Shown: positions 1 through 64,000 of the stretch, piece by piece
How the letters are laid out: each line of letters starts with the position of its first letter
Position numbering within the stretch: position 1 is the stretch's first letter
Source: Penicillus capitatus
Taxonomy: Eukaryota > Plantae > Chlorophyta
Length of the DNA stretch: 64,000 nt
Direction of reading: 5' to 3'
NCBI GenBank assembly: GCA_965649825.1
Contig: OZ287711.1
Span: 355,201 to 419,200, forward strand
Made by a program: the position numbers and the translations under genes
The notes under the pieces: generated by a model
What the model was told of the DNA's origin: nothing
Databases searched by the model: none
The model's input: only the letters and a program-made list of their open reading frames with translations

Positions 1-3000
1 ATGGTCACCATTCCTGCAAGACGGATCTCGGCTGACGTTTCTGACACTTTATCGCCACAGGCTTTCTCGATCACCGGCATCAAGGTCTTCAGCGACTCCG
101 GTAAATCAGCAGCCAGACGTCCAGCCATTGCTGCCGTATCACGCCGCACACCGGCCGATCCGTTCTCGTACGTCTTTTTGATGATATCCAGAAGCGTCTG
201 TTGCTCGTCTGGAGCTTTCTTGGCCATGTACTCCATCGTTTTGACCGTTTCCTGTCGAACCTTGTCATTTTCTCCTGAAAGAAGACGCTCGAGTACTGGA
301 ATAAAAACAGACGCCTGGGACGTCTTCTCGTAGATAAAATGCCTCATAATCTGCACTGCCGTTCGGCAGACTTCTTCGTCTTCATCGTCACCGCCGCCGA
401 TGATCATCTGCAAGATAGACTCGAACTCGTCATCTGTCACCGATGACAGACTGCCGATCACTTCCAGCGCCGCCCGTCGTGCAGAGCTCTTTAGACTGCC
501 GATCGCTTCCTGGATCATCGGCAGCACGACAGGAAACAGTTCGCGCTTGTCTGTCAGGAGACTGATCACGGCTTGCAGTGCCGTATCCTGAACGACGGGC
601 CGATCGTCCTTGAACATCTCGGTAAACAACGGCGTGAATCTCTGGAAGAGATCGGGCACAAAGTCCAGCAGCTTTCGCATCATCTGTATCCCGACATCAC
701 GCGTCTCGAGATCCGAACTCTGGATGTTGTGCTGCGCCAGTTCCATCAAAATCTTCAAGTGCTTGTTAGATCTCTTGACAATGATGACGACGTCTCCGAA
801 TACATCGTATCCCAGTGCTTTCTTGACCGTTGTCGTTTCTGTCAGCTGATCGAGGATCTCGGGAACAGCGGAGAACAGTGAGGGGCATTGCTGAAGCATG
901 TGTCCCAGGATCTCGCGAAACTCTCGATGCTTCACATCTGTGTCTCTGATCAGCGAAACGGCAGCCTTGATGAGCAAAGCGACATCATCATCGCCCTCGC
1001 AGCAGTCTTTCTTTGATTGGGCATTTTCCAGCCCAGTCAGCCAAGCTTCGATGATGTGCAGCTTCAGGAGAAAATGCTGCAGACCGATGATCTCGATCGG
1101 TCCGTCGTCAAAGAATGACAGCAGCTCGGGGAGGTCTCCTTGTTCTGCCTCTGCCATGTGCTGTGCCAGGAACTGCAACGTTCTTTTATACCTGTTCAAG
1201 TACTTCTCTTCTCGCAAACAGTCGACGGCTGTCTTGCCGTTTGGCGAATCGAGATTCTTTAAGCTTTTCGCCACCCACGTCTTGGCAAAGTACTCTTGAA
1301 AGGTCAGATGCGGAAACTGATAGTCGACGCCTTCTTTCTTGAACAGCAAGAATCCGCTCCAGATCAATACTTCTCTGACGGTTAGGCGAGATACTCTTTG
1401 CTCGACGAAGCTCACACTGATGAGGATGTGATCTTTGCGCAGCGCATCGAACGCGATGACCTCAAGCGCCTCGAAGACATCTTCACGCTTGGCATTCCCA
1501 GCACGGAATCCCATTTTCTGTACGAAGCGATTCCAGATGTGGTTGACCATGTCGGAATACATGGCGGCCGGACTCCGCTGACTGAGGCTCACCCCCTCTA
1601 CCCAGAGGAAGCACAGGATGTAAGTCATCACTGGGATGTGCGCCACTTCCCACAGCGAATCCGTTCCTCTCAGAGCATCCATTAGACCTTGAGCGTCTGC
1701 GTCCGTTTTCTTGTGTCTGGTAACCATCTCTTTCTTCACGTACCTGTCGACCTGCTCGTCACTGAATCCCAGGCACTCCACTTCGAGATCGGTGAGTTCA
1801 CGCATTGTACGGAGGTTGTATGGACGCGTCAGCCAGAGGACTTTGCATTGCTTGCGCTTTGCTTCGTTCAGAATGGCTTCGGCTTTCTCGTCCACTTCAT
1901 CCCAGCCATCGATGATGAGCAGCGTCTTCTGGAGATCCAGGTGATCATCCACTTGGGCGCACAGCCCTTTATCAAATTCGCGATTTCTGGGAAAACATTG
2001 TCTGAGAATGAACGCCAGAAACTCTTTGGACGCGCCTTCGATGTCTTCCTTAGTGTTGAGCTCTCTTGCAGGCAGGACGTAAACAGCGTCGAATTCCTGG
2101 AACAACTGACCCCCTGCCCACATATACCCGATATACTTGCTGATGCATGTCTTCCCAGATCCTGGCTTTCCGTGAAACAAAATCGTTTGGATATCCTGCG
2201 CAGGTGAATTCTCCTTTACGATTCTCTTCCTGAACAGATCCTCCAGCGCAATCGAGTTTGCAACTCGCCGTCCAGTGGACTGGTCGTCTTTACTCTGATG
2301 CGAATCGGCCTGTTCCGACGATTGCTTCTTATCCTCCACGATCTGATAGAAAACAATGTGATGCTCCATTTCTTGCACATGCAGACGTAACTGACTGTCG
2401 AACAGAGAAGGCACCTTCAATACACAGGCGCTCGGTGAACACAAGATACTATAAAAGTGAAAAGCCTTACTGTGGCGAAGGCGATGCTTCGGTACCGACT
2501 CTTCAACAGTTCGACGTTTTCTCGTGCTTCTTGCAATGGTATGTGGTTGAACTCTCGACCGATCCGGGTGAAGAGAACTCCAGTGGGTTCTGAAGACGCG
2601 TGCACAGGTTCGCGGAGCTTCTCATCAAGCTGCTTGTTGCCCATCCATTGTTTCACGGCTTTCTTCACTGCCTCCGACTGGCCGGCATCGATCAGTTGCT
2701 GTGAGGATCTCGCCGCCGCCGCCGCCGCCTCATCGTTGCCTCTCGAATGGACGGTATGAAGACAGCAGAGCAGCGCTTCCACGATCTGTTTGTCTCTGAC
2801 CCATACGCTTTTCGTAACGGCATCCGCCAGAGCAAAGAGCTTCGATGACCCTGAGATGCGAACTTCGGCAGAATCTGGAGCCAGCGCGAGACGACGGAGC
2901 TCCTGCATGAGTCCAAAGAGCAACGCCTTGCCGTCTGCATTGAGTCGAATCTTCCAGACAGATTCTTCCACAGTCCTGTAGCTCTCCTCGAAAATCGGAA

Positions 3001-3988
3001 GATTCTGGTGATCCTCGACAGTCTTCCTGCCCGCAACGCTGAGAACTTGAAGCAAATCGTACCACTGTCGTTCTGCAACGTCTATGTTGTCAACCAGTTC
3101 TTTTAACTTTCCAGGTAGGTCTCCCAGCTTGTCTGGATCAATATCCAGTTTTGTTATCTGTATCATTGCGTGAGCGATGCGCAGGAACCCGCAGGTGAAC
3201 ATCTGCAAGAATTGGAAGAACTGCTCAGCGATAGTGGACTCTTCGTCTAGCTTCAGACGCTGGATGCCCTGTTCGATAAGTCTGAAGTAGTACAGGACGG
3301 GATAGTGCTTGCATGAGATTCCCATCGACGAGCGCTTTGTCCTGAGGCTCCGCTGGAAAGTCGTCTTCTCCTCGCTCACCACTTTCTCACACGCGATGCT
3401 TTGCATGAGGACAAAGACTTGATGCAGTGCCATGAATGTGGCCTCGTGTTTAAGGAAGTTCGCCTCCGTCAGCCTTGGCTTTGGACGCAGGCTGTCCATG
3501 AGTTTGTCCGCCACTTCTGTGAGCTCTGTCAGGTCTTGCTGGAAAACTTCGGGAGGCGTCCAGATCAACGACCTGTACAGCGCTTCTGCGACGCTTTCGT
3601 CAGCGAATTTATCGCCGGGAATCCAGTCACTCAGAAAGAAGACCACATCACGGAGCAGCTTCTTGTCGTCTTCCGTCCTATGTTTCATCTTGCAGAGCTC
3701 CACGTATTCCATGACGTTCCCAGCGTCGACATGCTTCTCTTTCGTCTCGCCGTAGAGGCGAAGACATTGCTGAAGGAGTTGTTCCGTTTCGCCCGCCGGC
3801 GAACCATTATAGATTTGGACGAGAGATGTCGTGGAGTCGACGCCCTTCTGTCGCATGAGAGCCCTCAGCTTCTTCTCGTCTGAAATGTCATCGCTCTGTC
3901 TTGCTGGCGGCGCTTCCGGACCGCTACCGTCTTCATGGTCATCCGCGCTGCCGATACTGGGTTCAACCTGTATCTCGTTGGTGGACAT
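1..3988 (-). CDS. NACHT NTPase with helical N-terminal domain and C-terminal HEAT-like repeats (NLR-like STAND protein); 3' end outside window
   Basis: Exon 3988-2471, intron 2470-2391 (GTAAGG..CAG, phase 0), then a frame with no stop in the segments I translated and no terminated ORF in the track, taken as open to base 1. Walker A HGKPGSGKT, Walker B LLIIDGWDE, LWLTRP sensor, winged-helix YQFPHLTFQEYFA, then HEAT-like helices (RRAALEVIGSL, EEVCRTAVQIM). Confidence 0.9.
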
Positions 3989-6320
3989 GACTGGAGTCTG
4001 CGAAGCACAAGAAATCTTTTGACGTAAGGAAAACGAACAGCGAACCGACCTTGGTGCGTAACGCGTTCAGTCGATGTATGCGATTTCCGCAGCAGGCGAA
4101 GATTTGGCGTATCGCTTTGATGGAAACATTAAACGTCGGATGTCAAGTACTGCTGAATATCAAACGCCAATGCGCAATCAGTCGCCATCTTCTGGCGGAT
4201 CTGTGACTTGGCCATTGAGGTACATCGTCTCCCCCGCAAGACCACCGTCAAGCGCGACGTCTCAAACATATCGACAAGCATTGCCCTCCAAGCAAATCCA
4301 GATCCTCGGATGTCGCTGTGTGTAGAGAGACAGAGGCTCGGCGTGATGTGACTCGGAACCTAATCGCACATACCGATCGGTTCGCCGAGATGACTTGAGG
4401 GAACGATAGCTTCAGCGTGGACGCCGCCTTCTGCTGCAAAACGCGAGCGCTTAGTGGGACTGGAAGACTCTTTGAGTTCGTTCGTCTTCACAAGTCCAGT
4501 CATCAGAATTCAGTGCCGATGCTCATCTGGCGACACGCCAAACACTGTGACACATCCTGGACGTTCTCGTAAAGAGCGATCACGTGTTACGAAGGACTCT
4601 CACCGCTGACACCTGGACTAAGCGTTTACGCAATCGTCGGCGCACGGAAAGTCGGCTCGCTTCTCATGCGTGATGCTGAACTGAACCGCCCGTCCATCGT
4701 GCCCTCTGCAGAAGTCTCGTAAGCGTTCCTTGCAGATCTTTCGCGTCAGCGTGAGTTCGGTTATGTAGATGGAAGGCATCTCTGTGCGACGCAAGAGTGT
4801 CGTTATCTGAAGACTCGGACGTTCATCTCTGCGCGGCCTCACCTTTTGGCTGCTTCGATACGATCATCGTTCCTCTGGCTTCGAATTCTGCCCACTACTC
4901 TGCTTGAAGTCCCTCAGTTGGGCGAGATCTCTCAGCAAGTCAGTCTGCATGAATGAACAGCCCGTGGCAGGGAGGTCCGTCATCTAAGCTGACAGCACCG
5001 CTGTCACCTCACGCCGAGTAGACTCCATCTACATACATCTGTTCTGAACGGTGGAAATGCAAAGACAGGCATAAACGTTGGCGGTTCGTCTCGAACTCGA
5101 ACGACGTGTGCTCGAACAGATTTCACTAACCATCTTGTCAGATCGTTGTTCGTCTGCAACGTTAGCGGTGCCCAAGATGGGATTGCTAAGAACAGAGAAG
5201 ACAGACGGTGTACAGAGTCCCGTTTTCAATGACAAACATGCTAATGTTAGTGTCCGTCGGGCAGCGAACGAGCTTAAGGCAAAAATGCCGAATTCCTAGA
5301 AAAGAAGTGAAGGTAATCCAGACATGCGCATCGATGTAATCCATCGCTTGCAACGCGAACTCTCCTGTTTGACGCCACAGTCAACTGGAAGACGAAAACC
5401 GAAGGTATCCACGTCTTTTTGCTCAGAACACATCTCACCTTCCACATGAAGTGTGTAGATTCCCGTTTGGTAAGCAGCATCGGACAGAGCGTGACTTTTT
5501 TGCACAGTCGGTGTGGCCATGACAAGGTCAAAGATGTGACAGGCAGTCTAATGAGTCCCACTTAAATGCGTAGATGTGGTGCGCGTAACGCGATGTGACT
5601 TGGATGCGCGAATTCGTCAGCACGGTCATCACTGAGGTGTAGGGTCTGTGTTTCTCGGAGAATTCTAACCGCCAACATATCCAGAGGCGCTTCCTGTCCG
5701 ACGGCATTCTCCATTTCCTCCGACTCGATCTGACGTCAGGCGACGTCACATCGTGAACTTCCAACCCCATAAAAGGCGGAACGCAGTGGTCATTCCCGTC
5801 TTTTTGTCGACGGCATTTCGTTTCAAGCCTCCGACTGGCGCAGATGCAAAACGCGCGACGGTGAACTTGTAAGGCAAGTCCATATACACTGTCGACGCGA
5901 CGCGGACGCAGTGTCTCCGTCGGCGCAGTTCTTCGCGTTCTCAGGTGTTGGAACCCCGAAGACGAACTCAGCCAGCCGACCTCAACGAAAGGTACGTTTC
6001 TGCCACTGTATGTTCACTCGGCGCTTGTCTTGGCTCCGTAGGTCTCTTCGCGAGCAGAAGTGGAAGACGGAAACGTGGTCGCAGAGAGAACACGGACGAG
6101 GGCGCCTTCGCGCCAAATTCTGAAGGTAAGTTCCCCGAACAGAGAGGGCTCTGAACTAACGCCAAGTTTCTTCTGCACGTAGGCGGCATTAGAAAAGTCC
6201 GTATAAAACAGAGTCCCGACCCAGCTTCGTGAGCGCAACAGGGAAGATGCAACGGAATCGTCACTTTACAAAACCAGGTGTTTTTCCTATGCTTTTTTTT
6301 GCAGAGACGAGAACGAAGGG

Positions 6321-6466
6321 TGACGGGCGGGCTTCGGCCTGCGAGGAGATACTCGCGGACGGTGACGGGCGGGCTTCGGCCTGCGAGGAGATACTCGCGG
6401 ACGGTGACGGGCGGGCTTCGGCCTGCGAGGACAGACTCGCGGACGGTGACGGGCGGGCTTCGGCCT
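6321..6466. repeat. 42-bp tandem repeat (about 3.5 units), each with a GCGGGC-TTCG-GCCTGC hairpin
   Basis: tgacgggcgggcttcggcct recurs at 6321, 6363, 6405, 6447. Confidence 0.95.
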
Positions 6467-8238
6467 ATCTTCCATGGTGGTGGCACCGCCTTTACAATTT
6501 TTCTTCACTTCTCTTCAACTTGCTTCCCTCGAGGACCGGTCTCGGTTCCCGACGGGATAGCCTAATTTTTGTCTGGCGTTCTATGCGCCAGACGAGCGCC
6601 GCGCGGCTGAACAGATCCTGTTCGATCGCGCGACAATCGTCTGGCATATACTCCGCCAGACAATATAACTCACCATAGATTTTAGTCATACGGATCTCTT
6701 TAGACGGATATCGACTGTGAAGGGCGAGCTGAAATCCCATCTACCTTCTTCGAGATCTTAGCTATTATCGAGAACATGATCTCGAAACCAAGTCGGAGGA
6801 AGGAAGGAAGGAAGGGCACTGCATGAGAACGCCGCAAGGCTTTTCTTTGAGAGAAGTACACGAGGTTTTCAACTTGGGACGTTAGTGTATTGCTTAAGCT
6901 TGTCACAAAGCGACCTAGGATGTAAGGAATCGGGAAACTACAGTTTGTCTAATTTGGTAAGCGCGTCTATGCATAGGATAGCATGCACTTTCTACTAGAG
7001 ATTCGCTCTGATTTCATATAGTTACCATCATCTCGCAGCATCTTGATGCCAGTCGAGAACGGCACGCGTTTGTAAGGCTAGCTGTTACAGAACGAATGGA
7101 TCTATCTATCTTTCGTAACACACACCTGTCCTGCGTCGAGCATGTTCGAGTGTGTAAGTCATTGGTTCTCAAACACACACATGAAACTGCCACAGCAACG
7201 CTTCTTTTCTGTCGACATCCGTCGACTTTGTCTCACAGCCGATAAGCTTCATTTCACGTCTCCTCGATTCGCCGAGAGTTGGCTTCATCGTTGTATGGAG
7301 ACCAAAGACTCCTCCTGCAAAAGAGATACAGCAGATGACGCAACAGAGGACCGAAGTTCCTCCAGCATCGCTAAACGGAAGCCGCTACGTCATCAAGTGT
7401 CTACTGGATAAGCCTCATTCACAGGACGATGTCTCTGGCCTCTTTGTCGTTACCAGTCTTTCCCTTGACTCGCTTTGAATTCTTGCTTGATTGACGGCAG
7501 ACCGAAGATGACTACGACAGCAAAGGAAGACAACAAATGATTCGCTGTGCTGCTGTATCGTGCACGCACGACGTGCGAGACAAACGCGTTTTAGATTCGG
7601 TGGACGCGGAGGTCGAAACGCCTGAGGCAACAGATGTTCAGAGTACATGGCACGTTCATCTTCGTGTCTCTCCTCTAGGTCACTCAGATTGTCAGTTCAC
7701 GCTTGTTCTCTTCGCTTCCGTGACTCGAACACGTTTGCTTCGCAAAGCGCGACGGACGTCGTGACTGCCATCTCCGATTCTCAACTGGCGCTAAGTGCTA
7801 AGTGTGATCGGACGACGTCCCTGAAGCCCGTGTATATGTAATCGCATGTCTCTAACAGATGTCTCTGGCGTACACGGATGCCGGCTCTGACCATGGCATT
7901 CATCCCCCAAAACACTGCTTACATAAGCAACGATGTGACTGTTCCAACATCCAAGAGACAAATGTATATGACAGATCGATGCAAAGAACGCACTGCATCG
8001 AAAGCCTTCAGCAAGCAGACAGCCTTTCTTTCATTCGTTGCGTTCCCCGTGCTGGCCACACTTAGGGAAGACTTGCATGACGACAATCGGCGTTTAATAG
8101 CCGGCAACAACAACACCCGTACTGTTAAAAAACGTTCCCCCGGTGCTCCAAGCACAGAAATGGCAGGTCTTCTCCCTCGACGCGTCATCAGAACAGGCAA
8201 GACAGACAACGACGTCGATCATCAGCCGCGGTGCTTAA

Positions 8239-9351
8239 TCAAGTGCGCGCCAACAGATCAACTTTGTGATGAGATCGTTTCACTAGCTCGTCATCGCCGA
8301 CTTTCTCCCATGATCCGTATTCATGATCTACGAAGATCTTTATGTCTCCAGCAAGCACCTTCCATACTTCAGTGACTTCTCTCTCGAACGTTTTGCGGAT
8401 TTTCTCCGTAACGATGAAGTTCACTTTAAATTCCTTCTGCAAGTCTTCGAATCTGAGGTCCACTGTTCTGCCAAGTGTCGCCCCGGTAATTGCATATGCA
8501 GTTCCAAACAGCGTAAAAACGATTCCCACTCCTGGCGCTGCCATAGCCGTGATTGCACCAGCGCCAGCAATAGCTGCACCAGTGCCAGTCACAAAACAAC
8601 GAATCATGCTGTAAGACTTAGCGTCTTTTTCGTCGACTTCGACGACAGGAACCACAACTGTACTTTTTCCGGTCGTTACTTCGATGTAGCTGTCATTAAT
8701 AATTTCACTCTTGGTTTCCTTAGGACCTGGCGTCCTCTCATATTTTCCAGCAAACAGCGGGCTATTAAAATCCAGTTCCTCTCTGGAAGGAATCAAGGTT
8801 TCGTAGAAACGGACGATGTCCGAGACGGCGTCGTCGTACAGACGACGAGTTTTGCCGTCGTCAAGGATCTTGGACACAAACCCTTGTAGGTGAAAGATCG
8901 CTACTGGTTCCTTCGTGCACTCGCTGTTAATCTCGCTTCGGGCTCGATCGAGTGTGGATCTGTTTTCCGAACGAAGCGCGACGACGATCCTCGGAAAAAC
9001 GACACTCATCTTCTGCAACAAGTCCTTCTCCAACGCCGACAGCGTCTGAATAATGACGATTGGCGGATAGAGATCAGCCTTGCCGGTTCCTGCGAGGAAT
9101 TGCAGTAACGTTCGTTCGGGAATGTCCGTTCCCCCGCTGTCGTCGAAGCCGACAGTGTCCACCATTCTGACGGCGCGTTTGCCAAAACGCATCGAATATC
9201 CCCGCGCCTCCTTCGTGTGCGAATTAAGACCGTCGGACACGATGTTCGGAAGCGCGCTTCCCTGGAGGATGCGATTGGCGGTGGAAATGAACTCGCCTTT
9301 ACCAATTCGCGTCCTCCCGACGATAAGTAAGACGGGATCTAAGGACCCCAT
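8239..9351 (-). CDS. AIG1/Toc34-like (TRAFAC) GTPase with C-terminal hydrophobic hairpin, paralog 1, intronless
   Basis: G1 GRTRIGKGE, G2 SHT, G3 DTVG; Gly/Ala hydrophobic stretch FVTGTGAAIAGAGAITAMAAPGVGIVFTLFG; likely ATG at 9351 (MGSLDP). Confidence 0.85.
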   Translation of the reverse strand: MGSLDPVLLIVGRTRIGKGEFISTANRILQGSALPNIVSDGLNSHTKEARGYSMRFGKRAVRMVDTVGFDDSGGTDIPERTLLQFLAGTGKADLYPPIVIIQTLSALEKDLLQKMSVVFPRIVVALRSENRSTLDRARSEINSECTKEPVAIFHLQGFVSKILDDGKTRRLYDDAVSDIVRFYETLIPSREELDFNSPLFAGKYERTPGPKETKSEIINDSYIEVTTGKSTVVVPVVEVDEKDAKSYSMIRCFVTGTGAAIAGAGAITAMAAPGVGIVFTLFGTAYAITGATLGRTVDLRFEDLQKEFKVNFIVTEKIRKTFEREVTEVWKVLAGDIKIFVDHEYGSWEKVGDDELVKRSHHKVDLLART

Positions 9352-9904
9352 CTGAGGATTTATCTGACACGAACGGAAGGGAGTAAACGAGACGACGGTA
9401 CGCGTCTGTCGACGCAAAAAGGAGAGGCGAAAAAGACGCAGAAACGCCGAACAAAGGCAAACCGAAAATCGTTCGGTGTTGTGTCTGACGCGACTTTATA
9501 CGTGAAACATACGACCTTGTCGAAAAAGTTCGCGTAGATGACTCTGAAATCGGGACACGTGGCAACTGTTTCATCTGGAAGGGGTGCGTTTGTGCACCGA
9601 TGGAATCCCGATACCTTTGCAGAAAAGAACGCCGAGTGTACTGTTCGCTTCGAAATGGCGCATCGACTGTCTTACTTGGGTGAGTTACTTCTTCGACTCA
9701 GGAAGGATGACTGTGTCTTCAGCACGAGCGCGCCAGAAGGTTCCTTGAACGAACGATGTAATGTAGCAAGTCTTGGGATGCGATTTTCAGTAGACGCGAC
9801 ACTCGTAGGACTACCTGTTCTAATGCGTCGTCCGAGGCATTTTAGGTTTCCACTACCTCTCATCAAATCGGTCGGTCCACGAGAAAAGCCGCATGTTTTG
9901 CGGC

Positions 9905-10447
9905 CTACTGTGACATTATCAGCAGGTAAATGCAGACGATCTGCAAGAGTGAGCGTCTCCGCAACGTTTGTTGTAAGTTACCGGCTTCGCATCGCTTTCC
10001 CGATTGTGCTCTAAAAAGCTCCAGACGCGGCATTGAGGTTCGGTCTCGCTCGCAATTTCGTTCAACGAACCGCACACTGACCGTGACCTTAATTCCTATC
10101 GGTGTGCGAAGAGAGTGTACTGCTTTCCAACGAACCACACTTGCTGATCTATTCAAAGGGAAAACGATGTTTAGAATGGATGCGTCCAAAGCTTTTTGCG
10201 GATGCAAGCACATACATACATCCAGTTGTGACGACGAGACGTGATCGAGCACAGGATCTTTTGCATTCCAGTAGAAGAAATGACCAGTGATGGTCACGAC
10301 AACTGTCGCCTCCGACGACGTGGACGTTTCGGCTACATGAAGGCGCATTCGTCTAGATACACGCATGCACTCACTGACGATATCTCGAGTACAGCGAGTG
10401 GCTCGCTTTATCGAGAGGATCTCAAGAGAGGTTAAGAATGCTCGCAA
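9905..10447 (-). pseudogene. Possible degenerate hAT-type transposase fragment
   Basis: Only loose by-eye resemblance: VTITGHFF to hAT (S/T)VTAHF and RCEAGNLQ to RCxAHxL; catalytic motifs not intact. Confidence 0.25.
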
Positions 10448-10909
10448 AATTCCATTGGACAGACTCCTGCTGACAAAACGATCGCAGTGGATACCTGGTC
10501 CACGACTCCTATATCGGCTTTATCTTGGACTGCTGTCGGTTTCCTGGCATTGCAGAACGACTCATCGTCTGACGTGTCAAGAAATGCCGTCTACTGCGCT
10601 CTCGGCTTGTGGAGTGCTTAGACTCTCTACGGCATCTGCATATGGTGGCAGAAAAGGTAGGCGTCTTCGCGGAGTTCGAAGAGGTTGACAGGCGGCGGGA
10701 TATATCTGGAAGCAGCGCTCAGAAGGCGGCGCCACTGTGGAATGCGTCGTCGCATGGACAACACGAGAGGTCGTGTCACTTCGAATGCGAACATCTGAGG
10801 CATGTCGCATGAAGCTAGACGACGTCAGCGAGGACGATAGAACGAAAAACACTCGACGCGCAGAACGTCGTGTTTCTGCATTCTTCAGCAAGACGCCGTT
10901 CGTTACAAG

Positions 10910-12600
10910 ATGAAGTACGTCTACTCCACGGAAATAACCTAATGCTCACAGTTGTGTGTCGACTCGTAGTTCCGATGCGTTGACGGATATGGAGAACAGG
11001 GGTCCTTGCGTAGGCGCTCCGCTCAGCGCCTTTCTCGAGCAGGAACACTTCTTGCTCAAAGTGTTGACGCACCTCGTGGAAGATAGTCTTCACGAATGCC
11101 GTCGCGTCTGTCGCCGGTGGCGCGACGCCTGTGGGAAGCTACCCGTCAAGCTAGGAAATGTGTATTCGGATGAGTTGCAAACAGCAGTTGACCTGTTCCC
11201 AGAAACCGAAAGGCTTGGCATGCGCGAATGGATTAGCAGTGTGGACATCATCGAGACGCACATCGTCCCACAGCTGCCGCGACTGGCGAATCTGAAAGAT
11301 CTTTCTCTTTATCTCGACGGCGTATCCATCGATCTGCGAAGCCTGGTCGCATGCTTTTCGTCGATGCAGCATCTTGGGTCACTCAGCTTGTATACTACGC
11401 ACGAGGACACATTGCATTGTTTCGTTCACGACCTGCGTTATCTGACGAAGCTGACTTCTCTGTTTCTCGACCATAACTGTGTCCTGCACAACGATCTGGA
11501 TCCAAACAGCTGTGTTCAAGGGCTCCGCCAGCTGACGATACCTTTCCACTTGCTGATCAACGAGCGGGGCGAGTTTGTCTTCCCCATGTTGACGGGACTT
11601 ACCAGCCTCGTTATCGGAGGCGGCAGAGACCCAGAGCAGTTCCCTTACAATCTACAGGTTTGCCAATCACTGGATCTGTTCGTCTGACAATTCGTTTGTG
11701 TTGTGGCAGAGCATCGTGCCTTGCGCTGCGAATCTACAATCGCTCAGTATACACACGACTTTCGTAGAGTTGTCTTTGACAGGGCCGTCGCCATGGAGAT
11801 CGTTCTTGCATCTGTCAAGCCTGACAATTGAAAGCTGCGACCAACGGGATGCGAGCTTCTTCCAAGCACTGCAGCAGATGCTCCACCTGACGAGTCTGGC
11901 CTTTACCGTTGCATCCGAAAGAGACAAGCAAGGCTTTGTGGACATCGTGCCCTCGCTCACAGGTCTCAGATCCCTTTCTCTTTCCCGTGATAACATTCCG
12001 GGTATCTCCTTTGAAATCGTGAATCGCCTCAGCGTTCTCTCGCAGCTCACACACCTGGATTTGAGCGATCTACTGGGAGACCAGCCTCTACGCCTCCCGA
12101 AGGGAATTGTTGATCTCAAGCTTTCTTTTGATCACTCTCTTCCGGAAGGCCTGTCCGAGGAGCTGGTCGGCTTGACCCAACTCACGTCACTGGCCCTGTA
12201 CAATTACCAAGAGATATATGCATTTCATTCGGATGGTATGACACCATCCCATTTCTTCAAGGAACTCGGGCAGTTGAAGACACTAACATGGTTCAATATC
12301 TGCATGGATCGCCCGTTTCTGGACGCTTTCGTAGCTTTGACCGGCTTGACGAAGCTACGCATTTATCAGATCGAGCCAAAGAGATTAGATCAAAAACTGT
12401 TCTTCCGGCAGTTGGGTCTGCTCTCAGATCTGAGGGAGCTTATGATTCCGTTTCCCTCCAAGTTGCTGGTCGACAGTGAAGTTGGACTGCCTCAAGGATG
12501 CCTGTCTAAGCTCAGGAAAATAGAGTGCTCTCCGATCCAACGCGCCAAAGATGTCGGTAATCCGGCAATGGCGAAAGCGTTTCCTTGTCTCCGATGGTGA
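10910..12600 (+). CDS. F-box-like + LRR (RNI/AMN1-like) protein, paralog 1
   Basis: Exons 10910-10914, 10970-11657, 11710-12600 (GT-AG introns of 55 and 52 nt, frame restored). FLLKVLTHLVEDSLHECRRVCRRW F-box-like motif; repeated LxxLxL units. Confidence 0.88.
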
Positions 12601-13949
12601 AAGCGTTTCCTTTCAGAATCGCTGCCTTATAAACACACACTTCCTCTATGAGATTTAAACACACAATCCCCCGATTCCCTCACATCTGCGCACTCTTTGC
12701 GTTCTTCTCGAACTGGAGCGGAGATGGGGTTCAAGGTTAGGTCTCCGATATGCGTACGCCGATCCGCAGCAAACATCCGCATCGGTCAACACTTTACAGT
12801 CGATCGAACCAACTCAATAGCGTCATCGTATGTTCTGTCCTGTCATATGAAGCGAACGGCCGCTCGCATTCGAAAAAATTTCTGTCGACAATCGCCTGCT
12901 GTAAAGCTGCACTGCGCATATAGGGTTTTCACAGAAGCACTTTTAGGCATCACGAAAACGGCAGGCGTTGTCGCCGCACGCTCGGCATGCTTTCGCAAAC
13001 CATGCGAGAATGAAACTTGTAGCGTCACCTGCTTCGTTAGACAGGTTCTCCCCTCGTTTGTCCCTCGGCGCATCCATTAACCGAGTGTCTTAGACAACGA
13101 AGGTCTTCTGGTCGAGCGAAGGAACGTCCGACGATGGCGGATACTTTTCTGCCGTTAGCGACGCTCCCTCGCACAGTTCAATGAAAAATGCGGCAAAACC
13201 ACTAGCCGTCGGACTCCGTCAGCCGTGCTGTCTCATGTTCGCCTCGCAGACAGTAAAGATGCTTCGACCCATTCTGTGGCAAACAAAGCGTCGAGTATAC
13301 AGAACGCTCTGTCGAGTGGCGCGCGGAGTACAAGACAATAAAAGACCACAGACCGATATTTGCGCGGCTCCTCCATGAACACCAAAGAAAACGACAGAGT
13401 TCAAGAAATGCAAATACGCAAACGCTCCAGAACACCTGTCCAGCCCGGAGGGTAAGACCTCCAACGCGAAGCCACCTGGCGGGAGGCAATGACGACGAAG
13501 GTGCAGTCGGCCAAAGAACGTGCGAACTCTATGCGAAGACAACAGACGCGTCATGTCTGTGTCAATATGACGCGTATTCCAGAGGAGAATCGGATTCGAT
13601 CTAGATAGACACTGTGAGGTCAACGGCGCCTAGACAATACGCTGGCTCGATGCGACGTACCCTTTCGCTTGAATCATTTGTAAAGCATCGACGCATGGAC
13701 GCCGCGAGGCCGGGACACGTGTTATAGCTTCGATCCTGCCATGGAAGCTTGCCCTCATACCTATAAAAGCGATGGCCTCGATCGTAAACACCATTCGCCG
13801 TTTGGAATCGCGTCTGGGGCAGGCAACGCGTGTCATCCGTCCTGAGTTCTGCGTTGAAGATGTCTCCGTATTTCCTTGCCGTTCTGTTCTGTCTCGCTGG
13901 CGCGTCCAGTGTTGGTACGTTCGGTTGCTGCCTATGCTGCGTGATGATG

Positions 13950-15671
13950 GTGTGCTTTAGTCGACGCTGCTCCGTGCGACACGACGGCCTGCACCTTTGT
14001 CGACAACAACGACCTGAACAGCCTTCAGCGTCTGTTCGGAAATCCGGCGCTTTGTACATGCACCTGTGATGACGCGGGAAATACACTGCTGCACCGCTCC
14101 GTTTCGTCAACGTGCAGTTTGTGCATCCATTGGTTGGTGAATTTTAACGGCTGTGACGTTGACGTTACGGACGACAGCGGCAACACGGCATTGCATGATG
14201 CCGCCGAACAGTGCTTGAATGTGCCGACGACAGTGAGCAATAACATCGTCGTTACCTCTGTGAACGTCGACCTGTCGGCCGAGTCCGAACCGGATGGCGA
14301 ACCGCGTAGGAGGACTCGTCAGCAATGGTTATTTACATAACTGTGGACGAGTACAGCAGACAGTTCTCGCGTTAAGTACCCCAGAGAAAGGTACGTCACA
14401 TCATTACGTGAGTCTCCCGTCACGCGTATTTCCAATTGTCTTCGGCTGGCGTGTCGCCACATGGACGGTTGGCACAACGGCAGCGTCCTCTCGGCAGGAG
14501 ACCCGAGGCGATGGCGGGCGCACCGTCACATGGGCGCACCCGCATTCCTGCTGACGCAAACTCCGAGGTACTCTCGCTTCACCGTTCTGCTGCTTCCCCT
14601 TGCGGCTCTGACACTGACAGGTACATGAGCGGCGGCGGACAGCACAGGAGAGAAAACGCAGCGGAAGCCTTTTGTCTCTTGCTGTTCCGAAGTACGGCTT
14701 CCGTCTTCCGGCACGGTTTTCGGTCTTCGTTCTCTTCCGAGGCGGCGAGTCGCGCACAAGGCAGCGAGTCGGCGACAGACCCTCGGTCGCGCTTCGACAC
14801 TCTGGGCGGCGAGTCGGCCCAGGCACGTGCACAGAACAACGCTCAGCCACCTCAGGGCGGCGAGCAGGCAACGCGCGGGGCGGGACTCGCAGACTCCTGG
14901 TGGACGGCGCAGAGAAACGGGAAACGACGATGGTGCCGTGAGTCGGTGAAAGCCGCACTCACGTAGGCTCGCTCCGAAACCATGTGAACGTCGACCTGTC
15001 GGCCGAGTCCGGACCGGATGGCGAACCGCGTAGGAGGACTCGTCAGCAATGGTTATTTACATAACTGTGGACGAGTACAGCAGAACAGTTCTGTTTAAAT
15101 ACCCCGGTCATTGGTCTGTCACGTCGTTACGTAAGCCTCTTCTCAGGCCTCTCGTCATGCGTTCTCCAGTGATATTCTGCTGGCGTGGCGCCACAAGGAC
15201 GGTTGGCGCAACGGCAGCGTCCTCTCGGCAGGAGACCCGAGGCGATGGCGGGCACCTTCACAACCTCGGCAAACATCGCATGCATCGCAGGTCCTGTTGA
15301 ACAATAGTGCAGTAAGAGAGCTTCGAAACGCGGAATGGGACGCTCCTCTCTGTATCGTCGGCCTTCTGGGCGGAAGCAGCGAATGTGGAACCGTCGCTCG
15401 CAGCATTATCGGCAAAACGAATACCATCCCCTTTAAAGCTTGTCCATGCAAAGAGTGCGGCAGCGGTCTCATTCCGCATGATGAAGCAGTCGACAGAAGA
15501 CTTCAAGATGTCGCAGACGTAAGCTATCCAAGTCTCGCACGTCGACTTTTATCTAGAGGTGTCGTTGGTGTTATTAGATTATCGGCCAGGACGGTGGGTC
15601 GCCCGACGCTTGCTCGGCTCTCGGCGCTTGTTTTTAATGCGGACGTCCTTTCGTACTCAGCTGCCCCTTAA
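13950..15671 (+). CDS. Ankyrin-repeat gene fragment with a TRIM inside its intron (possibly pseudogene)
   Basis: DDAGNTLLHRSV and DVDVTDDSGNTALHDAA ankyrin motifs (14065-14215). Donor GTGAGC at 14233 and acceptor CAG at 15290 join in frame to VLLNNSAVRELRNAEWDAPL. Start not located. Confidence 0.5.
14259..15262 (-). mobile_element. TRIM-like miniature LTR retroelement (LTRs 14259-14530 and 14983-15262)
   Basis: Both repeats start TGTGAA and end TCACA; exact 5-bp TSD ACCTC at 14254-14258 and 15263-15267; minus-strand TGGTTTCGGAGC next to the LTR resembles the tRNA-iMet PBS TGGTATCAGAGC; no recognisable coding domain. Confidence 0.85.
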
Positions 15672-16782
15672 GCAGCACGCCATCGTCTGAATGACAACGC
15701 CTCTTTTCTTTGCACACCGCATGAGTGCTTCTGCTAGAAGTTCCTTGATTTTATTGTTGCATTATTTTTATTCTATTCGCTTGGGTCGACGCGTTCACCA
15801 CTGGAGCTTTTCATGCATCTTAGACGACGTTTAAGAATACCGCCGGTCCTGAGACCGTTCGAACGCATTCGTTTCTGCGCGCCGACGATGTCGACGAACA
15901 GCATGTCTTATCGGTGAAATCGCTGCGACTACATCCTCCGAATAGCGCATTCACTCGCTGACCAAAGAAATGCGCACACTCTGGCCGTGTTCGAGCAATC
16001 TTGGCCGTAAAAGGGCCATGACCAATGCGTCTTGACAGGGCGGGTGGCGCAAGCGTTGGAGATGCAGACGGCGGCAGTTGCCTCAAGGGCATCTCTCTTA
16101 CGTCCCGAGATCGGAATACGGGCACGAGAGGACATTCATTACATGGCAAGCAGACGGAGCAGGTTTCGCCTGTCTTTTAATCTCTGGTGATTTCCTTAGC
16201 GTGAAGGAAACGGATATACTCTTTGCCGTCCTGCAGGATCGCGTCTCGTCTCGAACTGAATGACGTGACGGGTCTTTGGTGACAACCGCGGGCTTACTTT
16301 AAGGTCGGTCGACTGTTTAATCGTGTCCTCTCTCAAGGCGTATTGGACCTCGGGCACTTGTCGCAAATCGACTCCGCGAGAGGACACACGGGTTCACTGC
16401 GGAGGAGTCACTGCCATGATGTGACCCGGGACATCACGAGGGTGACTCTGCCACCCCGCGATGAACCTGTTGTCGATTCTGTGAGCAGAGTTCGTCCAGT
16501 TTCATCCTGTTTTCTTTGATGCGTTCGTTCGCGCGATGTGGGCGCGGCGATCTGGACGTCCCTCTGTAGCTATACGTGGTTTGCATGCCATTGGAGAGGG
16601 ACTGCGCACCCGTCTCCGCTGCCGGATGAATGATACAAACGTCACTTTCAGAGAAACGAAGCTATCGGCAACTTGCAAATTGGAGTCGCGTGTTAACATC
16701 ACAGTCGGTCGCAGCGCGTCATAAGGTTTCTGTTGCTGTTTTCGCCGCGACCGTCGCAAGCGTTCGTTTTTCAGAGCTAACA

Positions 16783-18566
16783 ATGTCCTTGTCACGGCTG
16801 GCGAGACGGCAAGACGTTGTGGATACTTGCTCCGTATCCAAGCCCTCGACGGTGGTTGGCAGCCTGGGTGCACTTCTCGAACACGAGTATTTGCTGCTCA
16901 AAGTGCTTGCGTACGTCGTGGACGACGGCCTTCACGAGTGTCGCCTCGTCTGTCGACATTGGCGTGAAGCTTGCCGGAGGCTGCCCGTCAGAATTCGGGC
17001 AGACGTCTCCTCTATCGGCGTTACCGAACTGGTGAGACAGGTGACAGAGAAGTTTCCGGAGGCGGCATCTCTGTGCCTCCTCGACAGGAGCCGAAAGAAA
17101 GGACTGGGTGTCGATGCCCTGCCCTGGCTGTCGGGACTCACAAAGCTCCACACATTGCAGGTGCCGTTTCGACCTGGACATCAGGTCGCCGAGGGACTGC
17201 GTCCGATTCTGCTGTCGATGGATCGCCTCCGATCGCTCTCTTTCCAAGCGGATGACGCGACCACCCACTCCGTCTGGATGGACACCTTGAGACGCCTGGT
17301 GCACCTCACGTACCTGGATCTCTACGCGCCGTGCAACATCCATGCCTTGCCTGAACCGATCACAGAGCTCCACAGACTGCTGCATTTGAGCGGCAACGCT
17401 CGGAGCCTGGTCAGGAGTGACGGGCGGCTCGTCTTCCAGTCGCTGACCCGACTCACGGGACTCAGATTCAGCGACGCACCTCATCTGGGACCACAGGACT
17501 GGACAGCAGTACACTTGCAGGTGCGATAGGCGCCGCACGAGCATTCTGAAACGCGCTGTGTCTGTTCTAGTCGTTCCTTCCCTATGCCGCGTCGCTGCGG
17601 TCACTGGACATCGAGGCGTGCACTGCCAGACGTTCATTCCAGGGATGGCTGTTGCTGTCGTCCTTTTCGAGTCTGGAGAAGCTCGTCACGAGTTGCTTCG
17701 CCCTGAGGGACGCGGACTTCCCCGTCGCCCTCGTGGAGCTGAGTCGCCTGACTGAAGTGACGATCGCCGGCGGAATGCATCCGGACGGTCAAGTCTCCGT
17801 GGATCCCGTGCTCGCGCTCACTGGACTCAAATCGCTCTCGATCGATCCGTGCAGAGACATCGTCTCCAGACGACGCATGGCAGACTCACTGGCGGCCATG
17901 ACGCAACTGACGCGTCTCGCCGCGACGGGATCGATCTGCGCAATGTCCCTGTGCGGAACGCGTCTGCGTCATCTGCCTGAAATGGTCGACCTTGAGATCA
18001 CCATCTTCAGGGACTCGCAACTCCATCTGTCGCACGCCTTGGCCCGCATGCCCAACCTGGTGACGCTGCGAGTCAGCAATCGAGACAGCAGTCTCCTGCT
18101 GCTATCCAGTGCTTTGCAGCCGCTCAAGAAGCTCAAGACGCTGGAACTGTGGAAGGTCGACGTCGAGTCGGATTTTCTAAGCGTACTCGGGACGCTTCCG
18201 GAGCTGACGGAATTGAGTTTCGTCCCGAAGGTCACTCGCTTCGACGTTCATCGTTTCTACGCTCAGCTGAGCCTCCTGTGCAATCTGAGAGTGCTCGGGA
18301 TGCCTAGCTACTGGCCAGTGATTGGATTCTTGATCCGACCAGCGGCGTGTCGTGTGCCACGTCTTCAACGCATCCTCTTCATCGCAGACGGGGATTCGGT
18401 GAAGTTCTGTTTCGCTGGACTGCGACTGATTTGTACAGAGAAGTCATTGCCGAGATCCGTACTGTTTCGAACGTTTCCATGCCTCCGCAGTATTCACTTC
18501 TTGAATGCCACGACCTTTAAACGCAACCTCGGCGACAACGCCGGACAGATCTACCGTCTCGTATGA
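16783..18566 (+). CDS. F-box-like + LRR protein, paralog 2
   Basis: YLLLKVLAYVVDDGLHECRLVCRHW; intron 17521-17570 (50 nt) joins HLQ to SFLPYAASLRSL; LRR units downstream. Confidence 0.85.
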
Positions 18567-20229
18567 GCTGCTCAGTATGCTATGTGTTGTTTCTAATCGC
18601 TAGACCCTCGCGTCCTGACTGTGCTCTTCCTTATCGTACCGAAGAACTCATCGAACGAAGCTCATTTGTGATTCCTGCAATGACCCGTCTGTCAGTCATG
18701 TTCCTGAGTACTCAGTGCTGTGGGTTTTTCTTTGAATGTCGTGTCGGCGACGCGCAGATCCACGAGCGGATGCGTCATCGATTTCGCAGGATGCGGTAGG
18801 CAACGCAAAATCAGACATCAGATACGGTGCTCGCCTCCAGGCGGGTGTCAGAGCACGAGTATCGACACCGTCTCCCCAAACACGTTTGCCGCGCCCGGAG
18901 ATTTCAGCGACACGACGGAGGAATCTGAGCCGACTCCACCTGCGTCTATGCCGCGAGTCGTTGGAGTCAGCTGCCGCGTGTTGTGCTCCAAGGCGATGTC
19001 ACACATTCGGCTGATGGCCGATACCGTCGATTCATTACCCGTTCCCGTTTGCCGACAAATCCACGAAGCTTAAAGTCAGTTATCGTTTGTTCCATCCAAC
19101 TCGGATCACACTGACGACATCGTTCAGTTCGCAAATGCGACGAGAAGAAGTCGCGGAAACTTATAACATTCTCGTGCACTCCGAACAGAGGTCGGCGGCG
19201 TGTTTCGCAGACGAACTGGGTTTTGATGTGTGATAGCGACACGACAGTCGTGACGTTTTGGCTTTCGCTGCTCTGCTGGACATTGGTTGGATCCGTATGT
19301 GGCTTCTTAGCAACGGAAATTCTCGTCAGAGTCGTGATACGACGTCTTTCAGCAGACTACTGCACGAAACTTCAGAATCTTTTACAGTTGGTTTCACACA
19401 GGTGTACCACTAAACAACCTAAGAAAGAGGTCTGTCCAATAAATCTCGTCCACCATCGTGCTGCCGTGGTCATCGATTGGAAACAGAGACATCACAGAGA
19501 GGTCTTCATCGTTGGACGATAACAGCATTAATAAGACTACCATCACGACAATCGCTTCGCTTCCGTGTGTTGAGTGAGCTCCGCGTACAGTACTGTTTCG
19601 ATCTGTCTTTCTGTACCGTGCTGATTCCTGATCCGATCTCTATTCTAAACACAGAGGGAAGAAATAACTGCTAAAACCCTCCGCGTACGGGCCATAGCAC
19701 CTAGCTGGGAGTTTGTCACCGTGAGCCATTGACCAGCCACAATCAACTAACAAAACAGAATGGCCGATAATAAAAACACCACATTTTGTTAATGTTTACG
19801 GTAACTAGAAAGACGAGCATTCTTGAGCAATGGTGAGATCCATCATAGCTCAACGCATCTCGTGAACAGACGAGGTGCGTGTTACAGCAATCTCTGGGTC
19901 GGAGAAAACAATTCGTCCACATAAGCGTCAAGCACTGGATAACTATTAGAAAAGCGAGGAACGAGTCCGAAAAGTGCCTGCTGATAAGCAAAAACACCTA
20001 TAGTTCGATTTGGATAAGAACTCATCACCATTCGGACTCGAGGTAAGATTCGCCGCCACCTGTCATTTGTCGTCATTCGCTTGCAGTCTTCGAACGATTT
20101 CTTGGTTTGTTTCTTCTCCGTACCCATAGCAGTTCGGCAAGTAGGCCGGAATTGTTCGACTTTTGATCACGCTGTCGGCAAATCCATTGCCACCCACTGC
20201 TGGAGAATTCGGTTGCATCATCTGACTCA

Positions 20230-22590
20230 TTCCATCCCGTATATTCGTGTTCTTCGCACGATTGATCCAAACCGATTTGCACTGGTGCTAGTTGCACCCC
20301 GCTGAAGCGTATAGGCGTGTCCAACGTGTAAAAAGGTCAACGGTGCACAGAACGTAGCGTGACTGACGATTGCTAGCCATCCGACTAGGAGAATACAATC
20401 CACCGCCTTGATTAAAATGTTGCCAGGTGAGACGATTTTTGGAGCTGAAGGCTCTTGTCGTGCGAAGGCTTGTCGTTGTGAGCAGGTGCATATCCACGGC
20501 GTGATTCTATCCGGCAAATTTGGAAAGAACTCGAGTCTGTGCGCTTCGAGTTGAGTGTTTTGTATCAGAGATGACCGACCGGCATCATTCTGTGCCGTTT
20601 TCATCCACTGTAAGATCTCTGGTGAGTTGATGCGGCAAGGGATCTCTGCATCTGTATAAACTTTGTGTTCGAGTCGATACCAGCGGAGTTAGAGGCCCTG
20701 TTCTGGGATCGTTCTGGCATGACAACGCGAAGGATGGCGATCATGTCAAATGCGACCATCTGACAAATATCGGATTACGCTAAACGACATTGGCGGCAAA
20801 AAACAAACAGAAAGAAAACCGACAGGAGACCGTCGCGTTTTCGCCTTCGCCGACAAAACACCGCTACAGCTCAGATGAGGTAAGTCCACCACGCCGGAAT
20901 CAGCTCAATGCTCACAACTGCGTATCGAGTCGCAGCTCCGATGCGTTGACGGGTATGGAGAGCAGTGATTGCCACCGAGTTGACCCAGTCACTGGATCTG
21001 AAAAGACCCTGAGTGACCTTCTCGAGCAGGAATACTTCTTGCTCAAAGTACTGGCGTACGTTGTTGAGGATGGTCTCCACGAATGCCGTCGCGTCTGTCG
21101 CCGGTGGCGCGACGCCTGTGGGAAGCTACCCGTCACGCTACACAGAGTGTTTGCGGATACACTACAGAAAGCAGCAGACCTATTCCCAGAAGCCGAAAGG
21201 CTGAGCATGCGTGAATGGATTAGCAGTGTGGACATCATCGAGACGCACATCGTCCCTCAGCTGCCGCGACTGGCGAATCTGAAAGATCTTTCTCTTTATC
21301 TCGACGGCGTATCCATCGATCTGCGAAGCCTGGTCGCATGCTTTTCATCGATGCAGCATCTGCGGTCACTCAGCTTGTATACTACGCACGAGGACACATT
21401 GCATTGTTTCGTTCACGACCTGCGTTATCTGACGAAGCTGACTTCTCTGTTTCTCGACCATAAATGTGTCCTGCACAACGATCTGGATCCAAACAGCTGT
21501 GTTCAAGGGCTCCGCCAGCTGACGATACCTTTCCACTTGCTGATCAACGAGCGGGGCGAGTTTGTCTTCCCCATGCTGACGGGACTTACCAATCTCATTA
21601 TCGGAGGCGCCAAAAACCCAGAGCAGTTCCTTTACAATCTACAGGTTTGCCAGTCGCTGGATCTGTTCGTCTGACAATTCGTTTGTGTTGTGGCAGAGCA
21701 TCGTGCCTTGCGCTGCGAATCTACAATCGCTCAGTATACACACGACTTTCGTAGAGTTGTCTTTGACAGGGCCGTCCCCGTGGAGATCGTTCTTGCATCT
21801 GTCAAGCCTGACAATTGGAAGTTACGTCCGACGAGATGCGAGATTCTTCGAAGCACTGCAGCAGATGCGCCAGCTGACGAGTCTGACTTTTATTGTCGCA
21901 TCCGACAGAGACAAGAGCGGCTTTCTGGAAAGCATGCCCTCGCTTACAGGTCTCAGATCCCTTTCTCTTTCCTATGTCGGCATTCCGGGTATCTCGTATG
22001 AGATCACGAAACGTCTCAGCGTTCTCTCGCAGCTCACGCGGCTGTGTTTGAGTGATCTACTGGAAGACCAACCTCTGCGCCTCCCGAAGGAACTCGTCGA
22101 TCTCTGCCTTTTTTCTAAGTACTCCTTTCCAGAAGACCTGTCTGAGCAGCTGGCCGCCCTGACAGATCTTACGTCACTTAAGATGCACAGTTACGAAGAG
22201 CTGCATTTGTTTCATTCTGATGGTATGAGACCGATCCGCCTCTTCAACGAACTCAGGCAGTTGAAGAAACTATCATTGCGGAATGTCTGTCTGGATCGCC
22301 CGTTTCTTGACGCTTTTGTAGCTTTGACCGGCCTGATGGAGCTGCGCCTCGGTGGACGCACCGAACAAATGGACCATCGCTTCATCTGTCAACAGTTGAG
22401 TCTTCTTTCAGATTTGAGTGTTCTGGAGATTCCGTATCCCAAGCTGTTGGTCGACAGCCAAGCTGGAGTACCACAAGGATGCATGCCCAAGCTCAGGAAA
22501 ATCGTTCTCCCTTTAGAATACATCGTCATAGATGACGACACGCACTTGGCAATGATGAAAGCATTTCCTTCTCTTCGAAACGTGGAATGA
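20230..22590. repeat. Inverted duplication with about 59733-62000 (upstream region plus F-box/LRR gene)
   Basis: Shared upstream blocks (gaaggctcttgtcgt, cttcgagttgagtgttttg, catctgacaaat) and near-identical gene core on the opposite strand. Confidence 0.75.
20875..22590 (+). CDS. F-box-like + LRR protein, paralog 3
   Basis: Exons 20875-20879, 20936-21644, 21697-22590; FLLKVLAYVVEDGLHECRRVCRRW; central part nearly identical to paralog 1. Confidence 0.88.
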
Positions 22591-24102
22591 TTTATTAGAC
22601 CACTGCCTAATAAACAGTCACTTCCTCTAAAATTTGAGTATCTAATATCCCGCTGTCCTGCAACACCTGTTCATTATCTCGGCTCTGTTCAAGATGAAGT
22701 GGGTATTGTCAATTTGGCTGGATAGATCGAACCCTCAACCCAATACAAATGCCCTAAAAAACTTGCTTGCGTAAAAACGGCTGTGTCATTTATCTTACTT
22801 TACAATTGCGTACACGCTGTACGACGAGTTCAACAGACCAGTGTTCGGCGGATGCGGATTACGACGGTAGAGAAACGCGGTTCTGAATGGAAGTGCAGAC
22901 GACACTCGGCGACAGTGGACTTCCACGTCGGCATACTGTCGTTATAAATCCGGTGCTTTGAAGCCAGTTTCCGTAACATAAAGTCTGCTCCGTGTTCGTA
23001 CTCAGGTGTTTAGATGTGATCCTCATCCTTGGCTAAGTGTTGCGGCCTTTTCTTCAAAACAGCTACCGTAATCAAGGAGTGATCACATCACGGACTGTGA
23101 ACCCATCGTCGCCGCCGGATGAATGATACAAACGTCAATTTCAGAGAAACGAAGCTATCGGCGACGTGCGATTTGGAATCGCGTTTTTACATCGAAGCTG
23201 CTTGCAGCAAGTCTTAGGACATTTTTGTGTGTTCGACTGGAATCGCAATCCATGTCGACAACGCGTTTGGTTTTCTCTGTGTCGGCAATTGGCAGTGATG
23301 AAAACGCCTGATGGGTTCGAAAGCGACGTTCTTTGCTTCTCTTTGCATCATCCGTTCCCGTATACGAAACCGCTGATCACAAATACAGGAGAAGACAGTG
23401 CGGAATGCTCTTTTGAGTTTCGCTCTAGCCGAGTTACGATCAATGAAAATGAGGAATATGTCAAGACGCATCCTTACGAATAGTTTCGTCGGTGCTGCTG
23501 TCATTTTCTGCCTGACTGTTGTGGGTCTCTGTCGCGATTTACTCTTTCGTCGGACGATCTTCAAGTTCGAAACTGCATTGCAGTTGGTCCGGCCACCCGT
23601 GGATGAGAACGATAGAGAGCTCAGCTAGAAATCTGGCACTCTCGCCTAGGTGTCGCATCATCAGACTGGGAAGTCAAGTACGCTTTCCGTGACTCCGATC
23701 ATCTCAGTGCACGCACGCTGTTTTGCTTAAAAGGCGAATAGAAAGGAGACACACAACTTTGCATCATCGCCTTAGACATATTGACATTTCGGTCGAACGA
23801 AACGCTGGGCAGTGTCGTCGTCCGACTGTACACAGAGTGAGAAGACATTCCTTGTCGACTGTTTCTAGGAAGCGACACGTCGCAGAGATGGTAACAGCTT
23901 ACTCGAACGGAAGTGTAAGTCAGCAGCTGTAACTGATGAGGAAAGAACAATTCTCGGGAAGCTATAGATTGTGACGAGAATGGACACGAGAATGAAGGCA
24001 ATCGTGGAGTGACAAGGCGGTACTTCTTCGAATCGATGTGCGATTTGTTAAAAGTCATACATCAAAAATGCTCGGTCTGGCCTCGTTCGTTAATGGAGGT
24101 GT

Positions 24103-25398
24103 TCAATCGACGCGTTCTTCTTTGGACGGACCTTCTGGATCTTCTCCTTCGGACGGATCTGCCGGCACTTCAGCTTCGAAGCAACGAAGGAGCTCGTCGC
24201 AGGATTTCTCCCATGGGCCGTACTCGCGTCTAATGAAAATTTCTATCTTTCCGGCAAGAACTTTCCACACTTCATGAACTTTTCTCTTGTACGTTTTGCG
24301 GATCTCTCTTGTGACGATGTACTCCACGTCGATCTCTTCATTCTTGGCGACGTACACGATCTCCTCCTCTTCTATGTCCTTGGCATCTTTCGTATCTTTG
24401 CTTTCTTTTGTGTCTTTGGCCTCTTTTTTCGGTTGACTTAAAGCCAGTACTGCACCTCCCAACCCAACTCCAAGCGCGAGTAGGAAACCGACCGGTCCAA
24501 GAGAAACAGCTGGAGCAGCTGGAGCAGCAAATGACAAAATCGCGGGTATCTCAGATATGGCTGCCGTCGCACCAGCAGTATACGCCGTTGCACCAGCAGC
24601 GTACCCTACTGCTCCCACGTTACAAGCAACAGATGCCGCAGCCATACCTTGTACTAGGGTAGAGTTATCGACAACTGCCTTCTTCGTGATAAATATGATC
24701 GACCTTGTTTTGCGCCGTGTAACGCGAGTTTTCTTCTCATCCTTCTCCCTTATTTTCTCTGGGGAGCTCGGTCGTCTGACTTCAAATCCATCAAATAGGG
24801 GGCTTGAGAAGTCCAGCTTCTTTCTGGAGGGTGTCAGGGCTTCGTAGAAATCCAAAATCTCCGAGACGTCATTGTCGTACAACTGACGACTTTCCGGGGC
24901 TATTTGTAGGAAAGTTTGCAAACGAAAGGTTTCGATCGGTTCTATCCCACACTGTTTACGGATTTCATGAGCCCTTTCGCCGATTGCGGATACGTCATCC
25001 ATTCTAACAGCGACGACAATCTCCGAAAAAACAGCCACCATCTTCATTAGCAAATTCTTCTCTAGAGCGGACAGCGTCTGGATGATGACGAGCGGCGGAT
25101 AGAAATTCGCTTTTCCGGTTTCTCCAAGAAAACGGAGCAGGCTCTCTTCGGGAATGTCCGCTCCTCCGCTGTCATCGAAGCCGACCGTATCCACCATTCT
25201 AACATCACGATCACCAAGATGCATGGGATATCCCTTTGTCTCCGTCGTGTGCGAAACCAGACTTCTGGAGACGATGTCTGGGAGCGCTTCTCCTTCGAGA
25301 GTGCGGTGGGCGGTAGAGATGAATTCGCCTTTTCCGATCCGCGTCCTTCCGACGACGAGGAACACGGGGAACTGAGAAGAGTCGGCTTGACAAGCCAT
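24103..25398 (-). CDS. AIG1/Toc34-like GTPase with hydrophobic hairpin, paralog 2, intronless, 431 aa
   Basis: GRTRIGKGE, SHT, DTVG; long Ala/Gly hydrophobic segment; conserved tail EVWKVLAG..EYGPWEK. Confidence 0.88.
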   Translation of the reverse strand: MACQADSSQFPVFLVVGRTRIGKGEFISTAHRTLEGEALPDIVSRSLVSHTTETKGYPMHLGDRDVRMVDTVGFDDSGGADIPEESLLRFLGETGKANFYPPLVIIQTLSALEKNLLMKMVAVFSEIVVAVRMDDVSAIGERAHEIRKQCGIEPIETFRLQTFLQIAPESRQLYDNDVSEILDFYEALTPSRKKLDFSSPLFDGFEVRRPSSPEKIREKDEKKTRVTRRKTRSIIFITKKAVVDNSTLVQGMAAASVACNVGAVGYAAGATAYTAGATAAISEIPAILSFAAPAAPAVSLGPVGFLLALGVGLGGAVLALSQPKKEAKDTKESKDTKDAKDIEEEEIVYVAKNEEIDVEYIVTREIRKTYKRKVHEVWKVLAGKIEIFIRREYGPWEKSCDELLRCFEAEVPADPSEGEDPEGPSKEERVD

Positions 25399-26729
25399 GT
25401 GGCGAAAACCCTAACGTCGTCCTCAACAAACGGTATTCTCAAACACAAGTGGCTGAAACGTAGAGAAACTCAAAAACGCCAAACGAAGACAGTCCAAAAA
25501 GCGTTTGTCGCACTGTCTGACACGGCTTTATCTGGCGAACGATACGAGATTGTCGATGAATATGGTATCAGGCTATTTTAAGATCTTGACACGTGTCAGC
25601 TGTCGCGTTCATTATGGGAGGCATAATGCAGTGCATCTCGAATCCTCCAGCAATGCCCCTGAGGAAGGGACAGGCGAACGTGCTGCAAAGTGTACAGCTT
25701 TCTTCTTTAGCGTTGTGCATCCTATCTGCATTTATGCAGCTCGAGAAGGTGATATCATCTCTGAAAGGCATGATCCTTTGCTTGATTTCACAATCTGCAC
25801 GGCTGATATGATCTCGAATAGTTTTCCTTGTGGTCCTTGTGGTCTTCGAGTTGTTTGACGGGGTTTCGGACATCTAGTGATCAATGATTTAGAGACTTCA
25901 GCTCGTAAACACACCTCAGTTATGTCTAGAAGAAACAATGTTTGCAGAGGATCTTATCAACGTAGTTGAGCGCAGTGAGAACAGATGACTTCTGGCTGAA
26001 GCGATAAGAATTTCGTACGTGAATCACGTTTAACGTGTTGGTTGCTAGATACGAGCGCACCGCTGTAAAAATGCTCGTGGCATTGGTGTGGTGATGCATT
26101 TAATGCTGGTTCAACCCGTCAGCCGTATGGGATGCATTTCTTGTTGTGGAATGAGAACTGTTGGTACCGGCAGTCATCTCGAAGGGCTCTCGTACCGATC
26201 GAATTCGCCATCTTCTCCGATGCGATCCGACGTCAGGCGACGTCACATCGTGAACTTCCAACCCATAAAAGGCGGAACGCAGTTGTCATTCCCGTCTTTC
26301 AGTCTCCTGCGTTTCTTTCGACCTCCGATTGCCTCGTATCTGAACGGGCGACGGTGAACTTGGCAGGTAGGTCAATATACACTGTCGTTGCGACGCCGAC
26401 ACAGTGTCTCCGTCGGCGCAGCTCTTCGCGTCTTTAGGCGAACGACCCGTAGACGAGCTATTTCAGTTGACCTCAACGAAGGGTACGTTTCTGCCACTGT
26501 CGGTTCATTCGGCGCTTGTCTTGAGTCTGCAGGTCGCTTCGCGCAGAAGCTGAAGACGGAAACGTGGTCGGAGAGAGAACACGGACGAGGGCGCCCCTTC
26601 GCGCCAAATTCTGAAGGTAAGTTCCCCGATCAGAGAGGGCTCTGAACTAACGCCAAGTTTCTTCTTCACGTAGGCGGCATTCGAGAAGTCCGTAAAAGCA
26701 GGTGTTTTTTATGTTTTTTTTGCAGAGAC

Positions 26730-26898
26730 GAGGACGGACGCTGACGGGCGGGCTACGGCCTGCGAGGACGGACGCTGACGGGCGGGCTACGGCCTGCGAG
26801 GACGGACGCTGACGGGCGGGCTACGGCCTGCGAGGACGGACGCTGACGGGCGGGCTACGGCCTGCGAGGACGGACGCTGACGGGCGGGCTACGGCCTG
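26730..26898. repeat. 34-bp tandem repeat (about 5 units), each with a GCGGGC-TACG-GCCTGC hairpin
   Basis: tgacgggcgggctacggcct recurs at 26742, 26776, 26810, 26844, 26878. Confidence 0.95.
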
Positions 26899-28660
26899 TC
26901 TTCCATGGTGGTGGCCACCGCCTTTCTAATTTTTTGTTCATTATCTACTCGCATGCTTCCCTCGAGAACCGGTCTCGGTTCCCGACGGGATAGCCTAATT
27001 TTTGTCGGGCGTTCTATGCGCCAGACGAGCGCCGCGCGGCTGAACAGATCCTGTTCGATCGCGCGACGCTCGTCTGGCATATACTCCGCCAGACAACATC
27101 ACCACTCACCATAGATCCTAATCACATGGATCTCTTCGGGTGGTCAACTGTGAAGGGTGGACTGAAATCCCATCCACTGTCTTTTAGTTTTCATCTGTTA
27201 TCGAGAACGTGATCTCGATACCAAGTCAGAGAAAGGAAGAACACTGCCTATTAATGCAGGATGGCTTTTCTTTGAGAGAAGTACAGGTTTTTGACTTAGG
27301 AAGTTAATGCATTGCTTAATCCTGTTACAAAGTGACATCTGATGTAAGGAATCGGGAAACTGCAGTTTGTGCAATTCGGTAACCGTGTCTATGCATAGGA
27401 AAGCGTGCACTCTTTACGAGACATCTGCTCTGATTTCATCCACTTACCATCGTCTCACAGCGTCTTGGTGCCAGTCGAGAGAGGCACACGTTTTTTAGGG
27501 CTAGCTGTTAAAATGGATAGATCGATCGATCTTGTCTCACACCTGTCCTGCATTGAACATGTTCGAGTGTGTAAGTCATTGCTCCCCGAACAGACGCTTT
27601 TCTATGAAACTGTCACAGCAGCGCTTCTTTTCTGTTGACATCCGCCGACTTCGTCTCGCAGCCGATAAATTTCGTTTTACGTCTCCGCGATTCGCCGAGA
27701 GTTGATTTCATCGTTGTAGAGAGACCAAAGACTTCTGCAAAAGAGATACGACAGATGACGCAACAGAGGACCGAAGTTCCTCCAGCATCTCTGAACGGAA
27801 GCCACTGCGTTATCAACTGTCCGCCTGAAAGTGTATATCTCACGTGTCTCGTCACAGGAAGGCGCCTTTCTCCTCCTTATTGACACCTTCCCCTTTCTGT
27901 ACGCTCACTTTGACCTCTTGTTAGATTCACAGCAGACCGTGGATGACTAACGGCGAAGGAAGCCAGCCAAATGATTAATTCTGTGCGGCCCTATCCCGAA
28001 CGACGTCCGAGGCAAACGCTTTTCGGATTTGGCAGACGCAGAGGTCGAAACGTCCGAGATGACTGACAGCAAGCACTGTCAAGTACATCTCAGATGTACA
28101 GCTCTACGTCTCGCCACTCGGATCTGCAGTTGCCTGCTCGTTCTCCTCGCTTTCGCGACTCGATGCGCGTTTGCTCTGCAAACGCGAAGATGGCAGTCGC
28201 GCGACTGACATCTCGGATTCTCGATTGACGCTAAGCATGTTTGGACGAATCCCCTGAGCCCTGTGTGCATGTCATTGCCTGTCTGTAACGAATATCTCTC
28301 GCGCGAACGGACGCCCGCTCTAACCCTTTCTTTACCCCCACGTACTGCTTACATCAGCGACGATGTGACTGTTCCAACATCCAAGAGACAGGTAAGTGAC
28401 AGATCGATGCAAACAACTCGCTGCGCTGAAAACCGTCAACAATCAGACAACCTTTCTTTCATTCGTTGCGTTCCCCGTGCTAGCCACACTTAGGGAAGAC
28501 TTGCATGACGACTATCGACGTTCAGTCGCCGACAGCAACACGCAATGTAAACGAAAAACGTCCCCCCGAACTCCACGGACAGAATTGGTGGGTCTTCTTC
28601 TTCGACTTGTCGTCAAATCAGGCAAGACAGACCACGACGTCGATCATCAATACACGGTGC

Positions 28661-30108
28661 TTAATCATCAATACACGGCTGATCATGTTTGCGATAAGAG
28701 CGTTCCAGAATCTCGTCATCGCCGACTTTCTCCCACGGTCCGCATTCAAACCCCTTGAAGACTGCGATATCCCCAGCGACTACCTTCCATACTTCTACGA
28801 CTTCTCTCTCGGACGTGCTGCGGATCTTCTCTGTAACGACGAACAGCTCCTCAACTTTTCGTTGTTTTTCGACGTATCTAATCTTCTCTTTTCTTCCAAG
28901 TATTGCTCCAATTGTTCCATGTACAGCGCCATACACTGCAATAGGGATTCCCACTGGAGGAAGTGCGAACCACATCATTGTTCCAGTCCAGACCATCGTG
29001 CCGCTGATTACTCCGTGCAACAAAGCGTCCGTGTCGTCGACTTCGCTCTTGCGAAATGGAACAGATCTTGTTGTGCTCTGTGTTTCGAGTCTTTCTACTG
29101 AAACGACGTGGCTTCTTGTTTCTGGCAGGCTCGATCTTCTCTCCAAATGTCCAGCGAATAGCGGACTGAAAAAGTTTAGCTTCTTTCTGGAAGGCGTTAA
29201 TGTTTTGTAGAAGTTCAGAATCGTCGAGACACCGTCAGCGTAAAGATGCTGCGTTGTCCCGTTGTCGAGGTGTGCAGGCATGAACATTTGTAACGGGAAG
29301 ATTATGATCGGTCTAATCTGGCACGCTTCAGCAATATGGTCTCGTATGTCATCGACAGAAGGTGCGATATCCGTTCGGAAAGCGACGACGATGTGTCGGG
29401 TGTCGATGTAACGATGCGCTTCACACGAATCGGCTCTCAGCGAGAACGACGACGTGAACGCACGCTCAGACCGCGAACACAGGAATACGAGTTAGATTAC
29501 ATGAAACTGTCGCGTTTAAGTACTCGCGGTGGTTGGGGATTCCCTAACCTCAAGAGCAACAGCTGTGAACTCCTGCCCACGTTCAACAACCATCAGCCTA
29601 CCGTTATTGTAACAGCAGGTCAGAGGCGAACACCCGTCGCGACCGATGGTCAGCGCGCCAGGGTGGTTCTTCGCCGACGCAACCGTTCTGATGGCTGTGG
29701 CGGGCGACGTGACATCTGCATATCCGACACGATGTCTGTAAAGACGGAGGCCATCTTTATCAACAGCTCTATCTCCAGCGCAGACAGCGCCTGAATCATG
29801 ACCAACGGCGGATAGAAATCTGCCTTCCTCGTGTACGCAAACTGGAGCAATGTCTCCTCGGGAATGTCCATCTCGCCGATGTCATCGACGCCGACGGTGT
29901 CCGCCATGCTTACGTCTTTGTCGCCAAGACGCATCGGGTATCCCTGCGTCATCTCGGTGTGCGAATGAAGATCGTGCGATACGATGTCTGGAAGTCCGCT
30001 GCCGTGGAGGATGCGGTTGGCTGTGGAAATGAATTCGCTCTTCCCAATTCTCGTCCTCCCGACGACGAGAAGCGTAGGGCGATCTTGAAGATCCGCCTGA
30101 AGATTCAT
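28661..30108 (-). pseudogene. GTPase paralog 3 disrupted by a solo LTR
   Basis: GRTRIGKSE and DTVG upstream. Removing 29394-29729 plus one TSD restores the frame SVFTDI-VVAFRTD and joins ORF 28661-29287 (EVWKVVAG..CGPWEK). Confidence 0.9.
29394..29729 (-). mobile_element. Solo LTR (336 bp) of the 53352-55814 family
   Basis: TGTCGG...CCGACA ends, TSD CGATG on both sides, about 3 substitutions relative to the full element's LTRs. Confidence 0.97.
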
Positions 30109-31304
30109 TTGACGCGCACGTGAAGGTGGAAACGAGGCGACCGTATGTACTCGACGCAAAAAGCAGAGAAGAAAAACGCAGAAACGCCGAACATTGACAG
30201 TCGGAGAACCGTTCGGTGTGCTGTCTGACGCGACTTTATACCTGAAACTGCGACGCTGTCGAGAAAGTCCGCGTAGATGATCCCGAATTCGGGACACGTG
30301 GCAACTGTTTCATCTGGAAAGCGTGCGTTTGTGCATTGATGGAATCCCATCACCCTTGAGAAAACAGCGCCGTCCGTGTTGTTCGCTTCGAAAGGCCACA
30401 CCGACTAACTGTTTTACTCGATCGAATCCATTACTCGACTTAGGAAGTGTTTCTGTACCCACAGCACACGCCGAAGGTTACACGAACGAACAAAATGATG
30501 TGCCAGGTCTTGGGCCATAGGTGTCTGCCGTCACGACGCTCGCAGAATTGTTTACGAGTATCGTATTGCGGTGTTTCAGGTCTCATTATCCTGTCGCGAA
30601 ATCGGTCAACTTGACGAGGAGAGACGCATGTGTGCTGCCTACTGCGCCACTATGATAAAATGAAAGCACAGTATCCGACGGACTGACATGACGTGACGAG
30701 CTTCTCGATACGCTCAGCGGTTTACGTCCACGTAAAGCTCTCGCGGCTGGCGCACGGAAGGGATGCCATCTAATGCAATGACGGCAGTCGATTGCCGCAT
30801 GCAATTGTCGGAATCACGAAGTTCCCCTTGCTTAATGTCACTCCAATCCTTGGTTCAAACAAGACTGCTGGTCCAATTTGAACGGCCATACCCGTTCTGG
30901 CGCTGTTTCTAGATCGTCTTTTTGTTTTTCTTTTCGTCGACGGCGCTGACAATCTTCACCGAGAGAAGGCACAAACACTGTCGCAAGCGAAGAGTCATCA
31001 AACATGAGATGACTGACCCTTCAGTCATAAGTGTTGTCTTTCAACTCGACACTTCGTTTACGAGAGCGAGGACTTCGAGACTATCGATCCCCAGGAGTTG
31101 GTCGACCTTTGAAATCCATCACAACGCAGAAGAGCAAAAGCGAGTGCTGCGTGATGACCAACACCATGCGCTCAATTAGATTGAATCGAGAGTACAATGA
31201 ACGAAGATATGGTTTTAGCGTTAACGAATAAATGTCGCTTCGTAATTGGACCTGCTCATTTTTCCGTTCTGCATTTGACGACGAAACTTCATGCGTCACT
31301 TTTG

Positions 31305-33058
31305 ATGAAGCGCCGGTACTCGAAGAAGAAGACTTCGCAGAGCTCCGCCACTACTCAGCAGGCGGAGGTCCATACGGTCGCAGTGACAGACGTCACGGAG
31401 AACATTCTCCAGTCGCATGCCGACACAGTTATCGACGCAGCGCAACCGTTAAGCGTCCTTCTCGAACAGGAAGATCTGCTTCAGAAGGTTCTCTCATTCG
31501 TCGCTGAAGACGGACTGCATGAATGTCGACGTGTCTGTCGACGATGGCGCGAAGCTTGTGGGAAAGTGCCGGTGAAGATACGCAGAGTGCGGCCAGACGA
31601 GCTGGGCAAAGTCGCTGACCTGTTCCCCAAGACCTCCTCGCTGACAATATACCATTGGCTCAAAACCGCAAACGCTGTGGAGAAAGAACTGATTCCGCAT
31701 CTAACTCGACTCAGAGACCTCAACCAGCTGGATCTGTCTCTATCCAAGATGGCAATAGACGTAAACCCATTACTGGGATGTCTTCCGTCGATGCAACGTC
31801 TCCGAATGCTATGCATACGAGTGGGTCGTGAGGACACCTTGCACGATGTCGTCCACGTCCTGCGTCGTTTGGAGAACCTGCTGTCTCTCGATCTCTCTGT
31901 CGACTGTGTCATCCAAAGAGATCTGGAACCCGTTGCCGAGCTGCAAGGACTGAAGGAGCTGGTGGTGGACATTCAGGTGCTTTTCAACAGCCGTCATGAG
32001 CTTCTTCTGCCTTCACTGACAGGACTCGTGCACCTGACTGTCGGTCACTTTCCCTACAAGTACCCACCGCCTTCTGATTTCCACCTCCAGGTTTGTCAAT
32101 CCTTACACGCGTCTATCTTTTCCCTGAACGTCTTCTGTAGATGATCTTACCGTATGCCCACTCGCTGCAGGCACTGGATATTTGCCAGATGTTCAAACGC
32201 TTACCGTCAGCGAGAGAATACCCTTGGAGAGCGTTCCGTCGTCTGTCAGATCTTTCGCTTTACAACATCACTCAACAAGAGAATAGCTTTTTCCAAGGAA
32301 TACGGCAGATGCAGGACTTGACCAGACTGAAGTTGCACGCACCCCTAGGCGCAAATATAAGCGCCTTTGTAGAGTGCATAGAGTTTCTGACCGGACTGAA
32401 ATCGCTTATTTTCCTAGACGATATTCCAACGGTCGTCTCACCCGAAATCACAAAACGCCTTACCATTCTCACTCAGCTCACACAGCTGTTCCTGCGTGAT
32501 TCGCCAGAAGGCCATCCCCTGCATCTACCACAGGGAATCGTCGATCTTGAACTTAGAACGCCGTTAAGTTTTCCAACCGACCTGCCCGAAGTGCTGCTGG
32601 ACATGACAAATCTCAAGTCCCTGAACATCCGCAGTGGCAGGACGATGCATTTGTTCCACACGACTGGCGTGACACCATTTCATTTATTCAAGCGGCTTGG
32701 GCAGTTGAAGGCACTGACATTGTGGAATGCCTGTCTGGATCGCCCGTTACTCGACGCATTCGTCGCCTTGATCGGCCTGACGGAGCTACGCCTCGGTGGT
32801 CGCAAGACACAAGTGGACCACGGACGTCTTTGTCAACAAGTGCGTCTTCTCTCGAATCTGAGGGTGCTGGAGATTCCGTTCCCCGAACGCTTAATCGATC
32901 ATCAAGCTGGAATGCTATGTGGAGGTTTGCCCAAGCTTAGGACAATAGATCTCCCTCTTTATCACACCATAGATACCAACACACACGCATCACTGTTTGA
33001 GGCCTTTCCGTGTCTTCGCAATGTTAACAGGCGCGGGAGGATGCCGACACCCTTATGA
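31305..33058 (+). CDS. F-box-like + LRR protein, paralog 4
   Basis: LLQKVLSFVAEDGLHECRRVCRRW; intron 32091-32140 (50 nt) joins HLQ to MILPYAHSLQAL; start ATG 31305 tentative. Confidence 0.85.
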
Positions 33059-34179
33059 GGTACCGCCCTCCTCTCTCTACAGTTTTCTCTTGATCGAGAA
33101 CACGTATTCTCAAGTCCATTATCTCCTACTGTGGTTTCTTGTTAAGTCCCTCGGCAACAGTAGTTGCGTGGATGAGTCAAACCACTGCCATCACATTACT
33201 GTATTTCTTCTGCTACATCAAGCTTTCTTGAGCGGAAAGGAACTGTTGAACGTGTAAAGTATGTCACAAAACGGCACAATTTGCAACGGGACAATAGATG
33301 TGCTTCAGCGTCCGGTACAAAACGCAGATGCGTGATAACCGACCGCCATCAGTCAAGTGATTCCTAGATACAGGGTACTCAACACTATACAAATGAGAAG
33401 GGTGACTCCTAAGGTACACGGGCCCTGCATTGCGTATGCGCTCGTGCGCCTTTCTTTACAAACACTGACACACTCTTGGTGAATTTCGCCCCCTTCTGAC
33501 ATCGTCGTAGAAGTCTAGGTGGCTCTGTATGTATGCTCTGTACTTTATTGCTGTCGGATTTGCTGTTTAGTACAACGCTACGCAATTTCGGGTTCATATT
33601 TGTCTGCAAAGGGTATGCGAAGAGAGAGAAAGTGTATGTGTCGACAATTCATTCATCGCGGTCGATGTAAGTAAGGACAACAAAAGCGATCGAATTTCTA
33701 AAACAGGACAAGCATGCATTGATCCTTCGTCGTCGAACGCGGTATGGTTCCTCTATCGCAACTTGCGTCTTTGCAATCGCATCTCCCGCTAGATACGTCA
33801 TTCCTTTCTCTTGTTTCTTTCAGTTGAATCATCTTTCCACTCTCGAACGGCTGCACATTGTATCTGGATCGGGTTTGCTGTCATGCCCTCGCAACATCTT
33901 CCAGGAAGGCAGTTTTCCTAGACACGGGATGTTTAGCATTCGTCTTGGCGACATCGCAGACGACAAGCGCCGCAGAATGATGAAGTGATTCCTCTGTCTT
34001 GTTACTCTGAAGTCGGGATGCTTTCCAGTGAAGAAACTGGATAGTCAGATCTCAACCTGTGTGTACGTGCACTTTCCACCACGGACAGCGCGGACTGTCA
34101 ACGTCACATCACTGAGCAGTTACGTCGCCAAAAGGGCATACTCTGAAGCCCACACGCGCATTTCGAGAAGGCACGAAGG

Positions 34180-34878
34180 ATGATGCAGGCGTGCAACTCG
34201 CTGCTGCGAAGGACGTCGCTGTGGGGTGTTCTGCGTACGGCATCAACTCGCATTTCGAAGGTCAAGATCCCTCGAGCGTCTCCGCGCTCTGTCCGGCGCC
34301 GTGTGATGCAGGTCACAGGTGGCGAACCTTCAGACTCCAGTCCGCAGAGGACCCTCGCGAGACTCAAAGTCCGCCGTGTCGAACGTCGCTCTCCGCATCT
34401 GCCGTACTCTTTCCGCAGGAGATCGAAAAGAAGGAAGCTAAAATCGATGCCTTTTTGAAATCGATCGGGGATTACGACCCGAAAATTGACAGCAACAGGC
34501 CTGAGGCGTTTAAATATGTAAGGGACAAGATCGAAGCGACACGGCAGGAAACAAAGCGATGCGAAGCGGAACTGGAGGAAAAGGTGGGCGCGTAAGAATG
34601 ACAGACATCCCGTTGAGCGCAGAGACGTCTTAGACAAGGGAAGTGAACATTCAGAAGGTCAAGTTGGAGTTGACGATGGACGACTTGAAGCGTCTCTCTG
34701 CGAAGAAGGAAGATCTCGAAGAAGAAGTGTCAGATTTGCGCAGAGAGCGCTACAATCTCGAACAAGACGTGATCTATATGCCCCTCGTCATGCAACGATT
34801 AATAGTATGCTGTTCTGGGTGTAGGTCCAGATAGCCAGGAGCACGGCGGAGAACAGCCGCCGGAGATCTGGTTTCTAG
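34180..34878 (+). CDS. Small multi-exon coiled-coil protein of unknown function
   Basis: Phase-0 GT-AG introns 34369-34418, 34584-34633, 34769-34824 give a continuous E/K-rich heptad-like sequence (EIEKKEAKIDAFLK...LSAKKEDLEEEVSDLRRERYNLEQD) ending at TAG 34878. 5' end uncertain. Confidence 0.5.
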
Positions 34879-36372
34879 ACGGATCCGCTTTTCAGACGAA
34901 CAACCATCTTCCTGTTTTTGACGCAAGGTCTGGGAGGCCGAAAAGTTTATGCAGATGTTCGGCTGAAATGGAGAGACTCTCTGTGTTTTGCAGCACCAGA
35001 CAGATCAGCCAGTGTGTAAGCGGAGTGCGCGGAGTTTTTCGGCGCGAATTCCGCAGTACGCGTTAACAAGGCAGCCTCGAACAGGGTAGGGGATGGGGCA
35101 AAACAGAGAGGAGCTGGCATCGAGTCGTTTGCCGCGTTACACTGTCTCAGTCATCGGTTGGCGAACTGGAGGATTAAAATTCTCTGGATCATTTTCACAG
35201 GGATAACTGTTTCGAGGCAGCACAGAACAGACCGACAAGAGCACAAGCTCCATCGTCGGCGACCGAGAACAAGAACCAGCACGAACACACATGGCGTCAC
35301 GCATACTGAGTCTTACAGAGAAGAATGAAAGCAGAAGACCATCTCGGAAATGGCTTCAGAGCGCACGACATTCCGTCGTTCTCGCTGACGCGACATGGCT
35401 CTTGTTTCCACGCGTGATTCGGAGGACACTTAATGTCATCGAAACGCATCAACGCCGGAATTTCATCTCGTGCTAGTAGTTTGATGGGCGTATAAACGAG
35501 GATGCCGTCCAAGAATTTGGGCGTTGGTTTCGGCGAACTTCCACATTGAAGGCAATCGCAAGATGCCGACGCCAAGAACACAAAATGCATTAGATAGAGG
35601 AATCGAATCGCCTTTGTTCGTCTCTCCGCCAAAATAGCTCGATCCGAGTACAATCGACAGTGGACAGTCGAATAATATGCTTATGTTTTCTTGTTCCGCA
35701 TCGCAAGAACTCCTTGGAATCCTACCTCCTCTACGACGCAGAACTCTAGACTTGAAACTTCGGGAAACGGGCGAATCTGTACAGGCAGCGGATGCTTGGG
35801 AAACAATGGTTTAGCTGTCATCGTGCCAACGAAGCATCTTACTACGCGAGACAGTGTCGTGTGTTACGCTATTGGCGGGACCAGGCAAAGTTGCACGCGT
35901 AAGAAACAATGGGATGCGACAGGTATGCTCGATAGCGGTCGGTGGCTATATTTTACGTCGTCGTCTCCATACTCCGTCCGCTAACCACTGACAGATTCGG
36001 TAAAAGCATCATCAACGCTCGTTTGGCAAACGTGAAAGACAAGGTGACGTATTCCCGATGAGCACGAGTACTAACTCGTTGATCTGCTGCCTCGTTACGC
36101 AGCGTTTTCACAAATGACCAGAGATCCATCAGTCAATCTAAGAATGTAGGAGCTACGAATTGCAAAAGTTTTGCGTAGCAGTCGACAGAGGTTAGAAACG
36201 TCCTTTCAGAACAAGTCTCGTTGGTAAAGAACCGCAAAATTTGTCAACAATAAGTTAGAGAATGACTTCGTTCCACACTTTCCACGAGGTGACATTCTCT
36301 GGAAGCGGCCGCAAAGCCGCGAGAGTGAGTTCCACACGTTTTTCGGGTCACATCAAAACTGTCGCGCCAGCG

Positions 36373-36552
36373 CTATTATTAGCAAACCTCCGACCTATTA
36401 TTAGCAAACCTCCGACCTATTATTAGCAAACCTCCGACCTATTATTAGCAAACCTCCGACCTATTATTAGCAAACCTCCGACCTATTACCGGCAAACCTC
36501 CGACCTATTACCGGCAAACCTCCGACCTATTACCGGCAAACCTCCGACCTAT
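36373..36552. repeat. 22-bp tandem array (8 units) CTATTATTAGCAAACCTCCGAC
   Basis: 22-bp period; first 5 units TTAG variant, last 3 units CCGG variant. Confidence 0.97.
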
Positions 36553-37470
36553 TTTTGGATGAAAACCGTCGCCGACATTTTCACGGCGATGGACTGCCCA
36601 GGGAGAAGGGGAACACGTGGTGTCGTTGTTAGAACGTGCTGGTTCTTTGTAGACAAGTGCCTCGCGTGACCCGGGAGTGACCTCGTGGTCGCCAATAGGT
36701 TGGTCGTCGGGAGAGTTATCGGCGGTACCGTTGATAGGGGGTCCGTCTCAGAGGTGGGTGCGCTTCTTCACAGACCTCTGGGTCAAGGGGTCCAGGGGAT
36801 ACTAGATTTTCCGGACTCGGAGGCGGGCAATCGACACTTTGCTCCTCTGAGCTGCGGGCGACGTTGTACAAGCTTTTTTCCGCAACACGGTCGGCTCTGC
36901 GCTAGAGAAGTTCCGCTCGCTCGTTCCGGCGGCAAGTATTTAGGCTCTCTTGTAATGTGGGATACAGCGGCGGGTACGGAACAAACGCACGGGAGATTCC
37001 GTTTTCATCGTCGCTGGCCGGGGTGGCAAGCGAACGCTACGTTAACAAAGGTAAAGGATCGACAAAGGAACGATGTCCTACGGCCTTTATCGGCCCTTTT
37101 TGATGCGACGTTCTAGGCAGATGAGTCATCTCCTATGCAAAATCAGACACCAGCGTCCTTGAATGCTTAAGAGGTCTCTCTGACAAGACCTTCAGTATCC
37201 CTTCCACCGCCTGTCCCATTTCCAGCAAGACAGTTCCGATGTGACCCGTCCCTTCATATTTTATCGGCCTCATCTAGCCCATCTTGTTACACGTGGGTGA
37301 GGGGCCATTTGCCGTCTTATCAAAGTGACCCTTCGAGATGCGGGGGTTGCCTTTTCCTGGTTCTGGCAGCGTGCTGACTCGCCTTCCCAGGGAGTTACGT
37401 CACCTAGATGGGATAAGAGGTTGGAGACGTATTGGGCTTTGCTTTTCTGATGCGTTCTTTGTAAGACGTT

Positions 37471-37764
37471 TTGAACTCGCTACCGGCCATTCTGGCTAAC
37501 GACGACGAAGTTGAGCGAGACATTACGCGCGCCTATGTGCCTTACGCACAGTTGTATCCCATATTTCAGGAGAGCCTGAACCGCTTTCGACAAGAAGAAC
37601 ACTCGGAGCTCTTGCGCCGGGGCGCGGAACGAATCGTTCATAACGTAGGCCTCTACGACTCCCGGAGGAGCTCGGAAGACCGCGGCACCGACATCCCTGT
37701 CATCCTCGAGAAACTCATGACCTTTGGATCTTCAGAGGCACACTTAGAGGCAAAAGAGGAATAA
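37471..37764 (+). pseudogene. Orphan coding fragment, homologous to the relic at 57176-57560
   Basis: LANDDEVERDITRAYVPY..LLRRGAER..YDSRRSSEDR aligns with LASEDDVERDISRATVPY..LLHRGAER..FDSRGSSEDR on the minus strand at 57.3-57.5 kb. Confidence 0.6.
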
Positions 37765-38019
37765 GGTGTCCCATCGAACGGCGACACAGAGGCGAGCTTA
37801 GACGAAGGAGAGAAACACGCCGTTCCACCGCACGGCGACAAAAACGTCGCGTCGGACGATGGCACCGTGTGACTTGACTCTCAACTGTCCCGTCAGACGC
37901 GGACGTTGGATGCGCCTGACGCAATGTAAGATATGCGTTACTTCGCGCGATTCGTCTGTCTCCTTCCCGTAGCATGGAGCTAAGCGTTTTGGCCGGCCCA
38001 TCATGACGCGGGCCCAGAA

Positions 38020-38135
38020 TATTATTAGCAAACCTCCGACCTATTATTAGCAAACCTCCGACCTATTATTAGCAAACCTCCGACCTATTATTAGCAAACC
38101 TCCAACCTATTATTAGCAAACCTCCAACCTATTAT
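38020..38135. repeat. Second 22-bp array (about 5 units), same unit and orientation as 36373
   Basis: ctattattagcaaacctccgac repeats, last two with ccaac. Confidence 0.97.
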
Positions 38136-39504
38136 TGGCCATATCTTATGCTATTGTTCGGATAAAACACTGATATCGCCATATCTCAACAGCGCTGTAA
38201 AGGACGAAGGATTGCCTTGTTTACGATTTTGTGTTTTCAAGTCGTTTTCGTATCGGTTCACCAGGGTCTCTTCATGGATTCTGGGTAGGAAAAAAACTAA
38301 ACGATTCGTTTTGTGAAAAGCAGGGAGTTGGTAGCGATGCGTCGAGGTGAGATGCGCGACGTGACAGGAGGCACGTGCAGTCCTAGAAAATAAAGCACCG
38401 TGACTTGATAGATGATGCGGACAGAATCAATTCAAGTTGGAAACTCAATTGGTAAATCCCAGAGGACTAGAAGATAGTTACGGGGGTGAAACTAGTGGCA
38501 AAGCCACTTGAGTTCCTCCGGCTATTCAGTAACTCTTGGATAAGTTCTGCGCGAAGTTCAGGGAGACTTCTTGGTTCTCGAGGCAACAGTGAGTGCTTTC
38601 TTGTTCTTTGCGTTGCGTGTTTGCTTATCGAAAGTTCTGTTTCATTGTTGCCTTTTCTGTGCACTTCTTCATTCATGGCTCGAAATCTGACTATAACTCG
38701 ATTTCTGAGAACTCTCCTGCCCTTCTCGCGAACAACACTCTTCTCGCGGTCCAAATGTTTAAAGAAAGCAGAAGAGAATCATGAAAGATTGTTTGCAGGG
38801 ATGACGTAAAGTTAAGCAGTCGTGCACCGGCTCTTGATCATATCTATTCTTCTCATTCATACCGTCGTGTGTCGGCGAAAGCTTTAGCGAATTTTCTAGA
38901 ACGATACGACTCTGTCGCTTAAAGCGTCGACCTCTATAGAACACACGCGCAGTTTAAGATGCTATCGCAGCTTGTCGACTTGTTCGGAGTCGATTGTTCC
39001 ATCGCGCGTCATGTACACCTCATTGAACAACGAAGATCCATTTGTGGCATTGCCATTCGACGTTCGAGTGGCGTTCGCGAACGGATCTTACAACGTCAAC
39101 CCTCCACGAGAAGAGAGAGGGTCATGGACGCCGTTTTGTTGTTGTTTCTTCGCAGAAGATATCGATGTAATGAAAAATGCAGACCTCTTGATGTCGGCAA
39201 AGAGGATCGTGGTCTCTCAACGATCTTCGCCGAATCGTGCTGTGCGATGATGGGAAAGGGAATAACACTTTATGTACTGTTAAGGACAAGCACATGTGTT
39301 TCAACGCATCGCAATTTGCGATTTGGTCCTGAACAGATTCGTCCTCTGATGTCTTAGCAAAGGCAACCCGATCTCCGCAAAACTGAATAGCGAAGACCGA
39401 GAGGAACAGGAGTTCTGAAACCTAGTCAAATAGAACGACCCTCTGACGGATACCAATAAAGACACATGCACGTCTATCTGTACGTCACGCCATTGAACTC
39501 GCAT

Positions 39505-41310
39505 TCACCAATCTAAATCAAGGTTTCCAACGCCCTGGGAAAAATGACGGAGCGACGGCAGCCTTTTGAAAAGGGCTGCACCGGGATCCGGCCTGTTAAC
39601 AAGGACTCTGCGATGAAAGGCGTAATATGAAAAGGTCACGTGCAGCCTTTGCAGTTTCTTTAGGTTCTCTCCCGAAAGTCTCTCCAGAAAAACATCATAT
39701 TGTTCAAAACAAGAGACGTTAACTCTCAAGGATCTCAAATTCGTGAGAAGATTGACCTGTGAATGGAGATCGATGGATGCCGGGCCTTTCACTCCAGTAA
39801 GACTGTGTAAACCAAGTTCGGTCAATTCTGGCAAGGAGGCCAAGTTTTGGTAGGCAACCACATCAACGTCCACTCGTCTGAGGTCTAATCTTCTTAGTTT
39901 TCGCATCCGGACAAAAAGACAGCTTGACAACGACTGCCTCAAATTGGTACTTACTACTTTCAGCCACTGCAGATTTGGCATCGACTCCAACGCCTGAACA
40001 AGGCCCTCGAGACAGCTCTGGTCCCAGATGAGAACGTCAAAGTGCGTGATGTCTGTCAGGCGCATCTTCTGTAGCAAAGATGCCTTGAACTCCCAAGAGA
40101 GCTTGGTCAACTGCATCGAACTCGCGTGGGTTGGTGTGCGGATCTGTCGAGCGGTTTCGCAATCCGGCTTGAAGGTCAGCGCTTTCAGCTTGGACATCGA
40201 AAAGATGCAATCGAGAATGTGTTTGGCCTTCGGCATTGATACTTCAAAGATCTCCAGGGAAGTTAGCCCGCTTAGATTCTTCAATATCCTGGCGAGAACT
40301 TTGTCCCTCACTTTGATTTTCCTCAGCACAAGCTCATCCAACTGCGAAAGGTGTCTCGAAGCAGCGTAGTCTTTGAGCTTCAGCTTTACGCCACCCGATT
40401 CATCGATTGTCAAAGAACGCAGATTTGGAGCGAGCTTATGGATGGCCTACAAGAGAATACACTCCGAAGAATGGCAAACCGGAACAGACATGACCTGCAG
40501 TGAGACACGACCGACAGCAGAATAAGAGAGATCGCTTAGAAACTCAAGTCTTGTCAACTGCGTCTGAGTTCCGAAGATGAACTGGTTCTCTCTGTTGACG
40601 ACGAAACTCAGCTTCGCATACAGCTCTCTGAGTTTCGTAATCTCTGTGATCGGAGCCATGTCTATCGTCCCGACCGGCGCTTTCTCCCCGTCCAGTTTGA
40701 GCGCTCTCAGATCCGTCAGGAACCGCAGCGTCCCCAAAAGGTCGAGAAAAGCGGACTCCGTGTGTACGCTGAGTGAGAGGGATCGCACTGAGTGCAAGGC
40801 CGGTAGAGAGTTTTGCAGAAAATGGACAAAAGGCCAGTCAGTTATAGAGAGCTCGAGGTGCGTGATGCGATCCAGCTTCGACAGGCAGGGCAGAAGATGG
40901 TTTTCGATGGTAGTACATTCCCAGGAGATGTCGTTACTGAGCTTCAATGAACAGGCGTTTGGAAACTGGTCCGGATCGAAATAACGATCGCTGTGGAGAC
41001 TGATGTTGAGTTTCACTGGGAGCTTGTTGCAGACCTCGTACCACTTACGACAAACGCGACGGCATTCGTGCAGTCCGCTGTCGACGAGATGGACGAGGAC
41101 CTTCGACAGGATGTCCTCCCGCAACAGGAGGTCTCCTAGGTCTTCGCGAATCTCCATGTTCGTGACGGCGTTCTCAGAGACGGAACCAACCACCGACGCC
41201 TAGTTCGGCGATAGGGAAAGAAGACACCGCGAGCGACACTGGAACAACTTCGCAGCGCGAACCTTCTTGGAACTCCACAACTTAATGCCAGATGCGAAAA
41301 CGTCGAGCAT
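39505..41310 (-). CDS. F-box-like + LRR protein, paralog 5
   Basis: Exons 41310-41263, 41199-40495, 40446-39505 (introns of 63 and 48 nt, phase 0); ILSKVLVHLVDSGLHECRRVCRKW; SLQ joins AIHKLAPNLRSL. Confidence 0.85.
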
Positions 41311-42261
41311 AACAAGTTAACTTCCGGCCGACCGTTCTCCGTCGTCGAATGGTTGACTGCAGGGAAGATTGCCAAAAGCCGTGGTATGAATGACAAAATC
41401 ACAAAGCATTATGCTTCGAGTTGACGACGACCAATCGAACATCGGCTGATGTGACATCGGATCTTGTTGAATCCTTTCGACTGCGAACATACTCGGACAC
41501 AATGGATTCTTTCTTCGCATTGTCCCTCAAAAAACTGGCAGAGCACGACTCCAAGAATCTCCACTGTTCTTTTCTGTTCGCTATGGATGCGCTGCCGACG
41601 ATGGACTCAAACAAACAACATCCATCCCAAAGTAGCAAATGGACCAGTGCGCACGCACATTCCAAACATCATAGAGAAAGATGACAGGCTGTCACTTATG
41701 ATCGAATCCTCTCTGCCAGCGAGGAGCATTTAACTCCCCATCAACAGACCGCTCTCATGAGTGACTTATTCACTGTAGGTTAGGAGACCCGTCGCGGTTC
41801 ATCGCGCCGACTGTGCCATTTGCGGCTCACTTGTCGCGCCGAGGCCGTCTTCACCGACCGCCGACAGGAAATCGGCAAGCAGGTCAGCCCTCCTCTGGAG
41901 CGACTGGTCTTCCCGCTGAAGCGTTCTGCGCACCAGAATCGATTCGAATGACCTGATGACCCGTGGGTCGGTGTGCTTCGACGACACCCCGGGTCTTCGA
42001 AAGCGGCGAACGACCCCGTCAGGTCGTCTTCGCAATTCGTCGAACATATGGCCGAGTTTCGGTGGCAGCGAAGACGCGCGGGTGTCTCCGAGGGAGATGC
42101 GCATCCGTCGGGACAAGTATCCCCGCACGGGATCCGACGCCGTGGACGCATGCGACCATCAAGAGTGCGCGATCTGTCGGTTGGAACGGCACGCCGGACG
42201 TCGATTGCAGCTCGCACTCGCATTCAACTCGGCAGTCGTGCGTCTTACAGGCCACGTCTTT

Positions 42262-43259
42262 TCACGCCTCCCCGAACACTTTGCCAAATCTCTGCTCCTG
42301 TTCCTGTAGAATGGTCGGCCTGACGCCCTTGCCCTTCGGCAGCGACACCAGCGGCTTGTCCGCCTTCCCGATGACGAAGACGTTGGAGATGCGCGTCGCG
42401 AACGTGTTTCCTGCGTCGTCTTCTATGTGGACGATGTCGAACGAGCCCTTGTGCCTCTCCTTGTGCTTGATCTTGCCGATCCTCCCGACGTTCTTCCCGC
42501 CCGTCACCATCGCCATGCTGCCCACCTCGAACTTGATGAAGTCTTTGATCTTCCCCGTCTCGATGTCCAGCAGCACCGTGTCGTTGACCTGAGCAGACAC
42601 ACCGCCACCGCTGGCCCTCTCACTCCTCGCCCAGGAAGGCGACGCACCCGAATCAGGGGATCAGGAAATCGGATGGTTCTGCCGTCGTGCGTTCCCACGA
42701 ACGGCAGTCCCTTGTGCCCGACCTGCAGCTTGCGAATCTTGCAGAGCTTGTAGCTGGCCTCCTCCTTGGTGATGCGGTGAGCGACGAATCGCCCCTTGGC
42801 GTCGTACAGCAGCCTGTCTCGCACGGGGCCGATGAGGAACGAGGTGACAGGAACGCTCCGACCTGAAGTACTCGTTGGTCTTCTCGATGTGCACCACGTC
42901 CATGAACCCGGTCGGGAATGTCGCATCCGTCCGCACCTTGCCGTCGATCTTGACGAAGCGGTTGCTCAGGATCGCCCGAACCTCGCGTCCCGTCAGCGCG
43001 TACCTCCACACCGTGTCTCGGCCTCCGCATGCGCCGGATGGGTCCTCTACTTGAGGCGGTTGCGCAGGAGGATGATGAGCGGCAGGCAGTCGCGTTGAGG
43101 GTGTGGTCCGCACGAAGGCTTCGGCGCCTGAACGCACAAACGGCGCTTGGGCTCAGAGCGCAGGAAGGAGAGACGGACGAAGATCCCGCCCAGTTTGTCG
43201 AGCATCCAGTGGCTCGGCGCATTGAGGCGCTTCAGGTGCTTCTTCGGTCCGCGAGGCAT
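42262..43259 (-). CDS. RPS4: 40S ribosomal protein S4 (eS4)
   Basis: [66 protein letters not shown]; introns 43128-43178, 43004-43050, 42814-42862, 42589-42647. Confidence 0.97.
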
Positions 43260-43403
43260 GACGTCGACTTTCTGAACGCCGCCAGAGAACGCAGTGCGTT
43301 TTCAATTCGCATGCATTCCATTCATCAGGATGGGCTCATTAGACGGGCGAACGGACGGGCGATTTAGGGAGTCTAATGAGGCCATCACGAGATCGTCCGC
43401 TCC

Positions 43404-45444
43404 ATGTCTCGAAGGATGGCGCAGACCGTGGAGTGCAGATGGCGCTGGAGCGTGCCGTCGACTGCGGGACGCACCGTCCGGCGTCCCTCTCGGCCGACGC
43501 GTCTCAGCGTGACCGCCGAGGTGAACGGCCGAGAGGGACAGCGCGGCGAGAACAGCGTCCAGTCGGCGCTCGGCGATGTGGCCAGTCGCATCTTGGAAGA
43601 CGGCGGAGCCGCCCAGCTGCAGGAGCAACGGACGAAGCCCCTCAAGATCAACCGAGACCTTTTGCTGGTGCGCGGCCTCGAATTCTGAGCACCGACGAGT
43701 GGCCGAGGATTTCGTGGTGCGTGTAGCACCGAGCCAAGATGTGCCGGCGACAAGGCGTGATCGCGACGGACGCCGACCAGCGCGAGAAGATGTTTCGACA
43801 GGCAGAGGCGAGCTACCAACGCATCCTGTCCATGGATCCCACGGACGGTCGGGCCTACGTCGGACTCGGCCGCCTCCTCGAAATCGAAAGGCGCTACGAC
43901 GACGCGCGTCGCCTTCTAGAGGACGGCTGCGCCGTGGCAGGTCGCTCCTTCAACTCTCTCTCTCTTCGGACGTCGCACGAACGAGGGTGCTGCTTAGAGG
44001 GGGCCAATCCGTTCCTGTGGACGGCCCTGGGGAACCTGGAGGCGAAGGAGAATCGGCTCGACGCAGCGCGGAACAGCTTCGAGGCCGCCATCACGGCGGA
44101 TCGGTCCGTCTGTTCGTTTTTTGTCGGCGGTGGACCGAGGCGCCGAAGTGCAGGTCCCACGAGGCGGCGTGGCACGCGTGGGGGGAGTTGGAGAAGAGGG
44201 ACGGAAACTATCAGTTGGCGAAGGACTGCTGGATGAAGGGCATTCGCCACGCCAAGGGGACGCCGTCCCCCTACCTCTTCCTGTCGCTGGCAAGACTGGC
44301 GACGGACCTCGGCCTCTACGACCAGGCCAGACACTGGTTCAGGTGCGTTCCCTCTCGGCGGGGCGATTCGGCGACGGGATCCCTCAGGACCGGGACGGGG
44401 ACGGCCAGAGGTTCGAAGAGCTACGTCTTGTGGACGGCCTGGGCGTTGCTGGAACAGAAACAGGGACAGACGCAACTGATGCGACGGCTCTTCGAGCAGT
44501 CCCTCAAGGTAAGGGCCCGTTCGCAGTGCCACGGGACGCGCTCTGTGGAGGCCAGCTGGGTCCGAAGGGGCGGTACGTGTACCTCTCCTGGGGATGCATC
44601 GAGCAGAAGGAGGGACGCCTGGAAGAAGCTCGGAAGCTCTTCCTGCGGTCAGCCGCCGCCTCGACGCGCTCAGCGGTACTGACCGACTGACGCGATGCAG
44701 GGGACACGCGAAGAATCCGGCAGACGCGGCCTTGCTGCAGGCCCTGGCTCGCCTGGAAACGCAGTGCGGGAACTTCGAAGAGGCGCGGATGCGCTTTCAG
44801 CAGGTGAGCATCGGGGAGTCGGAGAGGCGGGAAGATCGGTGCTGCGTGGCGCAGAGCGTCGACGTCGACCCTCGACACCTGCACTCCTGGCAGGCGTGGG
44901 GCGTCTTCGAGTCGCGGCTGGGGAACCACGAACGGGCGAGGGATCTCTTCCAGCGCGGCATCTGGGCTGCGCCCAGCTCCCGGAACGCCGCCGTCATCTT
45001 CGAGGTCCGGTCCGTCCGCGGATGTCCGCTGTCCGAGGGCGGGTGGGCTGCAGGCGTGGGGTCGGATGGAGGAGCGCCTCGGAGACCTGGACGCGGCGCG
45101 GACGCTGTTCAAGTACGGCGTCAAGGTGGATCCGCGCAACGAGGCGGTGTGGATTGCCTGGATCCAGCTCGAGGAGAACGCAGGGGACATGTACCGGGCC
45201 AACGAACTGCGAAACTACTCGGCGCAGGAACGCCTCGCGATCGCGCTGCCGAAGGACTTCAGCACGATGACGGAGAACGCCGACGTCTTCGGAGAGTTCT
45301 TCGCGAAGGTGCGCTCCTGCACGTGGCGATCGCCGCGACGATCTCTGGTCTGTGCGACAGTTCTCGGACTGGCTGACGAGAAGACAGGCGCCTTCCTCCG
45401 CGCGACGCGACTCCGCCGGCTCTCTCGCCGAACGGTCTGTGTAA
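43404..45444 (+). CDS. MBB1: HAT/TPR-repeat plastid psbB/psbH mRNA maturation factor (Mbb1/HCF107-like), multi-exon
   Basis: Ser/Arg-rich transit-like N-terminus, KPLKINRDLLL, HAT repeats (AWHAWGELEKRDGN, WQAWGVFESRLGNHERARDLFQRG, VWIAWIQLEE), multiple short introns, stop TAA 45444. Confidence 0.82.
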
Positions 45445-45590
45445 GAAGCGAGGCGCCTGACGCCTTTTTCGCTGCGCTGCGTCGCGGACGCGTGTCCGAG
45501 ACGTCATGGACGGTTGGCCTCGTGCAGTACACGCTGCCGAATCCGTTTTCGTCTCGCCGCTGGGCTCGCTTTCGTATCTCCCGTCGAAGC

Positions 45591-47968
45591 ATGTCCGTTT
45601 TTCCAGAACGCGCAAGACGCCTCGCAGACGCGTCGACGGAAACGTCTGCCATGCGCCCTGGCGACGTCCGCGCCGCGTGGTTCGCCGTGGACGCCCAGAC
45701 CGGCACCGAAATCCCCCCATGCCTTTCGGATCTCATGTGCTTTGACGCCCCGGAGTGCTTCGCGGTTCGTCCCCGCCTCGTTCGGCCTTCGCCCCGTCAG
45801 CTTCCTTCTTCCAGATTCGATGCCGACGCGGGTTCGAGGCCGAGGAGTGGAACTGGAAGGAGAGTCTGCGTTCGAGGACGACGAGCGGCGTGCCGATCTC
45901 GCACGTTGCCTACCTGCCCGACCTCGACGCCGTCTGCGTGGTCGCCGGTCGCGACGTCTTCCTCTGCCCCAAAGGCGCATCCGCGGAGTCGGCGCTCGAG
46001 ATGCGCCAGGCGGCACCCGTCTGTTTCGTCGGATACGCAGGCGAGGCGCGGACCCTCGTCGTCCTGACGGACGCCACGGTGCGGGAGTTCCCGCGAGAGA
46101 CGTCGCTCTCGAAGGTGACGCTGCTGTAGGTCCATTCGCACCACGTGGAGACTCTTCCCTGCGGCAGTTTCGAGGTGGGCGACCGGGAAGGCGCGGCGAG
46201 TCTCCCGTCGAAGCCGACGGCCTTCGCGACGGTGTCCGACGGGCGTTTCGTCGTCGGCGGAGAGAACGGACGTCTCTGCGACGTCTCCGTCCGACGTTCC
46301 GGCTCCGTCGCGCGGGTGCAGATCGACGACGTGCGCCACGGCGTGGACTGGGCTTCGCTGATCTGCGACTTCGTCGCGCAGCAGCTCGGCCTTCGCCGAT
46401 CCAGCCCCGTTCTGTCCGTCACGGTCGACGCCCGGGAGGAACTGCTCGTCTGTCTCCACGCGGACTCTGAGATCGAGGTCTTCGTCTTCGAGGGCGACGC
46501 CCCTCTCCGCTGCGTCGGGCAGTTTCACCAGCCGGGCGTCGAAGTGCATTCCATCGTACGCATTCCGCTGCCGCACCACCCTCTCTGCCTGCTGGGACTC
46601 AGCGCCGACGGCGTGCAGCACTGGCTTCTGCCCGGTCCTCACCGCGGCTGCCTCTCGCCGCCCGGCGCGTACCATCCGTTGGAGCTGGTGGCCTCGGGCC
46701 TCTCCCTGTTCAAGGAGCTGCGGCAGACAAGGAACGATGTCGTGCGCGCAGTCGGCTGCGCCGGAGGCAGACTGCTTCTCGCCTTCACCGACATCGGCCG
46801 AGAGACGCCGGCGACGACGCTCAGGTGGGTCTCGCTCGGCCCCGTCCGCCGCGAGGTGCCGGACCTCGTCGTCGAGGAGATCCCGAAGGAGTACCCGGGA
46901 GGCTTCCGAGGCTGCTTCGAACTGGAGCCGCCCGCGTGGATCGCCGATGCGTACCGCCCGCTCGAGTCGCTGGAGCAGCCGAGCGATCCTCTGACGCAGC
47001 AGCTGCTCAGCCCGACGCCTCGCTTCGTCGTCCTGACCGACGAGGCCCTGGTGTTCGTCCGAGGCGAGTGGCCCTTCCGCTCCCTCTCGAAGGTCCTCGC
47101 CGAGCGGGACGCGAGTGGCCTCGGGCTCTTCGTCCGGATCCACAGCGCCGAGGAGACGGTGGCCTCGGCGATCATGCTCGCCATGGTCAGGGAAGGGGTG
47201 CGCAGGTCCATCGCCTCGCGCCCACTCTGAGCGACGTCTCTGTCCAGGCCGGCGTTGGTTGGGCGATGGGCGACGCTAAGATCCAGTGCGCCCTGGTCGA
47301 TGGATTCCGCACGTTCTTCCGCAGGCTCATGTCGCCGATCTGGGCGCGGCCGCTCTTCAGAGTCTCCGTCGGACGCGCGGCGCTGGACGTCGACGTCGAG
47401 CTCTCTGTCGTACAGGTTTGCGCCTCACTCATCCGAGCCTCCAGCACGGACCCCTCTCTTCTCTAGTGGTACCTCTCGACGCTCGTCATCCTGCGCCGCG
47501 TCGTGGACGCGTTCGTCCGAGACGTCAGGGACAGGCAGCTCTACGGGAAGCCGGTGCTCTCGATCGAGGATCTCGGCAGGATCCGGCAGTTCAGGCACGC
47601 ACCGCTCGTCCATCCGCGCCGTCGCGCAACCTGTTTCCCGCAGGTCGCTCGTGGAGAGCTGCGTCCAGACCCTGACCGTGGTGCAGACGATGTGCGGATG
47701 CCCGATCTCGGACTACCGTCTCCTGCTGCTCAACGAGGACCTGCTGCTGGCCCTGATCGGCGACGTCATGACGCGCTGCCCGCTCTGGAGGTGGGACTTC
47801 AAGGTCTGGTGTCTCAGAGAGCTGTCCTGCATGTCGGTGCACGCGTCGCCTCTGCTGGAGGTCATGACGCGGCTGCGATGGCGCGGCTGGATGCCGGACA
47901 GGGAGGAGTGGACGAGGCTGTCCGACGACGCACCCGACTTCTGCCGGGCGCTCAGGCGGTGCACGTAG
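45591..47968 (+). CDS. NUP155: Divergent, C-terminally short nucleoporin Nup155/Nup170-like protein
   Basis: Motif order resembles Nup155: SDGRFVVGGENGRL, PVLSVTVDAREELL, QQLLSPTPRFVVLT, FFRRLMSPIW, LVESCVQTL. Frame ends at 47968, just before the convergent kinase. Exon structure only partly resolved. Confidence 0.68.
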
Positions 47969-48177
47969 CGGCGCTTAAAATGATCGATTACAGGCAGACA
48001 GTTTATGCGAAGCGTGTCCGAGAGAATCCCCGCTCTCCCTTGCACGTCATGAGTCCAAAAACACAAGGGCCGTCGCACGGCAGTCTGTCTCTGCCTGACT
48101 CTTGTCAAACGTTTGGAGCAACAATGCTGGAAAACTTGATCTTGTAATTGACCGCTCGTTCGCCGCCGCCGTCCCGA

Positions 48178-49131
48178 TCACAGAGGAACGCGGGCGTCCT
48201 CGCACAGCGCACGGATCTCGGCCTCGGTCTGCAGGTCCGGCTGCGCCTCGGCGTTCTCGTTCATGTCCAGCGCGCCCGGCGGCAGGTCCTTCTTGTACCA
48301 CGGGTGGTTCTGGATGTCTCCGATCGTCAGACGCTGCGCGGGGTCGGAGACGAGGATCCTGCGAACGAGGTCCTCGCACTCGCCGGACATCGTCCCCTCC
48401 GGGATCTCGTAGTCGAGGTCCTTCAGGCGCTGGCGGATCTCGTTGGCGTGGCGCCTCGGGTCCTCGCCGCTGCGCTCGAACGGGTAGCGCCCGACCATCA
48501 TCACGTACAGCAGCACGCCGCAGCACCAGATGTCGGCCGTCTTGCCGTCGTAGGGGTCCTTCGGGCTCTCGCGGAAGACCACCTCCGGCGCCAGATAGGG
48601 ACGCGTTCCGACCAGGGACGTCGGAACGGAGTCCTCGACGACGTGCTTGGAGTATCCGAAGTCGCAGATCTTGACCAGTGGCCACGCCTTGTCGTCCAGC
48701 AGCGTGTTCTCGAGCTTGATGTCGCGGTTGGCGACGCCCATCCGGTGGCAGTAGTCGAGTCCGATGATCAGCTGCTGGAAGAACCACCTGGCCAGCTCCT
48801 CGGAGACGCCTCTGTGCTGGCGGATGTAGTCCATGAGGTCGCCTCCGGGTGCGTACTCCATGATGATGGCGAGGTGGCGCTTCGTCAGGAAGACGCCCTT
48901 GAACTGGACGACGTGGTGGTGCAGCAGGTTCTTGTGGTTCAGAATCTCGCGCTCGACGTTGACGTTGATGCGCGGGCCCCTGGGCAGGAACTTGATGGCG
49001 ACCTTCTCGTTGTTGGCCTTCGTGTCCTCGGCGAGGAAGACGAAGCCGAATGCGCCGCGGTTCAGCTCGCGGACCTTCACGTATCGCGGGTGGTCGGCCA
49101 GCGGATTCTCGTTGTCGGAGTCGACCGGCAT
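48178..49131 (-). CDS. SNRK2: SnRK2-family Ser/Thr kinase, single exon, 317 aa
   Basis: LNRGAFG, VAIKFLPRG, EREILNH, RDIKLENTLL, KICDFGYSK, VGTRPYLAPEV, YDGKTADIWCCGV; SnRK2-box-like QTEAEIRAL. Confidence 0.95.
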   Translation of the reverse strand: MPVDSDNENPLADHPRYVKVRELNRGAFGFVFLAEDTKANNEKVAIKFLPRGPRINVNVEREILNHKNLLHHHVVQFKGVFLTKRHLAIIMEYAPGGDLMDYIRQHRGVSEELARWFFQQLIIGLDYCHRMGVANRDIKLENTLLDDKAWPLVKICDFGYSKHVVEDSVPTSLVGTRPYLAPEVVFRESPKDPYDGKTADIWCCGVLLYVMMVGRYPFERSGEDPRRHANEIRQRLKDLDYEIPEGTMSGECEDLVRRILVSDPAQRLTIGDIQNHPWYKKDLPPGALDMNENAEAQPDLQTEAEIRALCEDARVPL

Positions 49132-49320
49132 TGTTCTGCGTGCGTCTGACGGGAAACGCGACGAGCGATGACGCGACCGCGACGAACTGTCGGTGCAGCG
49201 CTGCGAATGGCGTCATCTAGCGCCATCGCCCATTTAGACCATTGTCCTGCGAGGCGCTTCCTGCCGTGCTGCGCCAGTCCATTCCGCCAGACGGAGTCCA
49301 TTCGTCCGACTGGCGACGCC

Positions 49321-50943
49321 ATGCTTCTGGAGATCCTGCTCTCCCTCTCGGCGTTCGTCGCCTTGGCCTCGCTGTGGAACAGAGGCCGCTACGACCTGAG
49401 CAAGATCCCGTCCCCTCCTTCGCTGCCGTGGGTCGGCAAGGGCATCGAGATGGCCATGGCCATAAGCCGCGGGGAGGACCAGTTCGCCCAGCGCGACCTC
49501 TGGCTGAGACAGACCGGAAATCCGAAGGTCATGCGCGTACGTCCAGCGTCCACCGCCGCGCGGCTGCCCGAGGCGCTCGCTGTTGGCAGGTCGTGGCGTT
49601 CGGCAAGACAACGCTGTACGTCCGCGACGCCGAATGCATCAGGACGGTCGTCCTGGGGAAGACGCATCCGCTGCCGCGGTCGGCCGGAGTCGCTGGATAC
49701 CTGCTTCCGGTGAGCGCGGCAGACCGACAGCCGACGGTCGCCCCGACGTCGTCCGTGCGCGTAGGTGCTGGGGAACGACCCGACGGCCAAGTCCGCCATC
49801 CTGACCCAGAACGTGACGCCGTACTCCAAGGCCGTTCGGGCGGCCTACGCTGTCGCTCTGCAGACCAGCCGTCTGGCGAAGGCGGTGCCCAGAATGCACG
49901 CCGTCATCCTCAGCATGATCGATCTGATCGAGCGGCAGCGGAAGGCGGGTCCCGTCGATCTGCAGGACGTCTGCGTGAGAATGACGATGGACATGATCGG
50001 GACGGTGGCGTGGGACGCGAACTTCGGCGCTCTGGACGGCAGCACGGGAATCTACGACACGTTTCAGACGGCCTTCGACGTCGGACTGCAGCTCCGCATC
50101 GATCCGCGCACGCAGCTCCGACACCGGATCCTTACCAGGTCGAAACAGGCGCGGCTCTACAAGAAGGCGATCAAGGACATGGCGGCCGAATGGCACAGGC
50201 TGCTGAACGCGGCGAAGGAGAGAGAAGATCCGGCCGAGGGCGAGGAGCCCCTCTGGTGCCTGCCGAAGAAGACCGTCGATCCGGAGACCAAGGCTCCGCT
50301 GCGCGACAAGGACCTGGTGACGGAGCTGTCGACGATGATGGTGGCGGGGATGCCGACGACGGGCCACCAGCTGACGTGGATCCTCGCCTTTCTCTTCGCG
50401 AACGGAGGCGCCCTGGAGAAGCTCGCGAACGAGCTGGCAGAGCACAAGCTGAGCGCGTCGCAGACCGAGGGGATCTCTCTCAAAGTCCTCGAGGAGATGC
50501 CCTATCTGAACGCGGTGATCAAGGAAGGGATGCGGGTGGGTCACGTCATCCTCGAGAGCACTCGACGCGTCGCGACGGAGGACATGACGGTCGCGGGGTA
50601 CCGCATTCCGAAAGGGACGATGCTGTGCGTTCCGGGCAACCGATGGGTGGATCCGGGGGAGGACTGGAGCGACCCTGGGGTCTACAGACCGGAGAGGTGG
50701 CTGACGGGCGAGGACGCTTCGAGGAAGCACTACTTCCCCTTCTCGCACGGCGCGAGGGACTGCGCCGGACAGAACCTGGCCAGGTTCGAGATGCGTCTGG
50801 CGATCGTCCACCTGCTGACGCGATACCAATTCGAACTGAAGAAGCCGCTGGAGGAACTGATGCGGACGACCAAGACGAGGCTCAGCACGCAGGCCGTCGG
50901 AGGCGTCTGGGTGGACGTCGTCCCGAAGCCGCTCTCCCCCTGA
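49321..50943 (+). CDS. Cytochrome P450 (family unassigned)
   Basis: N-terminal anchor plus PSPPSLP hinge; EGMR, PERW, FSHGARDCAG; introns 49537-49589 and 49710-49764. Confidence 0.95.
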
Positions 50944-53691
50944 GCGGCATCCCTCCGCTTCTCTCTGGCGTCCTGATCCAGACGTTGTTCGCCGTTTTCG
51001 GCAGCGACGCTCTGTGTGTTTCTCGACAGTGTGTGGGGCAGTGTTTGTAGCGCGCAAAGGGCGCGGGGATTCTTACGATCTGTCGTCATCGACGCGTTGT
51101 TCGTCGAAGACGTACGCGTGTCAAAAATCGATTGTGCGGGGGAGATGGCGTGGGCGACGCGTTCCGGTCTGTTCCTCCAGAAACCGCGCCGCCGCCAAGA
51201 ATCTCGGCCGTGCGTCGCGTCATTTGAACCACGCCGGCAGTCCGACTTGTCGCGACGCGCTCCGTCTAAACCGGCGACCGTGCGCCGTCGCACACGTCGA
51301 CGCGCAGTCGCCTGCCGCGACCTCGATCGACTGCATCTTCGCCGGATCCACACGTCGAGTTGCTAAGCACCACCGTGTGCCGCGCTGCCGCGTTTCCATT
51401 CACGAACGTCGCGAAAGACAGATGAGATCTAGAACATCCGTCCTGATTTCATAAACCAGTGATCGCGCAGTGTGTTCTCGCGATGCGTTTGCGGCCCTCT
51501 CTATCCATCTGTCACATCAATGCGATTCATTGTATGAATTCACGTGCACGGTAACAGTCTAATGCCGCGTCTTGTGCGCTCCGCAGTTCGTGTCTTTCGT
51601 TTATTGTCTTTCTCGTCGTTTGCTCCTCGCGAACTCTTTTCCTTTCACATCGCGAATCCCTCTAAGCTTGAGTTCGCAAAACCTGGCTGACCTACACGAA
51701 TGGCGCTAGACTTCGGATGCTTCTTCATGCCTGTTCGGAGATATCGTGGTCCCCTCTTCCTCCTGGTTTTGGCGCGCCAACCTTTCCAATGGTACTTTTC
51801 GAGATAAATGTCATTTATTGGATGAGCCCTGACTGCTGTTGCACGCAACAGTTTCAGCCAGCAGATCCTCTGATGTGAAAACTGCTGCCGTCCTCAGTCG
51901 CGAACACCGTCCTTTTGAACGAGCCATCCGCAATGCAATCTGTCCGTTCTAAAGAATTAATTGCCTGTGTCGTGTCTTTCTTGAGTCAAACAAAACTGAT
52001 GAGAATCGTGATGCAGCGACGTCTTTTGCGACAAGTCTGCAGGAGTCACGCGCAGACTGGTGCTCGTTGGGAGCGCGTCAGCACGTGCTTGTCTGCTCCG
52101 GGTGTCGAGATAGGCGAAGACACGGAAAAGACTTCAGCAGCGCGGACTGCATGCCGGCATCGAGGATGCAGTTTCCGGGAAAGCAGAACTCCCTGAGCCC
52201 AGGAAAGCATCCCTTCAGTTCTCCTCGCATCAGCTGATCGATCAATAGCTGAGGGGAAGGGATGCGGAGGACCTTCAGATTCGGGGAGCTCAGCAGAGCG
52301 CGGATGAGATCGAGGTCGACGTGCGTTTTGGGTTCGCTGAATCGCAGCTCCGTCAGGTCGGACATTGCGGCCAGCGCTTCCAGACAGTGTGGGCACAGAA
52401 CGACATTCTGGGTCTTGAGCGCCCTCAGTTTATTGAGGCGTTTGAAGAAGCAAGAAGGCGTCACTCCGTCGGACTGCAGAAGATGCATGATGCCAGAGCT
52501 GTTGATCTCCAGGGAGCAGAGATTCGGCAAGGACATTAGGACCTGAGACGTACCCAGATGAGGTTCCTGATGGAAACTGAGCGAGAGATCTACAAGCGTC
52601 GTCGGCAGACGCAAGGAACATCCAGTCGACGAGGCGATGGCGCCCAGACAGAGTCGTGTCAGCCGAGAGAGCGCGGTCAAGCATTGTGTGGCCTCTGTCG
52701 AGACGGAAGAGGACGCTCCTTTCGCAAGAGTCAGCGATCTGAGTCCAGTGAGAGCAGTAATGCATCCTGCGAAAGTGTGATCGCCGTCGCCGTCTGGGAA
52801 GATCGCATCCAGCTCCGTCAGGCGACTCAGCTGTCGAAGCCCTTCGAAGAGGATGTCGTTCCACGGAGCGGTGCTGCGGATTCTGAGGCTGGCCAACTGG
52901 CGGAACGCGCTCCAGGGAGCCTCCTCCGATGGCGGCGAGTGTCTGAGCGGCACATCCGTCTCCAGCGATCGAAGCGTCGGGGCGTAAGGCGAGATGGACT
53001 AGGAAAGACACGTGGTGTCAGGAGCAGAACGTGTTGAGACATGCTGACCTGCAGATCCAACTGGCATTGACCCAGGTCGTCGCGACCGGACGAGCGGCGC
53101 ACCTCCAGTCGCGTCAGCTGCGTCAGTGAGGGAAAGAGGAGCTGGCCCCAGACGTTGACCAGCATCCGGGCATCCAACTTCAGCTCTCGCAGTCCTCGCA
53201 GTTCGGTCACCGGCTCGAGGAACATCTGGATGTCGTGGACGACGGCGAGATCCAGCCTGACCAGATGCGTCAGACGCTCTAGAGTACCGAGGGCGTCACG
53301 AAGGGCGTTTTCGTAGACGATTTCGAGAGTGAGGGACTGGAGGCGATCCAGTGTCGGGAATCGATGTAACGATGCGCTTCACACGAATCGGCTCTCAGCG
53401 CGAACGACGACGTGAACGCACGCTCAGACCGCGAACACAGGAATACGAGTTAGATTACATGAAACTGTCGCGTTTAAGTACTCGCGGTGGTTGGGGATTC
53501 CCTAACCTCAAGAGCAACAGCTGTGAACTCCTGCCCACGTTCAACAACCATCAGCCTACCGTTATTGTAACAGCAGGTCAGAGGCGAACACCCGTCGCGA
53601 CCGATGGTCAGCGCGCCAGGGTGGTTCTTCGCCGACGCAACCGTTCTGATGGCTGTGGCGGGCGACGTGACATCTGCATATCCGACAGTGA

Positions 53692-53700
53692 CTCCCCCTC
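53692..53700 (-). promoter_or_regulatory. Polypurine tract
   Basis: GAGGGGGAG on the minus strand, 4 nt before the 3' LTR. Confidence 0.8.
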
Positions 53701-53825
53701 ACTTAACACGTCACGCCCCGACGTTTAAGTGACACACGAAAAGGGAAAACAACCTTGCCTAAGGAAAGGTAGAACCACGAGCGTTTTTAAAACAACGTCG
53801 TTTATTAGAACACCGCCACAGATGC

Positions 53826-55424
53826 TCACAGATCCATAGCGCTGCGTCTTACTCCATCACCACGTGAGATCCAGACGGTCAGCAGCCACGTCGGTGCACC
53901 TCTCTTGAACACGTCCTCTGGCTTCCCGTTGTCCCCGAGTCGATAGACACGGAGCTCCGTCCCTGGTTCTACGCGAGGAACGATGACTTCTATCCGTCCA
54001 CGACACGTTGGTCCTCCCCGGAAACTCGCGAAAAAGCGCGCAATGGAAAGTGCTTCACTCACACGGCCTTTCGCATCGACTTCCGCAAGAAGCCCCACAG
54101 ACGACAGGAACTTCTTCCGTCGGGCGCATGCTGCAGTCTCGACAGCCGAAAGGTATGGTGGCGCCATTCGCCGTTGGGTTCCCACGTCTTCTGCGTCTTC
54201 ACATTGGGTACCTTGAACGAATTCTGCGAAGCGTCTGGTCGCCGAGACCAACTCAAGCTGCCCCCGTGGTTCTTCTGCGGCTACGAAAAAGAGACTTCGA
54301 CAAGGTTCTGCTTCGTCGTCGTTAGTGAGAACTTCCATATGTTTCACAGCCCTCGTCCTTTCGAACGTCAGGAATGATAGACGAGGTGACATCTCACACC
54401 ATCGGGACAGGATGGGCAGACGGGTTGCAAGTCCATCGACACAGCCACTGTCCCACGGAATCGTGAGTTCTGCGTCGAGGAATTCGACGACAGAGTGCTG
54501 GAGTCGGATACCCGAAAGCTCTGCCGGTTTCGGTTCGGAGAAATGGTAAGGTTCGCATGTGCATTCTCTGCTGTCATTTCCGTCGCGGTCTCCGTAACCG
54601 CCGAGGGTTCGCATCGACTCATCCTGCGCAGCTGTCACCTCAGATTCGCCGCAGGGGTCGCATGCACTGTCGTTGTCGTCTTCACAATCGAGAGTCTGCG
54701 TCTCTTCAACAGACTCCCCCAGAGCGGTCGCCATGTCTGACTCGCTTCTGACTTCGAACACGTCGTCTTCCAAACGTCGCTCTTGGCGTTTCTCCTGCTT
54801 CTTTACAGGAAGAATGGTCATGCCAGCTGGCAACTGGCGAAGTGCTTCGTCTTCTGCATCAGCCGTCGCAAACTCTGTTGCGTCGGTTGGCAAATGTCGA
54901 CTCGTCTGCTCGAGTCTACGGGCTCCATCCGGTCTGGAGACCGTCGTACGGTTGCGTCCGAGCTCAGGCTCTGGAGCTTCGTCTTCGTCCTCGTAGGTTT
55001 CGTCGAACCAACGGACACGTCCGTGTGCGCCCGCCTCGTCGTCTCCGCGACGGAGAAAAGATGCACTGGTCGATGCTCGCCGAGTACAGACGGACTTTTC
55101 TGCGCGTTCCGCGCGCAGTCTCCTCTGTTTTCGACAGAGGCTCAGGAGCTGCTTCCCTGTCCGGTTCGGGTCGTGCCTCCCGAATCGGTCGGTCAACCGA
55201 CGGCTCCACTCTGTCCACTGCAGAGCAACAACGTCGCTAAAACCGAAGTGTAGTTCGGCCCAGTCTGCCGCCGGTCCGTCGAGAAACGCAATGGCAATCT
55301 CGGCCCGTGTTCCTGGCTCGTCGTCCACATGACGTAAACAAAAGAACGAGGTCATCGCGTCGACCCATTCCCTCGGGTCGCTGCGTCCATCATAACGCGG
55401 GCAGGGTGTCGACTCGATGCGCAT
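53826..55424 (-). CDS. gag: Retrotransposon gag-like protein with long acidic C-terminal extension, 532 aa
   Basis: YDGRSDPREWV..AIAFLDGPAADW..WTEWSRRLTDRF resembles Ty3/gypsy-type capsid; uninterrupted ORF. Confidence 0.8.
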   Translation of the reverse strand: MRIESTPCPRYDGRSDPREWVDAMTSFFCLRHVDDEPGTRAEIAIAFLDGPAADWAELHFGFSDVVALQWTEWSRRLTDRFGRHDPNRTGKQLLSLCRKQRRLRAERAEKSVCTRRASTSASFLRRGDDEAGAHGRVRWFDETYEDEDEAPEPELGRNRTTVSRPDGARRLEQTSRHLPTDATEFATADAEDEALRQLPAGMTILPVKKQEKRQERRLEDDVFEVRSESDMATALGESVEETQTLDCEDDNDSACDPCGESEVTAAQDESMRTLGGYGDRDGNDSRECTCEPYHFSEPKPAELSGIRLQHSVVEFLDAELTIPWDSGCVDGLATRLPILSRWCEMSPRLSFLTFERTRAVKHMEVLTNDDEAEPCRSLFFVAAEEPRGQLELVSATRRFAEFVQGTQCEDAEDVGTQRRMAPPYLSAVETAACARRKKFLSSVGLLAEVDAKGRVSEALSIARFFASFRGGPTCRGRIEVIVPRVEPGTELRVYRLGDNGKPEDVFKRGAPTWLLTVWISRGDGVRRSAMDL

Positions 55425-55460
55425 GGTCTGTCACCACGTAAACAAAACGTTCGACAGTTG

Positions 55461-55476
55461 CCCCGGAGGTCCACCA
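55461..55476 (-). promoter_or_regulatory. Primer-binding site, probably tRNA-Ala-complementary
   Basis: TGGTGGACCTCCGGGG 2 nt after the 5' LTR; complement ..GAGGUCC-A-CCA has U70 and A73 as in tRNA-Ala. Confidence 0.7.
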
Positions 55477-57175
55477 GTTGTCGGGAATCGATGTAACGAT
55501 GCGCTTCACACGAATCGGCTCTCAGCGCGAACGACGACGTGAACGCACGCTCAGACCGCGAACACAGGAATACGAGTTAGATTACATGAAACTGTCGCGT
55601 TTAAGTACTCGCGGTGGTTGGGGATTCCCTAACCTCAAGAGCAACAGCTGTGAACTCCTGCCCACGTTCAACAACCATCAGCCTACCGTTATTGTAACAG
55701 CAGGTCAGAGGCGAACACCCGTCGCGACCGATGGTCAGCGCGCCAGGGTGGTTCTTCGCCGACGCAACCGTTCTGATGGCTGTGGCGGGCGACGTGACAT
55801 CTGCATATCCGACATCCAGAGACTGAAGTGACGTTTGCAGGAAGTCGATATCGATCTCCTCCTCTGGCAACACGAGGCTCAGATGGCGCAGCTTCGTCAG
55901 TCGCGGCAGATGCGGCATGAGATGTCGCTCGACGACATCGGCCGAGTCGAGCAGATAGTCCGGCACCAGGGAAACGGCCTCGGGAAACATCTCCGCCACT
56001 GTCTCCACTTCGTCTGGACGAATGCCTCGAATCTTGACCGGCAGCTTCGCGCACGCTTCGCACCATCGGCAGCAGACGCGTCTAACTTCGTACAGGCCGT
56101 CGTCTGCAGCGACATACGACAGCACCTTGTGCAGTATGTCTTCGTTTTCGAGCAGCGCGCCAAGCGTATTTGGCGTGTCCGAAGGAGTGGCGGCTTGAGA
56201 TGTGCGCCTGTTGTGTTGGAGTTCTGAGCTCCTTCTCCTCGAAAAGACGCCCCCCCATCGAAGACGCCGCGTGCTTTTTTCCTTTGCTCGCAGAATTCAA
56301 CTGCAGCGAAGGACAACGAATGGTATCGCTTTACGTTTATATCCGTCGACACGTTGCTCCTCTCATCTTCACTCACAGTTCGCTGCTCATTAGGGCCAAC
56401 GTGACGCGACATTTGTGTCATCGACTGTATCCGTTGCTCTTGTGTTATGCGTCGGACAGCGCAGCGCGTGTTTGCACAGAGTTCTTTGTCTTTGCGAGGA
56501 AGCACACCGGGAGCTGTCTCAGAACGAACAGGTGTGAACAATTCTCTCGTCGACCTGCCCCTCTTTCTTGTCTTACCAAAGATTGCATTGAGTTCGTATA
56601 GGGTGACTGTTACACAACGACATAACACACGGTCGTATCTTCAATGTCGACGACAGCTCTGCGGAAATCGCGCGGCTACAAATCCTATACGCCGCCACGG
56701 TTCTCCGCCTCATCGGTGATGTGACTTGTTATCAGTGCATGGCATGACAATCGTTCATCGCGTCCGGCAGTGGACGCCGCGGAACATAATGGGTACGCAA
56801 CATTCGTGCATTTCGGTAGAGTCGATCTATGGTCTGCAGTCATCAGCTGCCACGAGCACAGGACTGACTTATCAATAAAGATGACAAGGGCGTCAAAGTT
56901 CAGGCTACATTCTCGTCACATCAGACTTTAGCGACGATCCACAAGATACAGACAGCGCACTATCTGTTTGCAAGATTTCTTCAAAAAACGGCAGTTTGCT
57001 CTTTTGTGTATTCGGTCGAGAAACATGGATATCTGAGAACATGCCATATTCTTTGTATGCACGGCCGGAGTACTCGTCGAACGCAAGAAAGTTCTCAGAA
57101 ATCAAGTAACATCTAGAGTTCGGAGGTAGAAAATGTGCAAAAGAGTCATCTACATACCACAGAGCGCCAAGTGAT

Positions 57176-57560
57176 TCAATAAGCAAACAGACTGTCGTTC
57201 GGCTCGGCTTCGTTTTCCTTTGTGGACTCTATACGAGGCTCTTCTTCCGTCAAGTGATCAGGTAGACCCGAAGACACGTCGTCCTTGGAAGCAAATGCCA
57301 CGAACTCATCGTTTCTATCTTCTGAACTACCCCGGGAATCGAAGAGATTGAAGTCACAGATAACTCTTTCGGCTCCTCGGTGAAGCAACATCCACTTGCT
57401 CCCCATCGCGGAACCGCTCTACGGCCATTTGAAAAGTTGTGCTCTGATACAAAGGTGGATAGGGGACCGTCGCACGCGAAATATCACGCTCGACGTCGTC
57501 TTCGCTGGCCAGAGTGGAAAGCAAGTGTTAGATTCAAACGTCTTCCGAACAGAACAAACG
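57176..57560 (-). pseudogene. Frameshifted orphan coding relic (homolog of 37471-37764); further decayed frames may extend to about 59000
   Basis: TLASEDDVERDISRATVPYPPLY..ERFR, +1 shift, LLHRGAERVICDFNLFDSRGSSEDR. Confidence 0.6.
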
Positions 57561-57565
57561 GACAC

Positions 57566-57897
57566 TGTCGGGATCGTGTACTTAAGAGAAACTCGGAGTC
57601 GAATCGGCACGCGACGACAACGCAAACGGACACTCAGACGATACACGAGGAATACGAGATCAGTCACAGATAACTTTGGCCATTAAATACTTAGAATGGT
57701 CAGGAGTCTACGAATTTCCTTGTCCAACGGCTGCGAACTTCGTGCTACGCTCCGTATCCACCCCCAATGGTTATTTAACAGCTACGTCGGAGGCTAACAC
57801 CCGTCGCGACCGATGGTCAGCGCGCCAGGGTGATTCTTCGCCGACCCAACCGTCTCCGATTGCTACGGCAGACGACGTGACTACTACATCTCCCGCA
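57566..57897 (-). mobile_element. Solo LTR (332 bp) of a diverged sister family
   Basis: TGTCGG...CCCGCA ends, TSD GACAC at 57561-57565 and 57898-57902, shares a 64-nt block with the 336-bp LTR. Confidence 0.9.
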
Positions 57898-59566
57898 GAC
57901 ACAAACAAACAAACGGCGACCCGGGACCTCTTATTTAACTCCTCCTTCGACGTAACCTGTCTGGCGTAGAACGCTTGTCACTTCTCGTCCTCGCATTGAC
58001 AGCCTTGTTACCTCAAGTCCCCTCAAGCATTATGTTGTCTATGAAATTAATCCCGTCGACACAAGCAAAAAAAAACAAGCACTTAGATACTGTGAAAGAA
58101 TGGCGCAATTCTAACGAAACGGTGATGGGACGTCCATGTAGTGGTGACATTTCTGTCACTTAGCACTTGTCGCGTCTTTGGCTGTGCGACGTAACCGTCA
58201 CTGCTGAGTCGCAAACAAGTCGTGATGACTGGGAGTGAGTTCCTGAGAAGTTCCTAGGAAACTTCTCGAAGTTCATACTGAATTTCCTAGCCTCATTGAG
58301 AATTTCATCGCGAACTAACTCTTGAAGTTCATCAACTTTTCCTATCGTCACATCAGGGTCTGAGTATTTAAGCAAGGCTTTGACACATAAAAACACCTTT
58401 CGTTTAAACATCAAAAGTTTACACTTGTGTTCTGAATCGCATACAATCTGTCAAAACATTCGCTGTCTATCATCAAGTTGTAACAAGTCGCTCTTTGCTG
58501 CAAAGCTGTTTGTGTGGCCTCCGAACTTTCGCCCATCCTCATCCAATTTCAAGACTTCCGCTGCGCTTGTGAGATGAGCCAACACGGGAACGACTCCGGC
58601 AACTATGCTCCTCCTCCACCTCCCGGCCAAGGCGAGGGAGAGATACGCGTCGTCCAAACCGAGGACGTCGAGAGGGAGGTACAGGGAGAGGGTGCCGGAG
58701 GGAGTTCTTCACAGATACCTGGTTTTGCCTCGGGAATTGGGAATTCCATCAAAGCGTCGAGCATAACTTCACAGTGAGCTTCAGGTAACCGGATGAGCTT
58801 AAGTGGCCCTGTCACTAGCTTAACCCCGCATCCGGCTGATCCTCTGGTTCCCGAAGCTATAGCTAGTTGAGCATTCGGCTCAATCGACTTCGGTCGACGC
58901 AGCAGCTGATGGCGTGGCCCATTGCGGTCATCAACTGTAACAGTCAGTCCACTTGGAATCTTCCCGAACATCACAAGCTGTTCACCTCTATACAAAACGA
59001 AGCAGCTGTTGCATTAATAAACATTTCGAAGGAAACTGTCGCTGCCTCGTCTCTTGGAAGACAATAAGAGAGGTTTGCGTTATGACAGCTCGTATATTTT
59101 ATGTTGTGTCATAGATTTGCAAGCTCTTTGTGACGTGCAAGCCTCTTGCCCGAAATAACGGATCATAAAAGATTCTTCCCCAGTGCATCTCTGCTGTCGT
59201 TACTAAAACCTTACAGTTAACGAAAAGGCACCAAAAAAGTCATCAATACCGTTTAATCGAGAGCGGATGTTCATGCCTTCTTTGGCAAACAGTGGACAGT
59301 GAGGGTCTGTTGGCTCGGCGAACGTGTAAGCAGTTGTAAAGGAACATTAATTACACAGCCGCTTTACGCAAGCAAGTTTTATAGGACATTTGTGTTTCTT
59401 CGAAGTTTGATCCTTTCAGCCAATCGACAATCCCCACTACATTTTGAATGAAGCTAAGAAAATGGACAGGTGTTGTAGGACAACGGGGCGTTGGATATTC
59501 AAAATTGATGTAAAGTTAACGTTCATAACTTAGAGGCCTATCAATTATTGCAAATTTCGAAGACAG

Positions 59567-59759
59567 GGAAACGCTTTTACCATCGAAAGCAAGGAAACGC
59601 TTTTACCATCGAAAGCAAGGAAACGCTTTTACCATCGAAAGCAAGGAAACGCTTTTACCATCGAAAGCAAGGAAACGCTTTTACCATCGAAAGCAAGGAA
59701 ACGCTTTTACCATCGAAAGCAAGGAAACGCTTTTACCATCGAAAGCAAGGAAACGCTTT
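59567..59759. repeat. 26-bp minisatellite (7 full units plus a partial) made of the last codons and stop of the adjacent gene
   Basis: ggaaacgcttttaccatcgaaagcaa at 26-bp period; the reverse strand reads AAAGCGTTTCCTTGCTTTCGATGGTAA (KAFPCFRW-stop). Confidence 0.97.
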
Positions 59760-61421
59760 CGTCAATGCCGAGTAAGTATTGGCATCAATGCTGCCTCTCT
59801 CAACGCGATCTAATTTCCTGAGCTTGGGCAAACTCCCACACGGCAATCCAAATTCACTGTCGACCAACAACTCGTATGAAAACGGAATCTTAAGCTCCCT
59901 CAGATCTGAGAACAGGCACAACTGCTGGAAGAAGAGTTTTTGGTCGACTCCCTCTGACTCGACACCACAAAGATACAGCTTCGTCAAGCCGGTCAACGCC
60001 GCGAAAGCGTCGAGAAAGGGTCGATCCAGACGGACATTCCGCAATGATAGTGTCTTCAACTGCCCAAGTTCGTTGAAGAAATGGATTGGTGTCATACCAT
60101 CCGAATGAAATGAATACATCTCTTTGTAATTGTACAGGGCCAGTGACGTGAGTTTGGTCAAGCCGACCAGCTCCTCGAACAGGCCTTCCGGAAGAGAGTG
60201 ATTAAAGGAAAGCCCGAGATCGACAATTCCCTTCGGAAAGCGTAGAGGCTGGTCTCCCAGGAGATTACCCATATCCAGCCGCGTGAGCTGCGTCAATACT
60301 GTGAGGTGTTCCGTGATCTCAAACGAGATACCCGGAATGCTAAAAAAGCCAAGAGAAAGAGATCTGAGACCTGTAAGCGAAGGCATGCTTTCCAGAAAGC
60401 CGTGCTTGTCTCTTTCGAATGCCATGGTAAAAATCAGACTCGTCAGCTGGCGCATCTGCTGCAATGCTTCGAAGAAGCTCGCATCTCGCTGGTCGCCTCC
60501 TTCAATTGTCAGGCTTGACAGATGCAAGAACGATCTCCACGGGGACGGCCCTGTTAAGGACAACTCTACGAAAGTCGTGTCTATACTGAGCGATTGTAGA
60601 TTCGGAGCATAAGGCACGATGCTCTGCCACAACACAAACGAATTGTCAGACGAACAGATCCAGCGACTGGCAAACCTGTAGATTGTAAGGGGACTGCTCT
60701 GGGACTCTGGCGAATTTGATGAAGAGGCTGGTAAGTCCCGTCAGCATGGGGAAGACAAGCTTGCCCCGTCTGTTTATCAGCAAGCGGAAAGGCATCGCCA
60801 GCTGGCGGAGCCCTTGAACACAGCTGTTTGGATCCAGATCGTTGTGCAGGACACATTTATGGTCGAGAAACAGTGATGTCAGCTTCGTCAGATAACGCAG
60901 GTCGTGAACGAAACAATGCAATGTGTCCTCGTGCGTAGTATACAAGCTGAGTGACCCAAGATGTTGCATCGATGAAAAGCATGCGACCAGGCTTCGCATA
61001 TCAACGGAATAGCCGGAGAGAAGTAGAGAAAGATCGTGTAAATATTCGAATCGCTTCAACTGTGGGGCCACGTGTGTTTCTATGACGTCCCCATTGCCAA
61101 CCCTGGCGAACACGTACAGTGTTTGGGCTTTTGGGAACTTCTCTGCTGCTTCCTGCATGTTGTGCAAAGATATTGTCGTTAACCGAACAGGCAGCTTCCC
61201 ACAGGCGTCGCGCCACCGGCGACAGACGAGGCGGCATTCGTGAAGGCCATCCTCAAGGACGTGCGAAAGCACTTTAAGCAAGAAGTGTTCCTGCTCGAGA
61301 AAGGCACTGAGCGAATCGCCCGCGCAAGGACCACTGGTCTCCGTATCCGTCAACGCATGGGAACTGCAATTCAATACGCAGTTGTGAGCACTAGGCTGTT
61401 TCCGTAGCGGACGCACCTCAT
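59733..61421 (-). CDS. F-box-like + LRR protein, paralog 7
   Basis: Exons 61421-61417, 61363-60676, 60623-59733; FLLKVLSHVLEDGLHECRLVCRRW; core nearly identical to paralogs 1 and 3. Confidence 0.88.
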
Positions 61422-63141
61422 CTGAGTTGTAGCGGTTTTTGTGACACAGAAATGCGACGGCTTATTGTCGACTTTCTCTTCGGTTTATTGTCACCGCCAC
61501 CTTTGTTCAGTCAGCATTGTACGACATTTGTCAGATGTTCGAGTTTGACGTGACGCCTTTCTTCGTGTCGTCATGCCAGAAACGATTCCAGAACCAGAAT
61601 GGACTTGAACACAAAGCTTACGCAGATGACTGGGTCTCTTGTTGCATCAACTCATCAGACATATCTTAATGATGAAAATGGCACAGGGTGAAGCCGGTCA
61701 TTGCTGCATCCAAAACACTCAACTCGAAGCGTACAGACTCGATTTCGTTCCAGATTTTCCAATGCGAATCAAGCTGTGGATTCGCACTTGTTCACAATGG
61801 CAAGCGGTCGTACGACAAGAGCCTTCAACCCCGAGAGATGCCCTCACCTGACAACAATTCAATCAACGCGTTGGTTGATCTCTTGGTCCGATGGCTAGCG
61901 AAAGTCAGTCACGCTCCATTCTGTGCACCAGTGACCATTATACACTTTGGCCATGCTTATACGTTTAGGCCAGTGCAAATGGAATGACGTCGGCCTTGGC
62001 GTCAAAGGTGCTTCTAGAAACCGCAGAGAAACAACGTCGTCCACTTTTTCGGATGCCGTTTCGAATAAAGCAAAAGATCCAGCCGTCACTCGATTTCTGA
62101 ATCCTGTATCGCCATCTGTACGATTCAGCACCTCGGAGTAAGAATGGTCAATAATGACTCCATAATCCACTGGATCTACGGCGTACATACGAATGGATAC
62201 GGCAAAAAGTCTTTGGTCAAGGACTTACTTTCCAGCAGTTCAGGCAAGTATAGCTATCCTCATATTTTTTCTATGTCTCACTATCTCCACTCTGTCATGC
62301 GTCTTGTGTGTCGTCAGATGTAAAGAAAAGAAGGTTCCTAGATTGGCTGCTCCCGGTGGGTTACTTCGCGTCGAAGAGTAGACCGTCGGCAACACTGATG
62401 GGATGTTCTTGCGTGCAGGAATCGTCGGCACAGACTCCCGCTCGGTACAGGCAACAACCAGCACGATAATTCCGTCTCGGCAGATACCATGGCAAAAAAT
62501 GAAATAGAGTGACATTCAGCAGTTGCTCGTAGCAGCCTCGCAGCCTACTCAAGTCAAGCGGTTAGAGTATTGTCTACGTTATCTACGTGTGTTTTGATAT
62601 GTGTGATCTCTTAGAATTTCTGACCATCAACCACCACACCGAAGGAAAGGAGGAGGGTCTGGCGGGTACACCATTTGCAATGCATGACGAGGATCGCATC
62701 ACCCCAGGGCTATCTCAAGAATTAAATAGATCGCATTGCTTGCATGAACTGTTGCATCCCTACTGAGTGCTTTGCCTTAGCTCAAAGAATTTTCCATATA
62801 GACCACTCTTGTCGTGCACAGGGTGACGCATTCTGTAGTGTTAAAGCTCTACGTTGCGAGACAAAGGTGATGCGCAACAATGAATATTAATGGAAGATGT
62901 ATGCACAGACAGCATAGGGTGCGTGGTTCTTCGTTACCACAATCCACTCACTGATTGGCAGTCCATTCTCAAACAATGCAATACTTCATGTCTCGGAAAG
63001 AAAACAATCCACTGCAGGAAGGGATTCCTATGCTCATTATGTTTACTGTGACGTGACGTATTCTGTTACAGCGATTGAGAAGAAGAACAGGTAGATGCGG
63101 AAGTCAGTGTATGAAATATTCAGTAACGAGGAAATTTGTGC

Positions 63142-63666
63142 CTAGTCTTTGCGTTGTGCTTCTTCGCGGGCCTCGCGTTCCCGGCGGCGTCCTTCATTCA
63201 CCGATTTGGATTCTCGACAGATTTTTTCAAATTCATGCTTACTTTCTGTCTCGAGTCTGATTTCTTCTGCTTCGCGTCTGCGTTGTCTTTCTCCGAAGCA
63301 GCCGAGTTCAATGAGTCCACCTGACGGATTGTTCGACATGTTGATTGCATAGCATTCTCTGTACCAGATTATGAAAAGAATAAGATAAAACAAGAGTAAA
63401 AGACCGTAACAGGTACAAACAAACCCGACAAGAATCCAAACGCCTACATCGGAAGGAGAACCACCAGTACCACCTCCAGCATAATAAGCGCCGACACTAC
63501 CACGAGCAGCGCCACCGCCACCGCCACCGTATCTGGACAAATCTCTGCCTGTTGAGTAGGCTGTGTATAAAGCAGTATCACCACCCCTCGCCAAGGATCG
63601 AGTTCCATCGGCAGCTAGATCACGCCGTTTAGTCTTGTTCTCAATCAAAAGATAAAGGCACACCAA
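63142..63666 (-). CDS. Putative single-pass membrane protein: Gly-rich ectodomain, Cys-containing TM, charged tail; start unresolved
   Basis: GGGGGGAARG region, hydrophobic VWILVGFVCTCYGLLLLFYLILFIIWY, R/E-rich C-terminus; no in-frame ATG before the TM. Confidence 0.45.
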   Translation of the reverse strand: MVCLYLLIENKTKRRDLAADGTRSLARGGDTALYTAYSTGRDLSRYGGGGGGAARGSVGAYYAGGGTGGSPSDVGVWILVGFVCTCYGLLLLFYLILFIIWYRECYAINMSNNPSGGLIELGCFGERQRRREAEEIRLETESKHEFEKICRESKSVNEGRRREREAREEAQRKD

Positions 63667-64000
63667 TTGAATGCTTCACTAGGGAATTGGCTCCGCCTCG
63701 GAAGCCGTCTTTTCTTCCCAGCAGCATCAAACCTGTTGCCTAGCAACAATGAATGCGTTTAACGCACCACATGCATCGGAAAAAGCAGAAACACGGTTGA
63801 TGAGCATCCAAGGCAGAAAAGAAAGTCAATCATCGCCTTGCGGAGTGGCTCCGATAAACATCTATCTCATTTATTACCTCATCTGTTGTTGTGGACGTTA
63901 CGGAATCGGCGCTGTCAAACGAAACGGTGAAAACGCCTCCGGCAATCAAAAGAATGCTGCAAAAAATCAGCAGCGAAATCTTTAAGGCTCTTTTCATCCC

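Follow-up and report, generated by a model that had tools for sequence, protein, structure and literature searches.

The window analysed here, a stretch of 64,000 nucleotides, begins within a NACHT-HEAT STAND gene on the minus strand (positions 1..3988; matches to NACHT and HEAT models). Exon A (3988-2471) encodes an all-alpha N-terminal domain of ∼505 aa and is followed by a GT-AG intron of 56 nt (2470-2415); exon B begins at 2414, extends beyond the start of the window, and encodes the NACHT domain and then HEAT repeats. The full exon B product on record is 1126 aa, and the NACHT-HEAT protein of the cassette described below is roughly 1,600 aa long. Pfam NACHT matches exon B with an E-value of 5.7e-18, and several HEAT models match it as well; the Walker A motif is GKPGSGKT and the Walker B motif is LLIIDGWDEVDE. 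The N-terminal domain has no Pfam match, and searches for a known death or signalling fold found none, Foldseek returning only generic solenoids for its model (pLDDT 57). Large ENA contigs hold ∼50 paralogs of this family, and several of the contigs share the coverage of the contig carrying the window. Pairwise ω is 0.12-0.19 for the NACHT domain, 0.34-0.49 for the HEAT region, and 0.34-0.44 for the N-terminal domain. The NACHT core is conserved and the flanking regions evolve faster, under relaxed constraint.

Three GTPase paralogs are encoded on the minus strand. G1 (8242..9351, 370 aa) has the P-loop GRTRIGKG and a central hydrophobic hairpin and belongs to the subtype found upstream of NACHT genes, G2 (24103..25398, 431 aa) has a long Gly/Ala-rich hairpin, and G3 (28664..30108) is interrupted by a solo LTR, with both halves remaining open. 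The family is almost an orphan, with 41 matches in 1.84 billion representatives, and its sole named relative is from a diatom. The most remote sequence matches are MMR_HSR1/AIG1 GTPases. The structural model (pLDDT 69) consists of a G domain, a beta ribbon whose two strands are 37 residues long each, and a disordered hydrophobic loop, and its top Foldseek matches are GIMAP7, GIMAP2, GIMAP5, and Toc34 (E ∼1e-5). A hydrophobic stretch of ∼25-70 aa, defined by a scan-window mean hydropathy of at least 1.4, occurs in 12 of 15 family members, most of them with a central PPV/PG turn; this hairpin looks like a membrane anchor. The canonical GKS P-loop is found only in G3, and because the GKG of all other members lacks the Mg-binding Ser/Thr, GTP hydrolysis is doubtful. 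The description of these proteins as effectors in the earlier note is speculation.

The seven remaining paralogs comprise the F-box-like/LRR genes F1 (10989..12600, plus strand, transcribed divergently from G1, its intron of 52 nt spanning 11658-11709), F3 (20790..22590, plus, convergent with G2, with a gene-conversion tract common to F1), and F7 (59733..61416, minus, an F1/F3-type copy in inverted orientation), together with the F-box/LRR genes F2 (16630..18566, plus, a divergent paralog ∼30% identical to F1), F4 (31197..33058, plus, divergent from G3), F5 (39505..41193, minus), and F6 (52078..56164, minus, with an LTR element inside exon 1). All seven share a phase-0 intron of ∼50 nt after '..LQ'. 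The LRR profile matches PDB LRR structures at 1.4e-17. An F-box or F-box-like model passes the Pfam cut-off in four of the seven. The match is borderline (25.5 bits in F1, where 24.3 is required) and only partial, spanning model positions 8-35 of 47. It is only through this borderline match that a ubiquitin-ligase role could be proposed for these proteins. An ankyrin-like fragment of about two repeats lies at about 14107..14310 on the plus strand (Ank_4 scores 21.9, just short of the 22.7 required).

A structured non-coding element is present in two copies on the minus strand, one between G1 and the NACHT gene (6521..6750) as part of the cassette and the other at 26952..27183. No NACHT gene follows the second copy, which thus looks like part of a cassette that has lost its NACHT gene. 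The core of ∼140 nt is nearly invariant among seven copies from two genomes, and the element is 90-100% identical between copies compared with ∼70% in the surrounding DNA. It folds with an energy of −84.8 kcal/mol (z = −10.3), including a near-perfect hairpin of ∼95 nt, and has no match in Rfam. A search for complementarity of the hairpin element to the cassette genes found none. Since the flanks are also homologous between copies, at lower identity, the element appears to have been inherited with the cassette rather than inserted independently.

Every gene inventoried in the earlier note (one NACHT-HEAT, three GTPase, seven F-box-like/LRR, and an ankyrin fragment, the last weak and sub-threshold) was located, and its domain calls agree with Pfam, modelling, and Foldseek: a NACHT domain with HEAT repeats, a G domain resembling GIMAP and Toc34 that carries a hydrophobic hairpin, and an F-box-like motif with LRRs. 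The families of its single 62-kb cluster are likewise present, but the cluster is not uninterrupted, as 42-51 kb is an island of ordinary genes. This GC-rich island (41900..51100) lies outside the cassette system and contains genes for eS4 (minus), a TPR/HAT protein (plus), a Nup-like protein (plus), a SnRK2-type kinase (48178-49131, minus), and a P450 (49765-50943, plus). Codon bias is weak in the cluster genes, with GC3 of 0.51-0.70 compared with 0.88-0.94 in these neighbours. The window derives from a metagenome contig, and a nuclear plastid-type bS20c gene lies on a contig of the same coverage. Together with the SnRK2-type kinase and a GC3 near 0.9, this gene makes a green alga, the host guessed in the earlier note, plausible though not proven; the one named relative of the GTPase is from a diatom.

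Duplication, mosaicism, and disruption by transposable elements, also reported earlier, are borne out by segment matches, gene-conversion tracts, and a pair of LTR insertions, each flanked by a target site duplication of 5 bp. Segment 5698-9777 matches 26195-30514, and 10752-12648 is duplicated at 20717-22629 and, inverted, at 61423-59721. F1 and F3 are mosaic, with 96-99% identity over 11218-11770 and 60-85% elsewhere, and F1 and F7 share tracts of 92-97% identity. The solo LTR in G3 (29394..29729) has TG..CA ends and is flanked by CGATG; the non-autonomous element in F6 (∼53352..55814, minus, 2.47 kb) is flanked by TCCAG, and its LTRs (∼53352-53687 and 55478-55814) are 99.7% identical to each other. 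The three LTR copies in the window are 99% identical, and a 532-aa ORF inside the F6 element has no Pfam match. A segment of 12.6 kb is duplicated on the same contig at 99.85% identity; its F3 copy is frameshifted and its substitutions look neutral, six of eight in G2 changing the amino acid. The locus thus displays the birth-and-death turnover that had been claimed for it: genes are duplicated, exchange sequence by gene conversion, and are disrupted by frameshift or LTR insertion, and one cassette has lost its NACHT gene. Pairwise dN/dS of the cluster genes is elevated at 0.25-0.55 (0.25-0.43 for the GTPases, about 0.5 for recent F-box pairs, the F-box/LRR genes being relaxed) compared with 0.13 for the kinase, but it exceeds 1 in no pair. 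The cluster evolves fast, yet ω remains below 1.

The same oriented cassette is found at six loci in two related genomes. An F-box/LRR gene and a GTPase gene diverge from a shared spacer of 1.1-1.6 kb (six divergent pairs), the non-coding element lies ∼1.6 kb beyond the GTPase, and the NACHT-HEAT gene lies another ∼2.5 kb on; a GTPase of a second subtype often comes after it. A same-strand GTPase lies immediately upstream of the NACHT-HEAT gene in six of the seven close loci inspected, and GTPase subtype follows position in the cassette (tree clades with 95/95 and 94/98 support). L006 and L008, two loci from different metagenomes, align collinearly along 21 kb with 70-80% identity. Paralogs whose dS approaches or exceeds 1 still have the same gene order, orientation, and spacing, and so do the two species. 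These comparisons establish the architecture of the cassette, its recurrence, and its collinearity in two species; the three families are joined by more than co-location. The physical linkage proposed earlier holds for these six loci, collinear between the two genomes, but not for L011, the sole distant NACHT-HEAT member inspected, which has ordinary-gene surroundings and neither a GTPase nor an F-box/LRR gene nearby. Segmental duplication produced the cassettes from each other, so that their repeated occurrence does not count as independent evidence, and retention is argued for only by the cross-species collinearity, the species compared being close.

The earlier reading of the locus as an innate-immunity cluster is partly supported. 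Our preferred interpretation, which we put forward tentatively, is a rapidly turning-over, lineage-specific cluster of one repeated cassette acting as an NLR-type surveillance unit, in an uncultured microalga that has plastids and probably belongs to the green lineage. The cassette would be the functional unit, with the STAND NTPase as the switch and the HEAT solenoid as the ligand-sensing part. The hairpin GTPase might be anchored in the membrane as a partner or executor, its two soluble domains lying on the same side, and the F-box/LRR protein might either be an SCF adaptor that sets the levels of its neighbours, in the manner of SCF-CPR1, or provide a second sensor, based on LRRs. A virus, a bacterium, a parasite, or conspecific non-self could be the target. 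A defence role is putative, though reasonable by analogy. Counting against the interpretation are the lack of any pairwise ω above 1, the shared duplication origin of the cassettes, the N-terminal domain without a recognised fold, the GKG P-loop, the borderline F-box match, the partnerless L011, and a PADLOC scan that returned nothing relevant.

The linkage could instead be purely historical, with unrelated, weakly constrained, lineage-specific families residing in a TE-rich, segmentally duplicating compartment of low codon bias, the F-box/LRR genes working in general proteostasis and the GTPases in a membrane process of some kind. The duplication-related origin of all copies, the nearly identical 12.6-kb duplicate with its neutral-looking substitutions and frameshifted F3, the low GC3, the disrupted copies, and the partnerless L011 are all in its favour. 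We nevertheless consider it unlikely, though a serious contender, given that layout is held at high dS and across two species, that GTPase subtypes hold position relative to the NACHT gene, and that the non-coding element is far more constrained than its surroundings.

Recognition of conspecific non-self (vegetative or gamete incompatibility, mating-type-linked), rather than pathogen defence, is improbable. It would resemble the function of fungal het-type NACHT/NB-ARC genes, with which the cluster shares an N-terminal domain, NACHT, non-LRR repeats, expansion, and rapid turnover (PMC4986451), and near-identical copies or haplotypes do differ structurally. Domain and structure searches found no het, HeLo, TIR, or other incompatibility effector domain, however, and no link ties the locus to mating type. 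In fungal het genes, highly similar internal repeats drive repeat-number polymorphism, whereas the HEAT repeats here lack them, a search of 1-2400 finding no tandem repeat. That the cassette is a selfish or mobile unit, or its cargo, with the hairpin as a cis-acting recombination or replication site accounting for both spread and conservation, is very improbable despite the high copy number of the whole block, the near-invariant and highly stable hairpin core, and the LTR activity in the region, as the surroundings of the cassettes showed neither a transposase or recombinase nor terminal repeats, the homologous flanks point to inheritance with the cassette, and orthologous position is held between species.

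The surveillance interpretation can be compared with several known systems. Plant NLR clusters are regulated by hairpin-derived small RNAs (miR482/2118), and here too a very stable conserved hairpin lies within an NLR-like gene cluster, differing in that no complementarity to any cassette gene was found. In Arabidopsis, SCF-CPR1 sets the levels of the NLRs SNC1 and RPS2. The cassette F-box/LRR proteins resemble FBXL-type receptors and CPR1 in placing an F-box-like helix pair at the N-terminus, ahead of the LRRs, and in belonging to an expanded, fast-evolving family, and a similar role in setting NLR levels is plausible by analogy; they differ in the partial, borderline F-box match with the LP motif replaced, and in lying head-to-head with a GTPase beside an NLR-like gene, an arrangement that to our knowledge has no counterpart for CPR1.

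The GTPases resemble the AIG1/GIMAP/Toc34 'paraseptin' group in the predicted G-domain fold, for which GIMAP7, GIMAP2, GIMAP5, and Toc34 are the closest matches, in a DxxG G3 motif, in a hydrophobic-x-R/T-x-x-D stretch at the position of AIG1 G4, and in clustered paralogs with putative membrane association through hydrophobic segments. They fall below the Pfam AIG1 threshold, however, and have GKG in place of GKS/T, a central Pro-turn hairpin between the two 37-residue beta strands instead of the C-terminal tail anchor of GIMAPs, a conserved C-terminal beta domain after the hairpin, and a nearly orphan distribution, with 41 representatives worldwide.

The closest parallel for the NACHT-HEAT protein is with STAND NLR-like proteins of fungi and other organisms that are neither plants nor animals. 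Both are tripartite and have canonical Walker A and Walker B motifs in the NACHT domain, a HEAT-type solenoid instead of LRRs, many paralogs, and a conserved NOD with faster-evolving repeats (PMC4986451); a NACHT/TPR(HEAT) architecture is listed for Podospora (PMC4986451). In contrast to the fungal proteins, the ∼505-aa N-terminal domain matches no described NLR effector domain, and the host probably belongs to the green algal lineage; chlorophytes are reported to have NLR-like genes only rarely, with Chromochloris and some Scenedesmaceae the only ones named (PMC13315243). The NACHT-HEAT gene differs further in being fixed alongside two other gene families.

Linkage was tested by fetching the surroundings of paralogs for the window and for related loci, the relatives of the window genes coming exclusively from the ENA metagenome assemblies ERZ25074695 and ERZ26696514. 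A GTPase gene lies directly upstream of the NACHT-HEAT gene and on the same strand at six of the seven close NACHT-HEAT loci (the window, L004, L005, L006, L007, and L008; not L009). F-box/LRR and GTPase genes form six divergent pairs separated by spacers of 1.1–1.6 kb, namely F1-G1 and F4-G3 in the window, one pair each in L004 and L008, and two in L005. The recurring cassette consists of a divergent F-box/LRR gene and GTPase gene, a conserved structured non-coding element, and the NACHT-HEAT gene, often with a second GTPase gene, which in L006 and L008 is found downstream of the NACHT gene. In the GTPase tree an 'upstream' clade (95/95) stands apart from a 'downstream' clade (94/98). L006 and L008 originate from different metagenomes and are collinear across 21 kb, indicating that the cassette has been retained between two related species. 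The divergence of these species is better judged from the 70–80% nucleotide identity of the two collinear loci than from their kinase genes: orthology of the L006 kinase with the window kinase was rejected because L007 carries an 84% copy, so that the L006 and window kinases are paralogs, whose dS of 1.5 does not measure the distance between species. L001 and L008 are located on one 236,719-bp contig of ERZ25074695 (ctg340102_35x_l), which also encodes window proteins and is marked as that of the window itself. Within the window, a second block comprising F4, G3, the non-coding element, G2, and F3 represents the cassette without a NACHT gene. At L011, a NACHT-HEAT paralog of 32% identity resides among genes for GOGAT, a KH protein, bS20c, and FtsH with neither a GTPase nor an F-box/LRR partner, which confines the linkage to one NACHT-HEAT subfamily.

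The NACHT-HEAT gene lies on the minus strand, where exon A (3988–2471) encodes ∼505 residues forming an all-alpha N-terminal domain without a Pfam match, and exon B, following a 56-nt intron and extending past the window start, encodes the NACHT domain and then HEAT repeats; the recorded product has 1126 residues. The NACHT domain is recognized by Pfam with an E-value of 5.7e-18 (65.7 bits against a cut-off of 26.7), and the Walker A motif GKPGSGKT and Walker B motif LLIIDGWDEVDE (DGWDE) are read directly in the translation. The order of N-terminal domain, central NTPase part (NOD), and C-terminal HEAT repeats is the tripartite layout of STAND proteins, the NTPase class of NLR-like proteins, and is also found in the L011 paralog. 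By motifs and architecture, the predicted product is an NLR-like NTPase of the STAND/NACHT clade. It has seven close paralogs with 47–87% identity and ∼40 further ones with 28–41% identity on large contigs, beyond which the next relatives are NACHT-LRR proteins. The N-terminal domain is conserved across the NACHT-HEAT family, with 32% identity in L011; its AlphaFold model has a pLDDT of 57 and retrieves in Foldseek only designed-repeat, ARM, and HEAT solenoids with TM-scores of ∼0.2–0.27, and a low-confidence model with such generic matches is uninformative as to the identity of the domain. The sole match returned by PADLOC is a weak one of OloA to the HEAT region.

The window GTPases G1 (8242–9351), G2 (24103–25398), and G3 (28664–30108), all on the minus strand, belong to a family that Pfam recognizes poorly: among 14 members MMR_HSR1 is matched in six (best E 7e-4) and AIG1 in two (best E 0.021), the curated threshold of the AIG1 model being reached by none. 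The P-loop reads GRTRxGKG in all members with an intact N-terminus (12 of the 14 aligned; the N-terminally truncated P0010 and P0011 were left out of this count), and hence departs from the canonical G1 motif GxxxxGK[ST] of AIG1/GIMAP GTPases. The GKG form also occurs in distant relatives, including that of the diatom Seminavis, and makes GTP binding, hydrolysis, and GTP-dependent dimerisation uncertain. The sole exception is G3, a gene disrupted by an LTR, which has GKS in place of the family-wide GKG. An AlphaFold model based on 14 paralogs has an overall pLDDT of 69, with ∼85–93 in the G domain, downstream of which are predicted a beta ribbon with two strands of 37 residues each, flanking a disordered hydrophobic loop, and a small beta domain at the C-terminus. 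The best Foldseek matches of this model are GIMAP7, GIMAP2, GIMAP5, and Toc34, with E-values of 1.8e-5 to 1e-3 and target TM-scores of 0.42–0.58; as modeled, the G domain has a fold of the GIMAP/Toc (paraseptin) type. The earlier note had set these proteins beside AIG1/GIMAP GTPases, a comparison that stands for the fold, as judged by AlphaFold and Foldseek, and fails for the Pfam AIG1 threshold and the canonical P-loop. A hydrophobic Gly/Ala-rich stretch of ∼25–70 residues is present in 12 of 15 members, in most with a central PPV/PG turn, and resembles a membrane hairpin of the monotopic or two-helix kind.

An exhaustive search of 1.84 billion representatives with the GTPase profile retrieved only 41 proteins. 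The remotest of these belong to the AIG1/MMR_HSR1 GTPases, and a single one, an 'expressed unknown protein' of Seminavis robusta, has a named source; scans of JGI metagenomes with the same profile returned no match. The exact G2 protein is not on record, and it was a 99% copy, P0001, that led to locus L001. A relation to CesA chaperones, considered after comparison of the profile with PDB by sequence, was rejected, as the matches are weak (E ∼0.02) and were taken as chance. With its GKG P-loop, long beta ribbon, apparent Pro-turn hydrophobic hairpin, and C-terminal beta domain, the GTPase family is a new protein family that deserves structural and biochemical study.

The seven F-box-like/LRR genes of the window (F1–F7) have one phase-0 intron of ∼50 nt in common. 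Four of them (F1, F2, F4, and F5) pass the Pfam cut-offs, with 20.6–25.2 against 20.5 bits for F-box and 24.6–25.5 against 24.3 bits for F-box-like, the F-box match being partial (model positions 8–35 of 47); F3 and F7 fall slightly under the F-box cut-off, and F6 is a fragment without a match. LRR_14 scores of 23–39 bits in the paralogs lie under the cut-off of 40, whereas LRR_4 in F7 reaches 30.3 against 27, and the family profile compared with PDB retrieves LRR structures at an E-value of 1.4e-17, in agreement with a C-terminal LRR domain. Relatives of the family are otherwise limited to the same two assemblies. F1 and F3 are mosaic, with a conversion tract at 11218–11770 that includes the intron and has 96–99% identity in a sliding window, compared with 60–85% elsewhere. 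A 26-nt tandem array (59567–59759) overlaps F7 at its 3' end, stop codon included, and continues downstream.

The conserved non-coding element is present in two window copies, both with their sense on the minus strand, at 6521–6750, between the GTPase and NACHT genes, and at 26952–27183; further copies are found in L001, L004, L005, L006, L007, and L008. Its core of ∼140 nt (6521–6660 and 26954–27093) has 90–100% identity in seven of seven copies from two species, compared with ∼70% in surrounding DNA. The predicted fold, a near-perfect hairpin of ∼95 nt followed by a second one of ∼40 nt, has an energy of −84.8 kcal/mol and a z-score of −10.3, and because the base pairs are invariant across copies, covariation is uninformative as to the structure. 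A hidden fourth gene at 3989–8238 was considered and rejected, as tblastx similarity extends to all six frames and includes stops, which indicates that the conservation in this region is non-coding. Rfam offers no credible family for the element, either at gathering thresholds over the whole window or at E-values up to 10 over 6300–7000; short-match BLAST against the window and all loci for small-RNA target sites returns only the element's own copies, and scans of JGI metagenomes with the element as an exact pattern return no match. Tandem arrays with units of 42 and 34 nt (6319–6466 and 26729–26898) adjoin the two window copies, the one of 34 nt being longer in L001. The invariant structured element is an unexplained observation in its own right.

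The linkage might instead be purely historical, arising in a duplication-prone compartment, in which case the locus would be an ordinary fast-evolving gene cluster. Self-alignment of the window reveals block duplications, and a 12.6-kb segment (14102–26701) is repeated at L001 8698–21296, on the same ENA contig, with 99.85% identity. The first 7.8 kb of these copies are identical, and all 19 differences fall within 21893–26698; the L001 copy of F3 has a frameshift caused by a 1-nt deletion, and six of eight substitutions between G2 and its copy change an amino acid, about the neutral expectation. The duplicate represents a segmental duplication of very recent date or else a haplotype that was left uncollapsed. 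Beside an ankyrin-like fragment, which is real but sub-threshold, and in a stretch with 56–58% GC, begins a direct repeat of ∼280 bp with 84% identity (14259–14530 and 14983–15262, ∼720 bp apart) that is perhaps left over from another element. Several perfect or near-perfect tandem arrays occur in the window, two of which have an identical 22-nt unit (36373–36553 and 38020–38136) and lie on either side of 1.5 kb of sequence, perhaps as the termini of a repeat element.

A second rival explanation is that the cassette serves conspecific recognition. Values of ω (dN/dS) calculated by the Nei-Gojobori method are 0.12–0.19 for the NACHT domain, 0.22–0.29 for the helical part of the NOD, 0.34–0.49 for the HEAT repeats, and 0.34–0.44 for the N-terminal domain of NACHT-HEAT proteins, with 0.25–0.43 for the GTPases, 0.51–0.55 for recent F-box/LRR pairs, and 0.13 for a SnRK2 paralog pair. 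This is the usual NLR pattern of a conserved switch with variable ends, the partners being relaxed or partly diversifying, and is not proof of positive selection.

That the cassette itself is selfish or mobile is a further rival. The LTR insertions of the window are a solo LTR that cuts G3 and a 2.47-kb LTR element that cuts F6. Both insertions have TG..CA ends and 5-bp target-site duplications (CGATG and TCCAG), and the three LTR copies of 336–337 bp are 99–99.7% identical, indicating that the insertions are recent. Reverse transcriptase and integrase of a gag-pol type are absent from the element in F6, whose internal ORF of 532 residues has no Pfam match, and it is therefore non-autonomous. 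A full Ty3-type element (RVT_1, rve, and gag-aspartic protease) at L003 1–1822, in a related genome, is its possible autonomous partner. All constituents that had been listed in the earlier note were recovered, namely one NACHT-HEAT gene, three GTPases, seven F-box-like/LRR genes, the ankyrin fragment, duplication, mosaics, and knock-outs by transposable elements.

The window is eukaryotic, with introns of 50–56 nt that are GT-AG apart from one GC-AG, and its base composition is split: the region at 42–51 kb has 59–68% GC and contains ordinary genes (eS4, a TPR/HAT protein, a Nup-like ORF, a SnRK2-type kinase, and a P450) with GC3 values of 0.88–0.94, compared with 0.51–0.70 in the cassette families. 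Low expression, a compartment of low recombination, or a separate origin could underlie this split in codon usage. GC likewise falls over the NACHT-HEAT gene (8000–14000) of L011, which shares with the window contig its coverage (34x) and its 50-nt introns. The SnRK2-type kinase scores 293 bits with rice SAPK10 compared with 172 for the next family, while eS4 resembles its animal, fungal, and plant counterparts to about the same degree and is uninformative on lineage, and the P450 has no match in PDB at E < 1e-30. L011 also contains a nuclear gene for a plastid-type bS20c (22467–23245) with an N-terminal extension and a 50-nt, apparently GC-AG, intron, whose best matches are to spinach chloroplast bS20c (74–76 bits, compared with 46 for bacteria). 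In the green lineage rps20 is a nuclear gene, and red-derived plastids usually encode it themselves; the nuclear bS20c is a clue to a primary-type (green) plastid. Taken with the SnRK2-type kinase and GC3 near 0.9, it makes a green-lineage alga plausible from sequence.

The cassette may best be read as a functional three-gene unit of NLR-type surveillance, in which the STAND protein would act as switch and sensor, the hairpin GTPase as a membrane-bound partner, and the F-box/LRR protein as a turnover controller or second sensor. A more specific proposal, which we consider unlikely in its entirety, is that of an undescribed three-component innate-immunity cassette of green-lineage microalgae, comprising a NACHT-HEAT sensor, hairpin-anchored GKG pseudo-GTPases of a new family as membrane executors, a dedicated F-box/LRR turnover controller, and the hairpin of the non-coding element as a small-RNA or structural-RNA regulator. 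No description of the cassette or of the GTPase family was found in the literature on NACHT-HEAT proteins, algal and diatom NLRs, and the origin of SnRK2. To our knowledge, the cell-autonomous immunity of unicellular algae has hardly been mapped, and the ∼50 NACHT-HEAT genes would offer concrete candidates for microalgal sensing of viruses, parasites, or each other. Published surveys find NLR-like genes to be rare in chlorophytes (PMC13315243), and NACHT domains with HEAT or TPR repeats are listed in fungi (PMC4986451); here, one NACHT-HEAT subfamily is fixed in a conserved cassette with a putative membrane-hairpin GTPase and an F-box/LRR gene.

Follow-up and report, generated by a model that had tools for sequence, protein, structure and literature searches.

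A candidate family of septin/AIG1-class P-loop NTPases with a predicted beta-ribbon stalk in the green alga Penicillus capitatus

The membrane-associated GTPases of the septin/GIMAP/Toc group have major roles in immunity, in the biology of organelles and in the cytoskeleton, but how they work is poorly understood. GIMAP2 possesses two C-terminal hydrophobic segments, is bound to lipid droplets and forms a GTP-dependent oligomer. GIMAP2, the GBPs and the atlastins are all attached to membranes, on which they act through dimerisation or oligomerisation of their G domains. Among the IRG immunity GTPases, a dichotomy exists between GKS and GMS P-loops. Adenylate kinases are active with a loop of the type GxxxxGKGT. 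True pseudo-GTPases usually lack several of the Walker lysine, the P-loop arginine, the switch I threonine and the DxxG motif. Septins with transmembrane domains have been reported from algae and ciliates (Groups 6A and 7; PMC11238149).

Here, we describe a gene family found in the window, the stretch of 64,000 nucleotides of Penicillus capitatus DNA that was analysed as a whole. The encoded proteins join a small G domain to a predicted beta-ribbon stalk with a putative membrane-inserting tip, which would add to the septin/GIMAP/Toc-group membrane GTPases a new layout without a structural relative.

Gene copies in the window and extent of the family

The three paralogs proposed in the initial annotation, at 8239, 24103 and 28661, were found on the minus strand. 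W1 spans 8239-9351, W2 24103-25398 and W3, with its insertion, 28661-30108.

8239..9351, minus strand: W1, an intact single-exon gene of 370 aa (ORF 8239..9417, minus strand; translation probably begins with the ATG at 9351)
24103..25398, minus strand: W2, an intact paralog of 431 aa with a GKG P-loop
29735..30108, minus strand: N-terminal part of W3, carrying a GKS P-loop and cut off where the LTR inserted
28661..29393, minus strand: C-terminal part of W3 with the end of the G domain, stalk, tip and C-terminal module, the frame still open
29394..29729, strand not given: solo LTR splitting W3, 336 bp, with TG...CA ends and the 5-bp target-site duplication CGATG

The start of W1 at 9351 agrees with the starts in the paralogs, and a database protein (P0001) is 100% identical to W1. 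Its motifs follow each other in the order GRTRIGKGE (residues 12-20), SHT, DTVGFD and a T/E/K/V-rich stretch, after which come 43 uncharged, Gly/Ala-rich residues (252-294), then IVTEKIRKTFEREVTEVWKV and finally EYGSWEK. W2 has the same layout, but its hydrophobic stretch or tip is longer and it contains a KDTKE-rich insert; a second copy of the W2 segment, 99.85% identical, is present in another locus (L003). For W3, the initial annotation listed only the piece beginning at 28661; the N-terminal part lies at 29735-30108. The gap between the two parts was considered as an intron and rejected because an AG acceptor is absent; it is occupied instead by the solo LTR with its target-site duplication. 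Two further LTRs, at 53352-53687 and 55479-55814, share 99.1% identity with this solo LTR. Rfam and tRNA scans across the whole window gave no match. Relics of a dinoflagellate spliced leader were likewise looked for and not found, and a dinoflagellate host was discarded; the host is a siphonous green alga of the Bryopsidales type.

A profile search in 1.84 billion representative sequences returned only 51 matches, about 43 of which are true family members; among these, just one could be assigned to a named species, a protein of the diatom Seminavis robusta (CAB9527989.1). The layout of W1 is kept in 13 close homologs and in the approximately 43 members overall, which argues against an architecture brought about by chance. 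Pairwise dN/dS values were below 1, with approximately 0.15-0.3 for the G domain and 0.25-0.5 for the stalk and C-terminal module. Together with the shared layout, these ratios indicate a real and constrained family whose G domain evolves under purifying selection.

In a Pfam scan of W1, W2 and both W3 pieces nothing reached threshold, a PADLOC scan of the window proteins yielded no significant match, and a PDB sequence search with a shallow full-length profile (A1) found nothing below an E value of 0.15. These searches bear out the earlier description as an unrecognised family. Literature searches on GIMAP/AIG1 proteins in diatoms, on NACHT proteins in Ostreobium and on P-loop pseudo-GTPases also turned up no account of the family. 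We interpret W1 and its paralogs as septin/AIG1-class (TRAFAC) P-loop NTPases that form a family of narrow distribution not described before, with a probability of roughly one half for the best explanation as a whole, including the membrane mechanism set out below.

The N-terminal G domain and its variant P-loop

8791..9351, minus strand: G domain of W1 (residues 1-187), of the septin/AIG1 class, with a Ras-like alpha/beta fold
9292..9318, minus strand: variant Walker A GRTRIGKGE with Gly at the Ser/Thr position and Arg at P-loop position 4, aligned by hhalign with GPTGVGKST
9214-9222, minus strand: switch I SHT of W1, aligned to S.T of AIG1-bearing proteins
9148..9159, minus strand: G3/Walker B DTVG (residues 65-68), with the invariant columns D65, T66, V67 and G68, aligned to DTPG of AIG1-like proteins

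Residues 1-187 constitute a GTPase fold homologous to the G domains of the AIG1/MMR_HSR1 type. In the AlphaFold model the elements are ordered beta1-alpha1-beta2-beta3-alpha2-beta4-alpha3-beta5-alpha4-beta6-alpha5. Comparison by hhalign with GTPases bearing the Pfam domains AIG1, MMR_HSR1 or Septin gave a probability of 99.1% (E 1.3e-18). The best structural matches in Foldseek were GIMAP7 (3zjc) and GIMAP2 (2xtp, 2xto, 3p1j), at E values of 4e-6 to 6e-5; because EF-Tu, Arl and G-alpha ranked close behind, the discrimination in favour of GIMAPs is modest. At the level of sequence profiles, a more diverse N-domain profile (A4) matched the PDB entries of Cdc10 (1.3e-4), Der (2e-4), Septin-9 (2e-3) and GIMAP4 (0.011), and it was only this profile, not the shallow A1, that reached septins and Der. 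The match to the septins Cdc10 and Septin-9 spans G1 to approximately alpha3 only.

The N-terminal GTPase domain noted initially is thus confirmed, its fold being nearest to those of GIMAPs and septins. Its designation as AIG1-like holds at the superfamily level only: the AIG1 profile (PF04548) had no match in W1, W2 or either W3 piece (hmmscan, E up to 1), and the sole GTPase-family Pfam match of the window proteins, to MMR_HSR1, had E values of 0.003-0.12 and lay under the cut-off of that profile. The Septin profile (PF00735) likewise had no match in the window proteins at E up to 1, nor did the Dynamin_N and GBP profiles. No septin unique element was detected, and dynamin-superfamily structures were absent among the best 50 Foldseek matches.

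Across the family alignment, DTVG and SHT are invariant or nearly so. A conserved G4 motif of the NKxD type is lacking. The region following beta5, VVAxR..D, presumably resembles the G4 stretch of GIMAPs; it loses the Asp in distant members, and the hhalign alignment to AIG1-bearing proteins stops before beta5.

The replacement of the P-loop Ser by Gly, noticed earlier in the two intact copies, with GKS in the broken W3, was found to extend far beyond the window. Across the family, the Walker A reads G(R/K)TRxGKG(E/T), and 19 of 22 family P-loops contain GKG instead of GKS, including those of distant members with 20-37% identity. The exceptions with GKS are W3, P0010 and P0055, and the variant GKGT occurs in P0029, P0043 and P0045. 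Given this conservation in very distant members and the purifying selection, GKG is an old family signature rather than a sign of decay. Its long maintenance beside a few GKS members represents a natural experiment on how much P-loop change is tolerated before nucleotide use is lost.

The Gly at the site of Mg coordination and the lack of a conserved G4 make nucleotide binding by this domain questionable. The G-like domain might have given up binding of Mg and NTP altogether and serve, independently of nucleotide, only for protein interaction or oligomerisation within a membrane-anchored adaptor, whose partners might be the neighbouring NLR or F-box proteins. The replacement by Gly, in 19 of 22 P-loops, of the Ser/Thr that coordinates Mg and the missing Asp after beta5 (VVAxR..) in distant members are in keeping with such a pseudo-GTPase, as are hydrophobic N-terminal leaders in the distant P0024 and P0029 which, if real, would bring the domain to a site poor in GTP; these leaders, however, may be gene-model artefacts, as the extension of P0010 is. 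We nevertheless regard a pseudo-GTPase as rather unlikely, since the domain, under purifying selection, still has the Walker Lys, the invariant P-loop Arg, the switch I Thr and DxxG. The Arg occupies P-loop position 4 (GxxRxGK), which we take to be the place of the catalytic Arg in the P-loops of GBP1 and atlastin. In addition, GKS members exist alongside GKG ones, and GKGT, the loop of active adenylate kinases, is found in three family members. The GKG(T) loop used by adenylate and NMP kinases shows that catalysis is possible with a Gly in this place.

The C-terminal half and its possible action on membranes

8638..8718, minus strand: outgoing strand of the predicted beta-ribbon (residues 212-238), the same strand in both AlphaFold runs, pLDDT 93-98 (C-terminal model)
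8470..8598, minus strand: tip (residues 252-294), hydrophobic and rich in Gly/Ala, with AAPGVG at its centre, a predicted helix-turn-helix
8380..8460, minus strand: returning strand of the beta-ribbon (residues 298-324), in both AlphaFold runs
8257..8379, minus strand: C-terminal beta module (residues 325-365) with VWKxLAG..I.IF..EYG.W motifs, pLDDT 94-98

A hydrophobic segment on a probable beta-stalk had been suggested from the sequence, and two AlphaFold runs with different inputs agree with this, as they put the segment at the far end of a long ribbon of two strands. Both predicted two antiparallel strands of 27 residues with identical boundaries and pLDDT values up to 98. In these predictions the ribbon is approximately 9 nm long and runs out from, and back to, a small conserved beta module beside the G domain; conservation in the C-terminal alignment is highest in this module, with W145 in 22/27 sequences and W163 in 23/27. 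Fold searches of the C-terminal half in the PDB and the viral BFVD gave no significant match; this half is without a detectable relative.

The tip of W1, 43 uncharged residues with a Kyte-Doolittle maximum of 1.76 and a G+A fraction of 0.47, is rich in small-xxx-small motifs. Its two helices, which span 66-86 and 88-107 in the C-terminal model, were predicted with low confidence (pLDDT approximately 50). In the algal clade the tip is a predicted helical hairpin of 25-58 Gly/Ala-rich residues with central prolines; in the algal members P0014 and P0028 the tip is not strongly hydrophobic.

Conceivably, the beta-stalk is an artefact of prediction, with disordered or helical T/E/K/V-rich flanks in a small GTPase of the usual kind, anchored by a hairpin or a tail as GIMAP or Toc34 are. 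The underlying alignments are shallow (14 and 27 sequences), the pTM is only 0.54-0.56, and a crude test for correlated arm lengths across members gave r = -0.18, a value that is uninformative because the tip boundaries are ill-defined. We consider an artefact very improbable, as the strands were identical in the two runs with pLDDT 93-98 and the flanks are high in beta-branched residues (52% beta-branched or aromatic in the outgoing strand), with a conserved Pro incompatible with a helix. Furthermore, approximately 70 conserved residues come after the hydrophobic segment, which argues against a tail anchor. An isolated two-stranded ribbon of 27 residues is unlikely to be stable alone, so the true state may be oligomeric, unlike the model.

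The initial annotation favoured a membrane-inserting or pore-forming effector. As a permeabilising executioner, activated protomers would oligomerise and breach a target membrane or the cell's own through a hairpin beta-barrel or a glycine-zipper channel formed by the Gly/Ala-rich segment. The sole fold neighbours of the C-terminal half, all non-significant, were pore states of lysenin, MAC/perforin and aerolysin-type proteins; the small-xxx-small motifs of the tip and the position of the genes next to NLR-like receptors, as for executioner domains elsewhere, would also fit. The pore-forming part was not borne out and appears distinctly improbable. The Foldseek matches to pore toxins had E values of at least 0.009, probabilities of at most 0.35 and TM scores of at most 0.2, with an rmsd of approximately 20 A or more for nearly all matches listed, and we rejected the resemblance as geometric only. 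Both faces of the long strands are polar, with many T/E/K/R residues, and show no hydrophobic alternation of the kind seen in transmembrane beta-hairpins; a helical structure is predicted for the hydrophobic part, and in distant members the tip is just a short Trp/Gly/Leu loop of 11-19 residues. A signal peptide is absent in W1 and W2, whose N-termini lead straight into beta1 of the G domain. Moreover, the GTPase and the N-terminal domain of the neighbouring NLR share no motif; an amyloid-type signalling motif common to both was looked for and not found.

Most likely, the W1 family represents a membrane-anchored, oligomerising paraseptin-like NTPase that is linked genomically to NACHT-HEAT and F-box/LRR genes. 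Because a signal peptide is lacking, the G domain would be cytosolic. The tip, whose two ends lie on the same side as it sits between the two strands, would enter a membrane or the surface of a lipid droplet as a hairpin. The G domains would dimerise or oligomerise, probably in a nucleotide-dependent manner, and the oligomer may scaffold, tether or remodel that membrane.

Gene neighbourhood and comparison with known systems

1..3988, minus strand: NLR-like gene linked to W1, with an N-terminal domain of approximately 505 aa, a GT-AG intron of approximately 75 nt (approximately 2395-2469), then NACHT and HEAT; it continues past the window start
10956..12600, plus strand: F-box and LRR gene adjoining W1 divergently, with a GT-AG intron of approximately 52 nt between its two ORFs (Pfam F-box, LRR_14)

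The intron junction CAG/GTTTG...CAG of the F-box/LRR gene is conserved in four paralogs. The order of a GTPase gene followed after 3-4 kb by an NLR gene on the same strand is found in the window and in the loci L001/L002, L004 and L006; in L005 an NLR gene is also adjacent to the GTPase gene, and there is none near W2, W3 or the copy in L007. This linkage could merely reflect segmental duplication en bloc. Together with the turnover of copies and the fast-evolving tip, the linkage to NACHT-HEAT and F-box/LRR genes suggests a role of the family in an immune or conflict pathway, and it provides a lead into the cell-autonomous defence of a giant-celled green alga. To our knowledge, such defence has been little studied in these algae.

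A more far-reaching interpretation would make the family the membrane arm of a new innate-immunity module of algae, in which each GTPase gene is paired with a NACHT-HEAT receptor 3-4 kb downstream and F-box/LRR neighbours. Activation of the receptor would trigger assembly of the G domains, ribbon and tip would then remodel or breach a membrane, and the GKG and GKS forms would act as regulator and effector, like the GMS and GKS IRGs. This is speculative and, in our estimate, improbable; if true, it would define a GTPase-coupled membrane effector of unprecedented fold.

Among known systems, GIMAP2 and GIMAP7 provide the best structural match to the G domain, and the relation to AIG1-bearing proteins is detectable at the profile level. 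Like GIMAPs, the W1 family has a DTxGxxD switch II, hydrophobic segments of the membrane type and lineage-specific, expanded gene clusters with a suspected immune role. In contrast to GIMAPs, it stays below the Pfam AIG1 threshold, has GKG instead of GKS and lacks a helical C-terminal extension; its hydrophobic segment lies within the chain, where the predicted beta-ribbon has its tip, and is followed by the conserved beta module. Septins gave the best PDB sequence-profile matches and share the G1-G3 layout of the paraseptin type; they associate with membranes, as predicted for the W1 family, and some of them are pseudo-GTPases; the W1 family differs from them in the missing Pfam Septin match and septin unique element and in its C-terminal architecture.

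In topology, the family is analogous to atlastin, mitofusin, BDLP and GBP, in which a G domain is followed by an out-and-back stalk with a membrane-inserting hairpin or paddle at its far end. No match to these proteins turned up in sequence or fold, however, and their stalk is a helical bundle instead of a predicted beta-ribbon; compared with the dynamin superfamily the G domain is small and without dynamin-type inserts. With the IRGs the family shares two P-loop classes within one clustered family (GKG in the majority, GKS in W3, P0010 and P0055), but the altered residue is Ser here and Lys in GMS, and homology is limited to the GTPase fold. The GKG(T) loop resembles the Walker A of adenylate and NMP kinases (GxxGxGKGT), which belong to the kinase fold class, possess neither a switch I Thr nor DxxG and are not homologous at the family level. 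Very long two-stranded beta-hairpins are shared with the lysenin, aerolysin-type and MACPF pores that head the Foldseek list for the C-terminal half; in contrast to these pore formers, whose matches are non-significant, the strands of the W1 family are not amphipathic and its hydrophobic element is a predicted helical one at the tip.

Gene copies of the window and the LTR insertion

The window DNA looks eukaryotic and intron-poor, with a low coding density and a GC content of ~0.52. It holds two intact copies of the GTPase family (W1 and W2) and a broken third one (W3).

Gene copies, LTR element and near-perfect minisatellites
8239..9417, minus: ORF of W1, ATG at 9351, 370 aa
24103-25398, minus: W2, intact paralog, 431 aa
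30108 (ATG) to 29735 and 29393-28661, minus: N- and C-terminal parts of W3, in different frames
53352-55814: LTR retroelement, 2,463 bp, 336-bp LTRs, TG...CA ends, target-site duplication TCCAG
53826-55424, minus: single gag-like ORF of this element
6319-6466: minisatellite, 42-bp unit
26729-26898: minisatellite, 34-bp unit
36373-36553, 38020-38136 and 59567-59759: minisatellites, two with a common 22-bp unit and one with a 26-bp unit

All sequence features listed in the initial annotation were found. The P-loop motif GRTRIGKGE lies close to the N-terminus, T/E/K/V-rich segments flank an uncharged stretch rich in Gly and Ala (in W1 it is 43 residues long, with a Kyte-Doolittle maximum of 1.76), and the copies carry IVTEKIRKTFEREVTEVWKV and end in EYG(S/P)WEK. 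GKG is present in both W1 and W2, and GKS in W3.

W3 is indeed broken, but it extends further than the piece starting at 28661, its N-terminal part reaching the ATG at 30108. It is interrupted at 29394-29729 by 336 bp of inserted DNA, which has TG...CA ends, is flanked by the 5-bp target-site duplication CGATG and is 99.1% identical to both LTRs of the element at 53352-55814; a frameshift as the cause of the break is thereby ruled out. Both pieces remain open and the frame runs on across the empty site. Because of this insertion, its target-site duplication and its identity to the window LTRs, W3 is considered a recently inactivated gene. The near-identity of the solo LTR likewise suggests recent activity of this small element, in which no pol was detected. 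At 57770-57893 lies a fourth LTR-like match, a partial one.

The segment 14102-26701 recurs at another database locus (L003, 8698-21296) over 12.6 kb with 99.85% identity; this second version is an allele or has arisen by very recent duplication. The W2 gene, 1.3 kb long, accounts for eight of the 19 differences, of which eight six are non-synonymous, and 14102-21892 is free of differences. Outside this segment the two loci are structurally different, L003 having RPA-like OB-fold fragments and no W3. A ~2-kb region is 78% conserved between 6308-8418 and 26763-28843; in or beside it, downstream of W1 and W3, lie the minisatellites 6319-6466 and 26729-26898, which have a common GACGGGCGGGCT.CGGCCTG core. 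A GC-rich block at ~42000-51000 (0.62-0.67 versus 0.52 around it) contains long overlapping ORFs in several frames with only weak TPR and Nup133-N-like Pfam matches, and may be one large multi-exon plus-strand gene.

A divergent G domain with a GKG P-loop

AlphaFold prediction of full-length W1 (14-sequence alignment, mean pLDDT 68.8) gave a Ras-like fold for residues 1-185, in the order beta1-alpha1-beta2-beta3-alpha2-beta4-alpha3-beta5-alpha4-beta6-alpha5. In Foldseek searches of the PDB with this domain, GIMAP7 and GIMAP2 ranked at the top (E 4e-6 to 6e-5), closely trailed by EF-Tu, Arl and G-alpha proteins. The G domains of 14 diverse members, combined into a profile, aligned by hhalign to a profile of AIG1/MMR_HSR1-bearing matches with a probability of 99.1% (E 1.3e-18) from G1 to alpha3, pairing GRTRIGKGE with GPTGVGKST and DTVGFDD with DTPGFDD. 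Among PDB sequences, the same 14-domain profile matched Cdc10 (1.3e-4), Der (2e-4), Septin-9 (2e-3), GIMAP4 (0.011) and Toc34 (0.8), while no family threshold was reached in a Pfam scan of the window proteins. On these grounds the G domain belongs, as a divergent member, to those TRAFAC GTPases that group around septin, AIG1 and Toc (the "paraseptin" neighbourhood). The earlier designation "AIG1-like" holds at superfamily level only; by the curated Pfam test the domain does not belong to the AIG1 family proper.

The replacement of the P-loop Ser by Gly was borne out beyond the window. GKG occurs in 19 of 22 family P-loops (16 GKGE, 3 GKGT), including members just 20-37% identical to W1, and GKS is limited to W3 and the database proteins P0010 and P0055. 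Little or no variation is seen in the Walker Lys, in the Arg found at loop position 4, in the Thr of switch I or in the DxxG motif. Pairwise Nei-Gojobori dN/dS of the G domain among six paralogs was ~0.15-0.3, a rough value since dS is ~1 and near saturation. Together, the P-loop distribution and this ratio argue that GKG is an old, selected signature and against its recent decay.

Adenylate kinases function with GxxGxGKGT, and the loop-position-4 Arg presumably occupies the P-loop site of the catalytic Arg in GBP1 and atlastin. By these analogies an active, dimerisation-stimulated NTPase is plausible. A pseudo-GTPase, as the initial annotation had considered, is a serious rival. Distant members have no conserved NKxD-type Asp after beta5, so base specificity is not fixed by sequence.

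The C-terminal half

AlphaFold was run a second time, on W1 residues 186-370 with 27 aligned sequences including distant members (mean pLDDT 79.5), and reproduced the strands of the first run exactly: two long antiparallel strands of 27 residues each (212-238 and 298-324; pLDDT 93-98), between which two low-confidence helices span the Gly/Ala stretch. They are followed by a small beta module in which VWKxLAG, I.IF and EYGPW stand out as the best-conserved motifs. Given this internal consistency, a beta-ribbon stalk with a hydrophobic element at its far end is predicted, as had been proposed from the sequence. The strands are Thr/Val/Ile-rich yet polar on both faces, lacking the alternating hydrophobic face of transmembrane beta-hairpins. 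The tip is the fastest-evolving part of the protein. In most algal members it comprises 25-58 uncharged residues with a central (A/L)PPV, and in several distant ones 11-19 residues of Trp/Gly/Leu (e.g. WFLLGAWGW); P0014 and P0028 have a weak tip or none.

Foldseek of the C-terminal half against PDB and BFVD returned no significant match. The top PDB matches were pore-state lysenin, MAC/perforin and aerolysin-type proteins (E >=0.009, TM <=0.2), a resemblance reflecting the mere presence of very long hairpins. The pore-forming protein envisaged initially is a less probable reading, with no positive support beyond these non-significant geometry matches.

Distribution, gene neighbourhood and possible function

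A word-indexed search of 5.8 billion proteins yielded 13 matches, all of them unnamed proteins from ENA metagenome assemblies and without Pfam domains, and an exhaustive search of 1.84 billion representatives with a HMMER profile yielded 51. About 43 of the latter are true members with both halves; the remainder (E > ~1e-8) match in G1-G3 only and are ordinary GTPases annotated as AIG1, MMR_HSR1 or Septin. The origin of 20 members was examined: all close ones lie on long contigs (metaMDBG-style, from long reads) in two ENA assemblies, distant ones lie on 1-8-kb environmental contigs, and just one could be traced to a named species, the diatom Seminavis robusta (CAB9527989.1, annotated as "expressed unknown protein"). 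The family is new, under constraint and narrow in distribution.

NLR-like and F-box + LRR genes of the window
1-3988, minus: NLR-like gene, ~505-aa N-terminal domain, GT-AG intron of ~75 nt (~2395-2469), NACHT + HEAT
10956-12600, 16630-18566, 20790-22590 and 31197-33058, plus: F-box + LRR genes
39505-41193 and 59733-61416, minus: F-box + LRR genes

Family genes cluster, with at least six copies or fragments on a 236.7-kb contig, and most are flanked by F-box/LRR genes; the window has an array of six, and at the four junctions aligned their two ORFs are split by a conserved ~52-nt GT-AG intron (CAG|GTTTG...CAG). In the window and at loci L001/L002, L004 (second copy) and L006, the GTPase has an NLR-like gene on its own strand, 3-4 kb downstream; at L005 the NLR lies directly upstream instead, and W2, W3 and the L007 pseudogene have no adjoining NLR. 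This linkage has been kept while the proteins diverged to 50-60% identity, which hints at functional coupling, though en-bloc duplication also produces such linkage. The NLR-like family is greatly expanded in this organism, with dozens of paralogs on Mb-scale contigs; its ~505-aa N-terminal domain had no Pfam match, and the NACHT-HEAT protein next to the GTPase has its nearest named relatives in Caulerpa lentillifera. On a sister contig, an MTPAP-like housekeeping-type gene adjoins a family pseudogene; its best named relative is from Ostreobium quekettii (42% identity), with land plants ranking next. Judged by best hits rather than by a phylogeny, the host is most likely a siphonous green alga of Bryopsidales type. 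Decayed copies include an internally deleted remnant (L001/L002, 5210-5463) and a frameshifted one (L007, 10001-11325; P0013 plus a 236-aa ORF) amid ordinary housekeeping-type genes.

We propose that the tip would enter a membrane in the form of a hairpin or loop, keeping both ends cytosolic, and that the G domains would then self-associate, probably under nucleotide control, and might scaffold, tether or remodel the membrane. An immune or conflict role is possible, suggested by gene neighbourhood and turnover only.

No description of the family was found in the literature searched. Its known neighbours, the GIMAPs of protists (PMC8857920) and the transmembrane-domain septins of algae (PMC11238149), both lack its architecture. 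The proposed topology is analogous to that of GIMAP2, atlastin, BDLP and GBP, but would here be built from beta structure.
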